Source: Candidatus Woesearchaeota archaeon
GTDB lineage: Archaea; Nanobdellota; Nanobdellia; SCGC-AAA011-G17; ARS1403
DNA: 56,555 nucleotides
Assembly: GCA_018302705.1 (NCBI GenBank)
Contig: JAGVZI010000011.1
Span: forward strand, 1-56,555
Direction of reading: 5' to 3'
In this document: in pieces, positions 1-56,555 of the stretch
Position numbering within the stretch: the first letter of the stretch is position 1
How the letters are laid out: the number at the start of each line of letters is the position of its first letter
Notes under the pieces: model-generated
What the model was told of the DNA's origin: nothing
Seen by the model: the letters and a program-made list of their open reading frames with translations, nothing else
Databases searched by the model: none
Translations under genes and position numbers: made by a program

Positions 1-20
1 CCATCTACTGAAGCATGAGT

Positions 21-32
21 AAAGCTTAAAAA
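21..32 (+). promoter_or_regulatory. Putative archaeal BRE/TATA promoter of the 5S rRNA gene
   Basis: AAAGCTTAAAAA lies about 25 nt upstream of the predicted 5S start at 54. Confidence 0.4.
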
Positions 33-93
33 CGCTTATTTCATCATTTTATTTGATGAACGGCCATAGTGCCCTGGTTCCACCCGATCTCGT

Positions 94-126
94 AATTTCA
101 GATTCTTGCGGGAATTTGGTGAGAAG
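94..126 (+). other. 33-nt BHB intron 1 in 5S rRNA (loop C)
   Basis: Central helix TCTC(88-91)/GAGA(121-124), bulges GTA(92-94) and AGT(125-127), outer helix CGA/TCG, internal hairpin. Cutting after the 2nd bulge base restores the 5S consensus. Confidence 0.85.
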
Positions 127-138
127 TTCGATCTCGGA

Positions 139-166
139 TTAATCGTCTTCCAGATGATTACGAGTG
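139..166 (+). other. 28-nt BHB intron 2 in 5S rRNA
   Basis: Central helix CTCG(133-136)/CGAG(161-164), bulges GAT(137-139) and TGA(165-167), intron stem TAATCGTCT/AGATGATTA. Splicing gives CTCGGAAGTTAAGC. Confidence 0.85.
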
Positions 167-246
167 AGTTAAGCAGGGCAACGCCTATTACTGTACTGTG
201 TTCATGCACGGGAACTTTTAGGTGCTGTTCATCACTTTTTTATTAG

Positions 247-1146
247 TTATGATTTCGCTAAAATCTCTTCGTAAACATCCTTGGCAACATCCGCTCTTAT
301 CGAGAAGCCAAGGCCTTCAACGTTCGCAATCTTCCAAGTATTTATGGCAATTATTTTTTTATTTAAGTTTATCAGCGGCCCGCCAGAATTTCCTGGATTT
401 ATAGGAGCATCTGTCTGCAAATAAATATTCAGCCTATTCGGGCCTGTTCTCTGCTTGGAGCTGACAATGCCTTGAGTGACGCTAAAGCTTAATCCAAGCG
501 GGCTTCCGACGGCAATCACGCTCTCCCCGATCTTTACGTTGTCCATGTCTTCAAATTCTAAAAATGGGAAGTTTCCATTTTCAACACGCAGAACAGCAAG
601 GTCAATATCGGACTCGTATCCAATCAAGTCAGCGCGAAAAGCCTTATTGTCAACAGTGCCGATTATAATATTCTCCTCGTTGCTTTCAATTACATGATAG
701 TTTGTAACTAAATGCTGGGGAGAAACAAAGACGCCAGAGCCAAAACTATTCCCGGCCTTGACAACCACAACGCTATTAATTACGTCCTCGATTATAGAGG
801 AGAAATCCTTGCTCGCCTGAATCTGCACATTTTCCAATTCTTCAAGGCCTTCAGATAATTCTTCTATCGCCCTCTTGCTTTTTTCGCTCTCTTTCAGCAA
901 GGCGTCAATATTGCCTCCAAGGCTTTTAATCGCAGCAGCGCTTTCTTTTCTTAAATTCCCGATCTCATCATCAAGCTCTGTCTTCTGAGAATCAACCTTC
1001 CCATCCAACACTAGCAAAGAATTTTCAACGCCATCAATTTCATTGCTTAAATCTCTTTTCAAGTCATATAATAAATAGCCCTGGAAAATCAGTATAGCTA
1101 CAATTACAAGAAAGGATATGTTCAGAAAGTGCTGGTTTATTCTCAT
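247..1146 (-). CDS. Membrane-anchored trypsin-like (HtrA/S1C-type) serine protease with coiled-coil stalk, no PDZ
   Basis: N-terminal TM, coiled coil, TNYHV / DLA / QTDAPINPGNSGG catalytic triad motifs. Confidence 0.9.
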   Translation of the reverse strand: MRINQHFLNISFLVIVAILIFQGYLLYDLKRDLSNEIDGVENSLLVLDGKVDSQKTELDDEIGNLRKESAAAIKSLGGNIDALLKESEKSKRAIEELSEGLEELENVQIQASKDFSSIIEDVINSVVVVKAGNSFGSGVFVSPQHLVTNYHVIESNEENIIIGTVDNKAFRADLIGYESDIDLAVLRVENGNFPFLEFEDMDNVKIGESVIAVGSPLGLSFSVTQGIVSSKQRTGPNRLNIYLQTDAPINPGNSGGPLINLNKKIIAINTWKIANVEGLGFSIRADVAKDVYEEILAKS

Positions 1147-1191
1147 CTTGCAGTATTAAGAAAATTAATTTAAAAAGTTAATGAAAACAGA

Positions 1192-1584
1192 TTAAACAAA
1201 TTTTTCAGGGTCATCAACGCACTGCCATTCAACGCTGCCATCATTCTTATTAATTGGTGAGCAAATCTCCTCGACGCCGCAAGGCAACGGGCAGGTTTCT
1301 TCTTTCAATTCTTTTTCTTCCTCAAAAGCCTCTATCTTTGCTTCAAGCTCCTCGATTTTTTTTAAAAGGTCGCTCTTTTCTAGTATCAGCCTTTCATTCT
1401 CGCTTCTGAGCCCGGCTACTTCATCAGCCAAGCCATCAGAACTTTCGCCTGAATCTCCGGCATCACTTACAACCCTGCCAGTAACATCTTCTATACCACG
1501 ATTCTGAAAATTCAGTATAATATTAACTAATATAAGGACACTCAGCACGCTCAGCACAACTATCAATACATCTGCCTTTTTCAT
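1192..1584 (-). CDS. Hypothetical membrane-anchored coiled-coil protein with Cys-rich C-terminus
   Basis: N-terminal TM, VTGRVV motif, coiled coil, 4 Cys. Confidence 0.7.
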   Translation of the reverse strand: MKKADVLIVVLSVLSVLILVNIILNFQNRGIEDVTGRVVSDAGDSGESSDGLADEVAGLRSENERLILEKSDLLKKIEELEAKIEAFEEEKELKEETCPLPCGVEEICSPINKNDGSVEWQCVDDPEKFV

Positions 1585-1631
1585 AATACTATAATTATAA
1601 TCTAATCTTTATAAATCTATCTTTAGAGAAT

Positions 1632-2183
1632 TTATTTTCCCTTTCTTTTTTTGATTTTCTCTCTTAATAGCAGGGAATTAGGCACTAATACAACCTCTTT
1701 ATCTCTAGTTTCTATCCGGGTTTCAGTCAGATTTATCTCGATGACTTTTCCAGAAACATCTTTGAATTCTATAAAATCCCCTGTTTCAATTATTTTTTTC
1801 TGATGTATCCAAAAGCTTGCAAAAACATTCGGCACAAAATCTTTTAGGGCTAGTATAACAAAGCTGATAATTATAATAAGGATAATGATCAAGACGATAT
1901 ATAAGAGGATAGTGCTCAAGCCAAGCTGGTTCAGCGCAACAATCACGCCGATAAACAAGACGAGGTAATAAACTCCCTTGCCAAAAATCTGCTCAATAGG
2001 CGCCCTTATCCCGAAGCTTTCTTTCAATATTTTATTTGTCTTAAGCTCGCCCAAAACCTTCGCAGCCAAATTCCCAAGAAACCTCGCTACTAAGAAGGCA
2101 ATCAGCAATACGACAATGGCAGCAATCACCCTGTTCAAATTCCCGCTTACTATAATGTCCAGCACTTGATTGGCATCAACCAT
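1632..2183 (-). CDS. Small-conductance mechanosensitive channel (MscS family) domain protein
   Basis: TM helices followed by GDFIEFKDVSGKVIEINLTETRIET...VLVPNS. Confidence 0.85.
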   Translation of the reverse strand: MVDANQVLDIIVSGNLNRVIAAIVVLLIAFLVARFLGNLAAKVLGELKTNKILKESFGIRAPIEQIFGKGVYYLVLFIGVIVALNQLGLSTILLYIVLIIILIIIISFVILALKDFVPNVFASFWIHQKKIIETGDFIEFKDVSGKVIEINLTETRIETRDKEVVLVPNSLLLREKIKKRKGK

Positions 2184-2266
2184 TTATAATAGCTAAAAAA
2201 ACCCGATATAAAAACTTAATTATTTACAAACCCGTTAGATATAAACATTAATAAAATTAAAACTAA

Positions 2267-2692
2267 CTAATATCTTAGCCTTCTTTTACTAAGATTAATA
2301 ATCCTGCCCCTAGAATTTGGATAGCATGTATTCCCCAATTCTGAACCACTGCCAGTGAATCCTCTCATTCTAGGAAATCTGTACAATTGTCTATCTGAGC
2401 CAACATAAACATTCGGGTGGTATCTGTTTAAACGATATAATAATGTAACGCCTGCCTTGTAATCACCACTCCGGGGGGTTACTTTAACAGGATTAGCCTT
2501 TTTTATAGGTATATCCTCTTCATTCCTCTCGATAGCCTCTTTTAGTAAATCGACCTCCTTCTCAGTAATTTGATTTCCATCTTCAGGGGGTTCCTCCATG
2601 GCTTGGCTCATCTCTCGGGCATCTCCGTTTATCCAGTCAGCCAAATCAGGATCTTCTAGTATATCATATTCCCCACTCATCAGATTTTCCAC
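2267..2692 (-). CDS. Hypothetical protein
   Basis: 141-aa ORF, GTG start with upstream AAGGA, acidic N-terminus. Confidence 0.55.
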   Translation of the reverse strand: MENLMSGEYDILEDPDLADWINGDAREMSQAMEEPPEDGNQITEKEVDLLKEAIERNEEDIPIKKANPVKVTPRSGDYKAGVTLLYRLNRYHPNVYVGSDRQLYRFPRMRGFTGSGSELGNTCYPNSRGRIINLSKRRLRY

Positions 2693-2894
2693 TCCTTAAT
2701 TCATCAAATGTTACCATATCATATAACCCTCGATTTTTCAGTTTATAAAACTTTCTATTTATTACTATATCAAAGTAGTAACGTAAGTTAATTTTTCAAA
2801 ACTATAAGTTGCTATAGAAACGCAGGGAGCATCGCAAAAAAATTTGAGATGGGCGCACGAAACAAATAAAAACTCTTTTTCTTAAGATATTTTC

Positions 2895-3725
2895 ATGCCC
2901 GTAAACCCTACAATACATTATCAGAAGGCAGAGCAGGAATATCTAGCAGCGGATACTCAGAATGAGCAGTTGGTGGCCTTGCAGAAAATGCTTTCTCTTT
3001 GCCCAAAACACAAAGGTTCTGAAAAGCTCCAGAAGCAAATCAAGACAAAGATAGCAAAATTAAAAGATTCAATAAAGAGATCAGCAAAGAAAGGGTCTTA
3101 TCAAAAGGTTTCGATAAAAAAAGAAGGAGCAGCTTTAATCTGCATCGTCGGAACAACGAATTCAGGGAAATCTACGCTTCTAAATAAACTGACAAATGCA
3201 AATGCAAAAGTTGCAGATTATCCATTTACAACAAAAGAGCCAGTTCAAGGCATCTTGGATTATGCAGGAATAAAATTACAAATAGTCGAGATCCCGGCAA
3301 TTGTAGAAAATTTTCAGGAGGCAGAATTAGGGCCGTCGCTGCTTGCAATAATCAAGCAGTCAGATTTGATTATATTAACCTTCAATGCGCCGGAGGAAAA
3401 AAAACTTCTAGACAAGGAGCTGGCAAACATCAATATTAAAAGAATAATCTACAATAATGAGGAAGATTTCAAGGAAAAAATCTGGAGTTCATTAGGCATA
3501 ATAAAAGTTTACACAAAGCAGCCAGGCAAGCCAAGGGATTATCCTCCAGTGGCATTAAAAAAAGGATCAACAGTCCAAAAGCTAGCAGAAATTGTGCACA
3601 AGGATTTTGTTAAAAATTTCAAGTATGCCCGGGTAACAGGGAAATCTGTTAAATTTAAAAATATGCGCTGTGGGTTAGATCATACTTTGTCAGATGAAGA
3701 CATAGTAGAATTCCACACAAAATAA
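2895..3725 (+). CDS. DRG/Obg-family GTPase with TGS domain
   Basis: PKHKG, GTTNSGKSTL, YPFTT motifs; C-terminal TGS (VHKDF...DEDIVEF). Confidence 0.9.
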   Translation: MPVNPTIHYQKAEQEYLAADTQNEQLVALQKMLSLCPKHKGSEKLQKQIKTKIAKLKDSIKRSAKKGSYQKVSIKKEGAALICIVGTTNSGKSTLLNKLTNANAKVADYPFTTKEPVQGILDYAGIKLQIVEIPAIVENFQEAELGPSLLAIIKQSDLIILTFNAPEEKKLLDKELANINIKRIIYNNEEDFKEKIWSSLGIIKVYTKQPGKPRDYPPVALKKGSTVQKLAEIVHKDFVKNFKYARVTGKSVKFKNMRCGLDHTLSDEDIVEFHTK

Positions 3726-3759
3726 AAAAGTTAAATCTTATTTTTATTTTTGTATGTTA

Positions 3760-3957
3760 TTATTTTAAATGTCTTAAAGCCAAGCTCCAAGGTTTTATGG
3801 AGAGGGCAATAGCCAAAATAAGCCAAAGCCATCTTCCTCCAACTAGGATATAATTGCTGATGTAACTGGCAACAAAAAGGGAAAAGAAAAATACGCCTGC
3901 TTTAATTAAAGCGATATCCCACCATTTCAAATTTTTGACAGCTTTTGCAAACCACAT
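3760..3957 (-). CDS. Small membrane protein
   Basis: 65 aa, two TM segments, WDIALIK motif. Confidence 0.65.
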   Translation of the reverse strand: MWFAKAVKNLKWWDIALIKAGVFFFSLFVASYISNYILVGGRWLWLILAIALSIKPWSLALRHLK

Positions 3958-3985
3958 CTTATTTTTTTATTTTTTATTCTTATAT

Positions 3986-4189
3986 TCAAAGCTTTCCCTT
4001 AAACAAGTGAATGCATATTCCCAATGCTATCAAAACCCACGGCCATAAAATTACGTTGCTGAACAAAATACCGCTATGCTGCAAAGCATAAGCCGCACCT
4101 ATTAAAATCAAAGCGACTGCGAAACTTTTGCTGGAAACACCTCCGCACCAGCACCCAATTCCATTTTTACTTCCATTTGCTTTAGCCAT
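3986..4189 (-). CDS. Small membrane protein (LiaF/DUF5668-like)
   Basis: GAGGTG RBS, two TMs, ILWPWVLIALG. Confidence 0.65.
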   Translation of the reverse strand: MAKANGSKNGIGCWCGGVSSKSFAVALILIGAAYALQHSGILFSNVILWPWVLIALGICIHLFKGKL

Positions 4190-4245
4190 AAAACCACCTC
4201 TTTTTTAATTTTGATATATTCTTTTATTTATATATCTTTTTATAT

Positions 4246-4818
4246 CTATTTTGTATCTCCAAGAAAGCCTTTTCCTATCAAGTACATCTCTCTGCTCTCC
4301 TTTCTGCTCGCCTTAGGCTTGGAAATCTTAAAAAAATAAAAATATTTTCTTAATTCCCTGCAAAACTCGTCGAATTCAGCTCCCTGAAAAATCTTGCACA
4401 AAAAATTTCCTTTCGGTTTCAAAACCTGCACAGCTATTTTCCAAGCCTTTCTGCTCAAGTCAGCACTCTCCTCGGAATCAAAGAAGCCTTTTGTCTTAGG
4501 CGAGATGTCGCTCAGCACAACGTCGAATTTTCCAAGTTTTGCAACATCAATTTCATTAACGTCTTCATTAACGAATTCAAACCTGCTGTCTTTAATTTTT
4601 GCTTTTTCAATATCAATGCCCACAACTCTTCTGGCATGAAGCTTCAGGCAGACCTGCACCCAGCCGCCGGGGCTGCATCCAATGTCTAGGACATCGCTGT
4701 TTTTCCTAATTAAATTATATTTCCCATTCAGCTCAATTAGTTTGTAAGCGCTCCTCGCCAGAAAACCTTCTTTCTTTGCTTTCTTGAAATAAAAGTCTTT
4801 TCTTTTAATCATTATCAA
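4246..4818 (-). CDS. rlmE: 23S rRNA U2552 2'-O-methyltransferase RlmE/FtsJ
   Basis: ARSAYKL, LDIGCSPGGW, VLSDISP, KPKASRKESREMY. Confidence 0.93.
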   Translation of the reverse strand: MIMIKRKDFYFKKAKKEGFLARSAYKLIELNGKYNLIRKNSDVLDIGCSPGGWVQVCLKLHARRVVGIDIEKAKIKDSRFEFVNEDVNEIDVAKLGKFDVVLSDISPKTKGFFDSEESADLSRKAWKIAVQVLKPKGNFLCKIFQGAEFDEFCRELRKYFYFFKISKPKASRKESREMYLIGKGFLGDTK

Positions 4819-4835
4819 TTATCTCTAAATTTATC

Positions 4836-5066
4836 CTAATGGAGATTATGACCACTCTCCACAAAGACAACAGGGATTTCCTTAACACCTATTTTTTTCA
4901 CGGCAATTCTTCTTGCTATGTCGCCATTTTCCACGACGCCGGCAACTTTTTTATTTACTATCGCAACCCATTTGTTAGTATATCTTTGCTGCAGTTCCCC
5001 AAAATTCTGATGTGCCCATTTACTATCATCCCAGAATCTTTTAGGCAAATTTATTTTATTTTTCAT
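4836..5066 (-). CDS. DUF5678-like small protein
   Basis: ELQQRYTNKWVAIVNKKVAG pattern. Confidence 0.7.
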   Translation of the reverse strand: MKNKINLPKRFWDDSKWAHQNFGELQQRYTNKWVAIVNKKVAGVVENGDIARRIAVKKIGVKEIPVVFVESGHNLH

Positions 5067-5108
5067 GCAATTAACTAATTAATGCATATTTAAAAATCTT
5101 GTGACACT

Positions 5109-5354
5109 TTATTTCCTGTTCTTAACAACAAAGAAATAAATCAAAGCCCCGATAATTTTGGCAAACAGAATAACCAAAATCCAGACAATCTTCTCATTAC
5201 TGTTTTTAAAATTCCTTTTAGCGCAGTCGACAATCATCCAAACCCAAAAAGCTAAGAACAAAATGCCGATTGTTGCTCCAAACATCATAAATCCAGAAAA
5301 GGAAAGCCAGTCCTGAAAATAATAATTCATCCCGCCGAAATTCATCATAGTCAT
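5109..5354 (-). CDS. PLDc N-terminal domain membrane protein
   Basis: FWVWMIVDCAKRNF...KIVWILVI...GALIYFF; start moved to the downstream Met. Confidence 0.8.
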   Translation of the reverse strand: MTMMNFGGMNYYFQDWLSFSGFMMFGATIGILFLAFWVWMIVDCAKRNFKNSNEKIVWILVILFAKIIGALIYFFVVKNRK

Positions 5355-5403
5355 TTTGTTTATCACACAAATCTTTATATATAAAAACTTTGCCATTCAT
5401 TTT

Positions 5404-6021
5404 ATGGTAGAAAAAATAAAATGGTTTGGGCACGCATCTTTTAAAATCACGGGATGGAAAGTAATTTATATTGATCCCTGGAAGATTCAAGATGAAGATG
5501 AAGCAGACATCGTATTAATCTCCCATCCTCACTACGATCATTTTTCCCTGGAAGATCTTAAAAAAATAACTGGTCATGAAACAGACATTCTAATCACTCC
5601 AGATTGCCAGTCGAAGTTGCGCGATATTAATGGAAAAGTCACACTAGTGGAGCCCGGAAAGAAATACAGCATTAAAGATATCATAATCGAGACAACCCAT
5701 TCTTATAATATAAATAAAAGATTTCATCCGAAAGAAAATGACTGGGTTGGGTTCATAATTAACCTTAATAATCGTAAAATCTTTTATGCAGGCGACACAG
5801 ATAATGTTCCAGAAATAAAAAATCTTAAGGTTGATGTTGCTTTAATTCCCATATCCGGAACTTATGTAATGGACGCTAAAGAGGCAGCCGAATTAGTAAA
5901 TGAAATGAAGCCTAAAATAGCAATTCCCTACCATTATGGCGACATAGTCGGAACCGAGCAAGACGCATTGAAATTCAAGAAATTAGCCAAAATACCTGTC
6001 GAAATTCTTAAAAAACAATAG
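5404..6021 (+). CDS. MBL-fold metallo-hydrolase
   Basis: WFGHASF, SHPHYDH, YAGDT, IPYHYG. Confidence 0.9.
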   Translation: MVEKIKWFGHASFKITGWKVIYIDPWKIQDEDEADIVLISHPHYDHFSLEDLKKITGHETDILITPDCQSKLRDINGKVTLVEPGKKYSIKDIIIETTHSYNINKRFHPKENDWVGFIINLNNRKIFYAGDTDNVPEIKNLKVDVALIPISGTYVMDAKEAAELVNEMKPKIAIPYHYGDIVGTEQDALKFKKLAKIPVEILKKQ

Positions 6022-6053
6022 ATTTATATACTATTTATACTTAACTTATACCC

Positions 6054-6212
6054 ATGGTATACCAAGAGTATGAAATTTCATTCACAAAAAGGGTGTCCAA
6101 AATGGGCAGAAACCTTGTAATTAAGGTTCCGAAAGATAGGCATGATGATTTCGAGCACAAGGACTTGGTTAAAGTAATTTTGATGAAGAAAGAACAGCAG
6201 AAGCTGCACTAG
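6054..6212 (+). CDS. Small AbrB/DUF2080-like protein (52 aa, not in ORF track)
   Basis: MVYQEYEISFTKRVSKMGRNLVIKVPKDRHDDFEHKDLVKVIL; swapped-hairpin pattern; TATA upstream. Confidence 0.65.
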   Translation: MVYQEYEISFTKRVSKMGRNLVIKVPKDRHDDFEHKDLVKVILMKKEQQKLH

Positions 6213-6261
6213 CTTCATAAAAATCTAAAAGCCATTTATAGCGCCATCATCTCTAGAAAAA

Positions 6262-8859
6262 TTAAGCCTCAATCTTTTCTGTTTTTCCAATCTTAGCCAG
6301 AACAAGATTATGCATTCTTTTCAAGAACTCAATTCTGTCTTCGATTTTGAAAACATCCACATATCCCTGCAATACTAAATTAAACGCAAATGGGCTGGGT
6401 ATTTTTGTGTCAATTTCTTTTACTTTTATCTCTCCTTTTTCAACTTTCACTAAGATTTCATTGGCATGCGCTATATCCATCAGGTCTTCAAGCACCTCTC
6501 TCCTAGTCTCTTTCAAAATTGGGAAGTCATTGCTTATTCTTCTTACTGCACTGATTAACAGCATACTGCTAACCTGCTGCCTTCCAACTCTCTTTCTTTT
6601 GCCTTTATATTCTCTCAGTATCATCAAGCTTCTCCCAGCGCAGTGCCTGAATCTTCTCCTCAAGACTTCTGTCTTTTCCAAGGCAATCTCCATTATTGCA
6701 TCTAAGTCTTTGCTTTTTAATGAGTCAAATGCCCTTTTGGCCTGCATATTATCCTCGCTTGCAAGGTAAAATCCATTATCATTTATGCCGATTTCAACAT
6801 CCCTCTTCCCAAGCAATCCAACCAGGTAAGCAACAGCCCTTGACAAGACATCATTAACCCTTCTCCCATACAAGGCATGAAACACAACAAATTTTTTATT
6901 GTACGCATTATAGTGCTCGATCAAAATCTTTTTGTCATGCGGGATTTCCCTGGCGTATTGAAACATCTCGCTGAAATAGCGGTAAATTGCTTCAGCACTG
7001 TTCCTGTCAACGTATAAATACTCGTCAACGAATTTTATTATTTCTTCTTTGCTCCTTCCTTTCGCGAATTTTTCTTCCATTAATCTTCTGAATCTTCCAA
7101 TTTCAACTCCAAGGTCAAAGCTCAAAGGCAGCATCTCGGAAAACCAGCTCGGGATCGTCGGTGGCCTGTCAATGGTTGATTTTACTTGCGCAACCATTCC
7201 GCGGGCAAACTGGAACTCATATCTATCCCCTCCTAAAACGAAAACATCCCTCGATTTTAATTTCTCTAGAAACCCCTCGTCAATGTGCCCGATTACCTGC
7301 TCGCCTACTTTCACAGTAACATGAGTCTCATCAGGGATAGTTCCGATGTTCGTCATATAGATTATCCTGCTTAGCTTTCCCTTTCTTCCAATCATTCCTG
7401 TTTCCTTATCCCACCAGATCTTTGCATAAACATGCCTGTCTTCCAGGCTTGTAAATTCTCCGGATAGATAATCTAAAACAGAATCAAAATCTTTTTTGTC
7501 CAGGTTCTTATAGCAATAACTCCTCTTAATTAATTTGAATAAATTATCATAGCTTATCCTGTCAGCAATTGCAATCCCGTAAATCTGCTGCGCAAGAACA
7601 TCAAGGCAGTTTTTTGGAATATGAATTGTATCAATTTTTCTTTCTATAGCGCTTTTCAGCATGACGCTGCATTCAATCAAATCATCCCTATCTAAAACAA
7701 TTATCCTTCCTTTTGAAGTTTCATGCAATTTATGCCCGCTTCTTCCAATTCTTTGCAGGCATCTGGCAACTGATTTAGGGCTTCCAAGCAAAATAACCAA
7801 GTCAATGTATCCAATGTCAATGCCGAGCTCGAGTGAGGTGCTACAAACAACGACTTTAATCTCGCCTTTTCTTAATCTATTTTCTAAATCCAATCTTTTT
7901 TCCTTTGACAAGCTTCCGTGATGAGCCCCTATATTGTCGCTATATTTTTTTGGAAATCTCTCCTTCAAATAATGCACAACTCTTTCAGTTGCAGCCCTTG
8001 TATTGGTGAATATTAAAGCAGTCTTATGCTCCTGTACTAGGTTGTCAATAAGCTCGTACATCGCTTTTGATTGCTCTTCATAATTAGTATTAATCAAATC
8101 CTTTACAGGGCTTAGGACCTTTAAATCCATCTTTTTAATAAATTGAACATCTGCAATCTTGCAGCTTCTTTCAGAGCCAACCAGATATTTTGCAACCTCA
8201 TCTAATGGAGAAATAGTCGCGCTCAACCCAATCCTGCAAAAATCATTTTCAGTTAGCTCCTTTAGTCTTTCAATTGACAATGACAGATGCACCCCTCTTT
8301 TATTTTCAGCAATGGCATGTATTTCATCTATTATGCAGTATCTTACGTTCCTCAAGTACTCTCTGAACTTCGGGGCGGTTAGCACTATTGCTAGCGACTC
8401 AGGTGTTGTGACTAAGATATGCGGGATATTCCTGATCATTTTTGCCCTTTCACTTGCAGTTGTGTCTCCAGTTCTTAGGCCGACTCTAATGCTTAATTTT
8501 TTCCCATGTTTTTTGGCGACTTCATTAATCTCCTCAAGTGGCGTAATCAAGTTTACAAATATGTCATTAGAAAGCGCCTTTAAAGGAGAGGTATACACAC
8601 AATATATTTTATCTTCCAACCTTCCCTCTGCGTCCAAAGAAACTAATTCATTCAAGATAGCAAGAAAGGCAGTTAAAGTTTTAGTTGCTCCTGTTGGTGC
8701 ACTAACAAGAATATTATTTCCATTATGAATCTCCATCACACCATAAAGCTGCGGCAAACTAAAGTCTTTAAACTTTAAAAAAAACCACTCTTTAACAAAA
8801 GGGTGCAATATCTTTTCCACATCGTCCTTTTTTCTTGGTGTTTCTATAAACTCTATCAT
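6262..8859 (-). CDS. lhr: Archaeal Lhr-type ATP-dependent helicase
   Basis: APTGATKT, DEIH, SAT, SLELGIDIG, QRIGRSGH, PSWFSEMLPL. Confidence 0.93.
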   Translation of the reverse strand: MIEFIETPRKKDDVEKILHPFVKEWFFLKFKDFSLPQLYGVMEIHNGNNILVSAPTGATKTLTAFLAILNELVSLDAEGRLEDKIYCVYTSPLKALSNDIFVNLITPLEEINEVAKKHGKKLSIRVGLRTGDTTASERAKMIRNIPHILVTTPESLAIVLTAPKFREYLRNVRYCIIDEIHAIAENKRGVHLSLSIERLKELTENDFCRIGLSATISPLDEVAKYLVGSERSCKIADVQFIKKMDLKVLSPVKDLINTNYEEQSKAMYELIDNLVQEHKTALIFTNTRAATERVVHYLKERFPKKYSDNIGAHHGSLSKEKRLDLENRLRKGEIKVVVCSTSLELGIDIGYIDLVILLGSPKSVARCLQRIGRSGHKLHETSKGRIIVLDRDDLIECSVMLKSAIERKIDTIHIPKNCLDVLAQQIYGIAIADRISYDNLFKLIKRSYCYKNLDKKDFDSVLDYLSGEFTSLEDRHVYAKIWWDKETGMIGRKGKLSRIIYMTNIGTIPDETHVTVKVGEQVIGHIDEGFLEKLKSRDVFVLGGDRYEFQFARGMVAQVKSTIDRPPTIPSWFSEMLPLSFDLGVEIGRFRRLMEEKFAKGRSKEEIIKFVDEYLYVDRNSAEAIYRYFSEMFQYAREIPHDKKILIEHYNAYNKKFVVFHALYGRRVNDVLSRAVAYLVGLLGKRDVEIGINDNGFYLASEDNMQAKRAFDSLKSKDLDAIMEIALEKTEVLRRRFRHCAGRSLMILREYKGKRKRVGRQQVSSMLLISAVRRISNDFPILKETRREVLEDLMDIAHANEILVKVEKGEIKVKEIDTKIPSPFAFNLVLQGYVDVFKIEDRIEFLKRMHNLVLAKIGKTEKIEA

Positions 8860-8946
8860 CTTCTAGAATTTTTTTAAATAAAACAGGGATTTATCTTTAA
8901 AAGCCTTGCGTGGCTTCATGGCAAGTATGTCAAGTAAAACAGATTA

Positions 8947-9180
8947 TTAATCTTCTTTAGTGCTTCTTCTAAAAGCATAATAATCCCTATCAATTAGGGC
9001 AGCCAAGTTTCCATCTCTAGTTTCTCTAGAAAAAGCAAAATGTAATCTGCAAAAAGTAGGAGTGTAAACCAAAGATCTCCTAATTGCCTCGGTTAATCCC
9101 TTATAGGCAGCATATGCCTCACGGACTAAATCCCCGTCTAGATAAAACTCCAGCATTCTTTCATGTTTTGGCATATTCAT
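8947..9180 (-). CDS. Hypothetical protein
   Basis: 77-aa ORF with AGGAG RBS. Confidence 0.5.
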   Translation of the reverse strand: MNMPKHERMLEFYLDGDLVREAYAAYKGLTEAIRRSLVYTPTFCRLHFAFSRETRDGNLAALIDRDYYAFRRSTKED

Positions 9181-9379
9181 TTTTTTTCTCCTAATTAAAA
9201 ATATATTTTAGAGAACCTCTTTAGAGGAACTTTTTTAGAAAATTACTACTATATAAGCCTTTCCTTTTTGGTTTTAATATTTTATGCAAGAATAATTCTA
9301 GGCGGTTTATCCGATCGTTTGGAAGTATCTATAAAAGAACAACAACATTTAAAACCTTAATCTTCCAGCAAAGTTAATA

Positions 9380-10792
9380 ATGGGGCAAGAGGAAGTAAAA
9401 AAAGAATTAAAGAAGTCAGGCTCGTGGTTGTTAAGCAATGAAATAGCTAAAGCAACCGGGCAATCCCTTAAATCAATCCAGTCATCTTTGCGCAGGCTTG
9501 TAAAATGGGGGGAGGTAAAGAAAGAGCCGGCTTCAAGAGTGATTCAAGACTCCAACAGGCTGAAGGAAAAAAGCTTCGCAGGGTATGCCTATAAGATAAA
9601 GGATTTCAAGACAATAGATGATTTCAAGTTCAAAGATAAGACAGTGTTGCTAAGGCTGGATTTAGATTCGCAGATGCACCCGAGTTTCATTTCAACGGAT
9701 CATTTTTCTCATCACCTTCCAACTATTTTAGAGCTCCTGGAGAAGCAGGCCAAGATAGTAATCCTGACGCACCAGGCATCAAAATCAAATGATGGAAAAA
9801 ACCCTACTCCCTTATTAGACATGCACGCATCTTATCTCTCGCAAAAGCTAAACAAGGAGGTGAGATACATAGATGACCTCACTGGAGAAACAGCCCAGAA
9901 CAGCATAAAATCGCTAACCCCGGGAGATATTATTATATTAAAAAACCTGTTTTCAGAAAAAGAAGAGATGAAAACAAAGTTCAAAAAGCAGAAGAAAACA
10001 AAGCTTGTTAAAACTCTCTCCCATTTAGCAGATTATTACGTTAATGATTCTTTCTCTCTAGCTCATTTATCCTACACATCATTAACAGGGTTCCCGCAAG
10101 TAATGCCTTCATGCATCGGAAGATTTTTTGAAAAGGAGATTGAAGCTGCAAATCACCTGTTAGATCCAGTAAAGCCGTGTTTGTATATTCTTGGAGGAGA
10201 TAAGCCACTGGAGCTGGCGCCATTCATCAAGGCATCTCTCGAAAAAAACAGGGTTAACACAATACTCACCTCAGGCTTCCTCTCCCATCTGCTTCATCTA
10301 GCCCAGGGCAAAAAGCTCGGCGGCCAGGAAGAGGAGCTAAAAAAGCTGAAAATAAAAGTCTCCTCAGACATAAAAAAGATTGCAAAATATGAGAACGTTA
10401 TCCTCCCGAAGGATTATAAGGCCTCTACTTTAGGAGTAGCAGAAAAAATCTCGCTGCATCATTTCCCCATTTACCAGAGCCTTTATGAGATCGGGTCTGA
10501 AACCGTGGAAGATTATTTAGGGTTGATAAAAAATGCCAAGACTATTGTAATCAAAGGCCCATTAGGAAAAATAGAGGACAATAATTTTCAAGAAGCGACA
10601 AAAGCTGTTTTAGAAGAAATTGAAAAGTCAAATGCCTTTACATATATTGTAGGCAATTCAACAGTAGATTGTTTTAAACAATTTAATATCCCAATAAAAA
10701 ACATCAAGCACCTCTCAAAAAACACCCAGCCATTGCTTACTTATCTGACAGAAGAAAAGCTCCCAACAGTAGAAGTTCTGAGGACGAAATGA
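9380..10792 (+). CDS. N-terminal winged-HTH fused to a degenerate phosphoglycerate-kinase-fold domain
   Basis: HTH at aa 1-75; PGK framework KTVLLRLD, YVNDSFSLAH, ILGGDK, KGPLGKIE, with catalytic motifs altered. Confidence 0.8.
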   Translation: MGQEEVKKELKKSGSWLLSNEIAKATGQSLKSIQSSLRRLVKWGEVKKEPASRVIQDSNRLKEKSFAGYAYKIKDFKTIDDFKFKDKTVLLRLDLDSQMHPSFISTDHFSHHLPTILELLEKQAKIVILTHQASKSNDGKNPTPLLDMHASYLSQKLNKEVRYIDDLTGETAQNSIKSLTPGDIIILKNLFSEKEEMKTKFKKQKKTKLVKTLSHLADYYVNDSFSLAHLSYTSLTGFPQVMPSCIGRFFEKEIEAANHLLDPVKPCLYILGGDKPLELAPFIKASLEKNRVNTILTSGFLSHLLHLAQGKKLGGQEEELKKLKIKVSSDIKKIAKYENVILPKDYKASTLGVAEKISLHHFPIYQSLYEIGSETVEDYLGLIKNAKTIVIKGPLGKIEDNNFQEATKAVLEEIEKSNAFTYIVGNSTVDCFKQFNIPIKNIKHLSKNTQPLLTYLTEEKLPTVEVLRTK

Positions 10793-11094
10793 AGTACAAC
10801 AAATTAGTAAGGGATAAAATTCCAGACATCATCAAACAAAAAGGATCAACTCCAATTATAAAAATTGCTGATGATGAAGAGTATCTGGAAAGACTAATCG
10901 AGAAGTTTAAGGAAGAATCTGATGAATTTCTAAAGGAATTTAGTGAAGAAGAACTGGCAGACTTATTAGAAGTGATTTATGCAATCTGCGACTTCCAGAA
11001 AATCGATACAAAGAGATTAGAAATTTTAAGAAAAGAAAAGTCTGAGAAAAGAGGAGCATTTAAAAATAAAATAATCTTAAAAGAAACTAAGTAA
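10789..11094 (+). CDS. MazG-like nucleoside triphosphate pyrophosphohydrolase (PRA-PH-like)
   Basis: YNKLVRDKIP, EELADLLEV, KRGAF. Confidence 0.88.
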   Translation: MKYNKLVRDKIPDIIKQKGSTPIIKIADDEEYLERLIEKFKEESDEFLKEFSEEELADLLEVIYAICDFQKIDTKRLEILRKEKSEKRGAFKNKIILKETK

Positions 11095-11095
11095 T

Positions 11096-11783
11096 ATGAC
11101 ACTAATAGCAGGGATTGATGAAGCCGGTAGAGGGCTTTAAATTTTAAAGTTCGCCATAAGGTCCAGTAATCGGTCCCTTAACAATCGCAGGAATTTTAAT
11201 CAACGAGGAAGATTCAGCCAGATTAAAAACTATTGGCGCAAAAGATTCTAAGTTGCTGATTCATAAAAAGCGCGTAGCCTTATCAAAGCAGATCCTCAAG
11301 ATAGCGAAAAATCATAAGGTATTAGTTGTCCATCCAGATGAAATAGACTATGCAGTTCATGGCCATGACGGCTTGAATTTAAACTGGCTTGAAGCTAGAA
11401 AAACAGCAGAGATCTTGAATTATTTAAGGCCAGATAAAGCAATTATCGATTGCCCCTCTCCAAATATAAAAGCATATACAAACTATTTAAGAAAATTTAT
11501 TAACAATACTGACTTGGAATTAGTAGTAGAGCACAAGGCAGACAGAAATTTTTACGTTGTAAGCGCGGCCTCGATAATTGCTAAAGTTGCAAGAGAAGAA
11601 GGGGTTGAAAAAATTGAAAAGAAGATCGGGCAGAAAATCGGAACAGGATATATGTCAAATCTTCAGTGCCAGGAATTTGTGAAAAAAAATTTCGACAAAC
11701 ATCCTGAATTATTCAGAAAATCCTGGATGCCTTATAAAAAACAAGTTGAGGAGAAAGAGCAGAAAAAATTAAATGAGTATTAA
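11096..11783 (+). CDS. rnhB: Ribonuclease HII, intron-interrupted: join(11096..11130,11159..11783), 219 aa
   Basis: MTLIAGIDEAGR in one frame; GPVIGPL...KDSK...HKAD...VSAASIIAKVAR in another, separated by 28 nt. Confidence 0.9.
11131..11158 (+). other. 28-nt relaxed-BHB intron in rnhB mRNA
   Basis: Central CGGT/GCCA (one mismatch), bulges AGA and TAA, intron hairpin GCTTTA/TAAAGT. Standard BHB cut positions give GGT AGA GGT CCA (GRGP). Confidence 0.78.
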
Positions 11784-11977
11784 TGTCTAAATAATCTAAT
11801 AGATAAGTAGCCAGCAACAACAACCGCCAATATGCTTAGCCACATAGGCGCTTCCCAATTTCCTAGCTTTAAAGATAATCCCATAACAACCCTGATAAGA
11901 TGAACTATAGCTGCAGCACCAAAGATAAATGCAGCAATTCTATATATTATTTTATCATCCTTTTTCATTAACAACAA
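11780..11977 (-). CDS. Small membrane protein
   Basis: Two TMs, AIVHLIR...PMWLS pattern. Confidence 0.7.
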   Translation of the reverse strand: MLLMKKDDKIIYRIAAFIFGAAAIVHLIRVVMGLSLKLGNWEAPMWLSILAVVVAGYLSIRLFRH

Positions 11978-12011
11978 AATATATAAACTAATTTATAAAA
12001 CTTTGTAGCAA

Positions 12012-15000
12012 ATGACTTACATTAAAAAGATGAAGATACACGGCTTCAAATCTTTCGCGAAGCCCACTGAGCTCCCGTTTTCAAAAGATTTCTCTGCGGT
12101 TATAGGCCCGAACGGAAGTGGGAAGTCATGCCATTATGATACGGTTATAACCATTTCAAGTGGAAAAGAAGTAAAGATTGGAAAGATAGTAGAAGAGCAA
12201 TTGAAGAAAAATCAAAATAAGACTTTAAAAGATGGAGTATATTGTGAATCTCAAGAGCCGTTGGAAATTATATCTATAAATCCAAGTTCTATGAAACAAG
12301 AGATAAAGAAAATCTCTCAATTTATAAAAAGGGAAGGAGAGGAATTATACAATATAAGTACTTCATTGGGAAAGGAATTAAAAGCAACAGGTTGCCATCC
12401 AATAATGGTCTTTAGAGATGGAAAATTAAAGAGCACCTTAATCAGAGACATTAAAGAGAATGATCTTATTGCTTCTCCAAGAATAATAAATACAAGAGAA
12501 GAAAAAAGTTTTGATAAGGATAAATCGAGGCTATTAGGATATGTAATCGGAGATGGATATATTGCTGAAGATAGGATAGAGTTTGTAAACCAAGATAAAG
12601 AAATTTTGCAGGATTTTAAAGAATTATTAATTAAATTATATATTGACCCTAATATAAAAGAAAGATATGAAAAAAATATAACAAGGGTTTATGTAAGAAA
12701 TAAGATCATAGTAAATGATATAAGAAATGCAGTAAAAAGAAACCATCTTGGATCGATAACATCAGAATTTAAAACAATTCCAAATGAAATATTGGGTTCT
12801 GATAAGGAAACAATAAGAAATCTTTTAGCAAGTTTATTTGATACAGATGGCTATATAAGAAAAGATATCTCTATAATAGAGTTCTGTTCTAAGAATGGAA
12901 ATTTAACAAAACAAATTCAAAGACTTTTATTAAGATTTGGAATAATTTCTAAAGTAAAGGAGAGGATTAATTATGCTTATAATACAGAAAATAAAACAAA
13001 GAGATCGTATTATTACCTTTATATCTATGGTTGTGAAAATCTAAAAAATTTCTATATAAATATTCCCCTAAGATGCAAACATAAAAGAGAAACCTTAGAG
13101 AGTTGGGTTTCAAAAAATAAAGTTCCAAATCCAAACAGTGATTTGTTACCAAAGGAAGTTAATAAATATATTAAAAATTTAACGAGTCTGCTTGGGATAA
13201 AAATAAAAAATGAAAAGAAAAAATATCCAAAATTAGGTGCTTACTATGAAGATATATGTCAGCCATCAAGAGAAGGAATAAGAGATTTATTGATCTTCTT
13301 TGAGGATAAATTAGCCAAGATAGTAAATGCATTTTCAGAGATAAGATTAAACAAAGAATCCTTAATGGAGATTCTTCCATTGTTAAACATATCTTATGCT
13401 CAAGCTTCATTAGGAATAGGTCTAGGCAAACACACGATCACCGATAGTTGGAGGTTTCATGGTTGGAATGGGAAAAAAGAAAATTTACAAAGTTTAAATG
13501 ATTTCATCAGGGCAACGATAGGGGATAGGTTGATAGAAATTAAAAAAATATTTTTGGAATTACAAACAATTTCGAATTCAGATATATACTGGGAAAAAAT
13601 TGTGTCAATAAAAAAAACTGAAAAAGTGCCATATGTTTATGATTTAACAGTTTTGGATAATCATAATTTTATCGGTGATGGAGTCTTTGTTCACAACAGC
13701 AACGTCGTCGATTCATTATGCTTCGTCCTCGGCAGGTTATCATCAAAATCAATGCGTGCAGAAAATTCAGCAAAATTAATTTACAATGGAGGAAAGAATG
13801 GAAAGCCGGCAACTGAGGCTTATGTCTCTATTTTATTTGACAATTCTAACAGCTCATTCCCTGCAAAGGCTAAAGAGATAGAAGTCAAGAGGGTTGTCAG
13901 GCACAACGGGCAGTCAAAATATTTTATTAACGGGGAGTTAAGGACAAGGCAGCAAATTCTCGACCTGTTGGCAGCGGCAAAAATAAACCCCGACGGCCAT
14001 AATATAATCTTGCAAGGGGACATCACGCATGCAGCAGAAATGCCTCCTGAAGAGCGCAAGTATATAATAGAAGACATAGCAGGAATCTCTGTTTACGAGG
14101 ACAAAAAAGAAAAGGCTGTCAGGGAGCTGGAGAAAGTTGAATCGCAGTTAAAAGAAGCCGATATAGTCTTGGCAGAGAGAGGCACTTATTTAAAAGAACT
14201 AAAAAAAGATTATGAACAAGCATCAAGGTACAAAGAGCTGGAAAAAAATATCAGCAGAAACAAAGCCACTTATCTGCATCTTCAGGTAAAACAAAAAGAA
14301 GACAAATTAAACAAGGTAGTTTCTTTAATAAGCAAAAATCAATCAGAAATAGATTCGATTAATAACAAAGTCTCGCAACAGCAGCAGGAGTTTGAGGGAA
14401 AAAAGCAGGAATTGCAGAAATTAAAAGACGAAATTGAAAAAAGCGGGGAATCATCCCAGTTAGCTTTGCACAGCGAAGTGGAATTATTGAAGGAGCAGCT
14501 GGCGGATGATAAAATCCGGTTTTCAACCATTCAAAATGAAATAAGCTCCTTGAATGAAAGAACCTCACAGCTTAAATCCTCCTTGCAGGATTCGGATAAA
14601 AAGGTCCAGTCGCTGCAAAAAAAGAAATCTCAGCTGGAGTCAGAATTAGCAGATTTGAAAGAAGAGGCATCAAAAAAGTCCCAGGAGTTAAGCAAGCTTA
14701 AAGAAAAGCACAGCCCTGATGATTTGGAAGCAGAGGTAACGAAGCTCGACTCAAAAATAGAATCCCTCAAGTCTCAAAATCTCGACGATAAAAAATTAAG
14801 TTTGCTAAGGGAAAAAGATAAAGCAGAAATAAGATTAGGCACAATAGAAAAGCTTGCAAACAAGCAGCAGCTTGAAAAGTTGGCTAGCTTAAAGCAAAAC
14901 TTCAAGCAGGCAGCCCAGAATTTAACTAGGGTTTCAGAGGAAGATTCGACATTGCTGAACCAACTATCTTCAGCCAGGATAAAAATACAGCAGCATAAAG

Positions 15001-16991
15001 AAGAGCATGCAAGGTTAAGCACGCAAAAAACATTGGCAAAAGAGCACTCTGCTAATTTGGCAGTCAGCAAAATAAAATCGCTGAACATGCAGGGGGTTTA
15101 CGGAACATTCTCGGAACTAGCCCATGTTCCTTCAGAGTATTCATTGGCAATTGAAGTTGCAGCTGGAAGCAGGATCAATAGCATCGTCGTTAAAGATGAC
15201 AGTATTGCAGCAAAATGCATTCAGTATCTTAAAACAAATAAATTAGGCACAGCAATATTCCTGCCACTGAATAAATTAAAAAATCCGCCGCTGCAAAAAA
15301 TTAATCACGGCCGCGGCTTGGCAATAGATATAATCAAATTTGATCCGCAATTTAAATCAGCATTTCAATATGTCCTGGGCAGCACAATTATCGTCGATAA
15401 CATAGAGGCGGCAAGAAAAATAGGTGTTGGAAAATGCCGCATGGCAACTTTGGACGGGGATTTAGTTGAAACCTCTGGTGCGATGATAGGTGGCTTTAGA
15501 AGAAAGCATTCTTCCTTGTTCTTGGCTCCGGGAATAGAAAAAAATCTTGATTCATTATCCTCGGAAATATCAAAGCTTGGCTCATTGATAAAGGATCTTG
15601 AGAAAAAGCTTGTCGTTAACGAGGGGAACATGAGCAAGGCAAGAGAGGAAAAATCAACTCTGGAAGGGGAAATATTGAAAATACAGGCATCAGTTGGCGA
15701 CATCGAACAAGTTTTGAAGGAAAAGCAGGAGCTCACAGCAAAACTTAAGCAGCTGAACTCAGAGATTTCAGGGATAGAATCAGCTGTTAGCAAAAATCTA
15801 GCGTTATTGAAGGATTTAAACAAAAAAAGGTCTTTCTTAAGGGAAAAGATAAGTCAGAAAAGAAATCCGAAAATGATGGCGCAGATAGAATCCCTGGAAA
15901 AGTTAATGCAGGAATTAAATGAAAAAAGAATCTTGCGGAATTCAGAAATAAATAACATAGCGTCGCAGATAAAAGAGCTGATACTTCCTGAAAAAGAATC
16001 GATGCAGAAAATAGTAAAGCAGAATGCATCCCAGCTAGAGCAGTTTAATTCAGAGATAAAGCGTTTATCTTCTTCAACATCGGAAAAAACATCTCAAATA
16101 AAAGATAAAGAAAAGCAGGAAGCTAAGCTCTACAGCAATTTCAGGGATATGCTGAGCAAGAGGGAAAAATTAAATCAGCTCTTGCAGGGGCATGAAATAA
16201 AGATTAACAATGAAAAGAATAAGACCCAAATTTTCGAGGAGCGTATAAACAACTTCTCGTTGGACAAGGCAAAAATAGCCTCTGAGATAGCAGGCTTAAA
16301 TCAGGAAATGCAGGAATACAAAGGTGTTTCATTAAGAAAGGGGATGTTAGAATCAGAGTTAAAAGATGAAATATCAAAATTTGAATCACTTATAAAGAAT
16401 CTTGGAAATGTAAACCTCCGCGCTTTAGAAATATATGAGCAGGTGCAGAGAGAATACGAATCCCTTGAGCTGAAGTCAAGCAAGCTTAAAGAGGAAAAGC
16501 AGGATGTCCTGAAAGTTATAGATGAAGTAGAATCAAAAAAGACTTCGACTTTCATGAAAACTTTTAGCAAAATCAACGGCAATTTCGAATCAATCTTCAG
16601 CCAGTTAACAACAAAAGGTACAGCTCATTTAGTTCTTGAAAACCCAGGAAAGCCATTGGAGGGCGGAGTGCAGATTATGGTTAAGATAGCTCACAATAAA
16701 TTCCTCGACATTAAAAGCCTCTCAGGAGGGGAAAAAACCCTGACAGCATTAGCCTTTATATTCTCAATTCAAGACCATGATCCAGCGCCGTTTTACATGC
16801 TGGACGAGGTAGATGCTGCATTAGATAAAAAGAATTCAGAAAAATTATCAGAGCTTATTAAGAGGTATTCGCAAAAGGCGCAATACATTGTTATTACGCA
16901 TAACGATTCTGTAATATCTGGAGCAGATAAATTGTATGGAGTTTCAATGCACAAGGACGGAATGAGTCATGTTGTAAGTCTGAAGGTTTAA
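12012..16991 (+). CDS. smc: Chromosome segregation protein SMC (intein-containing)
   Basis: GFKSF, GPNGSGK, hinge GVYG...GGF, LSGGEK, LDEVDAALD. Confidence 0.95.
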   Translation: MTYIKKMKIHGFKSFAKPTELPFSKDFSAVIGPNGSGKSCHYDTVITISSGKEVKIGKIVEEQLKKNQNKTLKDGVYCESQEPLEIISINPSSMKQEIKKISQFIKREGEELYNISTSLGKELKATGCHPIMVFRDGKLKSTLIRDIKENDLIASPRIINTREEKSFDKDKSRLLGYVIGDGYIAEDRIEFVNQDKEILQDFKELLIKLYIDPNIKERYEKNITRVYVRNKIIVNDIRNAVKRNHLGSITSEFKTIPNEILGSDKETIRNLLASLFDTDGYIRKDISIIEFCSKNGNLTKQIQRLLLRFGIISKVKERINYAYNTENKTKRSYYYLYIYGCENLKNFYINIPLRCKHKRETLESWVSKNKVPNPNSDLLPKEVNKYIKNLTSLLGIKIKNEKKKYPKLGAYYEDICQPSREGIRDLLIFFEDKLAKIVNAFSEIRLNKESLMEILPLLNISYAQASLGIGLGKHTITDSWRFHGWNGKKENLQSLNDFIRATIGDRLIEIKKIFLELQTISNSDIYWEKIVSIKKTEKVPYVYDLTVLDNHNFIGDGVFVHNSNVVDSLCFVLGRLSSKSMRAENSAKLIYNGGKNGKPATEAYVSILFDNSNSSFPAKAKEIEVKRVVRHNGQSKYFINGELRTRQQILDLLAAAKINPDGHNIILQGDITHAAEMPPEERKYIIEDIAGISVYEDKKEKAVRELEKVESQLKEADIVLAERGTYLKELKKDYEQASRYKELEKNISRNKATYLHLQVKQKEDKLNKVVSLISKNQSEIDSINNKVSQQQQEFEGKKQELQKLKDEIEKSGESSQLALHSEVELLKEQLADDKIRFSTIQNEISSLNERTSQLKSSLQDSDKKVQSLQKKKSQLESELADLKEEASKKSQELSKLKEKHSPDDLEAEVTKLDSKIESLKSQNLDDKKLSLLREKDKAEIRLGTIEKLANKQQLEKLASLKQNFKQAAQNLTRVSEEDSTLLNQLSSARIKIQQHKEEHARLSTQKTLAKEHSANLAVSKIKSLNMQGVYGTFSELAHVPSEYSLAIEVAAGSRINSIVVKDDSIAAKCIQYLKTNKLGTAIFLPLNKLKNPPLQKINHGRGLAIDIIKFDPQFKSAFQYVLGSTIIVDNIEAARKIGVGKCRMATLDGDLVETSGAMIGGFRRKHSSLFLAPGIEKNLDSLSSEISKLGSLIKDLEKKLVVNEGNMSKAREEKSTLEGEILKIQASVGDIEQVLKEKQELTAKLKQLNSEISGIESAVSKNLALLKDLNKKRSFLREKISQKRNPKMMAQIESLEKLMQELNEKRILRNSEINNIASQIKELILPEKESMQKIVKQNASQLEQFNSEIKRLSSSTSEKTSQIKDKEKQEAKLYSNFRDMLSKREKLNQLLQGHEIKINNEKNKTQIFEERINNFSLDKAKIASEIAGLNQEMQEYKGVSLRKGMLESELKDEISKFESLIKNLGNVNLRALEIYEQVQREYESLELKSSKLKEEKQDVLKVIDEVESKKTSTFMKTFSKINGNFESIFSQLTTKGTAHLVLENPGKPLEGGVQIMVKIAHNKFLDIKSLSGGEKTLTALAFIFSIQDHDPAPFYMLDEVDAALDKKNSEKLSELIKRYSQKAQYIVITHNDSVISGADKLYGVSMHKDGMSHVVSLKV
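12126..13697 (+). mobile_element. Intein (about 524 aa) with LAGLIDADG homing endonuclease in the SMC Walker A
   Basis: GSGK|SCHYDT...TGCHP...LLGYVIGDG...LASLFDTDG...VYDLTV..HNF...VHN|SNVVD; more AT-rich than the exteins. Confidence 0.92.
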
Positions 16992-17125
16992 TTTCGTTTT
17001 TTGTTTGAAGCAACTGCGGGCACCTTTTTCTTGCGAGGATTCTGAATTTGCATCTATTCCTTCTCTAAAAGTTTTAATACACGAATATAGAAAATTAAAT
17101 AAACCAAGTAGTCTTTTTTTATTGA

Positions 17126-17878
17126 ATGGCTAAAGCTAAAAAAGTCAGAATTGCAGCAGTGCAGCTGAATATAAGCAAGCCGATAGACTCGGTAATAAAT
17201 GATATCAGGAAGTTTATGCATCTTGCTAGCACAAAGAAAGTTAATATAATCTGCTTTCCAGAAGATTCTATCTCTTTAGGGCCAAAAAAGAACAGGTTGA
17301 TCCTCTCGCAGGTGATGGAAGGCTGTAAGTTATACGGTATCTGGTGTATTATATCAACGTATCTCAAGGAGAAAAAATATAATTATAATTCAGCTTTGCT
17401 TATAGATGACAAGGGCAATATTTTTGGGAAGCACAAGAAAGTGCATGTGCTGGGAGATGGCCCGGGAATATCCCCTGGATCAAAGTTTGATGTGCATAAA
17501 ACTCCTTTCTGTAAGATTGGTATTGCAATATGCTGGGACGTTTCCAATCCGGCTGCAATAAAAAGGATGGCAAGAAAGGGGGCAAAAATTATCTTCTGTC
17601 CTATGTACTGGTGCTATGATGAATGGGCGCATAAAAAAAATCATAAGAAATTCGAGAAGAAAATACTGCAGTCTTTAATACTTACAAGAGCTTATGAAAG
17701 CTTAGTTTATGTTGTCTTCTGCAATCCTGTTGACGAGGAAGAAAACAGATTAACCTCATATACAGCAATTGCAGAGCCGCATAAAATTATCAAAGGGCTT
17801 TTTAACAAAGAAGGGATGATCCTTGCAGACATAGATTTAAAATACCTTGCAGCTATGAGAAGGAAATGGTCAACTTAA
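17126..17878 (+). CDS. Carbon-nitrogen hydrolase (nitrilase family)
   Basis: FPE, HKKVH, ICWD catalytic E-K-C. Confidence 0.9.
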   Translation: MAKAKKVRIAAVQLNISKPIDSVINDIRKFMHLASTKKVNIICFPEDSISLGPKKNRLILSQVMEGCKLYGIWCIISTYLKEKKYNYNSALLIDDKGNIFGKHKKVHVLGDGPGISPGSKFDVHKTPFCKIGIAICWDVSNPAAIKRMARKGAKIIFCPMYWCYDEWAHKKNHKKFEKKILQSLILTRAYESLVYVVFCNPVDEEENRLTSYTAIAEPHKIIKGLFNKEGMILADIDLKYLAAMRRKWST

Positions 17879-17921
17879 TCTATAGACCTAATCTATCAAG
17901 CTAATCTGCCAACATGATTTC

Positions 17922-18809
17922 TCAGCCTAATTTCCTGCATTCAGAATAAAGGTAATTTGCCAGGTTTTTAACTAGTCTGTTTTCATCATCATTGATAAAA
18001 TTCAATGCAGGGCAGCTATTGGCCTCGATTATATACCATCTTCCATTGTTAAATATCAAGTCAAGCCCGCAGACCTGCATTCCCAATGCCCTCGAAGCCC
18101 TTTCGCAAAGGTCCTTTAGTTTCTTATTTACTTTAATATTTCTAAAATGCTCTCGCACATTCCCGGACTGTTTCCAAGATTTGCTTATCTTTACTACAAA
18201 CTGCTCTAAGCGGTAGTTAATTAATGTGGCTCTGTAACTCCTGTTTAAATTTGGAATGTATTCCTGGGCTATAATCGGAGAACCAGGGCTTTTTTCAACG
18301 ATTTTATTTACTTTTTTTAGAAATGCAGGATAATTAGTGGCTTTTTCAACAGTTAATGCATTGTCAGAAAACACACCTTTCAGGACAAGTGGCGTATTTT
18401 TTAATATCTCTTTAATGAATCTCGAATAAAATTTTGTTTCTACAGGAATAAAATAAGTTTTTGGCGTTGGGATTCTATGCTCCAAGCATTTTAAGTAAAA
18501 CATCCATTTGTCTTCTTGGTAAAAAAATGAATGTGACGAGTTTATCACCCTTTTCCCTAATTCTTCCAGTGTTTTAGATAATTCAAGGGATTCAAATAAC
18601 ATCGGCTGGCATATCGTGTCATTATAAATCAATTTGCATCTTTTAGTTTTCTCTTTTATCTCGCTAAAGTCAAGCTGCTCCTCGGCTGGAAGGCAAACAA
18701 CGTCGATATTTTTCTTTATCAGGGCCAGGGGTAAAAGCTTGTCTTCATAATCATGATAAGTTTTATAATAGATAATCCCTATTGAAAGCTTCTTCCCGCC
18801 ATTTCCCAT
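17922..18809 (-). CDS. RimK-like ATP-grasp ligase
   Basis: EDKW...IPTPKT, QEYI, GLDL, IEANSCP; start moved to MGNGGKK. Confidence 0.85.
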   Translation of the reverse strand: MGNGGKKLSIGIIYYKTYHDYEDKLLPLALIKKNIDVVCLPAEEQLDFSEIKEKTKRCKLIYNDTICQPMLFESLELSKTLEELGKRVINSSHSFFYQEDKWMFYLKCLEHRIPTPKTYFIPVETKFYSRFIKEILKNTPLVLKGVFSDNALTVEKATNYPAFLKKVNKIVEKSPGSPIIAQEYIPNLNRSYRATLINYRLEQFVVKISKSWKQSGNVREHFRNIKVNKKLKDLCERASRALGMQVCGLDLIFNNGRWYIIEANSCPALNFINDDENRLVKNLANYLYSECRKLG

Positions 18810-18888
18810 GCTTATGCATAAATAAATTTGATTATTTATACTTTTTGTATCTAAAAACTTAAAAACAATCACGCAACCAATTATATAA

Positions 18889-19329
18889 ATGAGAAGAATC
18901 TATATATTGATTGCGATATTAATCTTCATCATATTAATAATATCTTTAGTCCTAATTTATAAAAATCCAGAATCAAAAGTTTGTATTTCAAATAATTGCT
19001 TTCGTGTAGAGATAGCAGACAATCCTGTTGAAAGAGCTGGAGGATTGATGTTCAGGAAAGAGCTGGAGGAAAATTCTGGAATGCTGTTTATTTTTGATTC
19101 CTCAGGAGAGCATTCATTCTGGATGAAAAACACCCTTATTCCATTGGATATTATCTGGATTGATGAAAATAAAGAAATTGTTTACATCTATGAAAATGCT
19201 CAGCCATGCAATCAAGTGTGCAATTCTGTAACTCCTAATAAAGAAGCGAAATATGTTCTTGAAATTAATTCTGGTTTGGTGGAAAAATATAATTTTAAAA
19301 CCGGAGAGGGAGTAAGAATAAATTTTTAA
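18889..19329 (+). CDS. DUF192 family protein
   Basis: GLMFR, GMLFIF, FWMKNTLIPLDIIW, YVLEINSG. Confidence 0.92.
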   Translation: MRRIYILIAILIFIILIISLVLIYKNPESKVCISNNCFRVEIADNPVERAGGLMFRKELEENSGMLFIFDSSGEHSFWMKNTLIPLDIIWIDENKEIVYIYENAQPCNQVCNSVTPNKEAKYVLEINSGLVEKYNFKTGEGVRINF

Positions 19330-19476
19330 AAATTAATTCTGGTTTGGTTCTTCTTCAGAAGTAACTTCTACAAGCCTTTCAAAAAATAATTTATTTGGTA
19401 TTTCCATTTCAATATTATCTCATTTAAGGCTTTAAAAATATTAAAGAAAAATAAAAAAAGAAAGAAAAAAACAAAC

Positions 19477-20778
19477 TTAATAGTAAGTCTGTCCAGCTTC
19501 TTTTTCCTCTTCTAATTCAGGACCTTCGTCATCGCCGCCTTCGCTTCTCAATTTTGTGAAGGCAATTATCAAGCCCAGGATTACCAATAGAATTGCAAGA
19601 ACAGCAAATCCTACTTCTAATCCTTTTCTCAAGTCAGCGGCGGATTTAGCAACATTAGCCTGTAAGTTAACTTCCTTGACAACCTGCCCGTTGGATTTTA
19701 CTTTTACAGTAAAGCTCTGCTCTCCAACAACGCTAGGAGTTACTTTCACAAATAATTCGCCAGTATCGCCTGCATTTACAGCAACGAAAGCAGGGTCAAC
19801 ACCTGCGCTTCCCCATGCTCCAACTCCCAAAACTTCAGCAGAATATCTAGCAGCCTCGTCTCCGAAATTGGCAATCATCACTTTATAGCTTACTGATTCT
19901 CCAACTTTTACATCTTTTCTAGTTGCATCAACACTTACTAGGGAGTCTTCAGCGCCAACACCGGCTTTTTCTTTACCTTCAACTCTTATTGTAAAGTCTT
20001 CGCTTACAACATCATGCCCTCTGTTAAATATCAATTCAACTTTAACATCATAGTCTCCAGATTGGACATCTTTTGGAATCCTGCCGAATAATTCAACATC
20101 GCCAGATTTCTCTTCCTCGTTGTCATTGTCATCAGGCACTAATTCATCTATATAGTCTCTAGCTAAAAATCCCAGCTCAGGAATGCTCACCTTAACTTGT
20201 ATATCTTCTTCCTTTTTATCCCCCATGTTTTCAACTCTCACAGTAGTAAAGAGCATATCTCCAGAATTAACAACAGTGCCAGGTCTAAAGATAATGTCTT
20301 GAATTCTCAAGTCATGCCTTTTTTCCTCAACCATCAAAGCATAATTCTTTCTTGCCTCATTAACCCCGTCAAAAACCTCGACATGCAAGCTATACCTTTC
20401 AGATCTTCCCTTATTATCAGCATCTATATCATCAGGCAGAGAAACGCTCAAGGTCTTTTTATACAAGCCACTAGGCTCAACCTTGAATATTTTAGTTTGT
20501 TCAGCAATGTCTCCGTACTCATAACCACCGATCCATGCCTTAACTCTGATATCGTCTCTAACAGCTCCAACGCTCAAGCCTCTAACCCAGACCTCGACAT
20601 CTAAGCTATCTCCCCTTTCAACAGTAATAAAATTCACGTCACTTTCGCTAATATCTCTATTATCGACTTCAACCCTGTCAATAGTATAGTCTTGGCTAAT
20701 CCCTGCAGAAACGTTTCCTAAGCTAAGCAAGCCTAGTAATAACACCATCATAATGCTCATTGCACCCTTCAATTTCAT
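19477..20778 (-). CDS. Surface/S-layer-associated Ig-like (CARDB-type) protein with C-terminal TM
   Basis: Signal peptide, beta-rich domains (VRVENMGDKKEEDI...SIPELG), C-terminal TM with acidic tail; GGGGG RBS. Confidence 0.75.
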   Translation of the reverse strand: MKLKGAMSIMMVLLLGLLSLGNVSAGISQDYTIDRVEVDNRDISESDVNFITVERGDSLDVEVWVRGLSVGAVRDDIRVKAWIGGYEYGDIAEQTKIFKVEPSGLYKKTLSVSLPDDIDADNKGRSERYSLHVEVFDGVNEARKNYALMVEEKRHDLRIQDIIFRPGTVVNSGDMLFTTVRVENMGDKKEEDIQVKVSIPELGFLARDYIDELVPDDNDNEEEKSGDVELFGRIPKDVQSGDYDVKVELIFNRGHDVVSEDFTIRVEGKEKAGVGAEDSLVSVDATRKDVKVGESVSYKVMIANFGDEAARYSAEVLGVGAWGSAGVDPAFVAVNAGDTGELFVKVTPSVVGEQSFTVKVKSNGQVVKEVNLQANVAKSAADLRKGLEVGFAVLAILLVILGLIIAFTKLRSEGGDDEGPELEEEKEAGQTYY

Positions 20779-20909
20779 TTTTTTAACCCCCTGAATTAAC
20801 ATCAAATTGTTATTATTTTGTTATTATTTTACAGTTAAACGGTATTTATAAACTTTTTGGTAGTGAATTGTCACTAGAGGTAACAACATGAACAGCCTGG
20901 CTAATGACA

Positions 20910-23900
20910 TTATTCAACCAAAAAGCCAATTACCTCTGTTACTTCATCCTTATCACTACTGACAGTAACAATTGCATATATTATCTCGTCATCAACACTA
21001 TCAGGAACAACAGCTGAAAAGCTTCTTGTTACTGTCTTCTTTTTCTTAATATCGAATTCGTCGCTTCTCTCGTAATAATTAAGCTGGGGTATATTCAAGG
21101 TAATTCTTACATCATTTTCCTTTATATTCCCTTTATTATCAACAGCAACATCAACATCAAATAGCTCTTCTTTTTTCACTGTCATCCAATTATTGACAAT
21201 TATGCTCTTCACATTCAGAACATGTCTTTTAATCTCAGTTTTCTTCAGAGCTGGTTTTATTGATATAGGCTCTAAGTTGTCATTAACAGTGATTGTTACT
21301 ATTTTGCGATCGCTCCCCCCCTTTAATTCTCCATTGCTTGCTAAATCCACTACCTTGAACATCACCATATAGCCAACCCCCCCTTGGGTGTTGCTTGGAG
21401 TCCAGCTAAATACCTCATTATTTAATGTAGCGCCAGCAGGTAATTTAACCACTTCAAATCTTAAACTATCATTATCAGGGTCGCTTCCTTCTAAACTCAA
21501 TACCAAATTTTCCCCCTCATTTATTGTTACTTTCCCCACCACATTTCCATCTCTTTTAACAGTTAAAATTGGGTTTCTATTTGCAGCAGGAGGGGCAGCC
21601 TCAACGCTGAACACCGCAGTATCGCTGTCTCTTGCGCCGTCAGGATCAACAGCAGTAAACTCAATTCTCTCGCTTCCAGCAAAATCAGAAGGATAAGAAA
21701 TTCTAGCTATCCTATTTGAATCAATATTTACAGTTAATCTAGAAGCGCCAGAGACAATCCAGCTAATCTCATTATCATTATTATCAAGATCGATAACAAA
21801 TGTGTCTAAGTTAATCTCGTTAAACCTCTCTCCTGCTTTTATTGCCTGATCAGGAATGTCTCCGACAATAGGGGCTTGGTTTACCCTAAGGATTTCATTA
21901 ACAACAAGAGTGAAACCTCTTGATACAGTTATCTTGGAATCGCTAACTCCAACAACGACATTATATTGTCCTGCTTTATCAGCCCTCCAGCTAATCATTC
22001 CATTGGAATCAATGCTCATCCCTCTTGGCTTTTCAATTAGGGAATATGTTAAAGGATCATTGTCAGCATCGTAAGCAGCAACTTGATAAACAAACCAAGC
22101 TCCCACTGATGTCTTTTGATCATCGAGGTCCTGCAGGAATATAGGAGCATCATTAACAGGGCTTACTGTTATTGAAATTTTTCCTTCATTGCTGCTGTCT
22201 GAAATCCCATCATTTACTTTAAATGTAAATAAGTCATTCCCATTGAAATTATTATTTGGAATATAAGTTACCCTTCCGAGTCTTGGATTAAAGTTTGATA
22301 AAATTCCATTTGATGGATTAGACACTATTATAAATCTCAAACTATCATTGTCAGCATCGCTCCCTCTTAGCATTATCATTTTAGCTGTATCCTCATCAGT
22401 TGTCACAGATCCATCATCTGCAAAAGGTGCCCGGTTTGTATTTGCCACAATGATATAAAATCTTTGAGCTGCTCTTAATGAGCCATCTGAAACCTCTACG
22501 ATAACTTCATGGCTTCCAGCCTGCTCAAAACTTGGAGTCCACGATATTAATCCAGTATCTGGATTTATCTCCATCCCCACAGGGTTCTTTATTAATAAAA
22601 ATGTTAAAGCATCTCCATCAGGATCATTGGCTTCTACATCATACCTGTAAGCAGCTCCTTCTCTTGCAGCTGTCACTGGAGATGAAGTTATTACAGGAGC
22701 ATTATTAACTTTAATTCTTTCCTTAACAACAATGCGGACAGCTTCATAATCACTTAATTTTCCGTCGCTAACACTGACAGTAAAAGTATGAATTCCGATA
22801 TCGCTTTCAGACGTCCTCCAAATAAATTTATTTCCGCTTTGAGAGAATCTATCTCCGGTGATTCCGTATGTTAAGTCATCATTATCAGCATCATGCGCAT
22901 TAACAGTTAATCCAATAGTATCGCCGGCAAACACTTCTCTAGCTCCCTCAACACTGTCAATTACTGGCGCATTGTTTAAAATAACAATTTTTCTCTCAAC
23001 TTTTATGCTGACACTATCGGGCTCGCTCCATTTGCTTCCATCATCTTTAACTAAGAATTCAACTAAATGCGTGCTTTCTTTGTCAAATACATAAGAAAAT
23101 TCCTTTTCGTTGCTGACTTTCTCGCCGTTTATCAGCCATTTGTATTCTATAATGGATCCATCGCTATCTTCTCCTATACCAACAAACTCAACACTATCCC
23201 CTATATATATAGTTAAATCTTTTTCAGGCTTGACAATTTCAGCAATAGGTATATTATTTATTCTTTCCTTGACATTTATATTTACACTTTCACTAACGTA
23301 TCCATTTTTCCCGTCTTCAACACGGAAATTAAATGAGTAATCTCCTTTATCTCCTATGTTTGTCTGCCATCTGAAAACATTTGCGCTTTTTGAAAATAGG
23401 CTGCTATCAACACTATATAATAGGGTGTCATTGTCATCATCGTGCGCATTAACAGCGAGCTCAACTAACTCCCCCTCAAATACTTCTCTTGCGCCGATAA
23501 TATCATCAATTACTGGAGCCCTGTTAACATCAGCTACATTTATATTTACATTTTTTCTGACGACTCCATTGTATGAATCATCTGCTGTAACAGTCACAAC
23601 ATGAATTCCTGAGTCTGTAAATCCAGTCTGCCATTCTCCATTATTGTTTAAAGGCGATGAAAATGTAACTTTAACTTTATCATTATCTGAGTCTGAGACA
23701 AAAGTTTCTACTTTAGCTAACTCGCCTTCATTAACATTTACATCGAATACATCTAAAGTTGGAAGCCTGTTTACATCCTTGACTTTTACTTTTATTTTTT
23801 CAACGTCGTAGTTTCCTTTGCTATCAATTACTGTGAATGTAACTTCAAATTCAGTGCTTGGCTCATTTCCCAGTATTCCAAAACTTATGAATTTTAAAAT

Positions 23901-24830
23901 TCCATTAATTAAACCACCGTGACCAACAGCGTCAAAACTTGGCTTCCACGTGAAACCATTATTTATGAATGTAGAACCTGTTGGAAGATTTTCTGCGTTG
24001 ATTGAAACTATATCGTTATCCTCGTCTGCTGCTGTAACTGAGAATCTTAATTCTGAATTTTCAAATGCTTCTTTGTTTCCAATCGCCTGTAAAACTGGCT
24101 CGTGATCACCTTCGTCTTCGATTATTAAGTCTCTGTTGTCAATCACAAATCTTTTCTCGTACCACCCGCCCCAATTCTTTCCGTCGTAAGCCCTTGCTTT
24201 CACAACTGCATCCTCGTCAAACCTAATGAATTCAAATCCGTCGTTTGTAGGATCTCTGCTGTTAAAGCTGCAAACATCACCCTCGCAAAAAGCGCTGTAC
24301 TCATTTCCTTTTGCAACTACTCTGCTTTCATAATCTGTGATCTTATCATTGTCAGCATCACTAGCAGCTATTACAAAAGAAAACAAGCCTTCATTTTCAG
24401 TAATTGCAATGTCGGTAACAACAGGGTTATTATTAACTGCCTCGCTAGCTAGAACATGCAAGTCCAGTGTTTGTATTTGGAAATCTTTTCTGCCATCTGT
24501 AACTTCTAAATAGATTATATAATCGCCAGCATCTTTATAATATTCTTTAGTAACTAAATAAAAATCGCCAAATATGTAATCATTAACTACTAAGTCTCTT
24601 TCATAGATGTATTCGTATTCATCATTCATTAAAAATAAATTAATATTTAAAGGCCTGCTAAAGCTGCCAACATCAACTTGAAATTTAACGCTGTCGCCAT
24701 TATTAATAGTAACCTCCCTGCTTCCATCTTGCCATACTAAGCCGGAAGTAACAGCATTAACGCTTGCAGCAAAACTAGAAAAACTTGCAGCAGATAATAA
24801 TATCATTAAGATCATTAATAGCTTTCTCAT
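20910..24830 (-). CDS. Large secreted cadherin/PKD/Ig-repeat surface protein
   Basis: Signal peptide; repeated N.AP...A.D.DND.L.Y...W...VSDG units. Confidence 0.88.
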   Translation of the reverse strand: MRKLLMILMILLSAASFSSFAASVNAVTSGLVWQDGSREVTINNGDSVKFQVDVGSFSRPLNINLFLMNDEYEYIYERDLVVNDYIFGDFYLVTKEYYKDAGDYIIYLEVTDGRKDFQIQTLDLHVLASEAVNNNPVVTDIAITENEGLFSFVIAASDADNDKITDYESRVVAKGNEYSAFCEGDVCSFNSRDPTNDGFEFIRFDEDAVVKARAYDGKNWGGWYEKRFVIDNRDLIIEDEGDHEPVLQAIGNKEAFENSELRFSVTAADEDNDIVSINAENLPTGSTFINNGFTWKPSFDAVGHGGLINGILKFISFGILGNEPSTEFEVTFTVIDSKGNYDVEKIKVKVKDVNRLPTLDVFDVNVNEGELAKVETFVSDSDNDKVKVTFSSPLNNNGEWQTGFTDSGIHVVTVTADDSYNGVVRKNVNINVADVNRAPVIDDIIGAREVFEGELVELAVNAHDDDNDTLLYSVDSSLFSKSANVFRWQTNIGDKGDYSFNFRVEDGKNGYVSESVNINVKERINNIPIAEIVKPEKDLTIYIGDSVEFVGIGEDSDGSIIEYKWLINGEKVSNEKEFSYVFDKESTHLVEFLVKDDGSKWSEPDSVSIKVERKIVILNNAPVIDSVEGAREVFAGDTIGLTVNAHDADNDDLTYGITGDRFSQSGNKFIWRTSESDIGIHTFTVSVSDGKLSDYEAVRIVVKERIKVNNAPVITSSPVTAAREGAAYRYDVEANDPDGDALTFLLIKNPVGMEINPDTGLISWTPSFEQAGSHEVIVEVSDGSLRAAQRFYIIVANTNRAPFADDGSVTTDEDTAKMIMLRGSDADNDSLRFIIVSNPSNGILSNFNPRLGRVTYIPNNNFNGNDLFTFKVNDGISDSSNEGKISITVSPVNDAPIFLQDLDDQKTSVGAWFVYQVAAYDADNDPLTYSLIEKPRGMSIDSNGMISWRADKAGQYNVVVGVSDSKITVSRGFTLVVNEILRVNQAPIVGDIPDQAIKAGERFNEINLDTFVIDLDNNDNEISWIVSGASRLTVNIDSNRIARISYPSDFAGSERIEFTAVDPDGARDSDTAVFSVEAAPPAANRNPILTVKRDGNVVGKVTINEGENLVLSLEGSDPDNDSLRFEVVKLPAGATLNNEVFSWTPSNTQGGVGYMVMFKVVDLASNGELKGGSDRKIVTITVNDNLEPISIKPALKKTEIKRHVLNVKSIIVNNWMTVKKEELFDVDVAVDNKGNIKENDVRITLNIPQLNYYERSDEFDIKKKKTVTRSFSAVVPDSVDDEIIYAIVTVSSDKDEVTEVIGFLVE

Positions 24831-24864
24831 TTTAACCCCCTAACCACAATTAAGAGACATCAGC

Positions 24865-26019
24865 CTAAAACCTATAGGTTAATGTTCCTCCAGCAGTGCC
24901 AGATCCTGATTTTGTCCTCGCTTGGAGTCCAAATCCTAGATTCCCATAATTATATCTTAATCCTGCCATTGCAGAAACATACAATTCATTATTTCTGGAT
25001 GCGTCTTTATGAACATCTACATTAGGCTCTCCAAATACATTATCATTCCTATCATACAATGTTTCTACAGCAACTCTCCTTGAATCCCTGTCAGTAGTTT
25101 CCCTGCCAGCCCCTGCGTCACAAGTAAAGGTAAAATCCTTATAATCTATCTGGGGATTAACCAATAATTCCAGCGCATATTTCCTGACAGATCTAGTTAG
25201 CTCTTCGGCAGATTCAAGCCTAGTTCCAGTAATCCTGTTTCTTTGAGTTGCCAGCCTAGCTGTTTCAGAGTCAGAATCCTTTTCAGGCAATTCACCGCCT
25301 AAAGTAATTCCTAGTCTGTATCCATCACCAATTTCATAAAAGCCACTCAAAGCCAGGTTTAATCTTTCGTTAGTTTGATACCCAACACCTGCTTCATAGC
25401 TTAATCTATCCATGCTTAATGTATCCCTTTGTGTATAATCATCCTCTTCCTCAGTCCTTTCAGCAACTTGACTTCCAGCTTCAGCTCCCTCTTCAGCTCC
25501 GCCCATTCTATTCAGCAAAGTGTCAACATCAGCATTGAACCTAGAAACAGTTTCATCAACTGAAAGGTAATGTTCTCTGCCTGCAATTTTCTCATAAGAA
25601 TCTCTGGAATTTTGATCTAATTCAACCTTAGATAATAGATTATTGGCTTCTCCAGCTGTAACTAAACTATCTCTGATTGCATTATTAAAGGCGCTAAAAC
25701 TGCTGTAAGTGAAATCATTAATAGCCCTTATTGCTTCATATAATTTAGCTGCCCTTTCAGCATCTTCCATTGTTCTCCCTCTAAGCCCTCTTAAGCCTGT
25801 AGTGTCTCCAGTAGTCTCAGCCATTCTAATCTCTCCTTTTTGTCTATCAACCTTTACAGCTAAACTATCGTATGGAGCCCTTAAATTACTTTGAAACTGC
25901 TCTATATTCACAGCATTTACATTTTCAGGAACCTGAATACTTTCAGCAATAGCCCTGTCAGCAGCAAGTGAAATCAATCCGCTTACTCCGCCTGCAATTA
26001 AAATTCTTTTGATACTCAT
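24865..26019 (-). CDS. Secreted protein with helical N-domain and C-terminal beta-barrel-like domain
   Basis: Signal peptide from MSIKR; alternating G/aromatic strands ending GGTLTYRF. Confidence 0.7.
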   Translation of the reverse strand: MSIKRILIAGGVSGLISLAADRAIAESIQVPENVNAVNIEQFQSNLRAPYDSLAVKVDRQKGEIRMAETTGDTTGLRGLRGRTMEDAERAAKLYEAIRAINDFTYSSFSAFNNAIRDSLVTAGEANNLLSKVELDQNSRDSYEKIAGREHYLSVDETVSRFNADVDTLLNRMGGAEEGAEAGSQVAERTEEEDDYTQRDTLSMDRLSYEAGVGYQTNERLNLALSGFYEIGDGYRLGITLGGELPEKDSDSETARLATQRNRITGTRLESAEELTRSVRKYALELLVNPQIDYKDFTFTCDAGAGRETTDRDSRRVAVETLYDRNDNVFGEPNVDVHKDASRNNELYVSAMAGLRYNYGNLGFGLQARTKSGSGTAGGTLTYRF

Positions 26020-26020
26020 T

Positions 26021-26743
26021 TTATTTTCCTCCCATCTCAGTCTCATATTGATCGAAATCCATTCCATATCCTCTAGGATTTCCATTCTCATCAGTTGCAA
26101 AAACATATTTTTCGCCGTCGCGAACGCTAATGTCTCTAGTTCTTTGCCTGGCCACCTCTCCATTCATAACTACTGCCCTGCCAGCTAAAACATCTCTAAC
26201 TATCCTGTTATGTCCTTCTAGCATAAACTCTAAGCTTCTCTTTAAAGTAACAAAGTCCTCAAAATCCAAAGAGCCATCTTTTGGTTTAGATCCCCAATAT
26301 CCGATGCTGGATATATAATCTATATCTCTGTCAAACCCGGGGTATTGCACCAAAAAGCTATCCAAGCTCGCTCTTCTTGCCATTTCTAATTCTTCTCTAG
26401 CAGCATTAACCCTTCTTTCATACTCGCCAGTTAATTCTCCTTTCCTTTGGTTATATTCAGAAGATAGACTCTCTAATTTTGTGTTATAGTGAGTAATTGT
26501 TTCTTGTAAAGCAGTATCTTTTTTAGCTAATTCTCCTGTTAAGCTATCATTAGCATCTTTTAAACTGTCAACAATAGGGACGTATTTTCTTTCAACAAAT
26601 TCTACAGCATTTTCTTTGTACAACTTATTAACCAACCCATATCTTGGGGTAGTTAATCCTGCTGCAACCGCTATCGCAACACCGCTAATTCCAGCAACAA
26701 CAAGCTTTCTAGTATTCCATCTTTTCAATTTAATATCTCTCAT
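26021..26743 (-). CDS. Membrane-anchored coiled-coil hypothetical protein
   Basis: N-terminal hydrophobic segment then coiled coil; overlaps the upstream ATPase stop. Confidence 0.75.
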   Translation of the reverse strand: MRDIKLKRWNTRKLVVAGISGVAIAVAAGLTTPRYGLVNKLYKENAVEFVERKYVPIVDSLKDANDSLTGELAKKDTALQETITHYNTKLESLSSEYNQRKGELTGEYERRVNAAREELEMARRASLDSFLVQYPGFDRDIDYISSIGYWGSKPKDGSLDFEDFVTLKRSLEFMLEGHNRIVRDVLAGRAVVMNGEVARQRTRDISVRDGEKYVFATDENGNPRGYGMDFDQYETEMGGK

Positions 26744-27810
26744 TTTAAAGACCTCTCAATTAAGTAGTCCGCCACAGCCCTTATCTCCCTGTAAAAGACT
26801 TCATTTCCGCTATCAAAATTGGATAAAAAAGGAACCCCTTTGTTGGAAGCTGATTTAATTCCCTCATGATTCAAGACTAGGAAGTGGCTATCAAAACTCA
26901 AACCCTCCAGGCTTCTAATAAACTGATCATATAATATCTCTGCATTTTCTTTATGAACTGTTTTTCCATAATGCCCGTCAAAAACACCTCCGCTCAAAGC
27001 CCTTACAAATCTTGTATTCAAAAATCCTTCAATATTGCCTTGTGGAATCTTGTTAACCAACAAAATATTCCCTCCCTTGCTCAAATCATGTTTGCCAGTG
27101 CTTAGTATGTTAGAAATGTTCATAACTCCGTCAAAGCTGGCAAAGTTTTCAAAGTCGACAATATAGACCCTCTGATCGCAGCCAATAAATGCATCTAGAT
27201 ATTGAGGCATACCTGCAGGGAAATCTAAAACAAATACGTGATAACCATCTACTTTTCTGATTTCATCCAGTATTGTTCCATGTGCTTTGTTCAGTGCCCT
27301 TTCTCTCTCCGCCCTGCTTCCTTTCTCTCTGGAAGCTTCGCCAGGGGGATTAGTTAAAAAATAATTCAGTTGTGATCTGCTTTTGCTTTCAATTCCAACT
27401 TCGGTTAAACTTTTTCTTTGTCTCTTGGATGTTCTTTTGCCGTCAACTTTAGCACTAACTCTTTTTCCAACAACGACATCAATCAAAGATCTATTAACTC
27501 TGGAATCCCCGTTAACACCATCGGGCAAATCTTCAAGAACATATCCCAGTCCATTAGGGTCATACATATCAACATCAACATAGCCAACTTTTAAGCCCAT
27601 GCTTGCTAAAACATGAGATAAGTTAATTGCAATTTGTGTTTTGCCAATCCCTCCTTTAGGAGCACCGACAGCCCAGGCTTGAACCTTCCAGTCTCTTCTC
27701 TTTAATTCATCACCGACGATTTTAACCAAGCCAGCCTCAGTTTGCTCTTCGCTAAGGATCTCAACAGCTTCACCAAATCTTCTATTTTGAAAAACATCCA
27801 AATAATTCAT
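26740..27810 (-). CDS. MinD/ParA-family ATPase
   Basis: Deviant Walker A PKGGIGKT, VDVD, LDFPAG, LLVNK. Confidence 0.85.
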   Translation of the reverse strand: MNYLDVFQNRRFGEAVEILSEEQTEAGLVKIVGDELKRRDWKVQAWAVGAPKGGIGKTQIAINLSHVLASMGLKVGYVDVDMYDPNGLGYVLEDLPDGVNGDSRVNRSLIDVVVGKRVSAKVDGKRTSKRQRKSLTEVGIESKSRSQLNYFLTNPPGEASREKGSRAERERALNKAHGTILDEIRKVDGYHVFVLDFPAGMPQYLDAFIGCDQRVYIVDFENFASFDGVMNISNILSTGKHDLSKGGNILLVNKIPQGNIEGFLNTRFVRALSGGVFDGHYGKTVHKENAEILYDQFIRSLEGLSFDSHFLVLNHEGIKSASNKGVPFLSNFDSGNEVFYREIRAVADYLIERSLK

Positions 27811-27981
27811 CTTAACCCAAAATTTTTTAATTCAGACGCTTTTTAAATCTTTCTAAAATTTACTATTTTAAAATAGCTACAAAAATAAAAGGGTTTGTCA
27901 CAGCAAGTAACAACACAGTATAGATTTTCTAAAGAATATTTTTAAGAAAATAAATCTGGTGTAACTGAAAGTTAAAACAAT

Positions 27982-28081
27982 TGGGGACGGAGGGATTTGA
28001 ACCCCCATCAACCGGTCTGGAGCATTGACTAACCTTTAAATTTTAGTTATCGGTCACACTACCGGATTATGCTACGCCCCC
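27982..28081 (-). tRNA. trnW: tRNA-Trp(CCA) with 27-nt intron at position 30/31
   Basis: Acceptor GGGGGCG/CGTCCCC, T-loop GTTCAAATC, spliced anticodon arm ACCGG-CTCCAGA-CCGGT; 73 nt after splicing. Confidence 0.92.
28024..28050 (-). other. BHB intron in tRNA-Trp
   Basis: Central helix TGAC/GTCA, bulges CGA and ATG, intron stem TAACT/GGTTA. Confidence 0.88.
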
Positions 28082-28195
28082 TGATTAACATCCATTAATG
28101 AGCTTAAATTTACTATATAAAATTATCTTTAGCTTTTTATTTTAACCTGTCCCAAATGTCTATTTGTCTGTTTACCAAATATGTTTTTTTATAGC

Positions 28196-28433
28196 CTATT
28201 GATGGTTTCCTTTGCCCTTATGCCATCCAATATGCTCAGAAAGTCTGGAATCAACTCTTGATATCTTATTGTGGAGTCCAATTATGTATCCTATATTTGC
28301 TATTAATAATCCTACAACTAACTCTTCAAATCCCAAGCTCCCGCCAAAAATTTTACGTATTAATTCTATAATTAAATAGGCAAGAAATGCTACAAATATC
28401 CAATAAAATCTTTTTGAAGTTGAAGCCTACCAT
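28196..28433 (-). pseudogene. Frameshifted small membrane protein gene
   Basis: MVGFNFKKIL continues in another frame as YWIFVAFLAYLIIELIRKIFGGSLGFEELVVGLL...HIGWHKG; span 238 nt. Confidence 0.5.
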
Positions 28434-28434
28434 T

Positions 28435-28542
28435 TTAATTGACCACTCGCATAATAAACCAGATAATTAATATTATTAAAATTACAATCATTAAAACAGT
28501 AGCTGGGTCCCACTCCTTTTTTATAGCATTTACTTTCATCAT
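28435..28542 (-). CDS. Possible 35-aa single-TM micropeptide
   Basis: MMKVNAIKKEWDPATVLMIVILIILIIWFIMRVVN. Confidence 0.4.
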   Translation of the reverse strand: MMKVNAIKKEWDPATVLMIVILIILIIWFIMRVVN

Positions 28543-28594
28543 GTTTGTCTTGAATATTTTACTTCTTTATAAGCCTGTTGTGTAGCCTGTAAAA

Positions 28595-29572
28595 TTACTC
28601 TCCATCGAATAAATAATTCGGCAAATAACTTTTTTTGTAAGTATCCTGGAATTCAATAAGGTTAAATCTTTCAATGATGTCTTTGAATTCAATCCGGATT
28701 TGCAGGATCGACTGCCTTATTTTTCCAGCATCCAGCGCTTCAATATCAATCTCCATGTCCCAGTCGCCGATGGTTTTGCTTGCCTGTACCACTTCTTTGG
28801 CGTTTCTTAAATAATTCATCAAGCTGGTTTCCCTTTCAAGTGTTAAGTGGTGCAGCTTTAAAAAAAGCCTTGAAGTATAAATCCCCAGCTTTTCCCTGTT
28901 GAGGCAGTATTTAAATCCCTTAATGATCTTTCTCTTCATCAGGCCCTCTAAAATTGATTTCACAGTCTTCGCATTTAATTCAGAATGTTTTGCAAGCTCG
29001 CTCATCTGCGCAGTTGGATAAAAGAGAAGTGCCTTGATCAGCTTCATCTCATTTTTATTTATTAAGCATCTCTCCCTGTCGCCTCCTATAATCTTCTCAT
29101 TATACACACCTTGAATTTTATGATCAGCAAGATAATTCCTTGGATAAAGGTAAGTTACAATATTAAGCACAACCTTGTAGTCGTTTAGGTTAGGCATTAG
29201 TGTAGAAATCTCTTTCAGCTCTTTGTTAAACTTAGACGGGTTCGGAGAGATAAATTCAACTGCAAGATCGTACTCCCCAGTAAGCTCATATATGGCTGCA
29301 ACATAAGGATTGTTCTCCAGCACTCTCAAGATCTCTTTTTTATCCTGCTCAGCAACATAAACTCCTCTTAAATAAGTCTTGAATAAAACCTGCCCAAAAT
29401 AAGAGTAGTCAAAAACACAATATGGATTTTTAATTATGCCTTCTTCCTTAAGGGCATCAAACCCGTATTTTATCCTCTGGGAGCTTTTTCTTAAAGCCCT
29501 GGAAACCTCTTTTAGCCTCATCCTCGCATTTTCTGACCGAAGATAAAGGGCATTATAATCAATTTTAACCAT
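28595..29572 (-). CDS. Lrp/AsnC-family regulator with duplicated HTH-RAM domains
   Basis: ENARMRLKEVS...LTGEYDL, and a second repeat ...TIGDWDM. Confidence 0.88.
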   Translation of the reverse strand: MVKIDYNALYLRSENARMRLKEVSRALRKSSQRIKYGFDALKEEGIIKNPYCVFDYSYFGQVLFKTYLRGVYVAEQDKKEILRVLENNPYVAAIYELTGEYDLAVEFISPNPSKFNKELKEISTLMPNLNDYKVVLNIVTYLYPRNYLADHKIQGVYNEKIIGGDRERCLINKNEMKLIKALLFYPTAQMSELAKHSELNAKTVKSILEGLMKRKIIKGFKYCLNREKLGIYTSRLFLKLHHLTLERETSLMNYLRNAKEVVQASKTIGDWDMEIDIEALDAGKIRQSILQIRIEFKDIIERFNLIEFQDTYKKSYLPNYLFDGE

Positions 29573-29704
29573 CTAGCAAAACAAATTTTTATTAATTAAT
29601 AAATTTTACTGTTTTTTAGGTAGAAAATAAAAAAGAAGACCAGCTAAGTTTATATATAAGAAGAGTAAAAACAAGTGCATAATTACTGCAAAAAATTCAT
29701 GTCG

Positions 29705-29747
29705 TAAATATTATATAAATATTATATAAATATTATATAAATATTAT
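29705..29747. repeat. 11-bp tandem repeat (TAAATATTATA, about 4 copies) in a divergent promoter region
   Basis: Read directly from the sequence. Confidence 0.8.
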
Positions 29748-29760
29748 TTAAGGAGCTCAG

Positions 29761-30396
29761 GTGTTAGGTTCTAATATAAGAGAAGTTGTGAAAAGTGAAG
29801 GTGTTATGAAAAGAGATGGCTTAGATGACTTAGAAGCCTTATTAGCAGCAGGGGTAGGTGAAAGAGTTATTCAGGATCAATTATTAGTGGCATCTAGGGT
29901 TAGTGCATTATTAAATGGAGTACGAGAGTGGGTAGAGGATATGTATTTCTCGCTAGGAAATAATATTGGCATGAGCGGGAATAGCAGGCATTCACTAGCT
30001 CTAATGTGCAGCTATGGGAATGGGAGCCCATTACAGGGATTAAGGCTGGGAAGATATCTAGGAAATGACGTCCTAAAAGGCAGTCCAGTGGATTTGATGG
30101 GAGACAATTCTGAGGCAAGAAGAACGCTAAGAGAGATTAGAAGCAGGGAGGGGATAGGCTCTTTAGTTATTAATGGAACTTACAGTTTATACCACAGCGG
30201 GGTGCAGCTGCCAGGTGCTAATCTGCAGGCTGCTGAATATGGCGATGAAGTAGAAAGGGGGAGCAGAACAGAGGCAATGATAGCTTTTTCAAAAAGGCAT
30301 CCTACTCATAGTAGCAGCCCTGTCTGGTTTTACAAGCTGAACGGAAATAGAAGCATAATTCAAAACGGAAGAGAATACGAGCTTACCTCAAATTAA
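29761..30396 (+). CDS. Hypothetical protein, possible degenerate diadenylate-cyclase (DisA_N)-like fold
   Basis: GIGSLVIN...SGVQL...RGSRTEAMIAFS...IIQNG resembles the DGA/RHR scaffold. Confidence 0.5.
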   Translation: MLGSNIREVVKSEGVMKRDGLDDLEALLAAGVGERVIQDQLLVASRVSALLNGVREWVEDMYFSLGNNIGMSGNSRHSLALMCSYGNGSPLQGLRLGRYLGNDVLKGSPVDLMGDNSEARRTLREIRSREGIGSLVINGTYSLYHSGVQLPGANLQAAEYGDEVERGSRTEAMIAFSKRHPTHSSSPVWFYKLNGNRSIIQNGREYELTSN

Positions 30397-30459
30397 AATT
30401 TAAAATTAAAATAAAATTTAAAATTAAAAAATTAAAAAAATAAAAAAGGGTGGCGACAA

Positions 30460-30564
30460 TTAAAATTCGTCTCCATCATCGTCGCCGTCCCCGCCATCAT
30501 CGTCATCGTCATCAAAATCGTCGTCGTCGTAACCATATCCTACTTTAAATTCATCAAATGCCAT
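30460..30564 (-). CDS. 34-aa hyperacidic micropeptide
   Basis: MAFDEFKVGYGYDDDDFDDDDDDGGDGDDDGDEF; AAGGAAGG RBS and BRE/TATA upstream. Confidence 0.6.
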   Translation of the reverse strand: MAFDEFKVGYGYDDDDFDDDDDDGGDGDDDGDEF

Positions 30565-30679
30565 TTTGTATCCTTCCTTTTAGATAGTGCTTCTATCAAG
30601 AATAAAGGATTTTTAACCCTTTCGGTTCTGCAGAATAATCTCCTCCTAATATCTTTCTATATCTCTAAATCCTAAGCCT

Positions 30680-31024
30680 CTAGTAATCCTCTTGCTCCCC
30701 TTGCTCCCCTTGCTCATAGCCGCCTTCTTCACTATAGCCTTCTTCAGCTTCAAATTCCTCTTGATCTCCCTCGCCGTATTTCTTTCCCTTCTTTCCTCTT
30801 TCCCTTCTTCCTTCGCCTTTTATTTCGCTTCCCTTTTGAAGCAGCTTTACTTTCTGGGCCTGCTTTCCTCTTTCTGTGTCAACTGCATCAAAGCTCACTT
30901 TATCATTCTCTCTCAGCATTGCTCCATTCAAAGCAGAAAAATGGACAAAGTAATCTTGCTCATCCTCCCCTTTAATAAAGCCATATCCCTTTTTTAGGTT
31001 ATACCACTTAACTGTGCCTTCCAT
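30680..31024 (-). CDS. Cold-shock domain protein with basic/acidic tail
   Basis: GTVKWYN.KKGYGFI...FVHFS; GGAGG RBS. Confidence 0.92.
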   Translation of the reverse strand: MEGTVKWYNLKKGYGFIKGEDEQDYFVHFSALNGAMLRENDKVSFDAVDTERGKQAQKVKLLQKGSEIKGEGRRERGKKGKKYGEGDQEEFEAEEGYSEEGGYEQGEQGEQEDY

Positions 31025-31198
31025 TTTAATTTTTCCTCCTCACAATACAAGAAAAAGAAGATTCTCTGTTTTCAAGATGCTCTCTCATTCCTGTATCTCC
31101 TGAGCTAATTCCCATAAATTATGAGTATTTAAAGCTTACTTTTTGCAACAGAATCATTTCCAAAAAAGTTATAAACGTAAAAAAGTTTCTATGAAAAC

Positions 31199-31543
31199 AT
31201 GCCATTAAAAGCTGCCAAAAAAATAATCGAAGAAGAAGCGCCTGATCTTATTGAAAAAACTATTGAAAAAACCAAGAATCATGCAAGAGAAAAGACATTG
31301 TATTTGCACAGCCAGTTTAAAGAGCATTCTTCAACAGCAATTATAGCGGCATTGTCGCTAGTAATAGGGTTGGTGTGGAAAGACCTGGTTGTAAAGGTTG
31401 TAGATAATCTACTCAAGCCGCATATAGCAAGCAGATATCCTTACTTGTCAGAATTAATAACCGCAGTTATAGTTACAATCTTCGCAATCCTTGTAATGGC
31501 CTTTGTCTCAAGATGGGCTAAAAAGGAAGAGAAAAAGTCATAG
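31199..31543 (+). CDS. DUF5654-like membrane protein
   Basis: TAIIAALSLVIGLVWKD...AVIVTIFA. Confidence 0.75.
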   Translation: MPLKAAKKIIEEEAPDLIEKTIEKTKNHAREKTLYLHSQFKEHSSTAIIAALSLVIGLVWKDLVVKVVDNLLKPHIASRYPYLSELITAVIVTIFAILVMAFVSRWAKKEEKKS

Positions 31544-32365
31544 TGAATCTAAAGGGCTTTTAACCTTTATCATGTTTTTAGAAGCAGTGTGCAAGTATAT
31601 CATTGTAGTTTCAGGAGAATTATGACCAAGCAAGTTTTGCACGTCGGTAACTGCATAATTGTTTTCAATTAAATGGGTTGCAAATGAGTGCCTTAATGTA
31701 TGTGTATGAACATTTTTTCTTATCTTTGCTTTCTTCGCAGCTTCTCTTATTATGGCAGCGATAGTTCTTTGGCTTATATGATTATTTTTATTTCCAGGAA
31801 AAAGCCAATTAATAGTTTTGTTTTTTTCTGCATATTCTTTTAATTCATCTTTAATGCTTTCCGCAATAATGAAAATCCGATCCTTGTTGCCTTTTCCTTT
31901 CCTAACCCACCCAAAATTATTCTCAATTTCAAGATCTTCTGATTTTAAATTTACAAGCTCAGAAACTCTTAACCCAGCAGAATACATCAGCTTTATCATC
32001 AACTTGTGCTTTTGATTTCCTATAACCTCAATTAATCTCTTAATCTCATCTTTTGTAAGAACAACAGGCAGCCTTTTAGGCACCTTTGAATACTTTATAT
32101 TTAACCTCATCCTCCTGTTTAAAACCTGCTCAAAAAAAAATTTTAGGGCATTTAAATTGACATTGATTGTGTTGCCTGATGGTTCCTTCTTACTCCTTTT
32201 AATAACGTTATTGAGATACTCTCTAACATCCACTTTGGTGACGGTTACTGGGTCTTTTCTGCATTTTCTGAAAAATTTAAGGATAAAATATAGGTAGGTT
32301 TTTATAGTCCTTTGGCTGTATCCTCTCCTTAGCATTTCACGGATAACTTTATACTCAATCTCCAT
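31538..32365 (-). CDS. Tyrosine recombinase/integrase (XerC/D-sized, IntI-like N-terminus, no IntI insertion)
   Basis: RRGYSQRTIKTY, YSAGLRVSE, KGKGNKDR, HTLRHSFATH, LGH, TTMIY; full R-K-H-R-H-Y set. Confidence 0.93.
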   Translation of the reverse strand: MEIEYKVIREMLRRGYSQRTIKTYLYFILKFFRKCRKDPVTVTKVDVREYLNNVIKRSKKEPSGNTINVNLNALKFFFEQVLNRRMRLNIKYSKVPKRLPVVLTKDEIKRLIEVIGNQKHKLMIKLMYSAGLRVSELVNLKSEDLEIENNFGWVRKGKGNKDRIFIIAESIKDELKEYAEKNKTINWLFPGNKNNHISQRTIAAIIREAAKKAKIRKNVHTHTLRHSFATHLIENNYAVTDVQNLLGHNSPETTMIYLHTASKNMIKVKSPLDSL

Positions 32366-32422
32366 AAAGATAAGATTATTTCAAACTTAAAATATCTTAT
32401 TGTAAACTTAAAAGTTACTACA

Positions 32423-32502
32423 AAAAATTTCACGACGCTTTAAAAATTTCACCTAATTTGACTTCATATACGCAAAATTCTGCATTCTGCTTATATGAAC
32501 TA
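32423..32502 (+). promoter_or_regulatory. Candidate attI-like primary site between the integrase and the array
   Basis: AAAAATTTCAC direct repeat x2; inverted repeat TTCATATA(32463-70)/TATATGAA(32492-99) directly before the first module's TTA arm. Confidence 0.45.
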
Positions 32503-33026
32503 TTAGTTTCAATTTTTGAGTCAGCCTAAAAGTGGATTGGGCAAGAATAATTTACCACTATATAGTTGCTATTAACCGAAAGATTTAAATAGTAGTTGTT
32601 CTTTTCTAATCTTAAGATGGAAAGACCAAAAGATTATATGGAAAATCCTTACATTGGACCACAAGGTGAAACTTGCCATACTGTGGAAGCTCTTCGAGCT
32701 GCACAAGAAGATTATAAAAGAACCTTTTTAACTTTTATTGGACCACAAGGTGAAACTTGCAGAACTCATGAAGCTTTAGAAGCTGCAAGAGCAGAATATA
32801 ATAGAAGATTTAATCAACCAATTGAAATACCGGGGATTAATCTTAAAATTGATCTTACTCCAATAAAAATTATGGATGACTTAAGATAATTACTTATTCT
32901 TGCCCTTTATTCTTTTATTTCATTGAACTTCGTTCTAGATATACGGCTGACTCAAAAACTCTAAAATTTTGCCTTCGGCATCGTTGCACTAAATTTTAGG
33001 TCTTCCCGTTGGTCAGACGAAACTAA
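32503..33026. mobile_element. Cassette module 1
   Basis: Arms TTAGTTTC/GAAACTAA; stems 32513-26/32945-58 (14 bp) and 32539-50/32894-905 (12 bp); CT plus two hairpins. Confidence 0.75.
32617..32889 (+). CDS. Cassette cargo: small protein with internal repeat IGPQGETCxTxEAL
   Basis: Two 22-aa repeats; own promoter AACCGAAAGATTTAAATA at about 32574. Confidence 0.7.
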   Translation: MERPKDYMENPYIGPQGETCHTVEALRAAQEDYKRTFLTFIGPQGETCRTHEALEAARAEYNRRFNQPIEIPGINLKIDLTPIKIMDDLR

Positions 33027-33032
33027 CAAGGA

Positions 33033-33525
33033 TTATGTCTAATTCAGAATTCGGGCTAAAAGATAGAAACCGAAAGATTTATTCTCTATTCAGTTTTATA
33101 GAATTGAATTGCAACCCACACATACCCTTGCCTGCCGCTTTGCCGAGGCTAGTTACATAAGCATTTGCTTCAAATGGTAACATTTCCCCTGCTTTTTCTT
33201 GATTAGCTGCTTGATTCAACCGTCTAAGATATTCTTCATCCATACTATCTGGACCATTTATTCCGCTTGCGTCAAAGCCGATTAATTTAGGTCGAACAGA
33301 TAATGGTTCAGCATTTACTATTTTTTTTGATTCAGCATCTACCAATCTGCCTTCCAAATCAAAATCTAAACGTTTCATAGCATAAGTTAATAATAGTATA
33401 TTTATAAATCTTTCGGTTAATTTACCACTTCAGAGTTAATATTGATAACGCCCGAATTCTGAACTCAAAATCCTTCGAATTTTGCCACGCTGCGCTCTCC
33501 TCCTTTCAGTCGTCGGAAGACATAA
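33033..33525. mobile_element. Cassette module 2
   Basis: Arms TTATGTCT/AGACATAA; stems 33043-56/33450-63 (14 bp) and 33068-82/33404-18 (15 bp). Confidence 0.75.
33079..33378 (-). CDS. Cassette cargo: hypothetical protein
   Basis: 99 aa; BRE/TATA AACCGAAAGATTTATAAA upstream on the minus strand. Confidence 0.7.
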   Translation of the reverse strand: MKRLDFDLEGRLVDAESKKIVNAEPLSVRPKLIGFDASGINGPDSMDEEYLRRLNQAANQEKAGEMLPFEANAYVTSLGKAAGKGMCGLQFNSIKLNRE

Positions 33526-33531
33526 CAGGAA

Positions 33532-33731
33532 TTAAATGGAATATTACTCGGAGCACCACCCAGGGGGGAAGATAATAATATCTTCATCTAAAAAAATCAA
33601 AAAGTTTGTTTAGATTTGGTGCTCCTGCGTCATACTCAAAAATTATATTGTTTCGTGGCGGTTTTCATTGCATTCAAACCTACTCAACATATATTTTTTG
33701 GTTTTTCTCTGCACTCAAAAAACCCATTTAA
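33532..33731. mobile_element. Cassette module 3 (ORF-less)
   Basis: Arms TTAAATGG/CCATTTAA; stem TATTACTC-GGAGCACCA/TGGTGCTCC-T-GCGTCATA; CT plus two hairpins. Confidence 0.72.
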
Positions 33732-33737
33732 CAGCAA

Positions 33738-34474
33738 TTATGTCCAGTATTACTCGGGTACGATTTTAAGATCGCTTCCTAAACCATGCTTGTAAGAAAG
33801 TCGTGTTTTTTAGTCGTACCTTTTCATTTTCAATCAGAACAAAATAATCTTCAAACAATTTCTTAAGCTCTTCTTCTCTCCAAAACGCAAAAAATCTGCT
33901 TGTATTTCCAGATTTATCTTCAACCAAACCTTCTCCTTCTCCTTCTTTAACACAAACATAAAGAATTCCATTGTCTTTAAGAATGAGATTTAGTTTTTTA
34001 ATGACTTTAGGTAATTTTGATTTTGGGATATGTAATAAAGACGTTACCGCCCATACTCCATCAAAAGAGTTATCTTTGAAATCTAACCTTTCAATGTCCA
34101 TCACAAAAGCATTAAGCCCTTTTTCTTTGCATAGCTTAATCATCTCTTCAGATAAATCAATGGCAGTAACATCTAAACCTCTTTCCTTAAAATAAAGTGA
34201 GTGATCTCCAGAACCGCATCCCAAATCTAGTATCTTTTTACCATTCAGCAAATCGATAAATCTTTGAAATTCATATCTCCTTATCAAATCCATTAATTTT
34301 TTGAATTTTTCAGAAAATTCTTTTGTGTTTTGGTTGTATGATTCAATTGTTTTCTTTTTGCAATCCATATGCCTTATATCGCCCCTCTGAACATTATAAA
34401 TATTACTAAAGTCGTGCCCTGCGTCATACTCGTCTCCGCTCAAGTTTTACCTCACATTCTGTTAGATAGCTTAA
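33738..34474. mobile_element. Cassette module 4 (right end degenerate or truncated)
   Basis: Left arm TTATGTCC; stem TATTACTC-GGGTACGATTTTA/TAAAGTCGTGCCC-T-GCGTCATA-CT; next junction TAA-CAGCGA-TTA at 34472-83, but its arm does not match. Confidence 0.62.
33766..34368 (-). CDS. Cassette cargo: class I SAM-dependent methyltransferase
   Basis: ILDLGCGSG, IDLSEEM, FDGVWAVTSLLH; start moved to MDCKKKTIESY. Confidence 0.9.
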   Translation of the reverse strand: MDCKKKTIESYNQNTKEFSEKFKKLMDLIRRYEFQRFIDLLNGKKILDLGCGSGDHSLYFKERGLDVTAIDLSEEMIKLCKEKGLNAFVMDIERLDFKDNSFDGVWAVTSLLHIPKSKLPKVIKKLNLILKDNGILYVCVKEGEGEGLVEDKSGNTSRFFAFWREEELKKLFEDYFVLIENEKVRLKNTTFLQAWFRKRS

Positions 34475-34575
34475 CAGCGATTAAAAACAAGGAGGACTAG
34501 CGCATTTAATCCGTCTTAGTACAGGGCAAATAAGCTGAAAGAAAACTTAAATACTTGAAAAATTCTTTGAAATGC

Positions 34576-35583
34576 ATGCTTGAAATTCAGGGCGATTATT
34601 TAGAAGGCGGCGGTGCGATAATGCGTTTAGCTTTGGCCTTGTCGATTCTAGCTAAAAAACCATTTGCAATAACAAACATCAGGAAAGGAAGAAAAGAGCC
34701 AGGCTTAAAAGAGCAGCACCTTCAGACAGTTCGGGCAGCAGCAAAGCTGTGCAATGCAAGAATTGAAGGGGATGAATTGCACTCCACGCAGCTCTCATTT
34801 TCTCCAAGAAAAATAACGAATACAAATTTAGAAGTTAATATTTCAACAGCAGGCTCGACAGCCCTTGTTTTGCAATCATTGCTAATCATAGGAACAAAAT
34901 ATAATCTTAATATCCACATTTTAGGAGGGGGAACTTTTAATCTTCATGCTCCCAGTTTAATTTACATGCAGAAAACGCTTCTTCCAGTATTGGAAAGGAT
35001 GAATTACAAACCCTCTATAGAAGTGGTCAATAATGGCTTTTATCCAAAAGGCGGTGCCGAGTTAAAAATTAAAACAAGGAAAACAAATTTAGAGCCGTTG
35101 GAATTAAAAGAGAGGGGGAAGTTAAATTCAGTTTCATGCTATTCCTTCGCATCAACGCATTTGAAAGAAAGAAAAGTGGCAGAAAGGCAATCTGAAACTG
35201 CAAGAAAATTGCTTGAAGAGTACGAGATAAATATATGCAATAAATATGTTCAATCTCCCTGCCCTGGATCAGGTATACTTCTGGCTGCAGGCTTTGAAAA
35301 CACATTTCTGGGATTCGATGTCCCGGGAGAAAAACAAAAAACAGCAGAAATGGTTGGGGAGGAAGCGGCACTGGGGTTTAAAACTCAAATAGATTCTGGA
35401 GCAACAGTGGACGAATTCATGGCAGATCAGATACTTCCTTATCTAGCCCTTGCAAAAGGAAAATCGCAAATAAAAATCCCTCACTTGACTAGGCATGCGG
35501 AAACAAACATCTGGCTGATCAAACAGTTTTTAAATGTTGATTTTCAAGTAAAGGATAGGATAATTTATGTAAATCCAAAATAA
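34576..35583 (+). CDS. rtcA: RNA 3'-terminal phosphate cyclase
   Basis: EGGGAIMR, PGLKEQH, TAGS, GFYPKGG, DQILPY, TRHAETN. Confidence 0.93.
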   Translation: MLEIQGDYLEGGGAIMRLALALSILAKKPFAITNIRKGRKEPGLKEQHLQTVRAAAKLCNARIEGDELHSTQLSFSPRKITNTNLEVNISTAGSTALVLQSLLIIGTKYNLNIHILGGGTFNLHAPSLIYMQKTLLPVLERMNYKPSIEVVNNGFYPKGGAELKIKTRKTNLEPLELKERGKLNSVSCYSFASTHLKERKVAERQSETARKLLEEYEINICNKYVQSPCPGSGILLAAGFENTFLGFDVPGEKQKTAEMVGEEAALGFKTQIDSGATVDEFMADQILPYLALAKGKSQIKIPHLTRHAETNIWLIKQFLNVDFQVKDRIIYVNPK

Positions 35584-35613
35584 ATTAAAAATAATTTAAA
35601 TAATGAAACAAAG

Positions 35614-35982
35614 ATGAAGAAGTCAACTATGGCAATAACTGCATTGGTAATTATAGTTATAGCGGTATTCTTCTTCACGAGGACAAAAGAAGCAGAAGCA
35701 GGAATGTATGATGAATTTGCAAAATGCATAACCGGGCAAGGAGCAATTTTCTACGGCTCGTTCCAATGCATTCACTGCGCAACTCAAAAAAGTCTTTTTG
35801 GGAATTCAATGCAGTATATAAGTTATGTCGAATGCGGGCCTTTAGGCGGACATCAAATACTTATCTGCCAGCAGGCGGGAATTACAGGTTATCCATCATG
35901 GATAATTGGAAATAAAAAATATGAAGGGGTGCAGCAATTAGATAAGTTAGCTGGTTTAACAGGGTGCCAATTACCTCAATAG
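35614..35982 (+). CDS. Membrane-anchored thioredoxin-like protein
   Basis: FYGSFQCIHC, YVEC, ITGYPSW. Confidence 0.85.
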   Translation: MKKSTMAITALVIIVIAVFFFTRTKEAEAGMYDEFAKCITGQGAIFYGSFQCIHCATQKSLFGNSMQYISYVECGPLGGHQILICQQAGITGYPSWIIGNKKYEGVQQLDKLAGLTGCQLPQ

Positions 35983-36482
35983 TTCCGGAAGTTTTAGTGT
36001 TTTTAACATTAATAAGTGATATTTTTATAGGATTTCTGGGAATAAATTTAATAATGAAACTAGAAATAGTTGAAGACCTTAAAAATTTCTTAAAGAGAAA
36101 CCCTCTATTGCTGGCTCTTATTGTTTCTTTGGTTGCAACTTCAGGAAGTTTATTTTATTCTGAAATCCTTGGATATACGCCATGCAAGCTCTGCTGGTTC
36201 CAGAGGATCTTCATGTATCCATTGCCGATAATTTTCGGTGTGGCATTAAAGAATAAAGATTTTAAAATTAAGAGATATGCAATCTCGCTGGCAATAATTG
36301 GAGCCTTGATAGCAGCATATCATTATTCAATCCAAGTATTCCAGTTCACAACAGCGTGCGGCGCAAATTCAGAAGTCCCTTGCAACATTGTATACTCTTT
36401 CGAGCTGGGTTATATTACAATTCCGATGATGGCGCTGACTGCTTTCATTTTAATTATTATTTTAATGCACAAGAAATATTAA
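35964..36482 (+). CDS. dsbB: Disulfide bond formation protein B (BdbC/DsbB family)
   Basis: GSLFYSE...PCKLCWFQRIFMYP, ITIPMMAL. Confidence 0.9.
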   Translation: MPITSIVPEVLVFLTLISDIFIGFLGINLIMKLEIVEDLKNFLKRNPLLLALIVSLVATSGSLFYSEILGYTPCKLCWFQRIFMYPLPIIFGVALKNKDFKIKRYAISLAIIGALIAAYHYSIQVFQFTTACGANSEVPCNIVYSFELGYITIPMMALTAFILIIILMHKKY

Positions 36483-36506
36483 ATACTTCCCCCCTATCTT
36501 TAAATT

Positions 36507-37280
36507 ATGTTATTTATTGGTATAGATTTAGCCTGGTCAGAAAATAATAAATCAGGAATAGCAATTTTGGAAGGGGATAAAAAACAAGCAAAATTGATTT
36601 CAGTTTCTTTAGCCTTAAAAGATTCCGAAATAATTGAGTTCATAGAAAAATACGCAAAAAATAACAATACTTTAATTTCAATAGATGCTCCCTTGATAGT
36701 TCCCAATGAAGAGGGAAGAAGATTAGCAGAGGCTTTAGTTGGGAATTTATTCAGAAAATTCAACGCAGGAGCTCACCCTTCAAACAGAAAACGCTTGAGT
36801 TCATTTACAGGAAGTATAAGAGGAGAAGAAATATCAAAATTATTAGAAAAATTAAATTTTGAACATTCTCCTTATATAGAAAAACAAGAGCAATCAAGAA
36901 AATTCTTTGAAGTTTATCCTCATCCATCCATGGTTGTTTTATTTAATCTTTCAACTGTAATCCCGTACAAATCAAAACCCAAAAGGACTTACACTTCAAG
37001 ATACAAAGCATTCCGGCAGTATCAAAACTATTTGAAGAATCTGAATATTAAAAATTCTTCTGAAGTTATCTTGCAAGATATAACAGAATTAAAAGCTCAA
37101 AAGCTAAAAGATTATGAAGATAAATTAGATGCAATTTTTTGCGCTTACCTATCCTATTATACTTGGCTCAATCCAGAGAAGTGCAAAGTTCTTGGAAATA
37201 TGAAAGAGGGGTATATTCTAACTCCTATTTTTGATTCCATGAAACTCTCACAAAGTTCACTTTTCAATAGTAAAATTTAA
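36507..37280 (+). CDS. DUF429 (RNase H-like) protein
   Basis: FIGIDLAW, IDAPL, EVYPH, DKLDAIFCAY. Confidence 0.88.
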   Translation: MLFIGIDLAWSENNKSGIAILEGDKKQAKLISVSLALKDSEIIEFIEKYAKNNNTLISIDAPLIVPNEEGRRLAEALVGNLFRKFNAGAHPSNRKRLSSFTGSIRGEEISKLLEKLNFEHSPYIEKQEQSRKFFEVYPHPSMVVLFNLSTVIPYKSKPKRTYTSRYKAFRQYQNYLKNLNIKNSSEVILQDITELKAQKLKDYEDKLDAIFCAYLSYYTWLNPEKCKVLGNMKEGYILTPIFDSMKLSQSSLFNSKI

Positions 37281-37292
37281 ATACAATTTTTT

Positions 37293-37844
37293 ATGCCTAA
37301 AAATATTATGAGATATATCGATTTTGTCGAGTTTTATAATACTGCATCTAGTGAATTGGATGAGGCTGAAAGGATGGAAGGATTCCTGGTTGAAATGCGT
37401 CAAGAGATTCCTATTACAAGAGGAGAATATGTGCAAAGCTCAATAAATCATCTGAGGGAGGCTATGGAAAACTTGGATTCCATAAGGCCTCAGCTGACAA
37501 AAAATATAGACGGGCTAGAAGCAAGATACCAAAAACTGATTGAGAGGGATAGAGAATTATACAAAAAACTGATAAGGGGGTTTAGAATTAATTTAGATGT
37601 TGCAATTTCTTTGCTTGAGACTGCAAGACGACAATATTTCTTTTTCAGAGGAAAAACAGAAGAGGGGTATCCTCATGAACAATTAATCTGTGATCTTTTG
37701 TTTCGTATGGAACATACTGCTGGAAGATTGCAATGCACTGAAGCATTCGCTAAACTAAGGCTTAATATAGGTCTTATTAAAGATGATTTGGAGCAAGTTT
37801 TGCAGAGGGATAAAAAATTTAGCGAAGTAACTGGCTTGAATTAA
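37293..37844 (+). CDS. Hypothetical helical protein
   Basis: 183-aa ORF, no recognised motif. Confidence 0.6.
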   Translation: MPKNIMRYIDFVEFYNTASSELDEAERMEGFLVEMRQEIPITRGEYVQSSINHLREAMENLDSIRPQLTKNIDGLEARYQKLIERDRELYKKLIRGFRINLDVAISLLETARRQYFFFRGKTEEGYPHEQLICDLLFRMEHTAGRLQCTEAFAKLRLNIGLIKDDLEQVLQRDKKFSEVTGLN

Positions 37845-37864
37845 AAGAGTAGATATAAATTAAT

Positions 37865-38464
37865 TTACTTGAAAACTTCTCCAGTCTCCATGCTCCAAAA
37901 AAGTAAATCAAGATGATCCATTGGGATTCTGACTTTCCTCGAAAACTCTTTAAATTTATCTTCAATCTCAAAATATTTCTTTTTTGTCAACGTCTTGGGT
38001 AATTCATCAATAGCATTTACTTTAACTAAATTTTTCAAAATATGCCTATCAAGTATTGCAAGATTTTCATGGCCAGTATTCCTTAAGTAATGAGCAGCTT
38101 CTTTTAATCCGAGACCCTTAACATTCTCAACAAGGAATTCTCTTTTTTCTTTATTGTCTTTTATTTTTTCCAGCTCATTTTTTAATTCAGGATATTTTTC
38201 TCTCATTTCAAGCAGATATTTTCCTTTATGATTATGAAATCTTATTTTTTGTTTTAAAACCAAAGTAGGATCAAATCCAGTCTCAAAGAAATTATTTTTA
38301 ATCATCTCTTTAATGCAATCATCAGCATTCTTAGCCTTAGATTGAGGAGTCAATAAACAAAAACATAACTCATAGAATAAATCTTTTTCCTTTAATTTTT
38401 TAAAGTAATTTAGCCTTTCTATAATCTCCTCTTTTCTTTTGGAGTATTCTTCCTTTAAATCCAT
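37865..38464 (-). CDS. ogg: 8-oxoguanine N-glycosylase/DNA lyase (Ogg2)
   Basis: ELCFCLLTPQS, VKGLGLKEAAHYLRN, ILDRHI, C-terminal TGEVFK. Confidence 0.92.
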   Translation of the reverse strand: MDLKEEYSKRKEEIIERLNYFKKLKEKDLFYELCFCLLTPQSKAKNADDCIKEMIKNNFFETGFDPTLVLKQKIRFHNHKGKYLLEMREKYPELKNELEKIKDNKEKREFLVENVKGLGLKEAAHYLRNTGHENLAILDRHILKNLVKVNAIDELPKTLTKKKYFEIEDKFKEFSRKVRIPMDHLDLLFWSMETGEVFK

Positions 38465-38473
38465 ATCTTCTTA

Positions 38474-40213
38474 TTATCCATTATCATCAATAATCTCTTT
38501 CTCATTATCTAATAGGATATTTTTTTGGTCTTTTTTATCCCTAAACCCCCTTGGAACATAGATTTTTTCTCTAGTCATTGGATTCTCTCCAGTATAATAC
38601 ATTGCAGTAGAAACAGTTCCAGGAGTAGGAGTAAATACTTGTGTTAAATTTACATAAATTTCATTTTCCTCACAGAATTTTTTGGTTTTTTCCATACTTT
38701 TCTTAGTACTACCCGGATGAGCTGCAACAAAATAAGGGACTAAATTTTTATTTGTACCTTGTTCTTTATTAATTTTTTTAAATTCTTCTAAAAATTCCTT
38801 AAAGGTAGAAGCAGTTGATTTATTCATATGTTTTAAAACAGCATCATCTAAATTTTCAGGGGCAATTTTTAATCTTGAAATAAATTCCATTATTTTTCTA
38901 AAAAGTTTTTTCTGATCTAAAATAATGTCATGTCTTATAGCACTTCTTAATTCCAAAGAGGTCTGATATTTTTTATTTAATTTCTCAACTTCGATTAATA
39001 ACGGGTACAAATCATCGCTTAAAACTCTAAAATCGCACCCCACACAATTTTGATTACAATACTCTTTTTTATCATAAACAATAACTTCTTCATTAATTAT
39101 TTGAGAGTAAATTTTACTTTCATGTTTATACAAAGCACACTTAGATCCGTACATATTTAATGTTGGCAGAGTAAGATCATTGATATGTTTAACACCGGAA
39201 GAATAAAGCAACTCAATTTCTTTCACAATACTTTCTTTACTCCTTTTAGCTACATCTTTTCCTTGAACTAAAGGAATAATACAAAAATAACAGGATCCCC
39301 AGCACCCTCTGCCAATTATAACGGAATTATTCAATCTTTCTAACATTTTACTATCAGAACCAAAATTCTTTGAATCAGGGTGTAATCTTCTTGTAAATTT
39401 GCTTTTGTAAATAAAATCAATCTCTTTCTCAGTTAAAGTATGACAAGGCCTATTATGTTGGATATAACCTTCTCCACATTTTTCTATAAAATTCCCGTCA
39501 GGTAAAAGATAAGTAATTCTAGTAAGCAAATTAAATTTACTTTTATCTTCAATACAATCTTCATAAGAAGATAAAACTCTTATTTTCTGACTAACTTCAT
39601 CTTTTTTTACTCTAAAAGCGATTCCTTCTATTGATCCCAGGTCAAGATTGGATTTAATTTTTTCAAATTTATCGATTTTAATTCTCTTCATTCTTTCCAA
39701 AATTTCAAGTATTGATCTTTCAGCGCTTGCAAACAATAACAAATCAGCTTTAGTATCATTCAAAATTCCTCTTCTTAATTTATTTTCTTTATAATCAAAA
39801 TGAGTAAATCTCCTTATTGTAGCTTCCACTCCTCCAAGGACAGTAATCACATCTTTGAAATTTTCCTTTAATTTCTGAGTATAAATCATTAAGGCTCTTT
39901 CAAGAACATGAACCATCTCTCTTTTCCTTAGCATAGGTGTATAATTTGCTAACATAGAATCTAATAATCCAGAGGTAATACAGAAGAAATATTTAGGCCT
40001 ACCACATTTCAAATAGTCTTTATCTTTTTCAGGTTGAGAGATTATCCCTACTTTATAGCCTTTTTTATCCAATAATCTGGCAATTATTACCATTCCACTT
40101 AAAGGATGGTCATAATATGGATCTCCTGTAACAAAAACAACATCAAACTCTTCGAAGTTACCATAGTACTTTTTTCCTTCTTCTAATGAAGTTGGTAAAA
40201 ATTTGAGGTTCAT
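38474..40213 (-). CDS. YgiQ/UPF0313-family radical SAM protein
   Basis: VTGDPYYDHP, RGCWGSCYFC, PYFVAAHPG, FTPTP...MYYTG. Confidence 0.9.
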   Translation of the reverse strand: MNLKFLPTSLEEGKKYYGNFEEFDVVFVTGDPYYDHPLSGMVIIARLLDKKGYKVGIISQPEKDKDYLKCGRPKYFFCITSGLLDSMLANYTPMLRKREMVHVLERALMIYTQKLKENFKDVITVLGGVEATIRRFTHFDYKENKLRRGILNDTKADLLLFASAERSILEILERMKRIKIDKFEKIKSNLDLGSIEGIAFRVKKDEVSQKIRVLSSYEDCIEDKSKFNLLTRITYLLPDGNFIEKCGEGYIQHNRPCHTLTEKEIDFIYKSKFTRRLHPDSKNFGSDSKMLERLNNSVIIGRGCWGSCYFCIIPLVQGKDVAKRSKESIVKEIELLYSSGVKHINDLTLPTLNMYGSKCALYKHESKIYSQIINEEVIVYDKKEYCNQNCVGCDFRVLSDDLYPLLIEVEKLNKKYQTSLELRSAIRHDIILDQKKLFRKIMEFISRLKIAPENLDDAVLKHMNKSTASTFKEFLEEFKKINKEQGTNKNLVPYFVAAHPGSTKKSMEKTKKFCEENEIYVNLTQVFTPTPGTVSTAMYYTGENPMTREKIYVPRGFRDKKDQKNILLDNEKEIIDDNG

Positions 40214-40294
40214 ACAACTTTCTTAAAAATATAGATTTTAAATGTATCTTTTGAATAGAACTTTTTTGGAACCTTGTAAATTATATAAAGTAAT

Positions 40295-40954
40295 TCATCT
40301 TTTCTTCTCAACACCAACTTGATTGCAATAATTAATTATCGGACATTTGCTGCACCAGGGGCTTACCGGCCTGCAGATATTCTGTCCGAAAGCAACAAAC
40401 AGGTAATTGATTCTTTCCCAATATTTTTTAGGTAGCTTTCTTCTCAAAACCATTTCAGTTTCAAGAGGTGTTTTTGTTTTAATATAGCCAAGTCTGTTAA
40501 ATATCCTCTGGCAATGGACGTCAATAGCCATCGCTGGTTTTTTAAAGCCGACAACCCTGACTAAGTTAGCTGTTTTCCTTCCAACTCCAGGAAGTTTAAG
40601 CAGGTCGTCAATATCACTTGGGATTTTTCCATCGAATTCCTCTTTCAAAACAGTCGGCAGTTCTTTCAGGTATCCAGCTTTAGTCTTGTAAAAACCCACG
40701 GGGTAAATTAATTTTTCAATCTCTTTTTTGGAAAGTCTTTTCAAGCCTTCAGCGTCTTTAACTTTGGAAAATAATCTTTCGCAGACCTTTATAGTGGTTT
40801 CATCCTTAGTCCTGGCAGATAATATTGTAGCAACCAAGACATTAAAGTGGCTTTGGGTTTTAATCTTAATCAAGTCGACAACAGGGACTTTGTAACTCTT
40901 AACTACTTTCTTTAAAATTTCATATATGTTGCCAATATCTACATCTTTTTTCAT
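40295..40954 (-). CDS. nth: Endonuclease III
   Basis: LSARTKD, LPGVGRKTANL, DVH, C-x6-C-x2-C-x5-C. Confidence 0.93.
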   Translation of the reverse strand: MKKDVDIGNIYEILKKVVKSYKVPVVDLIKIKTQSHFNVLVATILSARTKDETTIKVCERLFSKVKDAEGLKRLSKKEIEKLIYPVGFYKTKAGYLKELPTVLKEEFDGKIPSDIDDLLKLPGVGRKTANLVRVVGFKKPAMAIDVHCQRIFNRLGYIKTKTPLETEMVLRRKLPKKYWERINYLFVAFGQNICRPVSPWCSKCPIINYCNQVGVEKKR

Positions 40955-41122
40955 ATCTCAAATTAAAGTATGGTTATAAATTTATAAAGTGTTTGAATAA
41001 TTGGATTCAAAAAAGTGCATAGGTTAAAAAGTAAAGTTTTTAAATGGATAATTCTTGTTTAGCCGGATACATAATAGAAATCTTAAAACCTTTTCTTTAT
41101 GTCGAATAGGAGGAAAAAATAA

Positions 41123-41302
41123 ATGGCAGATTTTCACAGAAGCGGCTTCAAAAGAGACTTTGGACCGAGAGAGTTCGGGCCAAGAGAGATGCATAAGGCA
41201 ACTTGCTCTGAATGCGGGCAGGAATGCGAAGTTCCTTTCAAACCTACAGAGGGGAAGCCAGTCTACTGCAAGGAATGTTACAGTAAAAGAAGAAAGTTCT
41301 GA
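41123..41302 (+). CDS. CxxC-x17-CxxC zinc-binding protein (59 aa, not in ORF track)
   Basis: PREMHKATCSECGQECEVPFKPTEGKPVYCKECY; AGGAGG RBS. Confidence 0.9.
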   Translation: MADFHRSGFKRDFGPREFGPREMHKATCSECGQECEVPFKPTEGKPVYCKECYSKRRKF

Positions 41303-41535
41303 TTCTTTTATAATATCCCAACAAGGATTTGAGCGGTAAATGCTTAAGGATAATAAATAAAAAGCTGGAGGCATAGTTATAGTTGGATTCATCCACCATT
41401 TTGCGCTTTCTATTCTTAATAATCTGCGAAGAAGACAATAGTTTAGGGGTGCCCGCTTAAATTTATTATGAAGTCATTTTTAAGTTATAACCTCATACAA
41501 AAAAGTATTTAAGCAAGAAATCCCGAGATAAGGCC

Positions 41536-41949
41536 ATGCCAATTACTCAATTAATTACTGCACCAATGATGGATGTAGGGTTGCTAATTGTGCGCTTTTT
41601 TCTAGGGACGTTCTTTATAGCGCATGGTTATAATAAATTAAAAGATAAGGAAGCTATGGTTAAGTGGCTTAATTTGATAGGATATAAGCCGGGGATTTTC
41701 TGGGCATGGGTTTTGATCATCACAGAATTCTTTGGCGGCCTGTTTGTCCTTTTCGGCTTGGGAACAAGGCTTTTCGCTTCTATGATGACTGTTGTTATGG
41801 TCATGGGCATTTATCATAGAAGAACTGTGAAGAGGTTAAACTTTGTAGAAGGTTGGGAGTTAAACTATATGACCTTAGCCTCGACAATACTGCTTATCAT
41901 AGTCGGCGCAGGAATGATCTCATTGGATTTCTATTTAGGGATTACTTAA
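41536..41949 (+). CDS. DoxX family membrane protein
   Basis: LLIVRFFLG..F..HG..K, EFFGG, GWE, GAGMISLD. Confidence 0.88.
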   Translation: MPITQLITAPMMDVGLLIVRFFLGTFFIAHGYNKLKDKEAMVKWLNLIGYKPGIFWAWVLIITEFFGGLFVLFGLGTRLFASMMTVVMVMGIYHRRTVKRLNFVEGWELNYMTLASTILLIIVGAGMISLDFYLGIT

Positions 41950-41962
41950 AGCTCAAGAAAGA

Positions 41963-42715
41963 TTATTCCAGCAACAACAAGATCGTCATAATCCCAATTC
42001 CAAGAATGATTGCAAAAAGTTGCAGTAGGGAATTTTTAGTTGTAAATTGGTATTTATGCAGCTCTGGAATTAAATCAGCGCCTGCAATGTAAATAAAGTT
42101 GCCGGCGGCAAAAGGAACTAAAAACATTAATGAGGTTTCAACCCTTGCAACTAAGATTAAAGATACAAAAGCGCCAAAAATAGCGCTCAGCGCAGTAATA
42201 AAATTCAAAAATAAAGCCCTGCTTTTGCTAAAGCCGCCATGAAGTAAGATGCCAAAGTCTCCAATCTCCTGGGGGATTTCATGCAATACAACAGCAATTG
42301 TAGTCGCAACACCAACAGGGATAGAAGCCAGATAGCTAGCGCCTATGATAAGGCCGTCTAAAAAATTGTGTAGAAGGTCCCCGATTAAGTTCATGATTGC
42401 AAATGGATGCGGATGCTCTTTGCTGGTTGGATGGTGGCAGTGCCTCCAGTTTATTATTTTTTCTACAATGAAGGAGAATAAAATCCCCGATAATATATAG
42501 ACAGAAATGCCCAGCCCAAATCCAGATTTCTCGACGATTTTAGGCAACAGATGAATAAAAACATCCCCGAGCAGGGCGCCAGCAGAAAAGCTCACTAAAT
42601 AAATAAGGCATTTTTTAAGTGTAGCAGATTTCAAAGACAAGGTCAGCACGCCAACAAGAGAAATCAAGCTTACAATTAAGACGCTAATAAAGGTATAACC
42701 GATGTAATTTATCAT
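41963..42715 (-). CDS. ZIP family zinc transporter
   Basis: HNFLDG, HEIPQEIGDF, DLIPEL. Confidence 0.93.
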   Translation of the reverse strand: MINYIGYTFISVLIVSLISLVGVLTLSLKSATLKKCLIYLVSFSAGALLGDVFIHLLPKIVEKSGFGLGISVYILSGILFSFIVEKIINWRHCHHPTSKEHPHPFAIMNLIGDLLHNFLDGLIIGASYLASIPVGVATTIAVVLHEIPQEIGDFGILLHGGFSKSRALFLNFITALSAIFGAFVSLILVARVETSLMFLVPFAAGNFIYIAGADLIPELHKYQFTTKNSLLQLFAIILGIGIMTILLLLE

Positions 42716-42806
42716 TATAATATTGGGATTTAACTAATATATAATTGTTTTTGCTTTATTTTGCTTTAATAAAAAGGTTTAAAAGTTTCTAATACTTCTC
42801 TTTTTT

Positions 42807-43217
42807 ATGATAGAGCTCTTAATGGCTGCAGCTTTGGCTTCTGGAGGGTGCTTAGAAGACAGCGTGAATATCGACAGCGCAGACATTATTAGAATGAGTC
42901 AGCATACTATTGCAATGGTTGATTTGACAGGGGACGGCAGAAAAGAGTTCTTAGCCTATTACCTTTCTTTTGTAGACAGCAGCTCATGCATCGTATTCTC
43001 CACAGGAGACACATTAACAAAATTGTTTGAAAATAGGTTCTCTGTTGATAGGGGTGATTGGGGGCTTTACATTGGAGACTATAATCGTGACTGCATTCTT
43101 GATTTTACTGTAAGCTTGCCTAACACAGGTATTTTTTCTTATGCGGCGTGGGATGAAAAGGAAGAAAGATTTCATCTCATTGCAGACACCACTTATGCTT
43201 TGCCTGATGGGGAATAA
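42807..43217 (+). CDS. Secreted hypothetical protein with FG-GAP/VCBS-like motifs
   Basis: DLTGDGRKE and GDYNRDCILD. Confidence 0.6.
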   Translation: MIELLMAAALASGGCLEDSVNIDSADIIRMSQHTIAMVDLTGDGRKEFLAYYLSFVDSSSCIVFSTGDTLTKLFENRFSVDRGDWGLYIGDYNRDCILDFTVSLPNTGIFSYAAWDEKEERFHLIADTTYALPDGE

Positions 43218-43222
43218 TCAGC

Positions 43223-43252
43223 AAGGTTGTTAAGGTTGTTAAGGTTGTTAAG
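43223..43252. repeat. 9-bp tandem repeat AAGGTTGTT x3, followed by ATATGGCATTTAC x2
   Basis: Read directly from the sequence upstream of gltX. Confidence 0.75.
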
Positions 43253-43338
43253 ATAATATATGGCATTTACATATGGCATTTACTTTACAGCTTATTAAAA
43301 AACTAAATTTATATACCCTTAAGCTATCCTCTCTGAAT

Positions 43339-44949
43339 ATGAAAGAGGACATCATTCTAAAATACACGCTGCAAAATGCAGTAAAGTTTAAAGGAAAAGC
43401 AAATCCAGGGGCTGTTTTAGGAAAAATCTTGCAAGAAAATCCAAAACTAAAAGCGAAGATAAGGGAATTAACAAAAAAAATCAGCGAAGTAGTAAGCAAA
43501 GTCAATCAATTATCTGTTCCAGAGCAGGAAACCCAGCTGCTGGCATTCACTTTTAAAAAACAAAGAAAAAAAGAAAGGGATCTTTTCAGCATTTTGAGAA
43601 TCAAGGGGAAGGTAAGGACAGCATTCCCTCCAGGCCCTGAAAAATATCCTCACTTGGGCCATGCAAAAGCATTGGTTTTAAATTATGAATTGGCAAAAAG
43701 GCATAAAGGGGGATTTTATCTGCGCTTCGAGGATACTAATCCTGGACTAGTAAAGAAAGAATACTATGAAATCATGCTCGATAACTTCTCTTGGCTCGGG
43801 GTAAAATGGGATAAGCTGCAATATGCATCAGACAACATGGAGCTATTCTACAGCTATGCCAAGAAGCTGCTGGAAAAAGAAAAGGCTTATGTCTGCCATT
43901 GCAGCAAAGAATCAATAAGTGATAGCCGGCTAAAAAGTATCGAGTGTGAATGCAGAAAGGATAATATTTCATGGAGTGATTTCCTTAAAAAGAAAAAAGG
44001 GATTTTAAGGTTGAAAGGGGATATGGGGCATAAGAATACGACGATGCGAGATCCCACTTTATTCAGGTTTGTAAACACCAAGCATGCGAGGCAAGGATCA
44101 AGGTATAGTCTCTGGCCCAATTATGATTTTCAGAATGCAGTTATGGACGGGCATTTTAAGATAACGCACAGGTTAAGGAGCAAGGAATTTGAATTAAGGG
44201 CCGAGCTGCAGCAGTACCTCCAGAAGTTATTGAATCTGCATCAGACAAAAACATACGAGTTTGGCAGGTTAAATTTGGAAGGCGTTGAAAGCTCAGGCAG
44301 GATTATCCGGGAGAAAATAAATAATAAAGAGCTGCTGGGCTGGGACGATCCCAGGTTGACGACAATAGTAGCGCTAAGAAGGCGCGGTTTTCTTGCGCAG
44401 GCGATTTATGATTTTGTTTTGTCGACGGGGATTTCAAAAGCAGAATCAACTCTTGCTTGGGACGATTTAATCGCAAAAAACAAAAAAATCCTGGATCCAA
44501 TAGCCCACCGTTATTTCTTCGTCGAGAATCCCAAAAAAATAAAGATTAAAAATGCCCCTCATGTGAAAGCAAGTGCCCCGTTGCACCCGGATCATCCGGA
44601 GAAAGGGTTCAGGGTGTTTAATACCGCAGATGAATTCTATATCCAGGACGATCTGGAAAAAGACAGCATATATAGGTTCATGCATCTTTTTAATTTTAAA
44701 AAATTGGAATTTGTTTCTGAAGAATTGGACCCTAGGCTAGATGCAAAAATGATACACTGGCTTCCTGCTGCTAAAGATCTTGTAAACGTAGAGGTTGTGA
44801 TGCCAGATGCTTCTGTTAAAAAAGGATTGGGAGAGCCTCTGTTGAGGGAAGTTAAAGTTGGAGATGTTGTTCAAGGGGAAAGATTTGGTTTTATGAAATT
44901 GGATAAAAAAGAGAAAGATAAATTAAAGTTTTACTTTACACATCGATGA
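43339..44949 (+). CDS. gltX: Glutamate--tRNA ligase (archaeal type)
   Basis: HLGHAK, LRFEDTNP, RDP, GWDDPRL, QGERFGF; start at MKEDII. Confidence 0.93.
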   Translation: MKEDIILKYTLQNAVKFKGKANPGAVLGKILQENPKLKAKIRELTKKISEVVSKVNQLSVPEQETQLLAFTFKKQRKKERDLFSILRIKGKVRTAFPPGPEKYPHLGHAKALVLNYELAKRHKGGFYLRFEDTNPGLVKKEYYEIMLDNFSWLGVKWDKLQYASDNMELFYSYAKKLLEKEKAYVCHCSKESISDSRLKSIECECRKDNISWSDFLKKKKGILRLKGDMGHKNTTMRDPTLFRFVNTKHARQGSRYSLWPNYDFQNAVMDGHFKITHRLRSKEFELRAELQQYLQKLLNLHQTKTYEFGRLNLEGVESSGRIIREKINNKELLGWDDPRLTTIVALRRRGFLAQAIYDFVLSTGISKAESTLAWDDLIAKNKKILDPIAHRYFFVENPKKIKIKNAPHVKASAPLHPDHPEKGFRVFNTADEFYIQDDLEKDSIYRFMHLFNFKKLEFVSEELDPRLDAKMIHWLPAAKDLVNVEVVMPDASVKKGLGEPLLREVKVGDVVQGERFGFMKLDKKEKDKLKFYFTHR

Positions 44950-44958
44950 ATTTTATGA

Positions 44959-45342
44959 TTAAAGCTTTCCCTGCAATGCTAATATAATAATAATTACTAT
45001 AATTAGAACAACAATGAGTGTTATTGGATCTATAACGCCCCTCTTACTTTTAAAAAAATTAATAGCCTCCACCCATCCCTTTATCATTGAAATCTCATTC
45101 TCTTGTTTATCCATCCTATTATTTAATATAGCCTCTCTAATATTTAATCTTTTCTCCATAAGTTTGATCCTAAAAATAGCTTTATCTTCCACATATAACT
45201 TAAAGTAGGTTCCAAGTGTTATAATCCCCAAAGTAAGGAGTACAATTTTATTGCTCTGGAAAAATGGTTTTTCTAAAAAAGATAAAGCAGTTATAATGCT
45301 GCCAAATATCCCTAAAACATCTAAAATAAGATCTTTCTTCAT
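44959..45342 (-). CDS. Hypothetical membrane protein
   Basis: Two N-terminal TMs, coiled coil, C-terminal KRGVIDP+TM. Confidence 0.6.
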   Translation of the reverse strand: MKKDLILDVLGIFGSIITALSFLEKPFFQSNKIVLLTLGIITLGTYFKLYVEDKAIFRIKLMEKRLNIREAILNNRMDKQENEISMIKGWVEAINFFKSKRGVIDPITLIVVLIIVIIIILALQGKL

Positions 45343-45956
45343 AAAATAATTGCAAAGATAAAAATATTTAAGTATAATCAATTTTAAAAATATAGGTTAA
45401 AAAATAGGGGTGGTTGTAAAATATAAACACTAATAGTAACAGCAATTTATTAAGGACCTTCTGATAAGGCATTGTGATAATCAACAGCAAGCTATATAAG
45501 CAGCAATAATAAAATTTATAGTCGGGGTTTTAAATGTTGGAAAAAATAGACAAAGACAAGGAGCAGAAGACTTTGGATAAATTTGGGTTAAAGGAGAAAA
45601 TAAAAGATATAACCTCCATGATCCTGTCAAAGCTGCCGATGAGGGGCGATAGCAAAAGATAATCCCGTGTCTTGCAATATTAAAAATTAATTTTTTATTG
45701 AAATTTGGAATTATCTGATTATGTTTCTGTTGGTGTAGGTGGAGAATGCGATAATTATCCAAGAAGTGAGTTTTATCAAAATGTACCTGAAGGAACAGAG
45801 GTTATTACTGATTTTAGGGCTGAAGGGGGAGGAAGAATTAGAAGATATTATGAGGGCATAGCTTTAATTCCAAAATAAATTTTTTAATTTTTTCTTAAAA
45901 GTTTTATTTCTGTAAAAATAGTAAAGTATATATAGTTTTCTTACTTTAAAGAGTAT

Positions 45957-46127
45957 ATGTCAGATTTAACATTACGAGCAGAACCACTAACAAAAGAATT
46001 AATAGCAATATCTAAAGAGAGGTCTATAAGAGAAATGGCAATGAGTTATATATGTTATCCTTACGATTTTAGAGAATTATCAGAATCTGAATTTAGATGT
46101 ATAGAAGAGCGTTATAGATTAAGGTAA
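45957..46127 (+). CDS. Small hypothetical protein (56 aa)
   Basis: MSDLTLRAEPLTKELIA...; AAAGTATATATA promoter upstream. Confidence 0.45.
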   Translation: MSDLTLRAEPLTKELIAISKERSIREMAMSYICYPYDFRELSESEFRCIEERYRLR

Positions 46128-46438
46128 TTTACTGATAAATATGCGTTTATATCTGGGTTCGTATAAGACAGATTGTAAGAAGTATTTATGTGTTTATACA
46201 AACTTTTTAAGGAAAGATGCATGGAAAAGTTCATTGTCTATTGAGCGAAGCGATTCAAATTCTTCTTTCCTGCATTGTTGCACAACTAGCGATTTCATAC
46301 AACCCATAGTATTTAGGATAATATCTTAACCACAACCTATAGGAGTTATGCAACACAGCATTCTTTCCAAAAAGCTTTTAAATCGAAAACTTACTAATTT
46401 TCTATTGAAACCAATGAAACCAATGGAGGTATGAGGTT

Positions 46439-46819
46439 ATGGCGTTAAAATTTAATTTTCAGGTAACAAAGGAGCTTTCTGATAAAGCATTAGGGGCAAT
46501 TGAAGTAGCAAGGTCAACAGGAAAAATAAAAAAAGGTACAAATGAAGTAACCAAGGCAGTTGAAAGAGGCGTTGCTAAACTGGTTGTTGTTGCTCAAGAC
46601 ACCAAGCCTGAAGAAGTGATTATGCACCTTCCTATTTTGTGCGAGGAGAAGAATATACTCTGCATTCCAGTTGCGACAAAAGAAGAGCTGGGGGCAGCTG
46701 CTGGCTTGCAGTTAGGATGCGCCTCAGTAGCAATTACATCAGAAGGGGATTCTAGGAAGGTAATTCAGGAGATAGTAACATCTTTGGGAAAAGACACTTC
46801 AAGGGAAAAAAAGGAGTAA
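46439..46819 (+). CDS. rpl7ae: 50S ribosomal protein L7Ae
   Basis: GKIKKGTNEVTKAVERG, HLPILCEEK, LGAAAGL. Confidence 0.96.
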   Translation: MALKFNFQVTKELSDKALGAIEVARSTGKIKKGTNEVTKAVERGVAKLVVVAQDTKPEEVIMHLPILCEEKNILCIPVATKEELGAAAGLQLGCASVAITSEGDSRKVIQEIVTSLGKDTSREKKE

Positions 46820-46827
46820 GATTTTAA

Positions 46828-47169
46828 ATGGCGACTAAAGAAAGTAAAAAAGGAAGAAAAGCCCAAAGGAAAGAAAAAAGAAAGGAGAAAAAGGGGATTA
46901 TTGGATTAATAGAGCAGAAAACAGTAAAGACAGAATCCGGCCAGATTAATTTTTCTCAGGCAGTTCCAGCAAAAGTCGAAGAGATAGTCGGGAGGACAGG
47001 GTCTAGAGGAGAGGTTATACAAGTGCGCTGCAAAATTTTAGAGGGATATGACCAAGGGAAAGTTATAAGGAGAAATGTAAAAGGGCCCACGAGGATTGAT
47101 GACATTTTGATGCTGAGGGAAACAGAAATTGAAGCCCGCAAACTAATTCAAGTAAAGAGGGGCGGTTAA
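46828..47169 (+). CDS. rps28e: 30S ribosomal protein S28e with basic N-terminal extension
   Basis: [15 protein letters not shown]...RRNVKGP...[10 protein letters not shown]. Confidence 0.93.
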
Positions 47170-47173
47170 AAAA

Positions 47174-47338
47174 ATGAAATGCTCATTCTGTAAAAAGCAA
47201 ATAAAGGCAGGAACAGGAAAGATGTTTGCAAGGAATGACGGCAGGATATTTTATTTTGACAGGCAGAAATGCGAGAAAAATTTATTTGGGCTTAAAAGAA
47301 AGCCCAGGAAATCTGAAATGGACGCGATAATATCATGA
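47174..47338 (+). CDS. rpl24e: 50S ribosomal protein L24e (C-terminal frameshift; not in ORF track)
   Basis: MKCSFC...GTGKMFARNDGRIFYF...KCEKN...KRKPR; the conserved LKWT is in the +1 frame. Confidence 0.88.
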   Translation: MKCSFCKKQIKAGTGKMFARNDGRIFYFDRQKCEKNLFGLKRKPRKSEMDAIIS

Positions 47339-47835
47339 TAGAAAAGACTTTAATTCTAATAAAGCCAGATGGAGTGGAGCGCGGTTTAATTGGGGAGATT
47401 ACAGCAAGGTTTGAGAAAGCAGGTTTTAAAATAGCAGGAATGAAAATGTTCTGGGCAGATGACGGTTTTGCAAGGAAGCACTATCCGAGAAGCATTGAAG
47501 AAAAATATGGAAAAGAAATCCGGGATAGGATTGTAAATTATCTGAAAGAAGGCCCTGTAATAGCAATGGTTTTAGAAGGGGTGAATGCAGTCGAGAATGT
47601 AAGGAAAATTGTAGGAGATACTTACCCGAATGAAGCGCCTCCAGGGACTATCCGCGGAGATTATGCCCATATAAGCAAGGATTATGCAAACAAGAATAAA
47701 AGGCAAGTCAAAAATTTAATTCATGCTTCTGGAAATAAAGAGGATGCAAAAGCAGAAACAAAATTATGGTTTTCCGATTCTGAATTATTTGAATATCAAA
47801 CTGTTTTTGAAAAGCACTGCAGATATTTGTTTTGA
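47335..47835 (+). CDS. ndk: Nucleoside diphosphate kinase
   Basis: IKPDGV, PGTIRGD, NLIHASG. Confidence 0.96.
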   Translation: MIEKTLILIKPDGVERGLIGEITARFEKAGFKIAGMKMFWADDGFARKHYPRSIEEKYGKEIRDRIVNYLKEGPVIAMVLEGVNAVENVRKIVGDTYPNEAPPGTIRGDYAHISKDYANKNKRQVKNLIHASGNKEDAKAETKLWFSDSELFEYQTVFEKHCRYLF

Positions 47836-47855
47836 TAATCTTTAGAATAAGTTAA

Positions 47856-47893
47856 GCAAGGAAACTCACTCCTTTAGACCTGAGATGAATTGC
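47856..47893. repeat. Possible remnant of an IS200/IS605-family end
   Basis: GCAAGGAAACTCACTCCTTTAGACCTGAGATGAATTGC resembles the CCTTTAG-loop subterminal hairpin; no tnpA/tnpB nearby. Confidence 0.3.
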
Positions 47894-47919
47894 GTAAATT
47901 ATTTCTTCAATTAAAAAAT

Positions 47920-50241
47920 TCAAAAAATTCCGTTTTTTTTAAATCTTAATTTCCTTGAAAATATCTGGAATGCCAATCCAACAATTGCCAATCCGACGAC
48001 AACGCTTGTTAATATTATTGAAGACTTACTAGTTGTGCCTGTAACAGCGCCAGTAACGTCTCCAATCCCTTCTCCTTCTTCTGCTCCAGTTTCTGCCTGA
48101 TTAGATTCAGTTTCAGCTCGAACTGCTGCTCCAGTCCTAGCTCCTCCTCCACCTCCACTCCCTCTCGCTCCAACCAATCCAGTTCCTGTAATCGGACTTG
48201 GAGCCCCTCCTCCAGTATTATCATCGCTCACAGTTCCACTGCTGCCTCCAGAAGAAGTTGGAGTATAAGAAACAAATTCTGTGAAATGCTTTGTCCATAT
48301 GATCATATCGCTTCCTGAAGATGTAAGGCAATCTCCTTCAGCAGGCATAGTATTAGGATCTGCAATTTCAGAATCAATGCACGCATTAATTGCTGTAAAC
48401 ACACCATTCAAAACATATCCTGCATTCTTCCCGGCTTGTCCCGGTAGAGTAAGCTTTGTAGCTTTATCAAATGTTAATTTCACAGTTGATGATCCTACTT
48501 CTATAACTACTGTCGGTGTTCCAGATACAGTTGCTGATGGCTCTGCCTTTATTGTAGGCAAGGTGATTAGGCCATTCCAATCTGGTTCTCCCTTTATTTT
48601 AGTTCCAGTTGGAATCTCCACTGTATAAGATAGCGATGACGTTTCTCTGCTTAGAGTTAAAGTATTCTGCGTTGTTAACTCTTTTGTAGACTGGTCAACT
48701 AATGAATTTAGATTTAATGTAACAGGCTGATCCTCGCTGACAGAAGCTGGAACTGAAACTTCTTGAAGATCAGCTGCATTGCTATTATCAATCAAAACTT
48801 CATCTACATCGGGATTTACCTCGACAGTGCCTGCAACTATTGTAGCAGGAGCAACCTGTTTCTTAACTGTCAGCTCAAATGATTTTGTCGCGGATGCAGA
48901 ATTTCTTGTCAAGGTTGCTGTCAAGCTGACTTGTTTATCCTCGTTAATGTCTCTTGCAACACTTCCATTTAAAGCAATTACACTTGTGTTTGAAGAACTC
49001 CATGAAATGCTAGTTCCTGGATGATTTTCCAAGCTAGTTGGCAGTTTAACGTCGCTGATTATTTTTTCTCTTTCAACGTTGCCATTCAATATTTTTGTTT
49101 CTGTCAAATCTAGTTTTGCCTGAGATACAGCAAGCTCATCTAGATCAGTTGTTCCTAAAACTATTAATGTAAATGATTTTGATGCGCTGGCTGCTCCTTT
49201 CGATACCGTTGCTGTTAATGTAACTGGAGAATCAAATGTTGGCCTTGAAACGCTTCCAGAGTTTTCAATTATGTTTTTGTTTGAAGAACTCCAAGATATT
49301 TTTGTATTATCATTTCCTGATTTTATCAAATTTAAATTACTTGTTACTGAATTTTCATTCTGACCATTAAGTATCGACGACAAAATCAATAAATTCAATG
49401 CATCCTGTACAGCCCGCTGATCTGATTTTGTCTCCTCTAAGACAATTAATGTGAATGTCTTTGTATCAGAAACAGCTCCTTTTGAGAGCGTTGCTGTTAA
49501 AGTTACTTCTTTATTTCCTTCTCCATTCTTTGGTCTTGTTATTTTTCCAGTATATTTATTCAAAACATTATTGTCCGAGCTCTGCCATGAGATCATCACA
49601 TTTCCAGAAGTGAAATATATTAGATTGAGATTGCTCATTATCTGATTTTCTAGTAGATTTTCTCCTTTTATCTTTCCAATGTCATGGAATAAAGCAGCTA
49701 TTCCACCTTGTTTTGTTTCTTGTCTTTTAAAATCATTTTTTAAATAACACCCCAAAGTTAAGATACAAGTATTAACACCATGAATAGTTGTATCATATCT
49801 ATCAGCTGAAGCCATATTCACTAAATTCATCATAACATTAGGATCTCTTAAAAACCCGTCAATCATATAATCTATAGTTCTAGACAAGACTTCATAAGAG
49901 CTTCCTCTTGGCTCTGCTAAAGTTTCTCTAACTATAGTTGTAAAAGTTGCTTTTACCCTCTCCGGGTCTCCTGAAATTAAATCTTCTTTTAGCTGGGCAT
50001 TAAATCTTTCCTGAGTTTCCCCTAAAATAGCTACAGTATCTCTTTTCCTTATGTAAAGATGAGCAGGCAACGTACCCCTATCTATCCTGCTATCGATTCT
50101 AATGCCTGCTTTTTTGTAAGGTATAAAAGTACCATCTTTTGATTCTTGATAGAGAACATAATCCTTACAAAAGGGTATTTGCGCTCTTCTCACTTCCTGC
50201 ACATCCCCCATCCACAGCACTTCTTGTATTTTTTCCGGCAT
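47920..50241 (-). CDS. Chimeric ORF: truncated HD-GYP-like domain fused to Ig-repeat surface protein with C-terminal TM
   Basis: ...TTIHGVN...LFHDIGKI switches abruptly to SNLNL...ISWSSSN...VTLTAT repeats, then TKHFTEF and a TM. Confidence 0.7.
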   Translation of the reverse strand: MPEKIQEVLWMGDVQEVRRAQIPFCKDYVLYQESKDGTFIPYKKAGIRIDSRIDRGTLPAHLYIRKRDTVAILGETQERFNAQLKEDLISGDPERVKATFTTIVRETLAEPRGSSYEVLSRTIDYMIDGFLRDPNVMMNLVNMASADRYDTTIHGVNTCILTLGCYLKNDFKRQETKQGGIAALFHDIGKIKGENLLENQIMSNLNLIYFTSGNVMISWQSSDNNVLNKYTGKITRPKNGEGNKEVTLTATLSKGAVSDTKTFTLIVLEETKSDQRAVQDALNLLILSSILNGQNENSVTSNLNLIKSGNDNTKISWSSSNKNIIENSGSVSRPTFDSPVTLTATVSKGAASASKSFTLIVLGTTDLDELAVSQAKLDLTETKILNGNVEREKIISDVKLPTSLENHPGTSISWSSSNTSVIALNGSVARDINEDKQVSLTATLTRNSASATKSFELTVKKQVAPATIVAGTVEVNPDVDEVLIDNSNAADLQEVSVPASVSEDQPVTLNLNSLVDQSTKELTTQNTLTLSRETSSLSYTVEIPTGTKIKGEPDWNGLITLPTIKAEPSATVSGTPTVVIEVGSSTVKLTFDKATKLTLPGQAGKNAGYVLNGVFTAINACIDSEIADPNTMPAEGDCLTSSGSDMIIWTKHFTEFVSYTPTSSGGSSGTVSDDNTGGGAPSPITGTGLVGARGSGGGGGARTGAAVRAETESNQAETGAEEGEGIGDVTGAVTGTTSKSSIILTSVVVGLAIVGLAFQIFSRKLRFKKNGIF

Positions 50242-50317
50242 TTATTTTAAATTAAATAAAAAAGTATTTAAAAATATATCCTTAATAAATAAAAAAAAGA
50301 AAAAAAGTTTTTTATTT

Positions 50318-51196
50318 TCAGTTGTACAAGCCTTTAACCCCTGTAATGTCTCCGGCTTCTAAAGTTCTCTTCTTGGTTTCTCCAAAGTCTGCATAAGCAT
50401 ACATTGTCTCTTCTGTGCATTCACTACTTGGATGCCCCATACCAACACTATGTCCTATCTCATGGGTGGCTATGTTCTCAAAATCCATCTTTCCTACTTC
50501 TCCTGCTGTACTCCAGCTAAAGTCTACTTGGTCATAAACCTGGTCCCATTCAACTAGCTCTCTCTGACTTGGAGGTCCTCTGAAAATACCCCAAACAATA
50601 GTTACTGCAATAGCTCCAGAATTACTTACATCACCGAAGTAAACCTCATTTAGTCCATCAGGACTTGAAGTGTCAGCAACTAAACTTTCTGCTGTTGAAC
50701 TTCCTCCTCCTAAAATATTTACAGACACATCTTCCCATTTTTGTATGTCATCTACGACATTACTCAAAACATAGTCGGCATTAATCCCCTGTGTGTTGCT
50801 AGGATTTACAAACCACGACTCTAATGTTTTCCACTTAGCTCCATTTGCTAAATAAGAAAAGCAAGAGCTTGTTGTACTCCCTCCACTACAATCTGCAGCG
50901 CATTTATTTGCATTCTCTCCAGGCTCGCAAATGCCATTTCCGCATACTGCTCCTGGTTTTGCAAATTCTCTTTTTTCAAAAATAGCAAATCCCTCTACTT
51001 CTCTTCCATCAACGTCAGCTGCTGTTCCTAAACTAAAAACTCCGGGCGCTACTTCTACTGCATGCTTTGGTATTGTCAAAGAAATATCTGCTTTTGTATT
51101 CGTTGCCGGTACTAAATTAGTGTCTGGCTTTCCTGCTACTACTAACCCAACTGAAAATACCAATGCTATTATCCATAATATTAGGTATTTTTTCAT
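50318..51196 (-). CDS. Secreted matrixin-family zinc metalloprotease
   Basis: Signal peptide from MKKYL, CGNGICEPGE motif, HEIGHSVGMGH, Met-turn TMY. Confidence 0.9.
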   Translation of the reverse strand: MKKYLILWIIALVFSVGLVVAGKPDTNLVPATNTKADISLTIPKHAVEVAPGVFSLGTAADVDGREVEGFAIFEKREFAKPGAVCGNGICEPGENANKCAADCSGGSTTSSCFSYLANGAKWKTLESWFVNPSNTQGINADYVLSNVVDDIQKWEDVSVNILGGGSSTAESLVADTSSPDGLNEVYFGDVSNSGAIAVTIVWGIFRGPPSQRELVEWDQVYDQVDFSWSTAGEVGKMDFENIATHEIGHSVGMGHPSSECTEETMYAYADFGETKKRTLEAGDITGVKGLYN

Positions 51197-51248
51197 CTTG
51201 TTTTTAAGGTCTTTATTTTTTATATATCTTTCTGTTTTAGACAATCTT

Positions 51249-51387
51249 TTAGCAGACTGCTTTCCAGATCTTTTCTTTAATATAAGGTTGAAAACAAGAA
51301 TCTTCAAACTTAGTCATATTCATCCCAGTTCTTATAGTTCTTATATTTCCAACATGGATATACAAAGGTCTTTCATAGTCTTTCAGC
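51249..51387 (-). pseudogene. Orphan copy A of the 3' end of the 52190-53668 gene
   Basis: Translates LKDYERPLYIHVGN...TKFEDSCFQPYIKEKIWKAVC*. Confidence 0.8.
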
Positions 51388-51414
51388 TTTTACTCACAAG
51401 GTTTATATATAAAA

Positions 51415-51876
51415 ATGTGGGAAGAAAAGGATATGATACCATCGCATTATGCTGACAGCTGTATTTTTCTAGAACTTTTCTCAGAAAAAAGAGGTAACAA
51501 AGCAAGATTATGCAGAGCATATATTTATGATATAGACAAAAAATATAAAGTAATTATTTCAAGTCTTACGCTCGGAGAAATTCTTAAATTTCTTTCAGGA
51601 CTAGAAGGCGATATGGAAAGGGTTATGGCATTTCATAAGATAAATGATATAATTAAGAATGCAGAAGTTACTTCCCCCCAATTCGAGGATTATAAAATTG
51701 CTCAGGAGCTACACAATATTGATTATAAAATTGAACCTTCAGACGCTCTGCATGTAGCAATAGCAATAAATAAAAAAGCAAAAGTCTTTGCTACTTTAGG
51801 AGAAAGAGAACTTGCAGAAAATGGAAGAATAGTGGATTATTGCAAAAAAAGAGATCTGACTATCGAGAGCTTATAG
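51415..51876 (+). CDS. PIN-domain (VapC-like) protein
   Basis: YADSCIFL, LTLGE, SDALHVAIA. Confidence 0.85.
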   Translation: MWEEKDMIPSHYADSCIFLELFSEKRGNKARLCRAYIYDIDKKYKVIISSLTLGEILKFLSGLEGDMERVMAFHKINDIIKNAEVTSPQFEDYKIAQELHNIDYKIEPSDALHVAIAINKKAKVFATLGERELAENGRIVDYCKKRDLTIESL

Positions 51877-52027
51877 TGGGCATTTTCCCTTTTTCCCTGA
51901 CCATCTTCAATAGCTCAACACCGCTATATGGGACTTTAATATGCTCTATGTCCTTAAAGAATTCCCTGACTTTCTTCATATGCTCTGGGGAAGTATTTAC
52001 CTTTAATTTAACTCCATTATTTTTCAT
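51860..52027 (-). CDS. Small protein convergent with PIN gene, candidate antitoxin (55 aa)
   Basis: MKNNGVKLKV...YSGVELLKMVRE; VapB-like S-VEL-R-R tail; TATA upstream. Confidence 0.5.
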   Translation of the reverse strand: MKNNGVKLKVNTSPEHMKKVREFFKDIEHIKVPYSGVELLKMVREKGKMPTISSR

Positions 52028-52189
52028 CTTACAAAATTTAATGGTTTATTCCTATTTAAACCTTTCTTTTCAAATTTGAAATTTAGGGAACATTGCCAGT
52101 AATATTCATCTCTTCTAATGAAAAATTTATTGCTTTCTTCTCTTTTCTTAAAATTCGACTGCTTTAAGTAGGCTTTAATTTGGTGATAA

Positions 52190-53668
52190 TCAGCATATAA
52201 CTTTCCAAATCTTCCCTTCCACATAATCTTCAAAGCATTTATCTTCAAACTTGGTTATATTAATTCCAGTTCTTATATTTCCAGCATGAATATACAAAGG
52301 CCTTTCATAATCTTTCAGCATTTCTATGGCTTTTTCTGAATCGCTTTGCCAAAAATCTTGCCACTGCTGCAAGTTCCATTTATTATATTCAAATAATCCA
52401 GGAGCTATTGTTTTTCTTTCTGAATAACCTAGAATCCAAGGAGAATAATTCTTATGGGTTGCCATTGCAAACGCATTTTCTTCTGTTGTTTGTAAAGTCT
52501 TTATCTCATTTAATTCTTCTTCAGAAATCAAAGGCTTAGCTGTCAAAGCTTCTCCAAATACATTATAACTCAAAAATAAAAATATGATTAAAATGCTTAA
52601 AACCCCGATTTTCCTATCATCCTTAACAATCTCTAACAGGCCAATAGCAATTATAATTACAGCTATCAAGTCAAGCATGATAATGTATCTGTTAAAGAAA
52701 AACAGCCTGAAAACTACAATCAAGAAATTAATTATGAACCAGATGAACAAAATATTGTATTTCTTGTTTTGAAAAATATAATACAAGCCTAGAGCTAAGA
52801 AAGGGATGTAGATTAAGATTAAGGCTTTGTAGGTTAGCAAGTTAATGAAAGTCCCAGCCCCAATATCAAAAGTTTCTGTCAATCCTGGAACTATAGTTGT
52901 TTTTAATTTGTCTATATATAATAATAAAGACCCAATTATGATTATTATTCCAGAGATAAAATTTTTCTTGAAATTTTTTTTTATGTTAAAGAAAGTATGG
53001 AAAAGGAAGGAAAAAGCAAAAATCAGGAAAGTCGGCCTATGCATTCCTGCTAAGATAATTGCAGTTATTGTAAAAGCCTTGTAATTCGCTTTTTTTAAAA
53101 AATAAAAAGCCAGCAGCAGTAAAGATAATGCTATGATATTTTTATAGTATAAGAAAGTAAAGGCCTTGAACTGGACAATAGACAAAGAATATAATAAAGT
53201 AGATAATATTGCTGTGTTCTTGTCAAAATATTCTTTTACAGTTATATAAATTGAAAATCCTATTAACAGCTCAAATAAAATCAGGAAAAAAATCAGGATG
53301 AAAGTGCTTGGAAAGATTAAATTTAGGGTTTTCATTAAAAGATTGAAGACAGGCTCGAAAGTTGACTTTTCCCAGTCTGCATCTATCTTATTTTCTATTG
53401 AATACTTGTAGATTCCAGCATCATATCCAATTGGAATATCATTGCTTATGTATGGAACTGCCCTTGTAAGGAAAATTAACAAAAAAGCCAAAACCAGAAA
53501 AGAATTGCTTAGTTTTATCTCCTTGCCTTCTCTTCTAGATAAGATCAACAGGAAACTTACAATTAATGCTGCTATCCCAAAAACTAGGATATTTTGAGGG
53601 AGTATTTTAAAAGAAGATAGAACTACTAGAATTAAATAGATTAGCATTAATGGCTTGATGTTGTACAT
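52190..53668 (-). CDS. Polytopic membrane protein, GT-C (glycosyltransferase)-like
   Basis: About 12 TMs, PIGYDAGIY loop motif, RY motif, soluble C-terminal domain. Confidence 0.7.
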   Translation of the reverse strand: MYNIKPLMLIYLILVVLSSFKILPQNILVFGIAALIVSFLLILSRREGKEIKLSNSFLVLAFLLIFLTRAVPYISNDIPIGYDAGIYKYSIENKIDADWEKSTFEPVFNLLMKTLNLIFPSTFILIFFLILFELLIGFSIYITVKEYFDKNTAILSTLLYSLSIVQFKAFTFLYYKNIIALSLLLLAFYFLKKANYKAFTITAIILAGMHRPTFLIFAFSFLFHTFFNIKKNFKKNFISGIIIIIGSLLLYIDKLKTTIVPGLTETFDIGAGTFINLLTYKALILIYIPFLALGLYYIFQNKKYNILFIWFIINFLIVVFRLFFFNRYIIMLDLIAVIIIAIGLLEIVKDDRKIGVLSILIIFLFLSYNVFGEALTAKPLISEEELNEIKTLQTTEENAFAMATHKNYSPWILGYSERKTIAPGLFEYNKWNLQQWQDFWQSDSEKAIEMLKDYERPLYIHAGNIRTGINITKFEDKCFEDYVEGKIWKVIC

Positions 53669-53777
53669 TATTTCTTTTTAATGAATCGAAAAGTATATAA
53701 AGATTTGAATTAAAGAGATTCATGTTATAATAATAGCATATTTCAAAAAAGGGGTGATATTGACGTGATCCTACTTT

Positions 53778-54353
53778 TTGGGGTATGTCAATATTACTTC
53801 TAACTTTGTCGTTATTAAGGACAGTATAATGAAGACATTTAGAGTTTTTAAGAGGAAGCGGAAAAAGAGAAAAGTGAATCCTGTAGATATGATTGATAGT
53901 TCAATCTTTCTAGGTTTTATTTTTGATGAAGACAATAAATTTAAAGAATACTTGAATGTTGTTGGATATAAAAATCAAAATAAGGGGTCAATAACTAATT
54001 CTTTGATGGGAGAGATTCTAACTAATATTTTTGTTAAGGTAAAAGATGAAAATAAGATTGAACAATCTCTTTTAAGAACGAAGGTTTTTGGATTATTAGA
54101 CCAAATTATGACCAAATTGATTGAGGAGGGAAAGTTGGAAATTATTAAATTAAATAAAAGCAATTTTGATTTTGATATTTTTAATAATATTAAAGGGATA
54201 GATTATGCAATAAGCGATGATGATGCTATTCATTTAACTAGCGCTATAATAATGAATTGTCAGAATTTCGTGACTTCAGACAAATTGGCTGAAAATAAGA
54301 TATTATGTGAAAAAATTAAGAGTGAATACAATCTTAACATTAAGAAAATCTAA
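53778..54353 (+). CDS. PIN-domain protein
   Basis: MIDSSIFL, LMGE, DDAIHL, FVTSD; true start probably downstream (~53829). Confidence 0.82.
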   Translation: MGYVNITSNFVVIKDSIMKTFRVFKRKRKKRKVNPVDMIDSSIFLGFIFDEDNKFKEYLNVVGYKNQNKGSITNSLMGEILTNIFVKVKDENKIEQSLLRTKVFGLLDQIMTKLIEEGKLEIIKLNKSNFDFDIFNNIKGIDYAISDDDAIHLTSAIIMNCQNFVTSDKLAENKILCEKIKSEYNLNIKKI

Positions 54354-54549
54354 ATTTGCCTATCCAACCGTGTTTCCTCAGAATCGATCTTGTCTCTATA
54401 TAATATTTTTTAAACTCTGCATCATCAAATAACTTTTTATTAGAATACTTTGCTCTAATACTATTTTTGCCGTTCATTAAATCAACCTCTTTATGACTAT
54501 GCAAATCTCTATTCCTTTTTATAGCTTTTGCTTGGTTTTTAATTTTCAT
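54340..54549 (-). CDS. Small basic protein convergent with PIN gene
   Basis: 69-aa ORF overlapping the PIN 3' end; TATA upstream. Confidence 0.5.
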   Translation of the reverse strand: MKIKNQAKAIKRNRDLHSHKEVDLMNGKNSIRAKYSNKKLFDDAEFKKYYIETRSILRKHGWIGKFRFS

Positions 54550-54653
54550 CTTAGTAATTGTAATAATTTTAAAGTGGTTATATAAAGTTATCTATACTTG
54601 AAAAAATTGTTTTGTATAAAAGCACTATTGTTGTGTAATTGTTAAATTGGATT

Positions 54654-54884
54654 TTAAAAGCTTAAAGTTTCTATCCGGTTAGAATCATGAAAAAATCTTT
54701 TTATCCTGTCTAAAATACCCGGGTTTAATTGTCTCCTTATCCTCTCAGATTCTTCCAATGTTGAGAAAGAATGACTGCATTTGATGCATTGCTCTACATT
54801 TATTGTAAATGTCTTTCCATCTTTTATAATTAATTCCTTTGAATCTTCCAATTTCCCGTTACAAAGACTGCATTTATTTGGCAT
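54654..54884 (-). CDS. YgiT/MqsA-type zinc-finger protein
   Basis: CSLC...CIKC followed by EESERI. Confidence 0.7.
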   Translation of the reverse strand: MPNKCSLCNGKLEDSKELIIKDGKTFTINVEQCIKCSHSFSTLEESERIRRQLNPGILDRIKRFFHDSNRIETLSF

Positions 54885-55009
54885 TTTAGTATAGACTATA
54901 GAATATGCTGTATAATATCTTATATAAAATTATCGAAACTTATTTTTTATGTGTTATCCCGAAATTATTTTAGCAGTATACCTGCTTAATAGATTCATCC
55001 TATAAGCAT

Positions 55010-55082
55010 CGTTTTTATCCATTCTAAACTATATATTATAGGTTACAACAACATTTTTAAGCTTTGTTTTCAATTTTTAGAT
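55010..55082. repeat. Direct repeat copy 1 (partner at 56433-56497) flanking the MNT-HEPN pair
   Basis: CCATTCTAA-CTATATATTATA...AACATTTTTAAGCTTTGTTTT present twice. Confidence 0.75.
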
Positions 55083-55102
55083 AGGTTCGTACTTCACAGA
55101 AC

Positions 55103-55232
55103 TCAGCAAGTAACTTTATATATCTTATTTTTAATTATAGGTTCAAAACAACTATACTTAAACTTAGTTATATTCATCGAGTTCTTATAGTTCCAATATG
55201 AATATATAAATGGTCTTTCATAATTTTTTAGC
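55103..55232 (-). pseudogene. Orphan copy C of the 3' end of the 52190-53668 gene
   Basis: Translates ...YERPFIY...NITKFKYSCFEPIIKNKIYKVTC*. Confidence 0.75.
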
Positions 55233-55739
55233 ATTATTTTTAGACTTTTTAATCTCTTCATTCTCAATAACTTTATTTATATTAGAAACAAATTTCTTTG
55301 CATTTTTCAGAGAGTCTTCAGCAGGATCTTTATTAGCTTGAGGTAAGGTTTTGTAAGTAAAATTACCTCTTTTTCCTTTCTCGCTTTTAAAAATCTCTAG
55401 AAGCTCATCAGCTCTTACAATCATTTTCTTGTAAATGTTTAATAAACTAATATCCAACTCTCCTGTATCCACAAAATTTTTCTTAAATTCATTTAGTGTT
55501 TTCTTATGAACATTAGGACTATCTGTTTTGATATCTTTAGTTAATAACAAAGCCTTGGCAGCATAAAATATAGCATAATAAGAATGGGAGATTACAGAAC
55601 TGTAAAAAGTCATTTTACTCTCAATTTTTAAAAATTCTTTTACCTCATTATCATCGCTTATTAATTTAACTTTTTCAGAAAGAACAAGCTCATTACTAGC
55701 CCTGTCAGTAAAAGTCTTTATTTGTGAATCCATTATCAA
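55218..55739 (-). CDS. HEPN-domain protein
   Basis: SYYAIFYAAKALL...H...KRGNFTY...A..F. Confidence 0.85.
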   Translation of the reverse strand: MIMDSQIKTFTDRASNELVLSEKVKLISDDNEVKEFLKIESKMTFYSSVISHSYYAIFYAAKALLLTKDIKTDSPNVHKKTLNEFKKNFVDTGELDISLLNIYKKMIVRADELLEIFKSEKGKRGNFTYKTLPQANKDPAEDSLKNAKKFVSNINKVIENEEIKKSKNNAKKL

Positions 55740-56337
55740 TAGCCTCCTTAACTATCTGCATATATATCTCTCCTCCGTATAATAATAAATTCTTATTGGC
55801 TATTTCTTTTCCATAATTATGTTCTTTATTTGTTAGCATCTCTAAGAATTCATTGTTCCTAAAAACATATAAATGTATTTGCGGGATGCTTAATTCACAG
55901 AAGGAATTTAATTCAGCATAAACCTTTCTTAATTCCATAGAGTCATCTATCACTATGACAATATCAAGATCTGAAGTTGGTTTTTGCTTATTCTCAGCAT
56001 AGCTTCCAGCAACAAAAAGAATATAATCTTTAGTGGGTATTTTATTCATTAATTCAATTATCTTCTTATACGGAATATTTTTTTTACTCCATCCTTCATC
56101 TTCAAGAACAAAACTTGCAAACAATCTTGCTTTGGGATTTTGTAAATTAATAAAATAAATCAATGATCTGCCTATCCTTTCTTTTAGTAAAATACCTTGT
56201 TTAACAAAATTATCTAACACTTTTGATAAATAGCTTTTAGATTTTTTATTAGTTAGTGTTTTTATCTCAGTAAAAGTAAATTTTCTCCATGATTCTTTCC
56301 CAAATAACTTTAATATTCCGCTTTCTTTGTTTATCAT
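55705..56337 (-). CDS. wHTH + minimal nucleotidyltransferase (MNT antitoxin-like)
   Basis: N-terminal wHTH, GSYA...SDLD. Confidence 0.87.
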   Translation of the reverse strand: MINKESGILKLFGKESWRKFTFTEIKTLTNKKSKSYLSKVLDNFVKQGILLKERIGRSLIYFINLQNPKARLFASFVLEDEGWSKKNIPYKKIIELMNKIPTKDYILFVAGSYAENKQKPTSDLDIVIVIDDSMELRKVYAELNSFCELSIPQIHLYVFRNNEFLEMLTNKEHNYGKEIANKNLLLYGGEIYMQIVKEAIDNGFTNKDFY

Positions 56338-56432
56338 TTTATCCCTATTTTTAGGTATATATTCCCCTTTATTTAGGGACTTATAAACTTTCCTGTTATA
56401 GAATATCTACTATTTTAGTAGGAATCCGTAGA

Positions 56433-56497
56433 TGTTTACCCATTCTAAGCTATATATTATAATAACATTTTTAAGCTTTGTTTTATCTAAATTTAGA
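56433..56497. repeat. Direct repeat copy 2 (partner at 55010-55082)
   Basis: Read directly from the sequence. Confidence 0.72.
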
Positions 56498-56555
56498 GGG
56501 GAAAATTATATGAAATCAAAAGCTATAAATAGAAGTAGAAACATAAATGCTAATA

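Follow-up and report, generated by a model that had tools for sequence, protein, structure and literature searches.

We identified seven short insertions in one Woesearchaeota-like genome (G000) that, with a probability we put at about 0.9, are archaeal bulge-helix-bulge (BHB) introns spliced by the endonuclease EndA and the ligase RtcB. Four of them lie in the window (the whole stretch of DNA that was analysed, 56,555 nucleotides), namely two in the 5S rRNA gene and one each in rnhB and the tRNA-Trp gene, and three lie in mRNAs encoded elsewhere in the genome, two in rtcB, the gene for the splicing ligase, and one in aEF-2, at the P-loop. Their identity as BHB introns is well supported by structure, by precise absence from relatives, by covariation and by the presence of both EndA and RtcB; that these RNAs are actually cut and joined is what we infer from the sequences.

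BHB structure and predicted splicing machinery

The features of the window are as follows (H2, central helix).

56..233, + strand: 5S rRNA gene, 178 nt (Rfam RF00001, 47.3 bits; single match in the assembly)
94..126, + strand: putative 5S intron 1, 33 nt, located in the region of loop C and helix III (H2 4/4, H3 3); absent from the 5S gene of G001
127..138, + strand: 12-nt micro-exon between the 5S introns, aligning to the mature part of intron-less 5S genes
139..166, + strand: putative 5S intron 2, 28 nt (H2 4/4, H3 9); recovered by a strict BHB scan
11096..11130, + strand: rnhB exon 1, 11 codons plus 2 bases, matching the rnhB N-terminus in G001 and G008, where the gene is uninterrupted
11131..11158, + strand: putative rnhB intron, 28 nt, inside the DEAGRG-P motif (H2 3/4, H3 9)
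11159..11783, + strand: rnhB exon 2 (Pfam RNase_HII, profile positions 42-197)
27982..28081, - strand: tRNA-Trp(CCA) gene with intron (Rfam RF00005, 46.6 bits)
28024..28050, - strand: putative tRNA-Trp intron, 27 nt, at the non-canonical position 30/31 (H2 4/4, H3 5)

The first-pass annotation had reported insertions at these four sites, and all four were confirmed there, each with a BHB core that consists of a 4-bp helix between the exon and the intron 3' end, two 3-nt bulges with the predicted cuts, and an inner hairpin. Its observation that a tetramer at the intron 3' end is complementary to the upstream exon also held: positions -6 to -3 of the exon pair with the same positions of the intron, 4/4 in three window introns and 3/4 in rnhB, and when all seven introns were scored, H2 was 3/4 in rnhB and 4/4 in the six others. 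The inner helix spans 3-9 bp in the window introns and 3-10 bp overall; the outer exon-exon helix has just 0-3 bp in G000, so that these motifs are not strict hBHBh', and in relatives can reach 5 bp for some of the aEF-2 introns. The cut register is taken, following the BHB literature, to be after the second bulge base. All seven introns have H2 ≥ 3 and H3 ≥ 3, criteria that 3 of 266 placements passed when shifted and 1801 of 200000 (0.9%) when chosen at random, which puts the chance rate at about 1% per placement. The same pairing rule is found in non-coding RNAs (5S rRNA, tRNA) and in mRNAs. No group I or group II ribozyme core was found, since Rfam at gathering thresholds returned only the 5S rRNA and tRNA in the window. 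The inserts of the window measure 27-33 nt, they sit within highly conserved motifs, and their sequences, described in the first pass as mutually unrelated, have no extended similarity when compared by eye.

In the mechanism that we propose, the four exon bases just 5' of the insertion would pair with four bases near the intron 3' end, a 3-nt bulge would follow each strand of this exon-intron helix, and the remaining intron would form a hairpin stacked on it. A single alpha4-like EndA would then cut once per bulge, and RtcB would join the exons to give mature 5S rRNA, mature tRNA-Trp and the rnhB, rtcB and aEF-2 frames. Every intron would supply its own complete BHB, so that a plain EndA would be able to work on any RNA, wherever the insertion lies. 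The genome encodes a single EndA of 193 aa with N- and C-terminal domains (PF02778 and PF01974 both matched), and no paralogue or second subunit gene was found by tblastn and phmmer against the genome, which points to an alpha4-like enzyme as the EndA type that the first pass had left to be identified. RtcB is represented by a match to PF01139 (profile positions 50-426). EndA aligns to the M. jannaschii enzyme (1A79) without gaps over residues 77-230, where no specificity loop (L1/L2/L3) insertion was seen, and it does not have the 6-residue insertion that is present in the N. equitans catalytic subunit 3IEY_A. In one study, non-canonical introns and broad specificity are tied to extra EndA loops (L1-L3) (PMC5829648), and to that extent an EndA without such loops counts against the BHB reading.

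The Rfam alignment of the window 5S rRNA contains 62 nt in place of 3 model positions. In G001, which belongs to the same genus, the 5S rRNA is uninterrupted and 117 nt long; the intron borders were set by aligning the G000 gene to it, both insertions are exact in this comparison, and removal of the two introns leaves 117 nt, equal to G001. In the 41 genomes searched, 28 of 36 5S matches are 113-117 nt long. The intron 1 site is also filled in G003, G034, G036, G039 and G025, and the intron 2 site in G003, G025, G023 and G014. The free MFE fold of intron 2 is nearly identical to the BHB; intron 1 of G000 has an inner helix of only 3 bp by the junction, and its free fold is unlike the BHB fold (-13.1 vs. 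-9.8 kcal/mol).

The rnhB frame opens with the ATG at 11096 and is lost after 14 codons, and RNase HII picks up at 11160; the intron both contains an in-frame stop and causes a frameshift, such that the ORF has 219 aa when spliced vs. 14 aa when unspliced. Among 30 related loci, the intron is present in 9 and the gene is uninterrupted in 14, including G001 and G008, and by comparison with the G001 gene the insertion is exact. The helices of this intron covary: 93.8% of cells are paired vs. 71.1% after shuffling (9 sequences), with none of 500 shuffles as high, and both sides are altered in 6 of 9 pairs (slid controls, 21-46%). A C.A mismatch occurs in the central helix of rnhB in G000, G002 and G003.

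Once its intron is removed, the tRNA-Trp gene is scored by aragorn as Trp/CCA at 121.5; the intron of the G001 tRNA-Trp lies at 37/38, vs. 30/31 in G000. For the whole genome, aragorn with introns allowed counts 30 tRNA genes and Rfam counts 26, where the automated intron solutions are reliable solely at high aragorn scores. Low-scoring solutions ('SeC', 4-base anticodons) are probably wrong.

Probable mRNA introns in the genome and in relatives

A genome-wide search for more BHB-interrupted genes, as the first pass had suggested, yielded the three further mRNA introns, two in rtcB (C26 10457-10486 and 10568-10595) and one in aEF-2 (C8 8243-8274). Splicing would extend the rtcB ORF from 72 to 486 aa and the aEF-2 ORF from 32 to 721 aa. 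In relatives, BHB solutions were obtained for 13 aEF-2 introns, of which those of G038 (H2 2/4) and G022 (H3 1) are weak and that of G001 has a U.U mismatch in the central helix, and for 8 rtcB introns; for G021 aEF-2, there was no credible BHB solution. With relatives included, the micro-introns are 23-38 nt long and often break the frame.

By ORF comparison with two whole relatives (G001, with 779 comparable ORFs, and G010, with 493), a census blind to introns common to all three genomes and to introns beside very short exons, we counted 4 mRNA introns in 3 genes of G000 (rnhB, rtcB twice, aEF-2). BHB introns are common in tRNA genes and rare in mRNAs, and the first-pass description of micro-introns as pervasive stands for the former and falls for the latter; with these few cases, its expectation that many apparent frameshifted pseudogenes could be spliced was not borne out. 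A strict BHB search by motif alone gave 92,634 matches in the genome, and a BHB scan coupled to 'ORF rescue' gave 39,217 observed vs. 34,283 expected matches, the top ones being gene-to-gene junctions; homology was used instead. Split-HSP candidates other than rtcB and aEF-2 proved to be spurious frames or normal variation in length, and a search for terminal exons recovered rnhB, its remaining matches being conserved upstream DNA read as protein. In-frame insertions of 5-25 aa numbered 361 and 257, with a BHB-like fold in 18 and 14, and the second rtcB intron was the only convincing case among them.

Turnover, intein sites and rival explanations

Within a single genus, both 5S introns are present in G000 and G003 and neither is present in G001, and the rnhB intron is present in G000, G002 and G003 and absent from G001. 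The introns of aEF-2 occupy four different nucleotide positions across relatives. Since intron positions vary between species of one genus, gain and loss are ongoing, and the active gain that the first pass had proposed is supported by this turnover in 5S rRNA, rnhB, tRNA-Trp and the aEF-2 positions.

The aEF-2 and rtcB intron sites coincide with intein points (Pfam GTP_EFTU 16/17 and RtcB 49/50). Inteins were found in G002 aEF-2 (with a LAGLIDADG domain), in G001 RtcB and in the SMC of the window. The distinct intron positions, four in aEF-2 and three in rtcB, are all 1-13 nt upstream of the intein point and none is downstream, and the two sites alternate between intron, intein and empty inside one genus. 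A tentative reading, to which we give a limited chance, is that micro-introns are repeatedly born at DNA sites targeted by intein homing endonucleases in this Woesearchaeota-like order. If this were true, intron gain would be linked to endonuclease cuts and their repair, or introns and inteins would compete for the same niches, and the route of intron origin would be one undescribed in archaea. Against birth at intein sites, G017 and G022 carry an intron and an intein together at the aEF-2 site, and no frame-breaking micro-intron was found at the SMC intein site in at least 21 intein-less genes. The same two observations weaken any general rule by which introns would protect homing sites.

Some archaeal rRNA introns encode homing endonucleases, and the micro-introns might be decayed remnants of larger BHB introns of this kind. 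An endonuclease-bearing ancestor would explain the location in highly conserved motifs, and the hot spots that aEF-2 and rtcB introns have in common with inteins, together with the LAGLIDADG domain in G002, fit such a descent. However, no long ORF-bearing BHB intron was found at these sites in the 41 genomes searched, where every long insertion is an in-frame intein, and several positions per hot spot with unrelated sequences fit repeated small gains better than one decaying ancestor, so that we regard decay as improbable.

That the ribosome hops over the mRNA insertions as translational bypass elements, while the RNA remains uncut, is much less probable. Such elements are known from T4 gene 60 and, as 27-55-nt 'byp' inserts, from yeast mitochondria, and the insertions would resemble them in size (28-32 nt), in the hairpin and in a stop soon past the break. 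Yet the same architecture occurs in untranslated 5S rRNA and tRNA, the exon-intron helix covaries, which hopping does not need, and no matching take-off and landing codons were seen on reading the rnhB, rtcB and aEF-2 sequences. Moreover, the insertions split the Lys codon of the aEF-2 P-loop and an Asn codon of rtcB, neither of which is anywhere a contiguous triplet, so that only joining at the RNA level would recreate them.

Pseudogenes or assembly artefacts with accidental BHB-like folds are suggested by the 34 contigs of the assembly, by the 16S and 23S rRNA genes not being found in it and by unspliced frames that stop after 14-72 codons, but are very hard to reconcile with the same interruptions in independently assembled relatives (where intron sequences differ and the pairing is kept), with highly conserved flanking exons, with the low chance rate of the motif, and with single copies of aEF-2, RtcB and 5S rRNA (and one rnhB locus) in a genome rated as 97.7% complete.

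Significance and comparison with known systems

Taken as BHB introns, these insertions would extend BHB-type splicing well beyond its described hosts, to 5S rRNA and to essential protein genes. In our literature search, we saw no intron reported from an archaeal 5S rRNA and no BHB intron reported from any mRNA but cbf5, the only archaeal mRNA that papers up to 2025 cite as spliced by the tRNA endonuclease. The machinery appears to be needed for aEF-2 (in its GTP-binding loop), RNase HII, 5S rRNA and the RtcB ligase, and maturation of the rtcB mRNA would itself require RtcB, a dependence that is testable. Gene callers will label these essential genes as broken, and programs that detect tRNA and rRNA will overlook the RNA genes or score them wrongly, with consequences for completeness estimates and for the metabolism inferred from DPANN genomes. 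Such a compact genome, in which introns turn over fast at defined hot spots, also offers a tractable system for the study of prokaryotic intron origin.

The BHB intron of Crenarchaeota cbf5 pre-mRNA, reportedly described by Watanabe in 2002, Yoshinari in 2006 and Yokobori in 2009 (cited in PMC5829648 and PMC12397907), is said to connect mRNA splicing to a hetero-oligomeric EndA. Both systems place an intron of tRNA-splicing-endonuclease type in a protein gene, with gain and loss between relatives; the present one differs in its host genes (rnhB, rtcB, aEF-2), its DPANN/Woesearchaeota-like order, its single alpha4-like EndA gene, several insertion positions per motif and introns of only 23-38 nt. 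BHB introns are also known from crenarchaeal 16S and 23S rRNA, where conserved sites are likewise interrupted and the introns are patchily distributed, whereas here the host is a 5S rRNA and its two sites are separated by 12 nt. The non-spliceosomal intron of HAC1/XBP1 mRNA is cut by IRE1, joined by RtcB in animals and regulated by stress; it has in common with the micro-introns a short length, stem-loops, an RtcB-type ligase and a restored frame, but the nuclease and the motif differ, and there is no sign of regulation here.

Non-canonical and multiple tRNA introns are known in Thermoproteales, ARMAN and other DPANN (PMC5829648), and the tRNA genes of G000 share with them introns outside 37/38, many disrupted genes and incomplete sets from tRNA finders; the EndA loops L1-L3 that this source describes have no counterpart here as insertions relative to M. 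jannaschii over the aligned residues. Finally, the micro-introns resemble the inteins of G002 aEF-2, G001 RtcB and the window SMC in their hot spots, in a removal that would be post-transcriptional and in leaving the host protein unharmed; inteins, however, keep the reading frame, measure 200-500 aa and are excised from the protein, whereas the much shorter micro-introns would be removed from the RNA.

The window insertions and their fold

The window, contig C12, carries the sole 5S rRNA gene of its assembly, G000 (851 kb in 34 contigs, ~35% G+C, completeness rated at 97.7%), in which we found no match to 16S or 23S rRNA. In the Rfam match of this gene, 62 nt stand in place of 3 nt of the model. 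We compared it with relatives at genus, family or order level (G001 to G040): the 41 genomes searched gave 36 5S matches, of which 28 measure 113-117 nt and 8 are longer. The 5S gene of G001, which belongs to the same genus, has 117 nt and aligns end to end with that of the window after two blocks are deleted. In rnhB, the frame starting at 11096 meets a stop after 14 codons, and the RNase HII frame picks up at 11160, shifted by one base.

56-233: 5S rRNA gene, 178 nt
94-126: 5S intron 1, 33 nt, missing from the G001 gene
127-138: 5S micro-exon, 12 nt, between the two 5S introns
139-166: 5S intron 2, 28 nt, missing from the G001 gene
11131-11158: rnhB intron, 28 nt, whose deletion restores the DEAGRGP motif and a 219-aa ORF
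27982-28081, minus strand: tRNA-Trp gene
28024-28050, minus strand: tRNA-Trp intron, 27 nt, between positions 30 and 31 and not at the usual 37/38

In all four insertions, a helix forms between bases -6 to -3 of the exon and bases -6 to -3 of the intron, which bears out the 3' tetramer complementary to upstream exon bases described in the first-pass annotation. Each strand of this central helix has two unpaired bases up to the junction and one unpaired base beyond it, and the remaining intron is a hairpin directly adjoining the 4-bp helix. This is the architecture of the 3-4-3 bulge-helix-bulge (BHB) motif, with cuts in the register that we take the literature to give for such motifs. The outer exon-exon helix is weak (0-3 bp). 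A stem of 9 bp and its 3-nt loop bring an intron to 28 nt, which accounts for the narrow range of sizes. When three or more of the 4 central pairs and three or more inner pairs were required, the BHB test was passed by 7 of 7 G000 introns (these four and three from other contigs), by 3 of 266 shifted placements and by 1,801 of 200,000 random 27-33-nt placements. The rnhB (11134-11148) and tRNA-Trp (28030-28043) hairpins share an AAATTT-type A/T palindrome, which may be chance in A+T-rich DNA.

The rnhB site holds an intron in 9 of 30 related loci and an intact motif in 14; the motif was not found in 7. Central helices of the nine intron-bearing sequences read CGGT/GCCA, CGGC/GCCA, TGGC/GCCA, CGGT/ACCG, CGGG/CCCG or TGGT/ACCA, with 93.8% of helix cells paired, compared to 71.1% after shuffling (none of 500 shuffles was that high) and 21-46% when partners were slid; two-sided change is seen in 6 of 9 pairs. 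The four insertions described in the first-pass annotation are confirmed and their placement is exact; from these sequence data we consider it very likely (probability about 0.9) that they are BHB introns.

Probable introns elsewhere in the genome

The proposal that further BHB introns lie beyond the window was followed genome-wide. ORFs of G001 and of the complete 736,802-nt genome G010 (779 and 493 with a G000 match, respectively) were compared to G000 by tblastn, and adjacent matches separated by extra DNA were collected, a procedure that would be blind to introns which the three genomes have in common, to genes lacking homologues and to very short exons. This census yielded three further mRNA introns, in genes whose identities were confirmed by Pfam (H2, central helix; H3, inner helix).

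C26 10568-10595, minus strand: rtcB intron 1, 28 nt, interrupting HWG-YG; H2 4/4, H3 9 bp
C26 10457-10486, minus strand: rtcB intron 2, 30 nt, interrupting GFDINCG, with an in-frame stop; H2 4/4, H3 4 bp
C8 8243-8274, minus strand: aEF-2 intron, 32 nt, interrupting the P-loop Lys codon of AHIDHGKTT; H2 4/4, H3 10 bp

Splicing extends the ORF from 72 to 486 aa in rtcB and from 32 to 721 aa in aEF-2. The mRNA total in G000 is thus 4 introns in 3 genes; "pervasive", the word used in the first-pass annotation, is apt for tRNAs and overstated for mRNAs. All four lie close to the 5' end (codons 12, 32, 72 and 105), and unspliced products therefore stay short. The two rtcB introns (C26 10457-10595, minus strand) are 81 nt apart; given both, the ligase RtcB would be required for maturing its own mRNA. 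G023 and G025 likewise have two rtcB introns each, at partly different positions.

Among tRNAs, a T-arm and acceptor-stem search gave 35 candidate pre-tRNAs, 7 of 70-74 nt and the others of 83-173 nt. In high-scoring solutions, single introns follow raw positions 16, 22, 23 and 31 or lie near 38-40; low-scoring solutions are unreliable. At G000:C4 24055-24352 (plus strand), three head-to-tail tRNA genes each contain an insertion (pre-tRNAs of 98, 86 and 107 nt). Aragorn detected 30 tRNAs when introns were allowed, and Rfam 26, in keeping with the difficulty of completing DPANN tRNA sets noted in the sections available of PMC5829648.

Turnover and intein sites

Within the genus, the 5S gene has two introns in G000 and G003 and zero in G001, the rnhB intron is present in G000, G002 and G003 and not in G001, and the tRNA-Trp intron occupies 30/31 in G000 vs. 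37/38 in G001. 5S site 1 is also occupied in G003, G034, G036, G039 and G025, and site 2 in G003, G025, G023 and G014; both are in use in other families too.

Among 30 aEF-2 loci, 11 are uninterrupted, 11 have a micro-intron only, 3 an intein only (G002, G014, G028) and 2 both (G017, G022); 3 are unclear. The micro-introns occupy four nucleotide positions, with weak BHB solutions in G038 (H2 2/4) and G022 (inner helix 1 bp).

Ile codon: G003, G005
Between Asp and His: G006, G023, G025, G040, G017, G022
Lys codon, phase 1: G000, G001, G008, G038
Lys codon, phase 2: G007

In the aEF-2 P-loops of G017 (33-nt micro-intron) and G022 (38-nt), the intein is 9 nt from the micro-intron. The first rtcB motif has an intron in six genomes and the second in five, at three positions each. 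In G001 an intein falls precisely on the second motif, and six further rtcB genes, whose open frames of 810-1010 aa are interrupted at an identical query residue, presumably hold inteins. The Pfam profile positions broken by inteins are also those broken by introns (GTP_EFTU 16/17, RtcB 49/50), and all 7 intron positions at the aEF-2 and rtcB intein sites are upstream of the intein insertion point, by 1-13 nt. In G012 (C59 14691-16709), the rnhB match is broken at residues 158/161 within a 691-aa open frame, probably by an intein at a different rnhB site.

The window SMC gene (12012-16991, plus strand, 1659 aa) has an intein with a LAGLIDADG domain in its P-loop (Walker A loop). Among relatives, SMC is uninterrupted in at least 21 (frames of 1139-1182 aa) and intein-sized in 10; judged by frame size, G001, G002, G004, G010, G013, G015, G017, G028 and G036 have the same intein. 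The uninterrupted SMC genes show no frame-breaking micro-intron. The idea that introns simply shield homing sites, which predicts mutual exclusion, is weakened, as G017 and G022 carry both elements. The intron-intein link is therefore real at two of the three sites tested.

Alternative readings and splicing enzymes

The micro-introns are possibly decay products of endonuclease-bearing introns, although no long intron of that type was observed at the sites studied. Ribosomal bypass of the inserts fails to account for the non-coding hosts (5S, tRNA), the helix covariation or the two codons that are split. A pseudogene or artefact origin is excluded, since the insertions recur in independent assemblies with pairing kept and their hosts are single-copy essential genes.

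What sets these probable BHB introns apart is that they occur in 5S rRNA and in mRNAs, that rtcB would depend on its own product, and that they overlap with intein hot spots. In the portions available, the papers found on BHB introns in protein-coding genes of DPANN report no such mRNA introns. A search for introns in archaeal 5S rRNA returned nothing, a wider one on 5S rRNA brought up work on processing only, and one 2025 paper still cites, in its reference list, the cbf5 work alone for archaeal mRNA introns. A search on Woesearchaeota introns and splicing endonuclease returned papers on tRNA and on group I introns.

The splicing endonuclease EndA is encoded by one gene (193 aa, both Pfam domains), and no paralogue was found in the G000 genome. 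The solved structures that come closest to it are those of the N. equitans catalytic subunit and the M. jannaschii homotetramer; EndA aligns to the latter without gaps over residues 77-230 and lacks a 6-residue insertion of the N. equitans protein. The available text of PMC5829648 ties non-canonical introns to loop-bearing EndAs. Here the intron positions are non-canonical, but the motif as such departs little from the canonical form, and a plain EndA may therefore suffice.

Follow-up and report, generated by a model that had tools for sequence, protein, structure and literature searches.

The window, by which we mean the whole stretch of 56,555 nucleotides that was analysed, lies on contig C12 of the assembly (G000) of a small-genome, Woesearchaeota-type DPANN archaeon from groundwater. 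Close to its beginning, at positions 56-233 of the forward (+) strand, a cmscan search against Rfam identified a 5S rRNA gene that matched the full RF00001 model (positions 1-120) with 47.3 bits, the Rfam cut-off for this family being 38 bits. One block within the match, 62 nt long, stays unaligned; the model expects 3 nt there. This is the single 5S match in the whole assembly, which comprises 851,386 bases in 34 contigs and is 97.68% complete and 0.3% contaminated.

The gene as we delimit it has five segments, all on the + strand. Exon 1 (54-93, 40 nt) supplies the 5' strand of helix I, helix II, the 5' strand of helix III and the start of loop C. It is followed at site 1, in loop C, by an insert of 33 nt (94-126), the predicted intron 1, whose bulge-helix-bulge (BHB) motif spans 85-130. 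Next comes a micro-exon of 12 nt (127-138), which completes loop C and provides the 3' strand of helix III, and then, at site 2, between two A residues that follow helix III, an insert of 28 nt (139-166), the predicted intron 2, with a BHB spanning 130-170. Exon 3 (167-234, 68 nt) carries the 3' strand of helix II, helices IV and V, and the 3' strand of helix I. An A/T-rich element at 21-33 (+), about 25-30 nt before the start of the gene, is from its position likely to be the BRE/TATA promoter of a stand-alone 5S gene, and it is conserved, since the blastn alignments of the window to the loci of two same-genus relatives, G001 and G003, both begin at position 14. Directly 3' of the gene is a run of six T residues (236-241, +); oligo-T terminators are used in archaea, and this run likely serves as the transcription terminator. 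Outside the 5S gene, the flanks are not common to the G001 locus. The neighboring gene, on the - strand from 240 to about 700, apparently encodes a trypsin-like (HtrA-type) serine protease, as judged by eye from a Gly-Asn-Ser-Gly-Gly-Pro stretch. Introns of group I and of group II are built around a catalytic RNA core and extend over hundreds of nucleotides. Inserts of 33 and 28 nt match neither kind of self-splicing core, and an Rfam scan of the window at gathering thresholds returned the 5S gene and one tRNA only.

Bulge-helix-bulge motifs at the insert borders

The motif around intron 1 has an outer helix 85-87/128-130, a central helix 88-91/121-124, bulges at 92-94 and 125-127, and an inner helix that starts from 95/120. 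Around intron 2, the outer helix is 130-132/168-170, with two G-U pairs, the central helix is 133-136/161-164, the bulges are 137-139 and 165-167, and the inner hairpin is 140-148/152-160. In the window, the outer and inner helices of both motifs are at least 3 bp long, with several of the pairs being G-U. EndA, the splicing endonuclease, cuts a 3-nt bulge behind its second base, and cuts placed by this rule take out 33 and 28 nt, so that the 181-nt gene becomes 120 nt. The two 4-bp helices, the four 3-nt bulges, the hairpins and the 120-nt product had all been described in the first-pass annotation and are borne out by the sequence. That annotation also called both motifs perfect, but the word is a little too strong for intron 1, where the inner helix stacked on the bulge has only 3 bp, two of them G-U, and where another fold is preferred. 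The free fold of 54-234, at -63.9 kcal/mol (z = -4.2 against shuffles), pairs differently at the first motif. Forcing that motif gives -58.1 kcal/mol, a cost of 5.8 kcal/mol, and forcing both gives -55.3 kcal/mol, with helices I, II, IV and V staying intact. Folded locally, each of the two motifs is no better than its shuffles (z = -1.0 and -1.2).

Motifs of this kind are easily found if the definition is loose. A permissive BHB was defined by a 4-bp helix in which G-U is allowed, by 3-nt bulges, and by helices of 3 bp or more on either flank. On both strands of the window it gave 465 matches, i.e. 0.74 per 181 nt, and two or more were present in 149 of 1000 dinucleotide shuffles of 54-234; the same scan also gave candidates in uninterrupted tRNAs. 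Neither the local folds nor the bare motif scan was therefore counted as evidence. The loose motif is frequent by chance, and it is the comparative evidence that decides. The only two permissive motifs within 54-234 are located exactly at the borders of the two inserts, the removal of which restores a 5S sequence, and this coincidence of motifs with borders defined by homology exceeds chance.

The borders themselves were tested with an nhmmer profile built from 38 intron-less 5S genes of relatives, that of the same-genus G001 included, and leaving out one bacterial-like match of 109 nt and two truncated matches. Against this profile, the unspliced gene scored 56.1 bits, the gene minus intron 1 74.4 bits (a gain of 18.3 bits), the gene minus intron 2 74.7 bits (a gain of 18.6 bits), and the gene minus both 93.1 bits. 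Shifting both border pairs by 1-3 nt in either direction lowered this last score to 73.3-87.2 bits. On folding, the 120-nt spliced product adopted the three-arm shape of 5S rRNA, and the predicted junctions are the same as the insert borders that a MAFFT alignment defines by homology.

Distribution and covariation of the inserts in related genomes

The two same-genus relatives differ in the presence of the inserts. The 5S gene of G001, of 117 nt, has no inserts, scores 74.6 bits against RF00001 and is identical to the spliced form of the window gene in 101 of 117 columns, while the 175-nt gene of G003 carries both inserts at the same sites and, once spliced, matches in 112 of 117 columns. Intron 2 of G003 differs from that of the window by one base, and its intron 1 forms a different hairpin. 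In the blastn alignment of the window with the G001 locus, the matching segments are 14-93 and 167-240; in other words, the alignment stops at the predicted 5' splice site of intron 1 and restarts at the predicted 3' splice site of intron 2.

Most of the 5S matches in a sample of 61 genomes of the order were 113-118 nt long. When the sample was widened to 151 genomes, 130 of which gave a 5S match with an E-value of 0.1 or less, long genes of 133-179 nt were found in 16 of the 130, distributed over 10 of 29 families, and none measured 120-132 nt. Both sites are occupied in 8 of these long genes, site 1 only in 5 and site 2 only in 3, which amounts to 24 inserts. A MAFFT alignment of the 16 long genes with 38 short ones contained only two large insert blocks, both at the sites of the window, and the segment between them, which aligns to the intron-less 5S genes, is a micro-exon that measures 12 nt in every one of the 8 genes of the order sample that have both introns. 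Among 125 genomes from other orders of the class (124 with a match), three more long genes were found, each in a different family, one having an insert at site 1 and two at site 2. Altogether, 275 related genomes of Woesearchaeota-type DPANN archaea yielded 19 5S genes with 27 inserts, all at the two sites, and the lengths of the predicted introns range from 16 to 37 nt across the set.

In borders that were taken from the MAFFT alignment with structure ignored, 22 of the 24 inserts of the order sample had all four pairs of the central helix in the exact register. When the 3' partner was slid by -10 to +6, only 0-3 of the 24 qualified, and when the letters of the introns were shuffled (2000 trials), the mean was 0.24 and the maximum 3 of 24. 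If the borders are instead chosen by the top HMM score among 49 border combinations per insert, a full central helix between 3-nt bulges is present in 24 of the 27 inserts. The three exceptions are all at site 1. In G137, a border 1-2 nt off scores 1.9 bits better, while the MAFFT border has 4 of 4 pairs, and in G142 and G220, 3 of the 4 central pairs are formed.

The intron half of the central helix co-varies with the exon half. At site 1, the exon motif TCTC is paired with GAGA or GGGA, while TCCC is paired with GGGA or GGGG and never with GAGA. At site 2, CTCG is paired with CGAG or CGGG, and in the two genomes where the exon differs (G132 and G183, loci L049 and L115), the pairs are ACAC/GTGT and ACCC/GGGT and the cut lies one base farther upstream, a shift with a rebuilt helix that suggests either sliding of the intron or an independent gain. 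Counted over the central helix plus inner pairs one to five, pairing is seen in 114 of 117 cells for the 13 introns of site 2, against 32-57 when slid, and in 108 of 126 cells at site 1, against 51-78 when slid, with most inner positions being occupied by two to five types of pair. The first outer pair of site 2 is formed in only 3 of 13 genes, and among the 24 introns of the order set there are four short ones with 0-2 stacked inner pairs, so that part of this intron family has to be regarded as relaxed motifs.

The inserts are also found in independent DNA. The public runs that contain window positions 1-1500 are DNA runs, with no RNA run listed. In 4 DNA runs, which come from at least 3 studies, contigs span the gene with 1-4 substitutions and show neither indels nor joints, and one of these 4 runs may be the source of the assembly. 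Searching metagenomes for the 34-nt end of exon 1 recovered 5 contigs, all of which carry intron 1; intron 2 is complete in 4 of them, and the fifth ends 10 nt into it. No spliced form was seen among these 5 DNA contigs. As for the variation among contigs, the changes 111 G>A and 114 A>G keep the pairs of the hairpin, one extra base lies in the loop of intron 2, and further changes are in the exons, while the central helices and the bulges are invariant. In one run, a contig diverges after base 91 and continues into the intron-less 5S gene of another organism.

Splicing enzymes and other interrupted RNAs of the genome

The genome contains one EndA gene, located on contig C18, which encodes about 193 residues with an N-terminal and a catalytic domain (PF01974, about 103-105 bits). 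The protein is closest to the catalytic alpha subunit of Nanoarchaeum equitans (3IEY_A, 113 bits) and to the homotetrameric enzyme of M. jannaschii (1A79, 111 bits), and its Tyr, His and Lys residues, which we take to be the catalytic triad, align with those of both enzymes. No second subunit was found, there being one Pfam match and no further tblastn match below E = 1. The enzyme is predicted to be of the alpha type and the single subunit in this genome. The RNA ligase RtcB is encoded as well (PF01139, 488 bits), on contig C26 at 9297-10568 (locus L044), and there is one TGA inside the matched stretch. The EndA gene is arranged head to head with a metallo-beta-lactamase gene that has a weak tRNase Z domain match (contig C18, locus L043, 1474-2997), the 5' ends of the two overlapping by about 60 nt as called; they may share a promoter region.

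Judging from the RF00005 match lengths, 14 of the 25 tRNA matches are at least 90 nt long, and the organism would appear to be dependent on BHB splicing already. The lengths were used for this purpose since ARAGORN mis-names tRNAs here when introns are allowed: by default it reported no tRNA in the window, and with introns allowed it called the tRNA of the window Leu(cag), several others being mis-named too. This tRNA, at 27982-28081 (-), is 100 nt long and has a 27-nt BHB insert at about 28024-28050. Excising the insert with the cuts placed as in the 5S gene leaves a proper Trp anticodon stem-loop (CCA), and this tRNA therefore serves as an internal control for the cutting rule. The BHB of this insert combines a perfect central helix with an inner helix of 5 bp, and it is located in the anticodon stem and not at the canonical position, which means that the enzyme of the organism must handle non-canonical sites. 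Classical alpha4 EndAs are held to be strict. In several DPANN lineages, single-subunit (alpha4) EndAs with an extra loop accompany disrupted tRNA genes, according to Kaneta et al. 2018 (PMC5829648).

As for the other stable RNAs, 16S and 23S rRNA had no match in the assembly, and the SRP RNA is of ordinary length. The RNase P RNA, on contig C34 at 5653-5970 (locus L123, 1501-1818, -), is 318 nt long against a model of 288 positions, with unaligned segments of about 24 and about 46 nt. We considered these segments as introns and rejected the idea: their borders carry no BHB, and they look like expansions.

A probable split 5S gene and its alternatives

On the evidence of sequence and its conservation, it is very probable that the 5S gene is a split gene, with exons at 54-93, 127-138 and 167-234 and BHB introns at 94-126 and 139-166 that would be spliced by EndA and RtcB. 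A doubly spliced 5S rRNA with a 12-nt micro-exon was what the first-pass annotation had proposed, and the junction scores, the relatives, the covariation and the enzyme genes all argue for it. Weighing against it are the chance frequency of permissive BHBs, the higher energy of the folds in which the motifs are forced, the weak outer helix of site 2, the 3 of 27 introns whose central helix is incomplete at the HMM-chosen borders, the presence of the inserts in all contigs recovered, which are DNA forms, and the single alpha-type EndA, given that classical alpha4 enzymes are regarded as strict. From the motifs, their register, their conservation and covariation, and the enzyme genes, we infer cleavage, ligation and an order of events that would run as follows. 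The gene would be transcribed alone, from the A/T-rich element upstream to the T run, and in the precursor, helices I, II, IV and V would fold as they do in mature 5S, while the region of helix III and loop C would be held in the two BHBs, with the exon positions 88-91 and 133-136 paired to the 3' ends of the introns. The single alpha-type EndA would then cut at 93|94, 126|127, 138|139 and 166|167, RtcB would ligate the 12-nt micro-exon to exon 1 on one side and to exon 3 on the other, and would probably circularise the introns. The formation of helix III and loop C, as in a normal 120-nt 5S rRNA, would have to await splicing.

It can also be envisioned that the inserts are retained, staying in the mature 5S rRNA as hairpins that stick out of loop C and of the internal loop that follows helix III, like the large insert in the 5S rRNA of Halococcus morrhuae. 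Retention is the only documented kind of large 5S insert, both inserts do form hairpins, and the formation of helix III around them would in principle still be feasible. However, retention gives no reason for the register of a 4-bp helix and 3-nt bulges in which the 3' ends of the inserts stand to the exon, nor for the covariation of the intron complement with the exon. The conserved pairings of the inserts make use of exon positions 88-91 and 133-136, which mature loop C and helix III need, and an expansion segment would form a helix of its own and leave the folding of the core untouched, but the pairings of both inserts engage the core. Also, the inserts are present in one member of the genus and missing from another, with the exons staying 5S-like, and the archaeal expansions described by Stepanov and Fox 2021 (PMC7812874) are in Halobacteriales only, with no DPANN taxon named in their text. 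We thus hold retention to be improbable. Slightly less probable still is excision that is not followed by ligation, where a fragmented 5S rRNA would be held together by base pairing in the manner of bacterial rRNAs after the removal of intervening sequences. The BHB evidence is the same for this pathway as for splicing, and base pairs with the 5' strand of helix III could keep the 12-nt piece in place. Against it, RtcB is encoded (488 bits), loop C would have a fragile core in a free 12-mer anchored by about 6 pairs, and in the archaeal BHB processing of tRNA, 16S and 23S introns, cleavage is followed by ligation of the exons.

The poorest prospects of all belong to the idea that the locus is a decaying or non-functional 5S copy, an artefact of assembly, or a chance likeness to BHBs, which we consider very improbable. 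Permissive BHBs are frequent, as described above, and another 5S copy could be unassembled, given that the assembly is in 34 contigs and has no 16S or 23S rRNA. But the gene is the sole 5S match in a genome that is 97.7% complete, and its exons give the fold and the score (93.1 bits) of a normal 5S, which speaks against decay. An artefact is difficult to reconcile with the same insert-bearing gene in independent contigs from several studies and with the same two sites in 19 species-level genomes. Chance, in turn, is at odds with the controls, which fail by a wide margin, 0-3 of 24 on sliding and a mean of 0.24 of 24 on shuffling.

The split 5S gene has much in common with other archaeal BHB systems. 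Known hosts of BHB introns are the genes for tRNA and for 16S and 23S rRNA, together with a few mRNAs, one case of the latter being cbf5 of Crenarchaeota, where the BHB intron is in a protein-coding transcript; the introns of 16S and 23S rRNA are usually much longer and may carry homing-endonuclease genes. The inserts described here share with archaeal tRNA introns the 4-bp helix, the two 3-nt bulges, the predicted cut behind the second bulge base, the short length, the hairpin interior and the central helix made of exon and intron together, and, as in multi-intron tRNAs, several introns in one gene leave very short exons. Unlike the tRNA introns, they are hosted by a 5S gene, which provides no tRNA body to guide the enzyme, and they sit in loop C and in the internal loop that follows helix III. 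The introns and processing stems of archaeal 16S and 23S rRNA are likewise EndA substrates within rRNA, with RtcB ligating the exons, as described in three papers (PMC10515664, PMC7714728, PMC6125680), but the processing stems, unlike the 5S inserts, lie outside the mature RNA. According to another source (PMC12918454), excision and circularisation hold for 16S and 23S rRNA, with 5S rRNA excepted. EndA acts outside tRNA on mRNAs as well, as in the case of a Haloferax mRNA substrate described in PMC7714728; cbf5 and the Haloferax mRNA have a single intron, in contrast to the small structural RNA with two introns considered here.

The resemblance to the expansion segments of Halococcus morrhuae and others is that in both cases the 5S gene is oversized, the inserts are discrete and can form helices, and standard annotation tends to overlook the genes. 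Stepanov and Fox 2021 (PMC7812874) list 89 expanded 5S genes, with 17 sites of expansion; these expansion segments are retained where tested, occur in Halobacteriales and some bacteria, and have no reported BHB geometry, unlike the inserts of the window, which carry a conserved and co-varying splice motif. The same authors allowed that without RNA data such 5S inserts could in principle be excised.

What would be new here is the 5S rRNA as the host gene; the BHB intron is a known kind of element, and it recurs across this DPANN order. As far as the literature searches reach, 5S rRNA has so far been treated as intron-free, and no report of 5S introns was found in the full texts searched, a body of literature that excludes subscription journals; this agrees with the first-pass annotation, which knew of no spliced 5S introns. 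Two papers that deal with both Woesearchaeota and the bulge-helix-bulge were found, and neither mentions 5S rRNA. Taken together, it is quite likely that 5S rRNA hosts BHB introns, which would be the first introns of any type reported there, and that in about one eighth of the sampled Woesearchaeales, and sporadically in other orders, the maturation of 5S and the assembly of the large subunit need EndA and RtcB, including the joining of a 12-nt micro-exon. The two fixed hot spots, the patchy occurrence in 10 of 29 families and the differences between members of one genus suggest that tiny introns without a homing gene were repeatedly gained, lost or spread laterally.

If the 5S rRNA is spliced, the substrates of the archaeal splicing endonuclease would extend to the third ribosomal RNA, and ribosome assembly in archaea with reduced genomes would be tied to the machinery of tRNA splicing. 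A 12-nt exon that has to be captured and ligated would put the grip of EndA and RtcB on their substrates to a stringent test, and the gene, with 181 nt, four cuts and two ligations, offers a compact natural system for studying in vitro how BHBs are recognized outside tRNA. Splicing would also imply that standard rRNA annotation undercounts or mis-sizes the 5S genes of DPANN archaea. In the order sample, 21 of the 151 genomes had no 5S match at E up to 0.1, and 5 of these that were re-tested had none even at E up to 10; some of the 5S-negative genomes may hide rRNA genes that are more heavily interrupted. A 2026 preprint on 208 complete Nanobdellota genomes describes some of them as having no detectable 5S and, in the text excerpted, does not mention 5S introns. 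In G055, a short 5S match is interrupted by a run of N. The intron-bearing genes that were recovered score between 26.6 and 66.6 bits against RF00001, with 7 of the 19 falling below the 38-bit cut-off.

Follow-up and report, generated by a model that had tools for sequence, protein, structure and literature searches.

A 28-nt insert in the catalytic-motif codons of a woesearchaeal RNase HII gene is very likely a BHB intron

The RNase HII gene (rnhB) of a Woesearchaeota-type (DPANN) archaeon very probably carries a bulge-helix-bulge (BHB) intron in its pre-mRNA, corresponding to positions 11131-11158 of the window, the 56,555-nt stretch of DNA that was analysed; on comparative sequence grounds we put the probability of this reading at roughly 0.88. 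The 28 nt, which break the gene, form a hairpin shaped like a substrate of the tRNA-splicing enzymes and for that reason very probably constitute an mRNA intron of a protein-coding gene. A previous sequence-only reading had proposed such an intron in the codons of the DEAGRGP motif, and this proposal is backed by same-site inserts in 16 genomes, covariation within the helices, purifying selection on the gene, the presence of the required enzymes and parallel cases in EF-2 and RtcB.

The rnhB start codon (ATG, 11096-11098, + strand) sits one base past the stop codon of the upstream ORF (10789..11094), at the N terminus proposed in the earlier reading; the start assigned by standard gene callers, TTG at 11253, is too late, as that reading had also held. 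Translation from this ATG gives M T L I A G I D E A G R G L before a TAA codon is met. The downstream frame, GPVIGPL..., extends from 11160 to the stop codon at 11781-11783 (207 aa), is directly preceded by an in-frame TAA and is offset by 1 from the first. Removal of 28 nt unites the two frames, as 35 nt of exon 1 and 622 nt of exon 2 add up to 657 nt or 219 codons; because AGG is present at both ends, removal of 11131-11158, 11132-11159, 11133-11160 or 11134-11161 yields an identical product. The sequence-only reading had stated that a 28-nt hairpin insert puts the N terminus out of frame with GPVIGPL, that cuts after 11130 and 11158 would rebuild AGA and a 219-aa protein, and that the unspliced message stops early; all three statements agree with the frames and with the 9-bp hairpin found here. 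The features are as follows, all on the + strand.

11096..11130, + strand: rnhB exon 1, from the start codon to the AG of the Arg codon; encodes MTLIAGIDEAG plus AG-
11110..11119, + strand: distal exon-exon helix, 5' strand; pairs with 11169-11178 (MFE fold, RNAalifold)
11125..11128, + strand: central helix, 5' strand CGGT, made up of the third base of the Ala codon and the whole Gly codon; partner 11153-11156 (covariation)
11129..11131, + strand: 5' bulge, formed by the Arg codon AGA; cut predicted at 11130/11131 (fold geometry and the cbf5 cutting rule)
11131..11158, + strand: predicted intron of 28 nt (frame analysis, orthologue comparison, DNA contigs)
11132..11152, + strand: intron-internal hairpin of 9 bp, 11132-11140 with 11144-11152, loop AUU at 11141-11143 (MFE fold)
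11138..11140, + strand: premature TAA, ending unspliced translation at 14 residues
11153..11156, + strand: central helix, 3' strand GCCA, intronic (orthologue comparison, covariation)
11157..11159, + strand: 3' bulge TAA; predicted cut 11158/11159; in an alternative register, a 4-nt bulge at 11156-11159
11159..11783, + strand: rnhB exon 2, the A completing AGA, then 207 codons (GPVIGPL...) and the stop codon at 11781-11783
11169..11178, + strand: distal exon-exon helix, 3' strand; pairs with 11110-11119 (MFE fold, RNAalifold)

Exon 2 matched the Pfam family RNase_HII (PF01351) with an E value of 1.7e-31 from its residue 1 onwards, covering model positions 9-197 of 199, and the same residue aligned with residue 12 of chain 1uax_A (coverage of residues 12-210). 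Relative to solved RNase HII structures, exon 1 provides the 11 N-terminal residues that are absent from exon 2, equivalent to Pfam model positions 1-8; with MTLIAGIDEAGR of exon 1 joined to exon 2 in silico, PF01351 would be covered over its full length, the N-terminal DEAGRG included. The gene is single-copy. Values of dN/dS for exon 2 ranged from 0.045 to 0.090 between intron-bearing genes, on a par with the 0.098 against an intronless congener, which indicates that exon 2 is under strong purifying selection.

The motif itself departs somewhat from the earlier description, which had a CGGT/GCCA helix between bulges AGA and TAA. The two bulges were recovered as described, but only three of the four pairs in the central helix are standard in this genome (C.A, G-C, G-C, U.G), the mismatched C.A occupying the outer position. 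Next to the 3' bulge, the outer helix consists of a single C-G pair in the canonical register and of GCC/GGU in the alternative one; RNAalifold favours a shorter central helix (3 bp) and a longer 3' bulge (4 nt). The rnhB motif is therefore relaxed, given its short outer helix and alternative register. The distal exon-exon helix (10 bp) is separated from the motif by internal loops. The fold of this single sequence is weak evidence: the 81-nt fold had a z score of -2.3, with 4 of 200 shuffles as stable, and the 49-nt fold a z score of -0.65. It is the comparison across genomes that places the motif beyond chance.

Such a comparison of orthologues with and without the insert had been suggested as a check on the sequence-only reading, and it revealed both a common insertion site and compensatory changes in the helices. 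Searching 61 related genomes for rnhB gave a match in 55 and none in 6. Among these 55, 13 carried an insert at exactly the same codon and 40 were uninterrupted; the remaining two loci, one at a contig end and one in a masked stretch, could not be judged. Three further inserts, each of 22 nt, were found among 11 named Woesearchaeota loci, bringing the total to 16 distinct Woesearchaeota genomes, which are related and hence not independent samples, with same-site inserts of 22-31 nt and unrelated sequence. All 16 genes read ...DEAGRG(P/A/S)... once the insert is cut out behind AG and ahead of the final A, their start codon lies 7 codons upstream, and the unspliced frame ended 0-7 codons past the Arg/Ser codon; the start codon and the GIDEAGR of exon 1 were likewise kept in 16 of 16. 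The insert spans at least 11 taxonomic families with its pairing preserved.

The central and inner helices were 94.5% paired across the alignment, compared with 70.7% in shuffled controls (none of 500 shuffles was as high) and with 22-47% when the partner strand was slid by 1-3 columns. The first three pairs of the inner helix were 100% paired in 13 sequences, with two-sided changes at all three. Within the central helix, the wobble base of the Gly codon and its intron partner formed CG 7, UA 3, UG 3, GC 2 and AU 1 times in the 16 sequences, and were never unpaired; the outer pair was CG in 4, UA in 4, AU in 3 and other in 5. Both of these variable pairs covary, and 11 of the 16 orthologues have four standard pairs. 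The C.A mismatch is common to three members of the host genus and one further relative (G047), and another (G036) has G.A at this place. RNAalifold recovered the motif without a supplied structure. For the distal helix, 82.5% of cells were paired in the 16 sequences, with a mean of 8.3 of 10 pairs in intron-bearing rows and 6.4 of 10 in uninterrupted rows, a contrast that is no more than suggestive, since the two strands both encode protein and the rows come from related genomes.

On the rnhB gene tree the intron label is scattered; this was a quick tree only, with 25 of 55 inner branches open. The label required 11 changes, and well-supported branches account for at least seven of them as unavoidable; a count this low was reached in 79 of 500 shuffles. 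The tree is compatible with an ancestral intron followed by many losses or with repeated gain, and cannot separate the two.

The cutting rule that repairs rnhB also repairs two other genes of this genome. In the single-copy EF-2 gene, removal of one intron restored the P-loop motif DHGKTT; in RtcB, removal of two introns restored HWGYGFPIGG and GFDINCG, the three RtcB pieces matching consecutive Pfam model positions 1-24, 25-53 and 52-426. Among relatives, the rule restored AHIDHGKTT in 10 of 30 EF-2 loci, the other 20 comprising 9 inteins, 8 intact genes and 3 unresolved cases. The motifs of RtcB were likewise regained at 10 of 30 loci. Each solved EF-2 or RtcB case had one solution only, and the repaired sites lie at four different positions in EF-2 and five in RtcB.

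A genome-wide census combining the BHB motif with an ORF-joining criterion returned 5627 raw candidates, which fell into 2808 ORF pairs. Known positives could not be told from noise by a codon-usage score; requiring a length of 20-45, A first in the 5' bulge, A last in the 3' bulge and a downstream ORF that dominates reduced the list to 142 ORF pairs. The top three were EF-2, a probable gene-boundary false positive on contig C30, and rnhB. RtcB intron 2 appeared mid-list and RtcB intron 1 was missed because the middle exon is shorter than 40 codons; the census is blind to in-frame stop-free introns, introns longer than 80 nt and introns beside very short exons. Most other inspected pairs resemble gene boundaries. 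A candidate in aIF5B was rejected, as an ordinary start codon lies just upstream of the motif. LeuRS is at most a tentative intron candidate.

The genome encodes both enzymes that such splicing would call for. EndA, encoded on contig C18 at 29866-30441, was identified by PF01974 (E 1.2e-30) together with its N-terminal domain PF02778, the closest structures being 3iey_A and 1a79_A; it is the sole copy found in the genome, and because there is a single gene we infer a homotetrameric enzyme. One gene for the ligase RtcB is present (PF01139, E 5.8e-147). A default tRNA scan of the window found no tRNA; ARAGORN with intron search over the whole genome reported 28 tRNA genes, many of them intron-containing, and a 4-bp helix with 3-nt bulges was found at the predicted intron borders of tRNA-Gly, two tRNA-Ser genes and tRNA-Glu.

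In the mechanism that we propose, exon CGGU would pair with GCCA at the intron's 3' end, so that bulges AGA and UAA would flank the helix on opposite sides, with the 9-bp intron hairpin inside and the weaker exon-exon pairing outside. EndA, presumably as a homotetramer, would cut after the second base of each bulge, and RtcB would ligate the exons, recreating AGA and yielding a 219-aa RNase HII with the catalytic DE of DEAGRGP; the peptide predicted across the junction is ...DEAGRGPVIGPL.... Since the unspliced message would give only a 14-residue peptide, production of RNase HII would require the tRNA-splicing enzymes. The sequence-only reading had claimed this dependence, and the presence of EndA and RtcB and the repair of the gene by the BHB rule support it; its further suggestion, that the imperfect BHB may be regulatory, is speculative. 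A point against splicing is that the intron begins 35 nt from the start codon, where an initiating ribosome could compete with its folding.

Four other explanations have to be weighed. Being a metagenome-assembled draft in 34 contigs, the genome might contain an assembly or sequencing artefact, the 28 nt being absent from the organism's DNA; yet homologous inserts occur in independent genomes of relatives, and contigs of four DNA runs from four studies bridge the insert with 0 differences and 0 gaps, which makes an artefact scarcely credible. These contigs were assembled separately per run and cover 11061-11500, 11061-11500, 11092-11261 and 11057-11495; one of the four runs may be the source sample, and the sites behind them are groundwater or soil. 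The earlier reading had asked for a check of DNA reads; in these contigs the 28 nt are present unchanged. One low-depth contig of a relative runs straight across the site without an insert. Fourteen sequencing runs were listed as holding the stretch, none of them on record as RNA. The host is described as a tiny groundwater archaeon. A very unlikely alternative is that rnhB is broken, the hairpin or small repeat having been inserted into a decaying pseudogene, or the downstream part being made only from an internal start. The late TTG of the standard callers would fit this view, as would the tendency of small symbiont-like genomes to lose genes, 6 of the 61 relatives having no rnhB match. Against it stand the low dN/dS across intron-bearing lineages, an exon 2 that is intact over 207 codons in all intron-bearing genomes examined, the invariably kept start codon and GIDEAGR of exon 1, and the persistence of a paired insert in so many families. 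A product started at 11253 would be without the DE of DEAGRG, which we take to be the catalytic residues of RNase HII, and EF-2, essential and single-copy here, is interrupted likewise.

Translational bypass would leave the mRNA uncut: the ribosome would depart near the Arg/Gly codons, skip the hairpin and land before GGT CCA, as happens in phage T4 gene 60 and the yeast mitochondrial 'byps'. In this genome taken alone the arrangement is suitable, with GGG at the foot of the hairpin, the stop codon at 11138 soon after and GGT 28 nt downstream, such that a hop from GGG to GGT gives the right protein. In relatives, however, the codon after AGA varies (GAG, AAG, CTA, TTA, TAA, AGG and others), and the three bases before GGT are TAA, AAA, ATA or TTA in 16 of 16, with an Arg or Gly landing codon in none. 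Nor does bypass predict that the Gly wobble base covaries with the 3'-end base of the insert, or that one geometric rule repairs EF-2 and RtcB at their several sites; we know of no case in archaea, and consider bypass highly improbable. The insert might also be taken out of the RNA by activities different from EndA and RtcB, such as self-cleavage or another nuclease and ligase. This would be in line with the relaxed motif, the finding of only one EndA subunit type and the fact that cleavage by EndA is itself inferred. It too seems most unlikely, in that the conserved features are exactly those of a BHB (4-bp helix, 3-nt bulges, cuts after the second bulge base), are shared by tRNA introns of the same genome and belong to inserts far below self-splicing intron size. 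A group I or group II intron was rejected on this last ground, their catalytic core comprising hundreds of nucleotides against the 22-31 nt found here. Rfam returned no family over the insert at E <= 1, and a SNORD56-like hit at 10829-10888 (- strand) stayed below threshold, with 23.1 bits where the gathering score is 36, and was taken as chance.

Among known systems, the cbf5 intron is one of the closest to a BHB intron of rnhB. The pre-mRNA intron of this pseudouridine synthase gene was reportedly described by Watanabe in 2002, Yoshinari in 2006 and Yokobori in 2009. In the texts searched, cbf5 of Crenarchaeota is the one reported coding-region BHB intron (PMC7714728), PMC5829648 otherwise points for pre-mRNA to nothing but the cbf5 papers, and a 5'-UTR case completes the record. 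The earlier reading too had called archaeal mRNA introns best documented for cbf5. The rnhB intron shares with cbf5 a relaxed BHB, predicted cuts between the second and third bulge bases (cbf5 being cut after the second), a position at or beside a catalytic-residue codon (that of the catalytic Asp in cbf5) and a patchy distribution, read there as gain and loss (PMC2738675). It differs in host gene, RNase HII, and in lineage, DPANN/Woesearchaeota as opposed to Desulfurococcales/Sulfolobales. The cbf5 intron has been tied to a hetero-oligomeric enzyme, but in this genome a single EndA gene was found, and cbf5 splicing is proven by cDNA and in vitro, whereas that of rnhB is predicted. The 5'-UTR case, HVO_1309 of Haloferax volcanii, has an experimentally shown BHB intron (PMC7714728); it resembles rnhB in that the tRNA-splicing endonuclease acts on an mRNA at a BHB, as proposed for rnhB, but its intron lies in an untranslated leader and no frame depends on it.

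Archaeal tRNA introns, whether canonical in position or not, have the same motif and the same presumed enzymes. In the four tRNA genes named above, the outer helix (the anticodon stem) is strong, with 5-7 bp, and the inner helix weak, with 0-2 bp; the rnhB, EF-2 and RtcB introns show the reverse, with inner helices of 4-10 bp and, in rnhB, an outer helix of 1 bp. In eukaryotes, HAC1/XBP1 mRNA is cut by IRE1 and ligated by RtcB or Trl1 in a manner regulated by stress. The resemblance to rnhB lies in the protein-only, spliceosome-free removal of a short mRNA intron, the change of frame and the possible use of an RtcB-type ligase, the differences in another endonuclease, another RNA motif and the stress regulation of HAC1/XBP1. 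This unconventional splicing is mentioned in PMC13149111 and in reference titles of PMC5829648. Like inteins, the inserts sit in the catalytic motifs that are most conserved; in relatives, either a mini-intron or an intein occupies the P-loop of EF-2 and the NCG motif of RtcB, and the RNase HII of genomes G012 and G047 seems to contain an intein too. Inteins, however, are excised from the protein, and many encode a homing endonuclease, whereas the mini-introns are non-coding and 22-35 nt long. A literature search that covered main texts and few subscription journals found no BHB intron reported in RNase HII, EF-2 or RtcB and no mRNA introns reported in DPANN or Woesearchaeota, so that an earlier mention elsewhere is possible.

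To our knowledge, archaeal protein-coding genes are treated as uninterrupted. On the sequence evidence, rnhB is very likely a further host gene for a coding-region BHB intron, documented before for essentially one other gene, cbf5, and the lineage concerned is distant, uncultured and equipped with a presumably single-subunit endonuclease; support from comparison is unusually clean. According to PMC5829648, single-subunit alpha4 enzymes were previously recognised as cutting the strict motif only, a point against splicing here; the seemingly alpha4-type EndA would need to accept relaxed motifs in mRNA. The pattern is wider than one gene, as the essential EF-2 and RtcB are likewise interrupted, at several neighbouring sites across relatives, by introns that often alternate with inteins. 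The sites named so far are DEAGRG of RNase HII, the P-loop of EF-2 and the metal-binding motifs of RtcB. It is possible, though we regard it as a tentative idea and rather doubtful, that BHB mini-introns of 22-35 nt are mobile or recurrently arising elements of Woesearchaeota, which settle like inteins in the most conserved catalytic-motif codons, with gain, loss or a shift of a few bases occurring even among members of one genus; the loop through RtcB's own message could then be a checkpoint or an addiction-like lock. If true, expression of essential genes would depend on EndA and RtcB in a self-referential loop, the ligase's own message included. Gene callers split or truncate such genes, which biases inferences on DPANN completeness and metabolism. 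For evolution, the introns offer a testable system for the entry and exit of protein-spliced introns in coding sequences, and it is testable too whether splicing gates expression under coupled transcription-translation.

The genome holding the window, G000, is a draft of 851 kb in 34 contigs (~35% G+C; completeness 97.7%, contamination 0.3%), with the window on contig C12; its close relatives in a public collection are titled Candidatus Woesearchaeota. The gene for RNase HII, rnhB, is single-copy in G000 and lies in two reading frames. An ATG at 11096, one base past the stop of the upstream ORF, opens a first frame (M T L I A G I D E A G R G L) that ends with TAA at 11138-11140. The second frame is shifted by one base: from 11160 it gives GPVIGPLTIAG... 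and stays open through 207 codons, up to its stop at 11781-11783. Its first residue (exon 2 residue 1) corresponds to position 9 of Pfam RNase_HII, where the match begins (E 1.7e-31), and to residue 12 of the solved archaeal RNase HII chains 1uax_A, 1io2_A and 1eke_A; the missing part is thus precisely the stretch that the short first frame supplies. A simple frameshift cannot join the frames, because the first closes at 11138 and the second opens only past the TAA at 11157-11159. Taking out 28 nt (11131-11158) joins them into 657 nt and 219 codons, and since AGG stands at both ends of the insert, four adjacent cut pairs give the same product. The sequence-only reading had placed the N-terminus at 11096, out of frame with GPVIGPL by a 28-nt insert, and had predicted a 219-aa protein; all details that we checked were correct.

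Folding of 81 nt around the insert yielded a z-score of -2.3, with 4 of 200 shuffles as good, and the following elements.

Structural elements around the rnhB insert
11132-11140 with 11144-11152, plus strand: 9-bp hairpin inside the insert (81-nt fold)
11110-11119 with 11169-11178, plus strand: 10-bp exon-exon helix (81-nt fold)
Between these two: internal loop (81-nt fold)
11125-11128 (CGGU) opposite 11153-11156 (GCCA), plus strand: central helix strands within the loop (81-nt sequence)

The short CGGU/GCCA helix is flanked by AGA and UAA, one per side, and the topology is that of a BHB motif (bulge-helix-bulge). Exon sequence supplies the 5' strand of the central helix and intron sequence the 3' strand; of the two bulges, the 5' one flanks the helix on its intron side and the 3' one on its exon side. 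In the description of the cbf5 intron in PMC2738675, cleavage falls between the second and third bulge bases. Applied to rnhB, this rule places the cuts between 11130 and 11131 and between 11158 and 11159, one of the four frame-restoring pairs, in agreement with the cuts after 11130 and 11158 proposed from the sequence. The proposed AGA and TAA bulges and the relaxed form also stood; the CGGT/GCCA helix comprises only three standard pairs and a C.A.

An rnhB search over 61 related genomes gave a match in 55, and the N-terminal junction was read in all of these. An insert occupies the same codon in 13 of the 55 (G000, G002, G003, G006, G010, G013, G017, G022, G026, G030, G036, G042 and G047); these genomes belong to one order and to no fewer than 11 of its taxonomic families. 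The gene is uninterrupted in 40, including G001, of the same genus as G000, and G008, of the same family; two junctions were left unscored, one at a contig end (G031) and one with a run of N in the N-terminal stretch (G039, locus L036). Eleven named loci were added: three new genomes with a 22-nt insert, three duplicates of G001-G003 and five uninterrupted loci. The 16 inserts are 22-31 nt long, with unrelated hairpin sequences. In every one, exon 1 ends ...GGN AG, exon 2 opens A GGN, the joined product reads DEAGRG(P/A/S), a start codon lies seven codons upstream of it, and the unspliced frame stops within 0-7 codons. The orthologue comparison proposed by the sequence-only reading thus returned same-site inserts in 16 genomes alongside many uninterrupted genes, and it is the decisive evidence for regarding the rnhB insert as a putative intron.

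Across 13 of the sequences, the central helix and first three inner pairs were 94.5% paired, compared with 70.7% in shuffles (0/500 as high) and 22-47% when the 3' partner was slid by 1-3 columns; five of seven helix pairs had changes on both sides. In all 16 sequences, the Gly-codon wobble base has its partner in the first base of the intron 3' segment (CG 7, UA 3, UG 3, GC 2, AU 1; unpaired 0), and the outermost central-helix pair is CG in 4, UA in 4, AU in 3 and non-standard in 5. RNAalifold recovered the motif with no structure given, with one difference: the Ala wobble base has the first exon 2 G as its partner (GCC/GGU), so that the central helix shrinks to 3 bp and the 3' bulge measures 4 nt. 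G036 is the only sequence to fit neither of the two registers, so the G000 form is a relaxed BHB. The distal exon-exon helix had a mean of 8.3 of 10 pairs in intron-bearing rows (n=18, two duplicates) versus 6.4 of 10 in uninterrupted rows (n=46, one duplicate), which is suggestive only, since each of the two strands is coding sequence and the rows come from related genomes.

Other genes of G000 are interrupted in the same manner. The match to the RNA ligase RtcB had an internal stop, the gene being spread over three ORFs on consecutive Pfam model positions (1-24, 25-53 and 52-426). A genome-wide scan combining the BHB motif with ORF joining ranked EF-2 first; this gene is also single-copy, and the match of its exon 2 to GTP_EFTU begins at model position 17.

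Further putative mini-introns of G000
L057 (C26:7797-12068) ~2652-2800, minus strand: inserts splitting the RtcB frames
RtcB insert of 28 nt: helix GGGG/CCCT, bulges ATA and TTA
RtcB insert of 30 nt: helix ACAT/GTGT, bulges AAT and AGA
L069 (C8:6000-8700) 2244-2275, minus strand: EF-2 insert of 32 nt, helix ACGG/TCGT, bulges AAT and CGA, 10-bp inner helix

Cutting after the second base of each 3-nt bulge restores HWGYGFPIGG and GFDINCG in RtcB, and AHIDHGKTT in EF-2, where the insert splits the P-loop codons. That the essential EF-2 is likewise interrupted argues strongly that the inserts are removed, and the ligase presumed to join the spliced exons would itself need splicing. The rule gave a single solution at every solved locus of the relatives.

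EF-2 and RtcB in relatives, 30 loci each
EF-2 (L073-L102), predicted BHB intron solved by the rule: 10, at 4 positions within P-loop codons
EF-2, intein-like insertion: 9, between K and TT
EF-2, uninterrupted: 8
EF-2, unsolved: 3 (L074, L082, L085); at contig end: 0
RtcB (L103-L132), predicted BHB intron solved by the rule: 10 loci with 14 introns in all (2 positions upstream, 3 downstream)
RtcB, intein-like insertion: 4, between N and CG
RtcB, uninterrupted: 14, including 2 with paralogue-like sequence that fails the search pattern
RtcB, unsolved: 1; at contig end: 1

Within one genus, the EF-2 introns of G000 and G003 lie 11 nt apart and G002 has an intein. All four predicted G000 mRNA introns have A at the start of the 5' bulge and at the end of the 3' bulge (rnhB AGA/TAA, EF-2 AAT/CGA, RtcB ATA/TTA and AAT/AGA), a pattern that served as a filter in the genome scan and hence is not independent evidence there. 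The 3' bulge also ends in A in four clean canonical tRNA introns; this may reflect an enzyme preference or just A-rich base composition.

G000 has an RtcB gene and one gene for the tRNA-splicing endonuclease EndA. The 192-aa EndA product contains the two Pfam domains, tRNA_int_endo_N as well as the catalytic one; querying G000 with either the family or the protein turned up no further copy. Among solved chains, EndA is closest to the catalytic subunit of Nanoarchaeum (3iey_A) and the homotetramer of M. jannaschii (1a79_A), and we infer a homotetramer. According to the relevant passage of PMC5829648, alpha4 enzymes had been recognised as cutting the strict motif only. ARAGORN found 28 tRNA genes in G000, many with introns; at least four (Gly-CCC, two Ser-TGA, Glu-TTC) have a 4-bp helix and 3-nt bulges at the predicted borders, with outer helices of 5-7 bp. 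In the window, ARAGORN with intron search placed the following tRNA gene.

27982-28081, minus strand: tRNA-Leu(CAG), intron position non-canonical

A 4-bp/3-nt BHB (TGAC/GTCA) fits near its intron borders; the default tRNA scan of the window returned 0 genes and missed it.

Decay of rnhB into a pseudogene is contradicted by conservation and by selection on exon 2: dN/dS is 0.090 and 0.045 between G000 and the intron-bearing G003 and G002, 0.049-0.072 among the three 22-nt carriers, and 0.098 between G000 and the intronless G001. Judged from these sequences, rnhB is functional. An assembly artefact, which the sequence-only reading had wanted excluded, also fails: contigs from four DNA runs of four studies, one of which may be the source sample, span the insert without difference or gap. 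One low-depth contig of a relative (3 differences in 33 nt) runs from ...AGAGG straight into TCCAG... and is an intron-free allele within the same sample.

Ribosomal bypass, in which the ribosome skips the insert, fits the G000 sequence superficially (GGG ... GGT); however, no orthologue has a matching landing codon, and bypass explains neither the covariation nor the other interrupted genes. Self-splicing fails on the size of the insert and finds no Rfam support. We put the probability of the core reading, that the rnhB insert is a BHB intron, at about 0.88; that the imperfect BHB may also be regulatory is a suggestion of the sequence-only reading outside this core.

Insertions of another kind were seen nearby and in relatives. 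In the SMC gene (12012-16991, plus strand, 1659 aa), the N-terminal ATPase (P-loop) region is interrupted by an intein that has a LAGLIDADG domain; residues 49-562 match Pfam Intein_splicing, and the SMC_N match picks up again at 563. RNase HII open frames of 686 aa (L054, G047) and 691 aa (L055, G012), with the match split in two, suggest an intein inside rnhB of these genomes; in G047, a BHB intron at the DEAGRG site and an intein would share one gene. The phosphoglycerate kinase gene (9380-10792, plus strand) has ~78 extra N-terminal residues, Pfam PGK covering residues 79-457.

Mechanistically, the predicted rnhB intron is of the cbf5 type of archaeal pre-mRNA intron, with which, as that type is described in PMC2738675, it has in common the relaxed BHB, the cutting rule, the position at catalytic codons and the patchy distribution. 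It differs in host gene and lineage, in what appears to be a single-subunit endonuclease, and in that its genome holds several such predicted introns, among them one in the ligase gene. PMC7714728, from 2020, describes a 5'-UTR case and names cbf5 as the one other BHB intron to have been reported. In full-text literature, mostly from non-subscription journals, we found no report of mRNA introns in RNase HII, EF-2, RtcB, DPANN or Woesearchaeota. This kind of intron had essentially one member before, and the rnhB case leads on to a putative family of mini-introns, found in an uncultured lineage and sitting in its essential genes.

Follow-up and report, generated by a model that had tools for sequence, protein, structure and literature searches.

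A tandem array of four cassettes beside an intact tyrosine recombinase gene, in the genome of a Candidatus Woesearchaeota archaeon, is quite probably a chromosomal gene-cassette platform that works in an integron-like way and is built from other parts. In our judgment it combines a new recombinase clade with a new site design. A search of the literature for a prior description of such arrays found none.

The cassette array and its surroundings

The array lies within a 56-kb window, which is the whole stretch of DNA that was analysed (56,555 nucleotides). All four of its junctions, when re-read, were exactly as the original prediction gave them (Table 1), confirming that the claimed array exists. 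The pattern TAACARNRATTA has four matches in the window, all within positions 33019-34488 (1.5 kb), when 0.46 would be expected (mean of dinucleotide shuffles), and 0 of 100 shuffles reached four. In the whole 851-kb genome there are 15 matches versus 7 for the reversed control, and the window array is the only cluster; degenerate junctions are present at the ends of two contigs of the same genome (C2 and C30). The spacers of the window junctions (CAAGGA, CAGGAA, CAGCAA and CAGCGA) are unlike one another, which would impede exchange between neighbouring junctions by the classical double-strand route. Every spacer among the junctions compared begins with C on the same strand, and the sites are thus directly oriented.

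Table 1. Features of the recombinase and array locus, in window coordinates
Feature	Position	Strand	Description
Clade-A XerA-like tyrosine recombinase	31538..32365	-	275 aa, intact ORF
Small inverted repeat	32463..32499	+	TTCATATACGCAAAAT / ATTCTGCTTATATGAA, just ahead of first site
attI-like primary site	32489..32513	+	GCTTATAT-GAACTA-TTAGTTTC-AAT
Cassette 1	32503..33026	+	524 bp; ends TTAGTTTC (32503) / GAAACTAA (33019), perfect 8-bp inverted repeat
Junction 1	33019..33040	+	GAAACTAA-CAAGGA-TTATGTCT
Cassette 2	33033..33525	+	493 bp; ends TTATGTCT / AGACATAA, perfect 8-bp inverted repeat
Junction 2	33518..33539	+	AGACATAA-CAGGAA-TTAAATGG
Cassette 3	33532..33731	+	200 bp; ends TTAAATGG / CCATTTAA, perfect 8-bp inverted repeat
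Junction 3	33724..33745	+	CCATTTAA-CAGCAA-TTATGTCC
Cassette 4	33738..34474	+	737 bp; ends TTATGTCC / TAGCTTAA, non-complementary
Junction 4, array end	34467..34488	+	TAGCTTAA-CAGCGA-TTAAAAAC; host gene rtcA (34555-35583) next

The recombinase is intact and divergent from the array, as had been claimed; the first site starts 124 bp from its start codon, close to the distance of about 140 bp originally given. This primary site is non-palindromic, and the region of the small inverted repeat ahead of it is kept in a genome of the same genus (G003). A DUF5654 gene (Pfam) directly adjoins the recombinase, a cold-shock-like protein gene (read from its translation) stands on one flank, and the gene for RtcA (Pfam; RNA 3'-phosphate cyclase) follows beyond the array. 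The locus sits in the chromosome between host genes.

Modules 1-3 had been described as having perfect 8-bp inverted ends, and the three pairs were all perfect when re-read, that of module 4 being imperfect. A common order of parts had also been proposed (TTA-N5, AA/AG, stem, cargo, stem, CTC, hairpins, N5-TAA); it held for modules 1 and 2, and modules 3 and 4 both carry about 8 additional bases ahead of the stem and have CCTGCGTCATACTC and TATTACTCGG in common. The inner stems of cassettes 1 (32513-26/32945-58) and 2 (33043-56/33450-63) are 14 nt long and 100% complementary, that of cassette 3 (33550-58/33617-25) has 9 nt, and that of cassette 4 (33756-63/34412-19, read from the sequence) has 8 nt with one T.G. 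A promoter-like box is found at 32574-32591 in cassette 1, and a second inverted pair in cassette 2 (33068-82/33404-18) is such a box in both orientations. The mini-cassette of cassette 1 is predicted to fold as a four-way junction, and the fold of cassette 3 has a z of about -4 to -5 versus shuffles (RNA parameters).

Cassettes 1 and 2 contain ORFs of 90 aa (32617-32889, plus strand, with an internal repeat) and 99 aa (33079-33378, minus strand), neither of which matched a Pfam family, and cassette 3 has no internal cargo ORF of at least 40 aa. The minus-strand ORF of cassette 4 (33766-34368 with an ATG start, or 33766-34443 with a TTG start) encodes a class I SAM methyltransferase (Pfam Methyltransf_25, 5e-21). 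Cargo in either orientation, as predicted, was seen both in the window and in the cassettes of relatives. Across 27 cargo ORFs, 13 have Pfam families (including PIN, ParE, MazE, RHH, MFS, HAD, ATP-grasp, TrmB, PQ-loop and a zeta-like kinase) and 14 have none. The cargo consists of toxin-antitoxin genes, enzymes or unknowns; frames and toxin-antitoxin cargo are common to arrays of different genomes. A BRE/TATA-like box about 30 nt ahead of the ATG accompanies 12 of 26 cargo ORFs versus 33 of 520 background windows, which suggests that the cassette-borne box acts as a promoter. Cassettes with their own promoter-like box would allow cargo to work in either orientation.

Among 31 distinct cassettes, the ends are perfectly complementary in 16, with many different sequences, and imperfect in 15. 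Over the five variable positions, own ends pair at a mean of 4.23 versus 2.26 for cross pairs, a complementarity matched by 0 of 20000 permutations, and exact inner stems of at least 9 nt occur in 18/31 own pairs versus 9/181 cross pairs, the related cassettes within these counts not being independent. The predicted pairing of cassette ends, and of the inner stem, is statistically supported. Stem mismatches on the written strand, counted with the same dependence among relatives, comprise 20 A.C/C.A versus 5 G.T/T.G, an excess that means wobbles on the other strand; mutation bias could also give this asymmetry. With RNA parameters the complementary strand folds more stably in 14/14 mini-cassettes, and with DNA parameters both strands of the segment comprising the inner stem (P2) and the ends (P1) fold about equally well. 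Two hairpins are supported in 9/13 cassettes and unsupported in 4/13.

The recombinase clade and its arrays in relatives

The recombinase matches Phage_integrase (1.1e-42) and Phage_int_SAM_4 in Pfam, and aligns over its full length with the XerA structures 4a8e and 5hxy. It passes the NCBIfam XerA_Arch model (234 bits, cut-off 220) and fails both the integron integrase model TIGR02249 (204 bits, cut-off 265) and PRK15417 (137.5 bits, cut-off 435). When it is aligned to IntI4 (2a3v), its residues 178-194 stand opposite IntI residues 180-239, about 43 residues being missing; the diagnostic IntI insertion, an additional domain around patch III, is therefore absent, in agreement with the original prediction. 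The catalytic residues R133, K158, H222, R225, H248 and Y257 are in invariant columns of the clade alignment. Judged by its sequence, the protein is a member of a well-separated paralogue clade, here called clade A (22 of 49 tree rows, SH-aLRT 100, stem length 0.51), other members of which score 209-217 on TIGR02249. On XerA_Arch the clade members G016 and G011 reach 230 and 208 bits, the latter under the cut-off, and other Xer-like paralogues reach 231-264 bits. More distant relatives, at 38-44% identity, come from Pacearchaeota and Woesearchaeota MAGs, and a DPANN affiliation is plausible.

Similar arrays near homologous integrases, the presence of which had been named as a check, were found in relatives and in metagenome contigs. 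The recurring grammar beside clade-A genes is a conserved attI-like site followed by N5TAA-CNNNNA-TTAN5-AAT junctions. The attI-like motif [CGT]ATAT-N6-TTA-N5-[AC]AT, in array orientation, occurs at 26/54 clade-A loci versus 0/46 loci of other paralogues. In relatives, the strict junction motif in array orientation occurs 22 times in 142 kb beside clade-A genes (16 upstream-divergent and 6 downstream-same-strand, with 2 further matches in other orientations), versus no such match, and a single one oriented otherwise, in the 131 kb flanking other Xer-like paralogues; the motifs were derived from the window and one relative before being counted, and the comparison with control flanks is fair. 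Metagenome contigs gave 15 array-orientation matches plus 1 other in 137 kb for clade A (32 loci), versus 0 plus 1 in 232 kb for other paralogues (22 loci). In a further class-wide sample, at least one upstream-divergent junction was present in 10 of 18 long-flank loci, with a maximum of 7 per locus. Over the relatives, the metagenome contigs and this sample, several long-flank clade-A loci had no strict junction (e.g. L093, G059, G166 and G148). One genome, G016, has 10 junctions (GAACTTAA-CACCGA-TTAAGTTC) directly upstream of the recombinase and cassettes of 105 to 860 bp. These results support a tie between the array and the dedicated clade-A recombinase that is kept in relatives, and the platform is found in genomes across a class of small-genome archaea. 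Contigs repeatedly stop next to the recombinase on the array side, as expected of variable or repeated arrays.

Variation in module content had likewise been proposed as a check, and content was found to differ between genomes of the same genus and between metagenome contigs. In the latter, the cassette frames recur around different cargo and next to different neighbours, the breaks falling exactly at the 6-bp spacer: at junction 1, contigs diverge exactly behind 33028 and before 33033, and one contig has a different cassette ahead of cassette 1. The frame of cassette 2 is common to many contigs carrying different cargo; among the joints listed, many contigs join 33058-33085 to 33392-33448 with different content between, and contig L094 has a cassette whose start matches the first 51 nt of this one at 98% identity. 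Metagenome depth is about 5-15 over unique parts and 150-2500 when summed over cassette frames. These patterns suggest that the cassettes may be mobile. Circle junctions, which the original prediction had suggested looking for, were absent among the metagenome joints listed, as was a clean excision joint; contigs drop rare forms.

Proposed mechanism and comparison with known systems

The clade-A Xer paralogue adjoins a conserved primary site (YATAT-N6-TTA-N5-AAT), from which the cassettes run head to tail; each cassette is bounded by half-sites TTA-N5 ... N5'-TAA, with a 6-bp spacer (CNNNNA) of constant direction between neighbours. We propose that cassettes accumulate at the primary site and that a cassette, when free, would be circular and carry a palindromic 8-6-8 site. 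Strand exchange by the recombinase, within the spacer or at its edge, would join the circle site to the primary site or to any array junction. Each array junction would therefore consist of halves from two cassettes, and the two ends of any one cassette would remain complementary. The direct site repeats would permit excision and reshuffling. As P1 and the long cargo-enclosing P2 covary, mostly with two small hairpins ahead of the 3' end, a single strand probably folds at some stage, most likely the one complementary to the written strand. Folding would bring the cassette ends together, the duplex arms being formed by pairing within the cassette, and cassettes may be self-expressed from their own BRE/TATA-like boxes. 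We infer that the clade-A recombinase is the catalyst, that circles form and that the substrate is single-stranded and folded.

Integrons, including the archaeal ones of Ghaly et al. 2022 (PMC9668308), likewise have a tyrosine recombinase beside a primary site, small cassettes head to tail (some of them empty), cargo that is mainly toxin-antitoxin genes and unknowns, structure-prone sites with covarying arms, and arrays that break assemblies. The left arm plus C also fits RYYYAAC in 23/51 junctions. An integron attC has the form R''-L''...L'-R' within about 60-140 nt after each ORF, with R'' complementary to R'. By contrast, an exact GTT-type partner 30-200 nt downstream exists for 1 of 51 junctions here, which bears out the earlier claim that the sites are not attC: the partner of each arm is the opposite cassette end, and the stem encloses the cargo, which in an integron would stand upstream of a site of 60-140 nt. 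Integron cassettes are mostly promoterless, in one orientation, and driven by a platform promoter, whereas the present ones seem to have their own promoters, with cargo on either strand. Also unlike integrons, clade A lacks the IntI insertion and falls under the integron-integrase cut-off, and in one clade-A subclade the array is directly downstream of the recombinase gene.

With Xer/dif, with the IMEX elements integrated at dif and with archaeal XerA/dif (Cortez et al. 2010, PMC2958812), the platform shares a XerA-like protein and sites in which short arms, with TAA/TTA on the inside, flank a 6-bp spacer. As with IMEX, a single site bears a stack of elements that encode no recombinase. An IMEX lacks a recombinase gene and inserts at the dif of its host, and archaeal XerA/dif uses a single conserved site of the form 11-6-11, nearly palindromic, in the terminus region of each chromosome. 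Here, however, most genomes have a dedicated paralogue in addition to a more canonical one, each locus has many sites, the arms of which vary and are specific to the cassette, and the units are of 0.1-2 kb, single-gene and built on a common structured frame. The pdif modules (xrs cassettes) of Acinetobacter (NAR 2025, PMC11705084) also carry adaptive genes, including toxin-antitoxin pairs, between Xer-type sites, and a single arm type, in inverted copies, forms both ends of a module. The pdif sites are mostly inversely oriented, lie on plasmids, depend on host XerC/D and gave no excision in tests (PMC11705084). The present arrays differ in having spacers all in the same direction, a chromosomal location, a dedicated recombinase and structured cassette frames. 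The tycheposons of Prochlorococcus are reportedly tyrosine-recombinase-linked cargo elements in tandem stacks at a hot spot of a streamlined genome, and in such stacking the two are alike. They are said to integrate at tRNA genes, to measure kilobases, to carry an integrase or else be satellites, and to have no folded frame and none of the common 8-6-8 junction seen here.

Alternative explanations and implications

It seems unlikely that small IMEX-like elements have simply piled up at a chromosomal dif, 'attI' being that dif and the recombinase the dimer-resolving XerA. Such a reading fits the XerA_Arch score of the window protein, the Xer-type layout of the sites (..TAA-N6-TTA..) and the finding that the window cassettes encode no recombinase, and dif is placed beside the recombinase gene in XerS/difSL and XerH/difH. 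A second Xer-like gene was also not found (E ≤ 1e-20) in 5/22 clade-A genomes, three of them 97-98% complete, and there the clade-A protein may be the housekeeping Xer; however, 17/22 have a second paralogue, which in three relatives scores higher on the XerA model than clade A does (245-264 versus 208-234 bits), and clade A is patchy, being present in 70/301 good genomes of the phylum sample. The primary site, moreover, is not a palindrome, unlike the archaeal dif described by Cortez et al., where the Thermococcales dif is not beside xerA (PMC2958812), and each cassette has its own covarying arm sequences, in contrast to the conserved arms of dif. The cumulative GC skew of a one-contig relative (G010) falls monotonically and is uninformative for the terminus. 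We give little credence to a fossil array, fixed after past site-specific recombination, with stems that are only terminators or insulators of independently expressed genes. The mismatched ends of cassette 4, the degenerate junctions at the C2 and C30 contig ends, the lack of circles among the joints listed and an array beside a recombinase pseudogene with 5 stops in one relative (G030) would suit it, but the recombinase is intact in the window and most relatives, 3/4 window cassettes have perfect ends, and both the reuse of frames in metagenome contigs and the unlike content of same-genus genomes speak against fixation.

Transcribed modules that fold like a cloverleaf (8-bp closing stem, 2-nt linker, long arm, two hairpins) and are processed at the 6-nt linkers are hardly credible, even though the four-arm topology, G.U-type wobbles favouring one strand and the adjoining RNA 3'-phosphate cyclase gene are in keeping with them. 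No tRNA or Rfam family was found; the promoter-like boxes are internal to the long stem, so the 5' strand of that stem would be missing from cargo transcripts; in one layout the favoured strand is directed towards the recombinase and in the other layout against it; and both the link with a recombinase clade and the changing contexts indicate a DNA-level element. The terminal inverted repeats and the integrase gene next to them could also suggest a virus or plasmid that brought its own integrase when it integrated, or a tandem row of miniature inverted-repeat transposons that have nothing to do with the recombinase. This is just as improbable, since the viral collection held no clade-A relative (best match 41% identity), the neighbours are ordinary host genes, no transposase is present, and the module boundaries share an oriented 6-bp spacer and a recombinase-linked primary site.

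Within the cassette-platform reading, we entertain only tentatively a bolder version, which we would not yet bet on: a second integron, independently built or from an ancestral Xer stage, in archaea with small genomes, with the whole cassette as a single-stranded four-way-junction substrate and with cassette-borne promoters. Pairing of the two cassette ends would supply the duplex arms of every site, and the cargo would sit in the loop of the long stem. If this were true, recombination would rely on a structure-read type of site that has no earlier description, and it would offer a route to cassette creation, by the loading of genes into the loop of 'empty' cassettes of 105-200 bp.

Recombinase and clade A

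The recombinase beside the window array scores above the cut-off of the archaeal XerA model (234 bits, cut-off 220) and below those of both integron-integrase models (204 bits, cut-off 265; 137.5 bits, cut-off 435). It aligns without a break to the XerA structures 4a8e and 5hxy. The alignment to the integron integrase 2a3v splits, leaving 16 query residues opposite 59 of IntI, and this confirms the original prediction that the IntI-specific insertion is missing. In an alignment of 16 relatives, the columns that hold the catalytic residues are invariant. Coordinates are collected in the table below.

Location of features in the window and on other contigs of the same genome
Feature	Contig	Position	Strand	Remark
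Recombinase ORF	window	31538-32365	minus	275 aa, both tyrosine-recombinase domains
Primary (attI-like) site	window	32489-32513		124 bp from the recombinase start codon
Cassette 1	window	32503-33026	plus	
Tandem duplication in cassette-1 ORF	window	32648-32811		80 nt, 76% identity, period 84
Four junctions	window	33019-34488		8-bp arm, 6-bp spacer, 8-bp arm
Cassette 2	window	33033-33525	plus	
C/T-rich motif (example)	window	33495-33517		CTCCTCCTTTCAGTCGTCGG
Cassette 3	window	33532-33731	plus	200 bp, without cargo
Cassette 4	window	33738-34474	plus	
RtcA gene	window	34555-35583		RNA 3'-terminal phosphate cyclase (Pfam 1.2e-71)
Xer-like paralogue and recombinase fragments	C20	43016-43864, 44881-44973, 49492-49653		two fragments, one with stop codons
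Junction-like sites	C2	11500-13662		e.g. AGATTTTAA-CAAGAA-TTAGGCGG
Junction-like sites	C30	24100-24345		e.g. TTGCTTAA-CACCGA-TTAGTTTC-AAT

Of 49 Xer-like proteins from related genomes, 22, including that of the window, group as one clade in a quick maximum-likelihood tree (SH-aLRT 100, stem 0.51). This group is referred to as clade A; the remaining 27 are heterogeneous. Clade A scores 208-234 bits on the XerA model, compared to 245-264 for other paralogues of three relatives and 231 for the window genome's own second full-length paralogue, which is located on contig C20 and is 37% identical to the window recombinase. The recombinase fragments found within 7 kb beyond this paralogue could be the remnant of an integrated element. 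A C-terminal KSPLD tail was rejected as a marker of the clade or of IntI because it occurs in both paralogue groups. Xer-like matches were present in 53 of 61 related genomes, and clade-A genes in 22 of them plus one pseudogene. Among 301 good genomes of the phylum, about a quarter (70, counting the window's genome and the unpublished G281) carry a clade-A-like match at E<=1e-75, all within the same order or class.

Junction arrays and cassette frames

Re-reading the sequence gave the same four junctions as the original prediction. The pattern TAACARNRATTA has four matches in the 56,555-base window, every one within 33024-34483, as against a mean of 0.46 in shuffled windows, none of which (0/100) gave four; across the whole 851-kb assembly the count is 15, versus 7 for the reversed control, the window array being the sole cluster. 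The perfect 8-bp inverted ends claimed for cassettes 1-3 were also found. The module grammar said to be shared by cassettes 1-3 held for cassettes 1 and 2, both of which have TTA-N5-AA, a perfect 14-nt inner stem starting right behind it, and CTC after the 3' strand of the stem. The ends of cassette 4 do not match, and its stem is weaker. The RtcA gene lies directly beyond the array, probably by coincidence.

Similar arrays, which the prediction had expected beside homologous integrases, are indeed present. Directly upstream of the recombinase in the related genome G016 there are 10 junctions of the form GAACTTAA-CACCGA-TTAAGTTC, delimiting cassettes of 105 to 860 bp, with an empty 105-bp cassette in four identical copies. 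A strict junction motif, TAAC-N5-TTA-N5-AAT, was built from the sequences of the window and G016, and its matches were counted up to 6 kb from each gene. Beside clade-A genes of relatives (142 kb) it occurs 16 times upstream reading away from the gene, 0 times upstream toward the gene, 6 times downstream on the same strand and 2 times downstream on the opposite strand, as against 1 match in 131 kb beside their other paralogues. On metagenome contigs, 32 loci of at least 50% identity gave 11 + 4 + 1 matches in 137 kb, and 22 loci below 50% gave 1 match, in non-array orientation, in 232 kb. Counts per whole genome are no better than the reversed control and are informative only as clusters. A primary-site motif, [CGT]ATAT-N6-TTA-N5-[AC]AT, precedes the first cassette at 26 of 54 clade-A loci, always in array orientation, and at 0 of 46 control loci, save one match in another orientation.

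Arrays have two layouts: upstream and divergent, as in the window, or beginning right behind the stop codon. For many clade-A genes the contig breaks off, on the array side, after no more than a few hundred bases. Among loci of the wider sample with long flanks, 10 of 18 have at least one upstream junction reading away (maximum 7 per locus), with 3 wrong-orientation matches in all; at several long-flank clade-A loci (L093, G059, G148 and others) no strict junction was found, and G166 has none beyond one doubtful match. At some loci, such as L106 and L099 on metagenome contigs, a toxin-antitoxin-like gene pair was seen that belongs to no recognisable cassette frame; it is placed either immediately downstream of the recombinase or between its gene and the primary site. 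More junction-like sites with typical 3' frames were seen at two contig ends (C2 and C30) of the window's genome, near a Fic-domain-like gene (HPFEDGNGR motif, read by eye). With no recombinase in view, these may be parts of a second array, unassembled or decayed.

Cassette anatomy was examined in 31 distinct cassettes. The variable end positions are perfectly complementary in 16 of them, involving at least 12 different arm sequences; agreement between the two ends of a cassette averages 4.23 of 5 positions, compared to 2.26 for ends of different cassettes, and 0 of 20000 permutations equalled the observed values. Exact inner stems of at least 9 nt were present in 18/31 cassettes as against 9/181 cross-cassette controls. 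When cargo was swapped for a loop in 14 cassettes, the predicted fold consisted of a closing stem, a long stem and one or two hairpins, and with RNA parameters the complementary strand was predicted to fold more stably in all 14. Of 13 cassettes folded with DNA parameters, 9 have a hairpin segment predicted to be more stable than shuffles (z<-1); the remaining 4 are unstructured there but carry a conserved C/T-rich motif. This motif, CTCC..YTTCRKTCG, is found ahead of the 3' arm in several genomes, also in cassettes that have no predicted hairpin, and could be a protein-binding site. Stem mismatches on the written strand are A.C/C.A in 20 cases versus G.T/T.G in 5, an excess that hints at the complement of the written strand as the folding strand, with mutation bias as an alternative cause. 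Compensated stems were not found in the orthologous PIN/RHH cassette of G010, that copy being without a recognisable frame. At L161 (G001, contig C18) and L060 (G030, contig C27), a perfectly complementary arm pair encloses another junction and a smaller cassette, the left boundary of which is no normal junction; simple junction insertion would not predict such nesting.

Cargo and variation in nature

The window cassettes carry a 90-aa repeat protein, a 99-aa protein (neither of a known family) and a class I methyltransferase, and one is empty. The duplication in the cassette-1 ORF gives two protein repeats, IGPQGETC..EAL.AA..Y.R.F, with no family match. In other arrays, 13 of 27 cargo ORFs have a Pfam family (PIN, RHH, ParE, DUF7557, MazE, MFS, HAD, ATP-grasp, TrmB, PQ-loop, AAA_33/zeta-like kinase and, as a weak match, C39) and 14 have none. 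By a strict pattern, 12/26 cassettes versus 33/520 background windows have a CGAAAG-TTTAWA-like box that begins some 30 nt ahead of the start codon (ATG) of the largest ORF; by eye, it is also present in most of the remaining cassettes. In cassette 2 there are inverted copies of the box, one at each cargo end. We take this box to be a putative promoter, as it fits archaeal BRE/TATA promoters with leaderless mRNAs.

Content does differ between genomes: G003, of the same genus, has a primary site identical to that of the window and a different first cassette. Window cassette 2 has a counterpart on a contig with a 61% identical recombinase, where one cassette starts with a sequence 98% identical to the first 51 nt of the window cassette. 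Parts of the stretch are present in 17 public runs from 10 studies of groundwater and soil. When contigs of four runs were aligned to 30800-36200, depth was about 3-20 in unique parts and summed to 116 to 2490 over the cassette frames 32791-33152 and 33334-33695; there are therefore hundreds of contigs with the same frames, which rank among the most repeated sequences in the metagenomes examined. In many contigs a match to 33058-33085 is followed by other or unknown sequence until the match picks up again at 33392-33448, which amounts to one frame with different cargo. Loose ends of contigs coincide exactly with the two spacer edges (behind 33028, before 33033), and what lies beyond belongs to different cassettes; one contig of run X3 has a different cassette end (…ATATAA-CAAGG) ahead of cassette 1. 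No circle junctions were among the joints listed for these contigs, and in some runs parts of the segment had no cover. The contigs belong in part to other organisms; they show spread and recombination of frames rather than excision in the window strain.

Mechanism, rival explanations and integrons

The best reading is that circular cassettes would integrate and excise site-specifically at the primary site and the junctions through the adjacent recombinase, with crossover within the spacer or at its edge; catalysis, circles and strand are all inferred. Circles with palindromic sites, on integrating, are predicted to leave palindromic junctions where arms are uniform and hybrid junctions where they differ, and such palindromes and hybrids are seen in arrays with uniform arms and in the window, respectively. 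As covariation of ends and cargo stems would be superfluous for a duplex site, we argue for folding of a single strand at one of the steps, by analogy with attC recombination in integrons. Each junction of the folded strand would then be a pair of helices, each formed inside a single cassette, with the unpaired spacer as the bridge between them. The window's spacers differ from one another, which suits an exchange of one strand better than the classical exchange of two.

In the main rival explanation, the chromosomal dif would serve as the primary site and the cassettes would be exploiters of Xer. In its favour, the window recombinase is XerA-like, and in five genomes no other Xer-like gene was found at E<=1e-20; against it, 17 of 22 genomes have a more canonical paralogue, clade A occurs patchily and the primary site is non-palindromic. 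On the single 736,802-bp contig of G010 (C1), cumulative GC skew falls monotonically, with no turning point to place the terminus; one strand has a negative (G-C)/(G+C) over nearly its whole length, unusually one-sided for a closed genome. That the element is a virus or transposon is less likely, as no clade-A gene was found in the viral contigs searched (best match 41% identity). A separate scan of genome contigs with the clade alignment gave no clade-A locus (best matches <=44% identity), the peptide patterns used being too general. A fossil array and an RNA element are also less likely; ARAGORN found no tRNA in the window and a scan at E<=5 no Rfam family in 30500-36500. A CRISPR-DR63 match, sub-threshold (26 bits vs 37) and inside the methyltransferase gene, was taken as chance.

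Site-specific capture of circular cassettes would work like an integron, with the same gene-capture logic, but three features that define integrons are missing from the window system: the IntI insertion, a score above the curated integron-integrase cut-off, and attC. RYYYAAC fits the left arm plus C in 23 of 51 junctions, and an attC-type partner 30-200 nt downstream was found for only 1 of the 51, so that the sites are, as predicted, unlike attC. Xer/IMEX and pdif modules have a similar site layout, from which the window system differs in its dedicated paralogue, directly repeated sites, chromosomal arrays and structured frame. No prior description of such arrays was found in the full texts searched. 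The integrons that Ghaly et al. 2022 describe from archaea possess an IntI domain and attC (PMC9668308) and are for that reason a different thing. The data tables of the same study might list contigs of the present kind as lacking integrons.

A system of the same logic, but with whole-cassette inverted ends and a recombinase of Xer type, would escape integron survey tools, because these seek the IntI insertion and attC; to our knowledge, these defining parts are the targets of every such tool. Integrons are the textbook gene-capture machine. If the reading is true: small, host-dependent archaea would have a mechanism of rapid gene turnover; the proposed Xer-to-IntI transition would have a natural intermediate; and the old question of cassette origin would become testable, since empty cassettes and identical frames with different cargo coexist.
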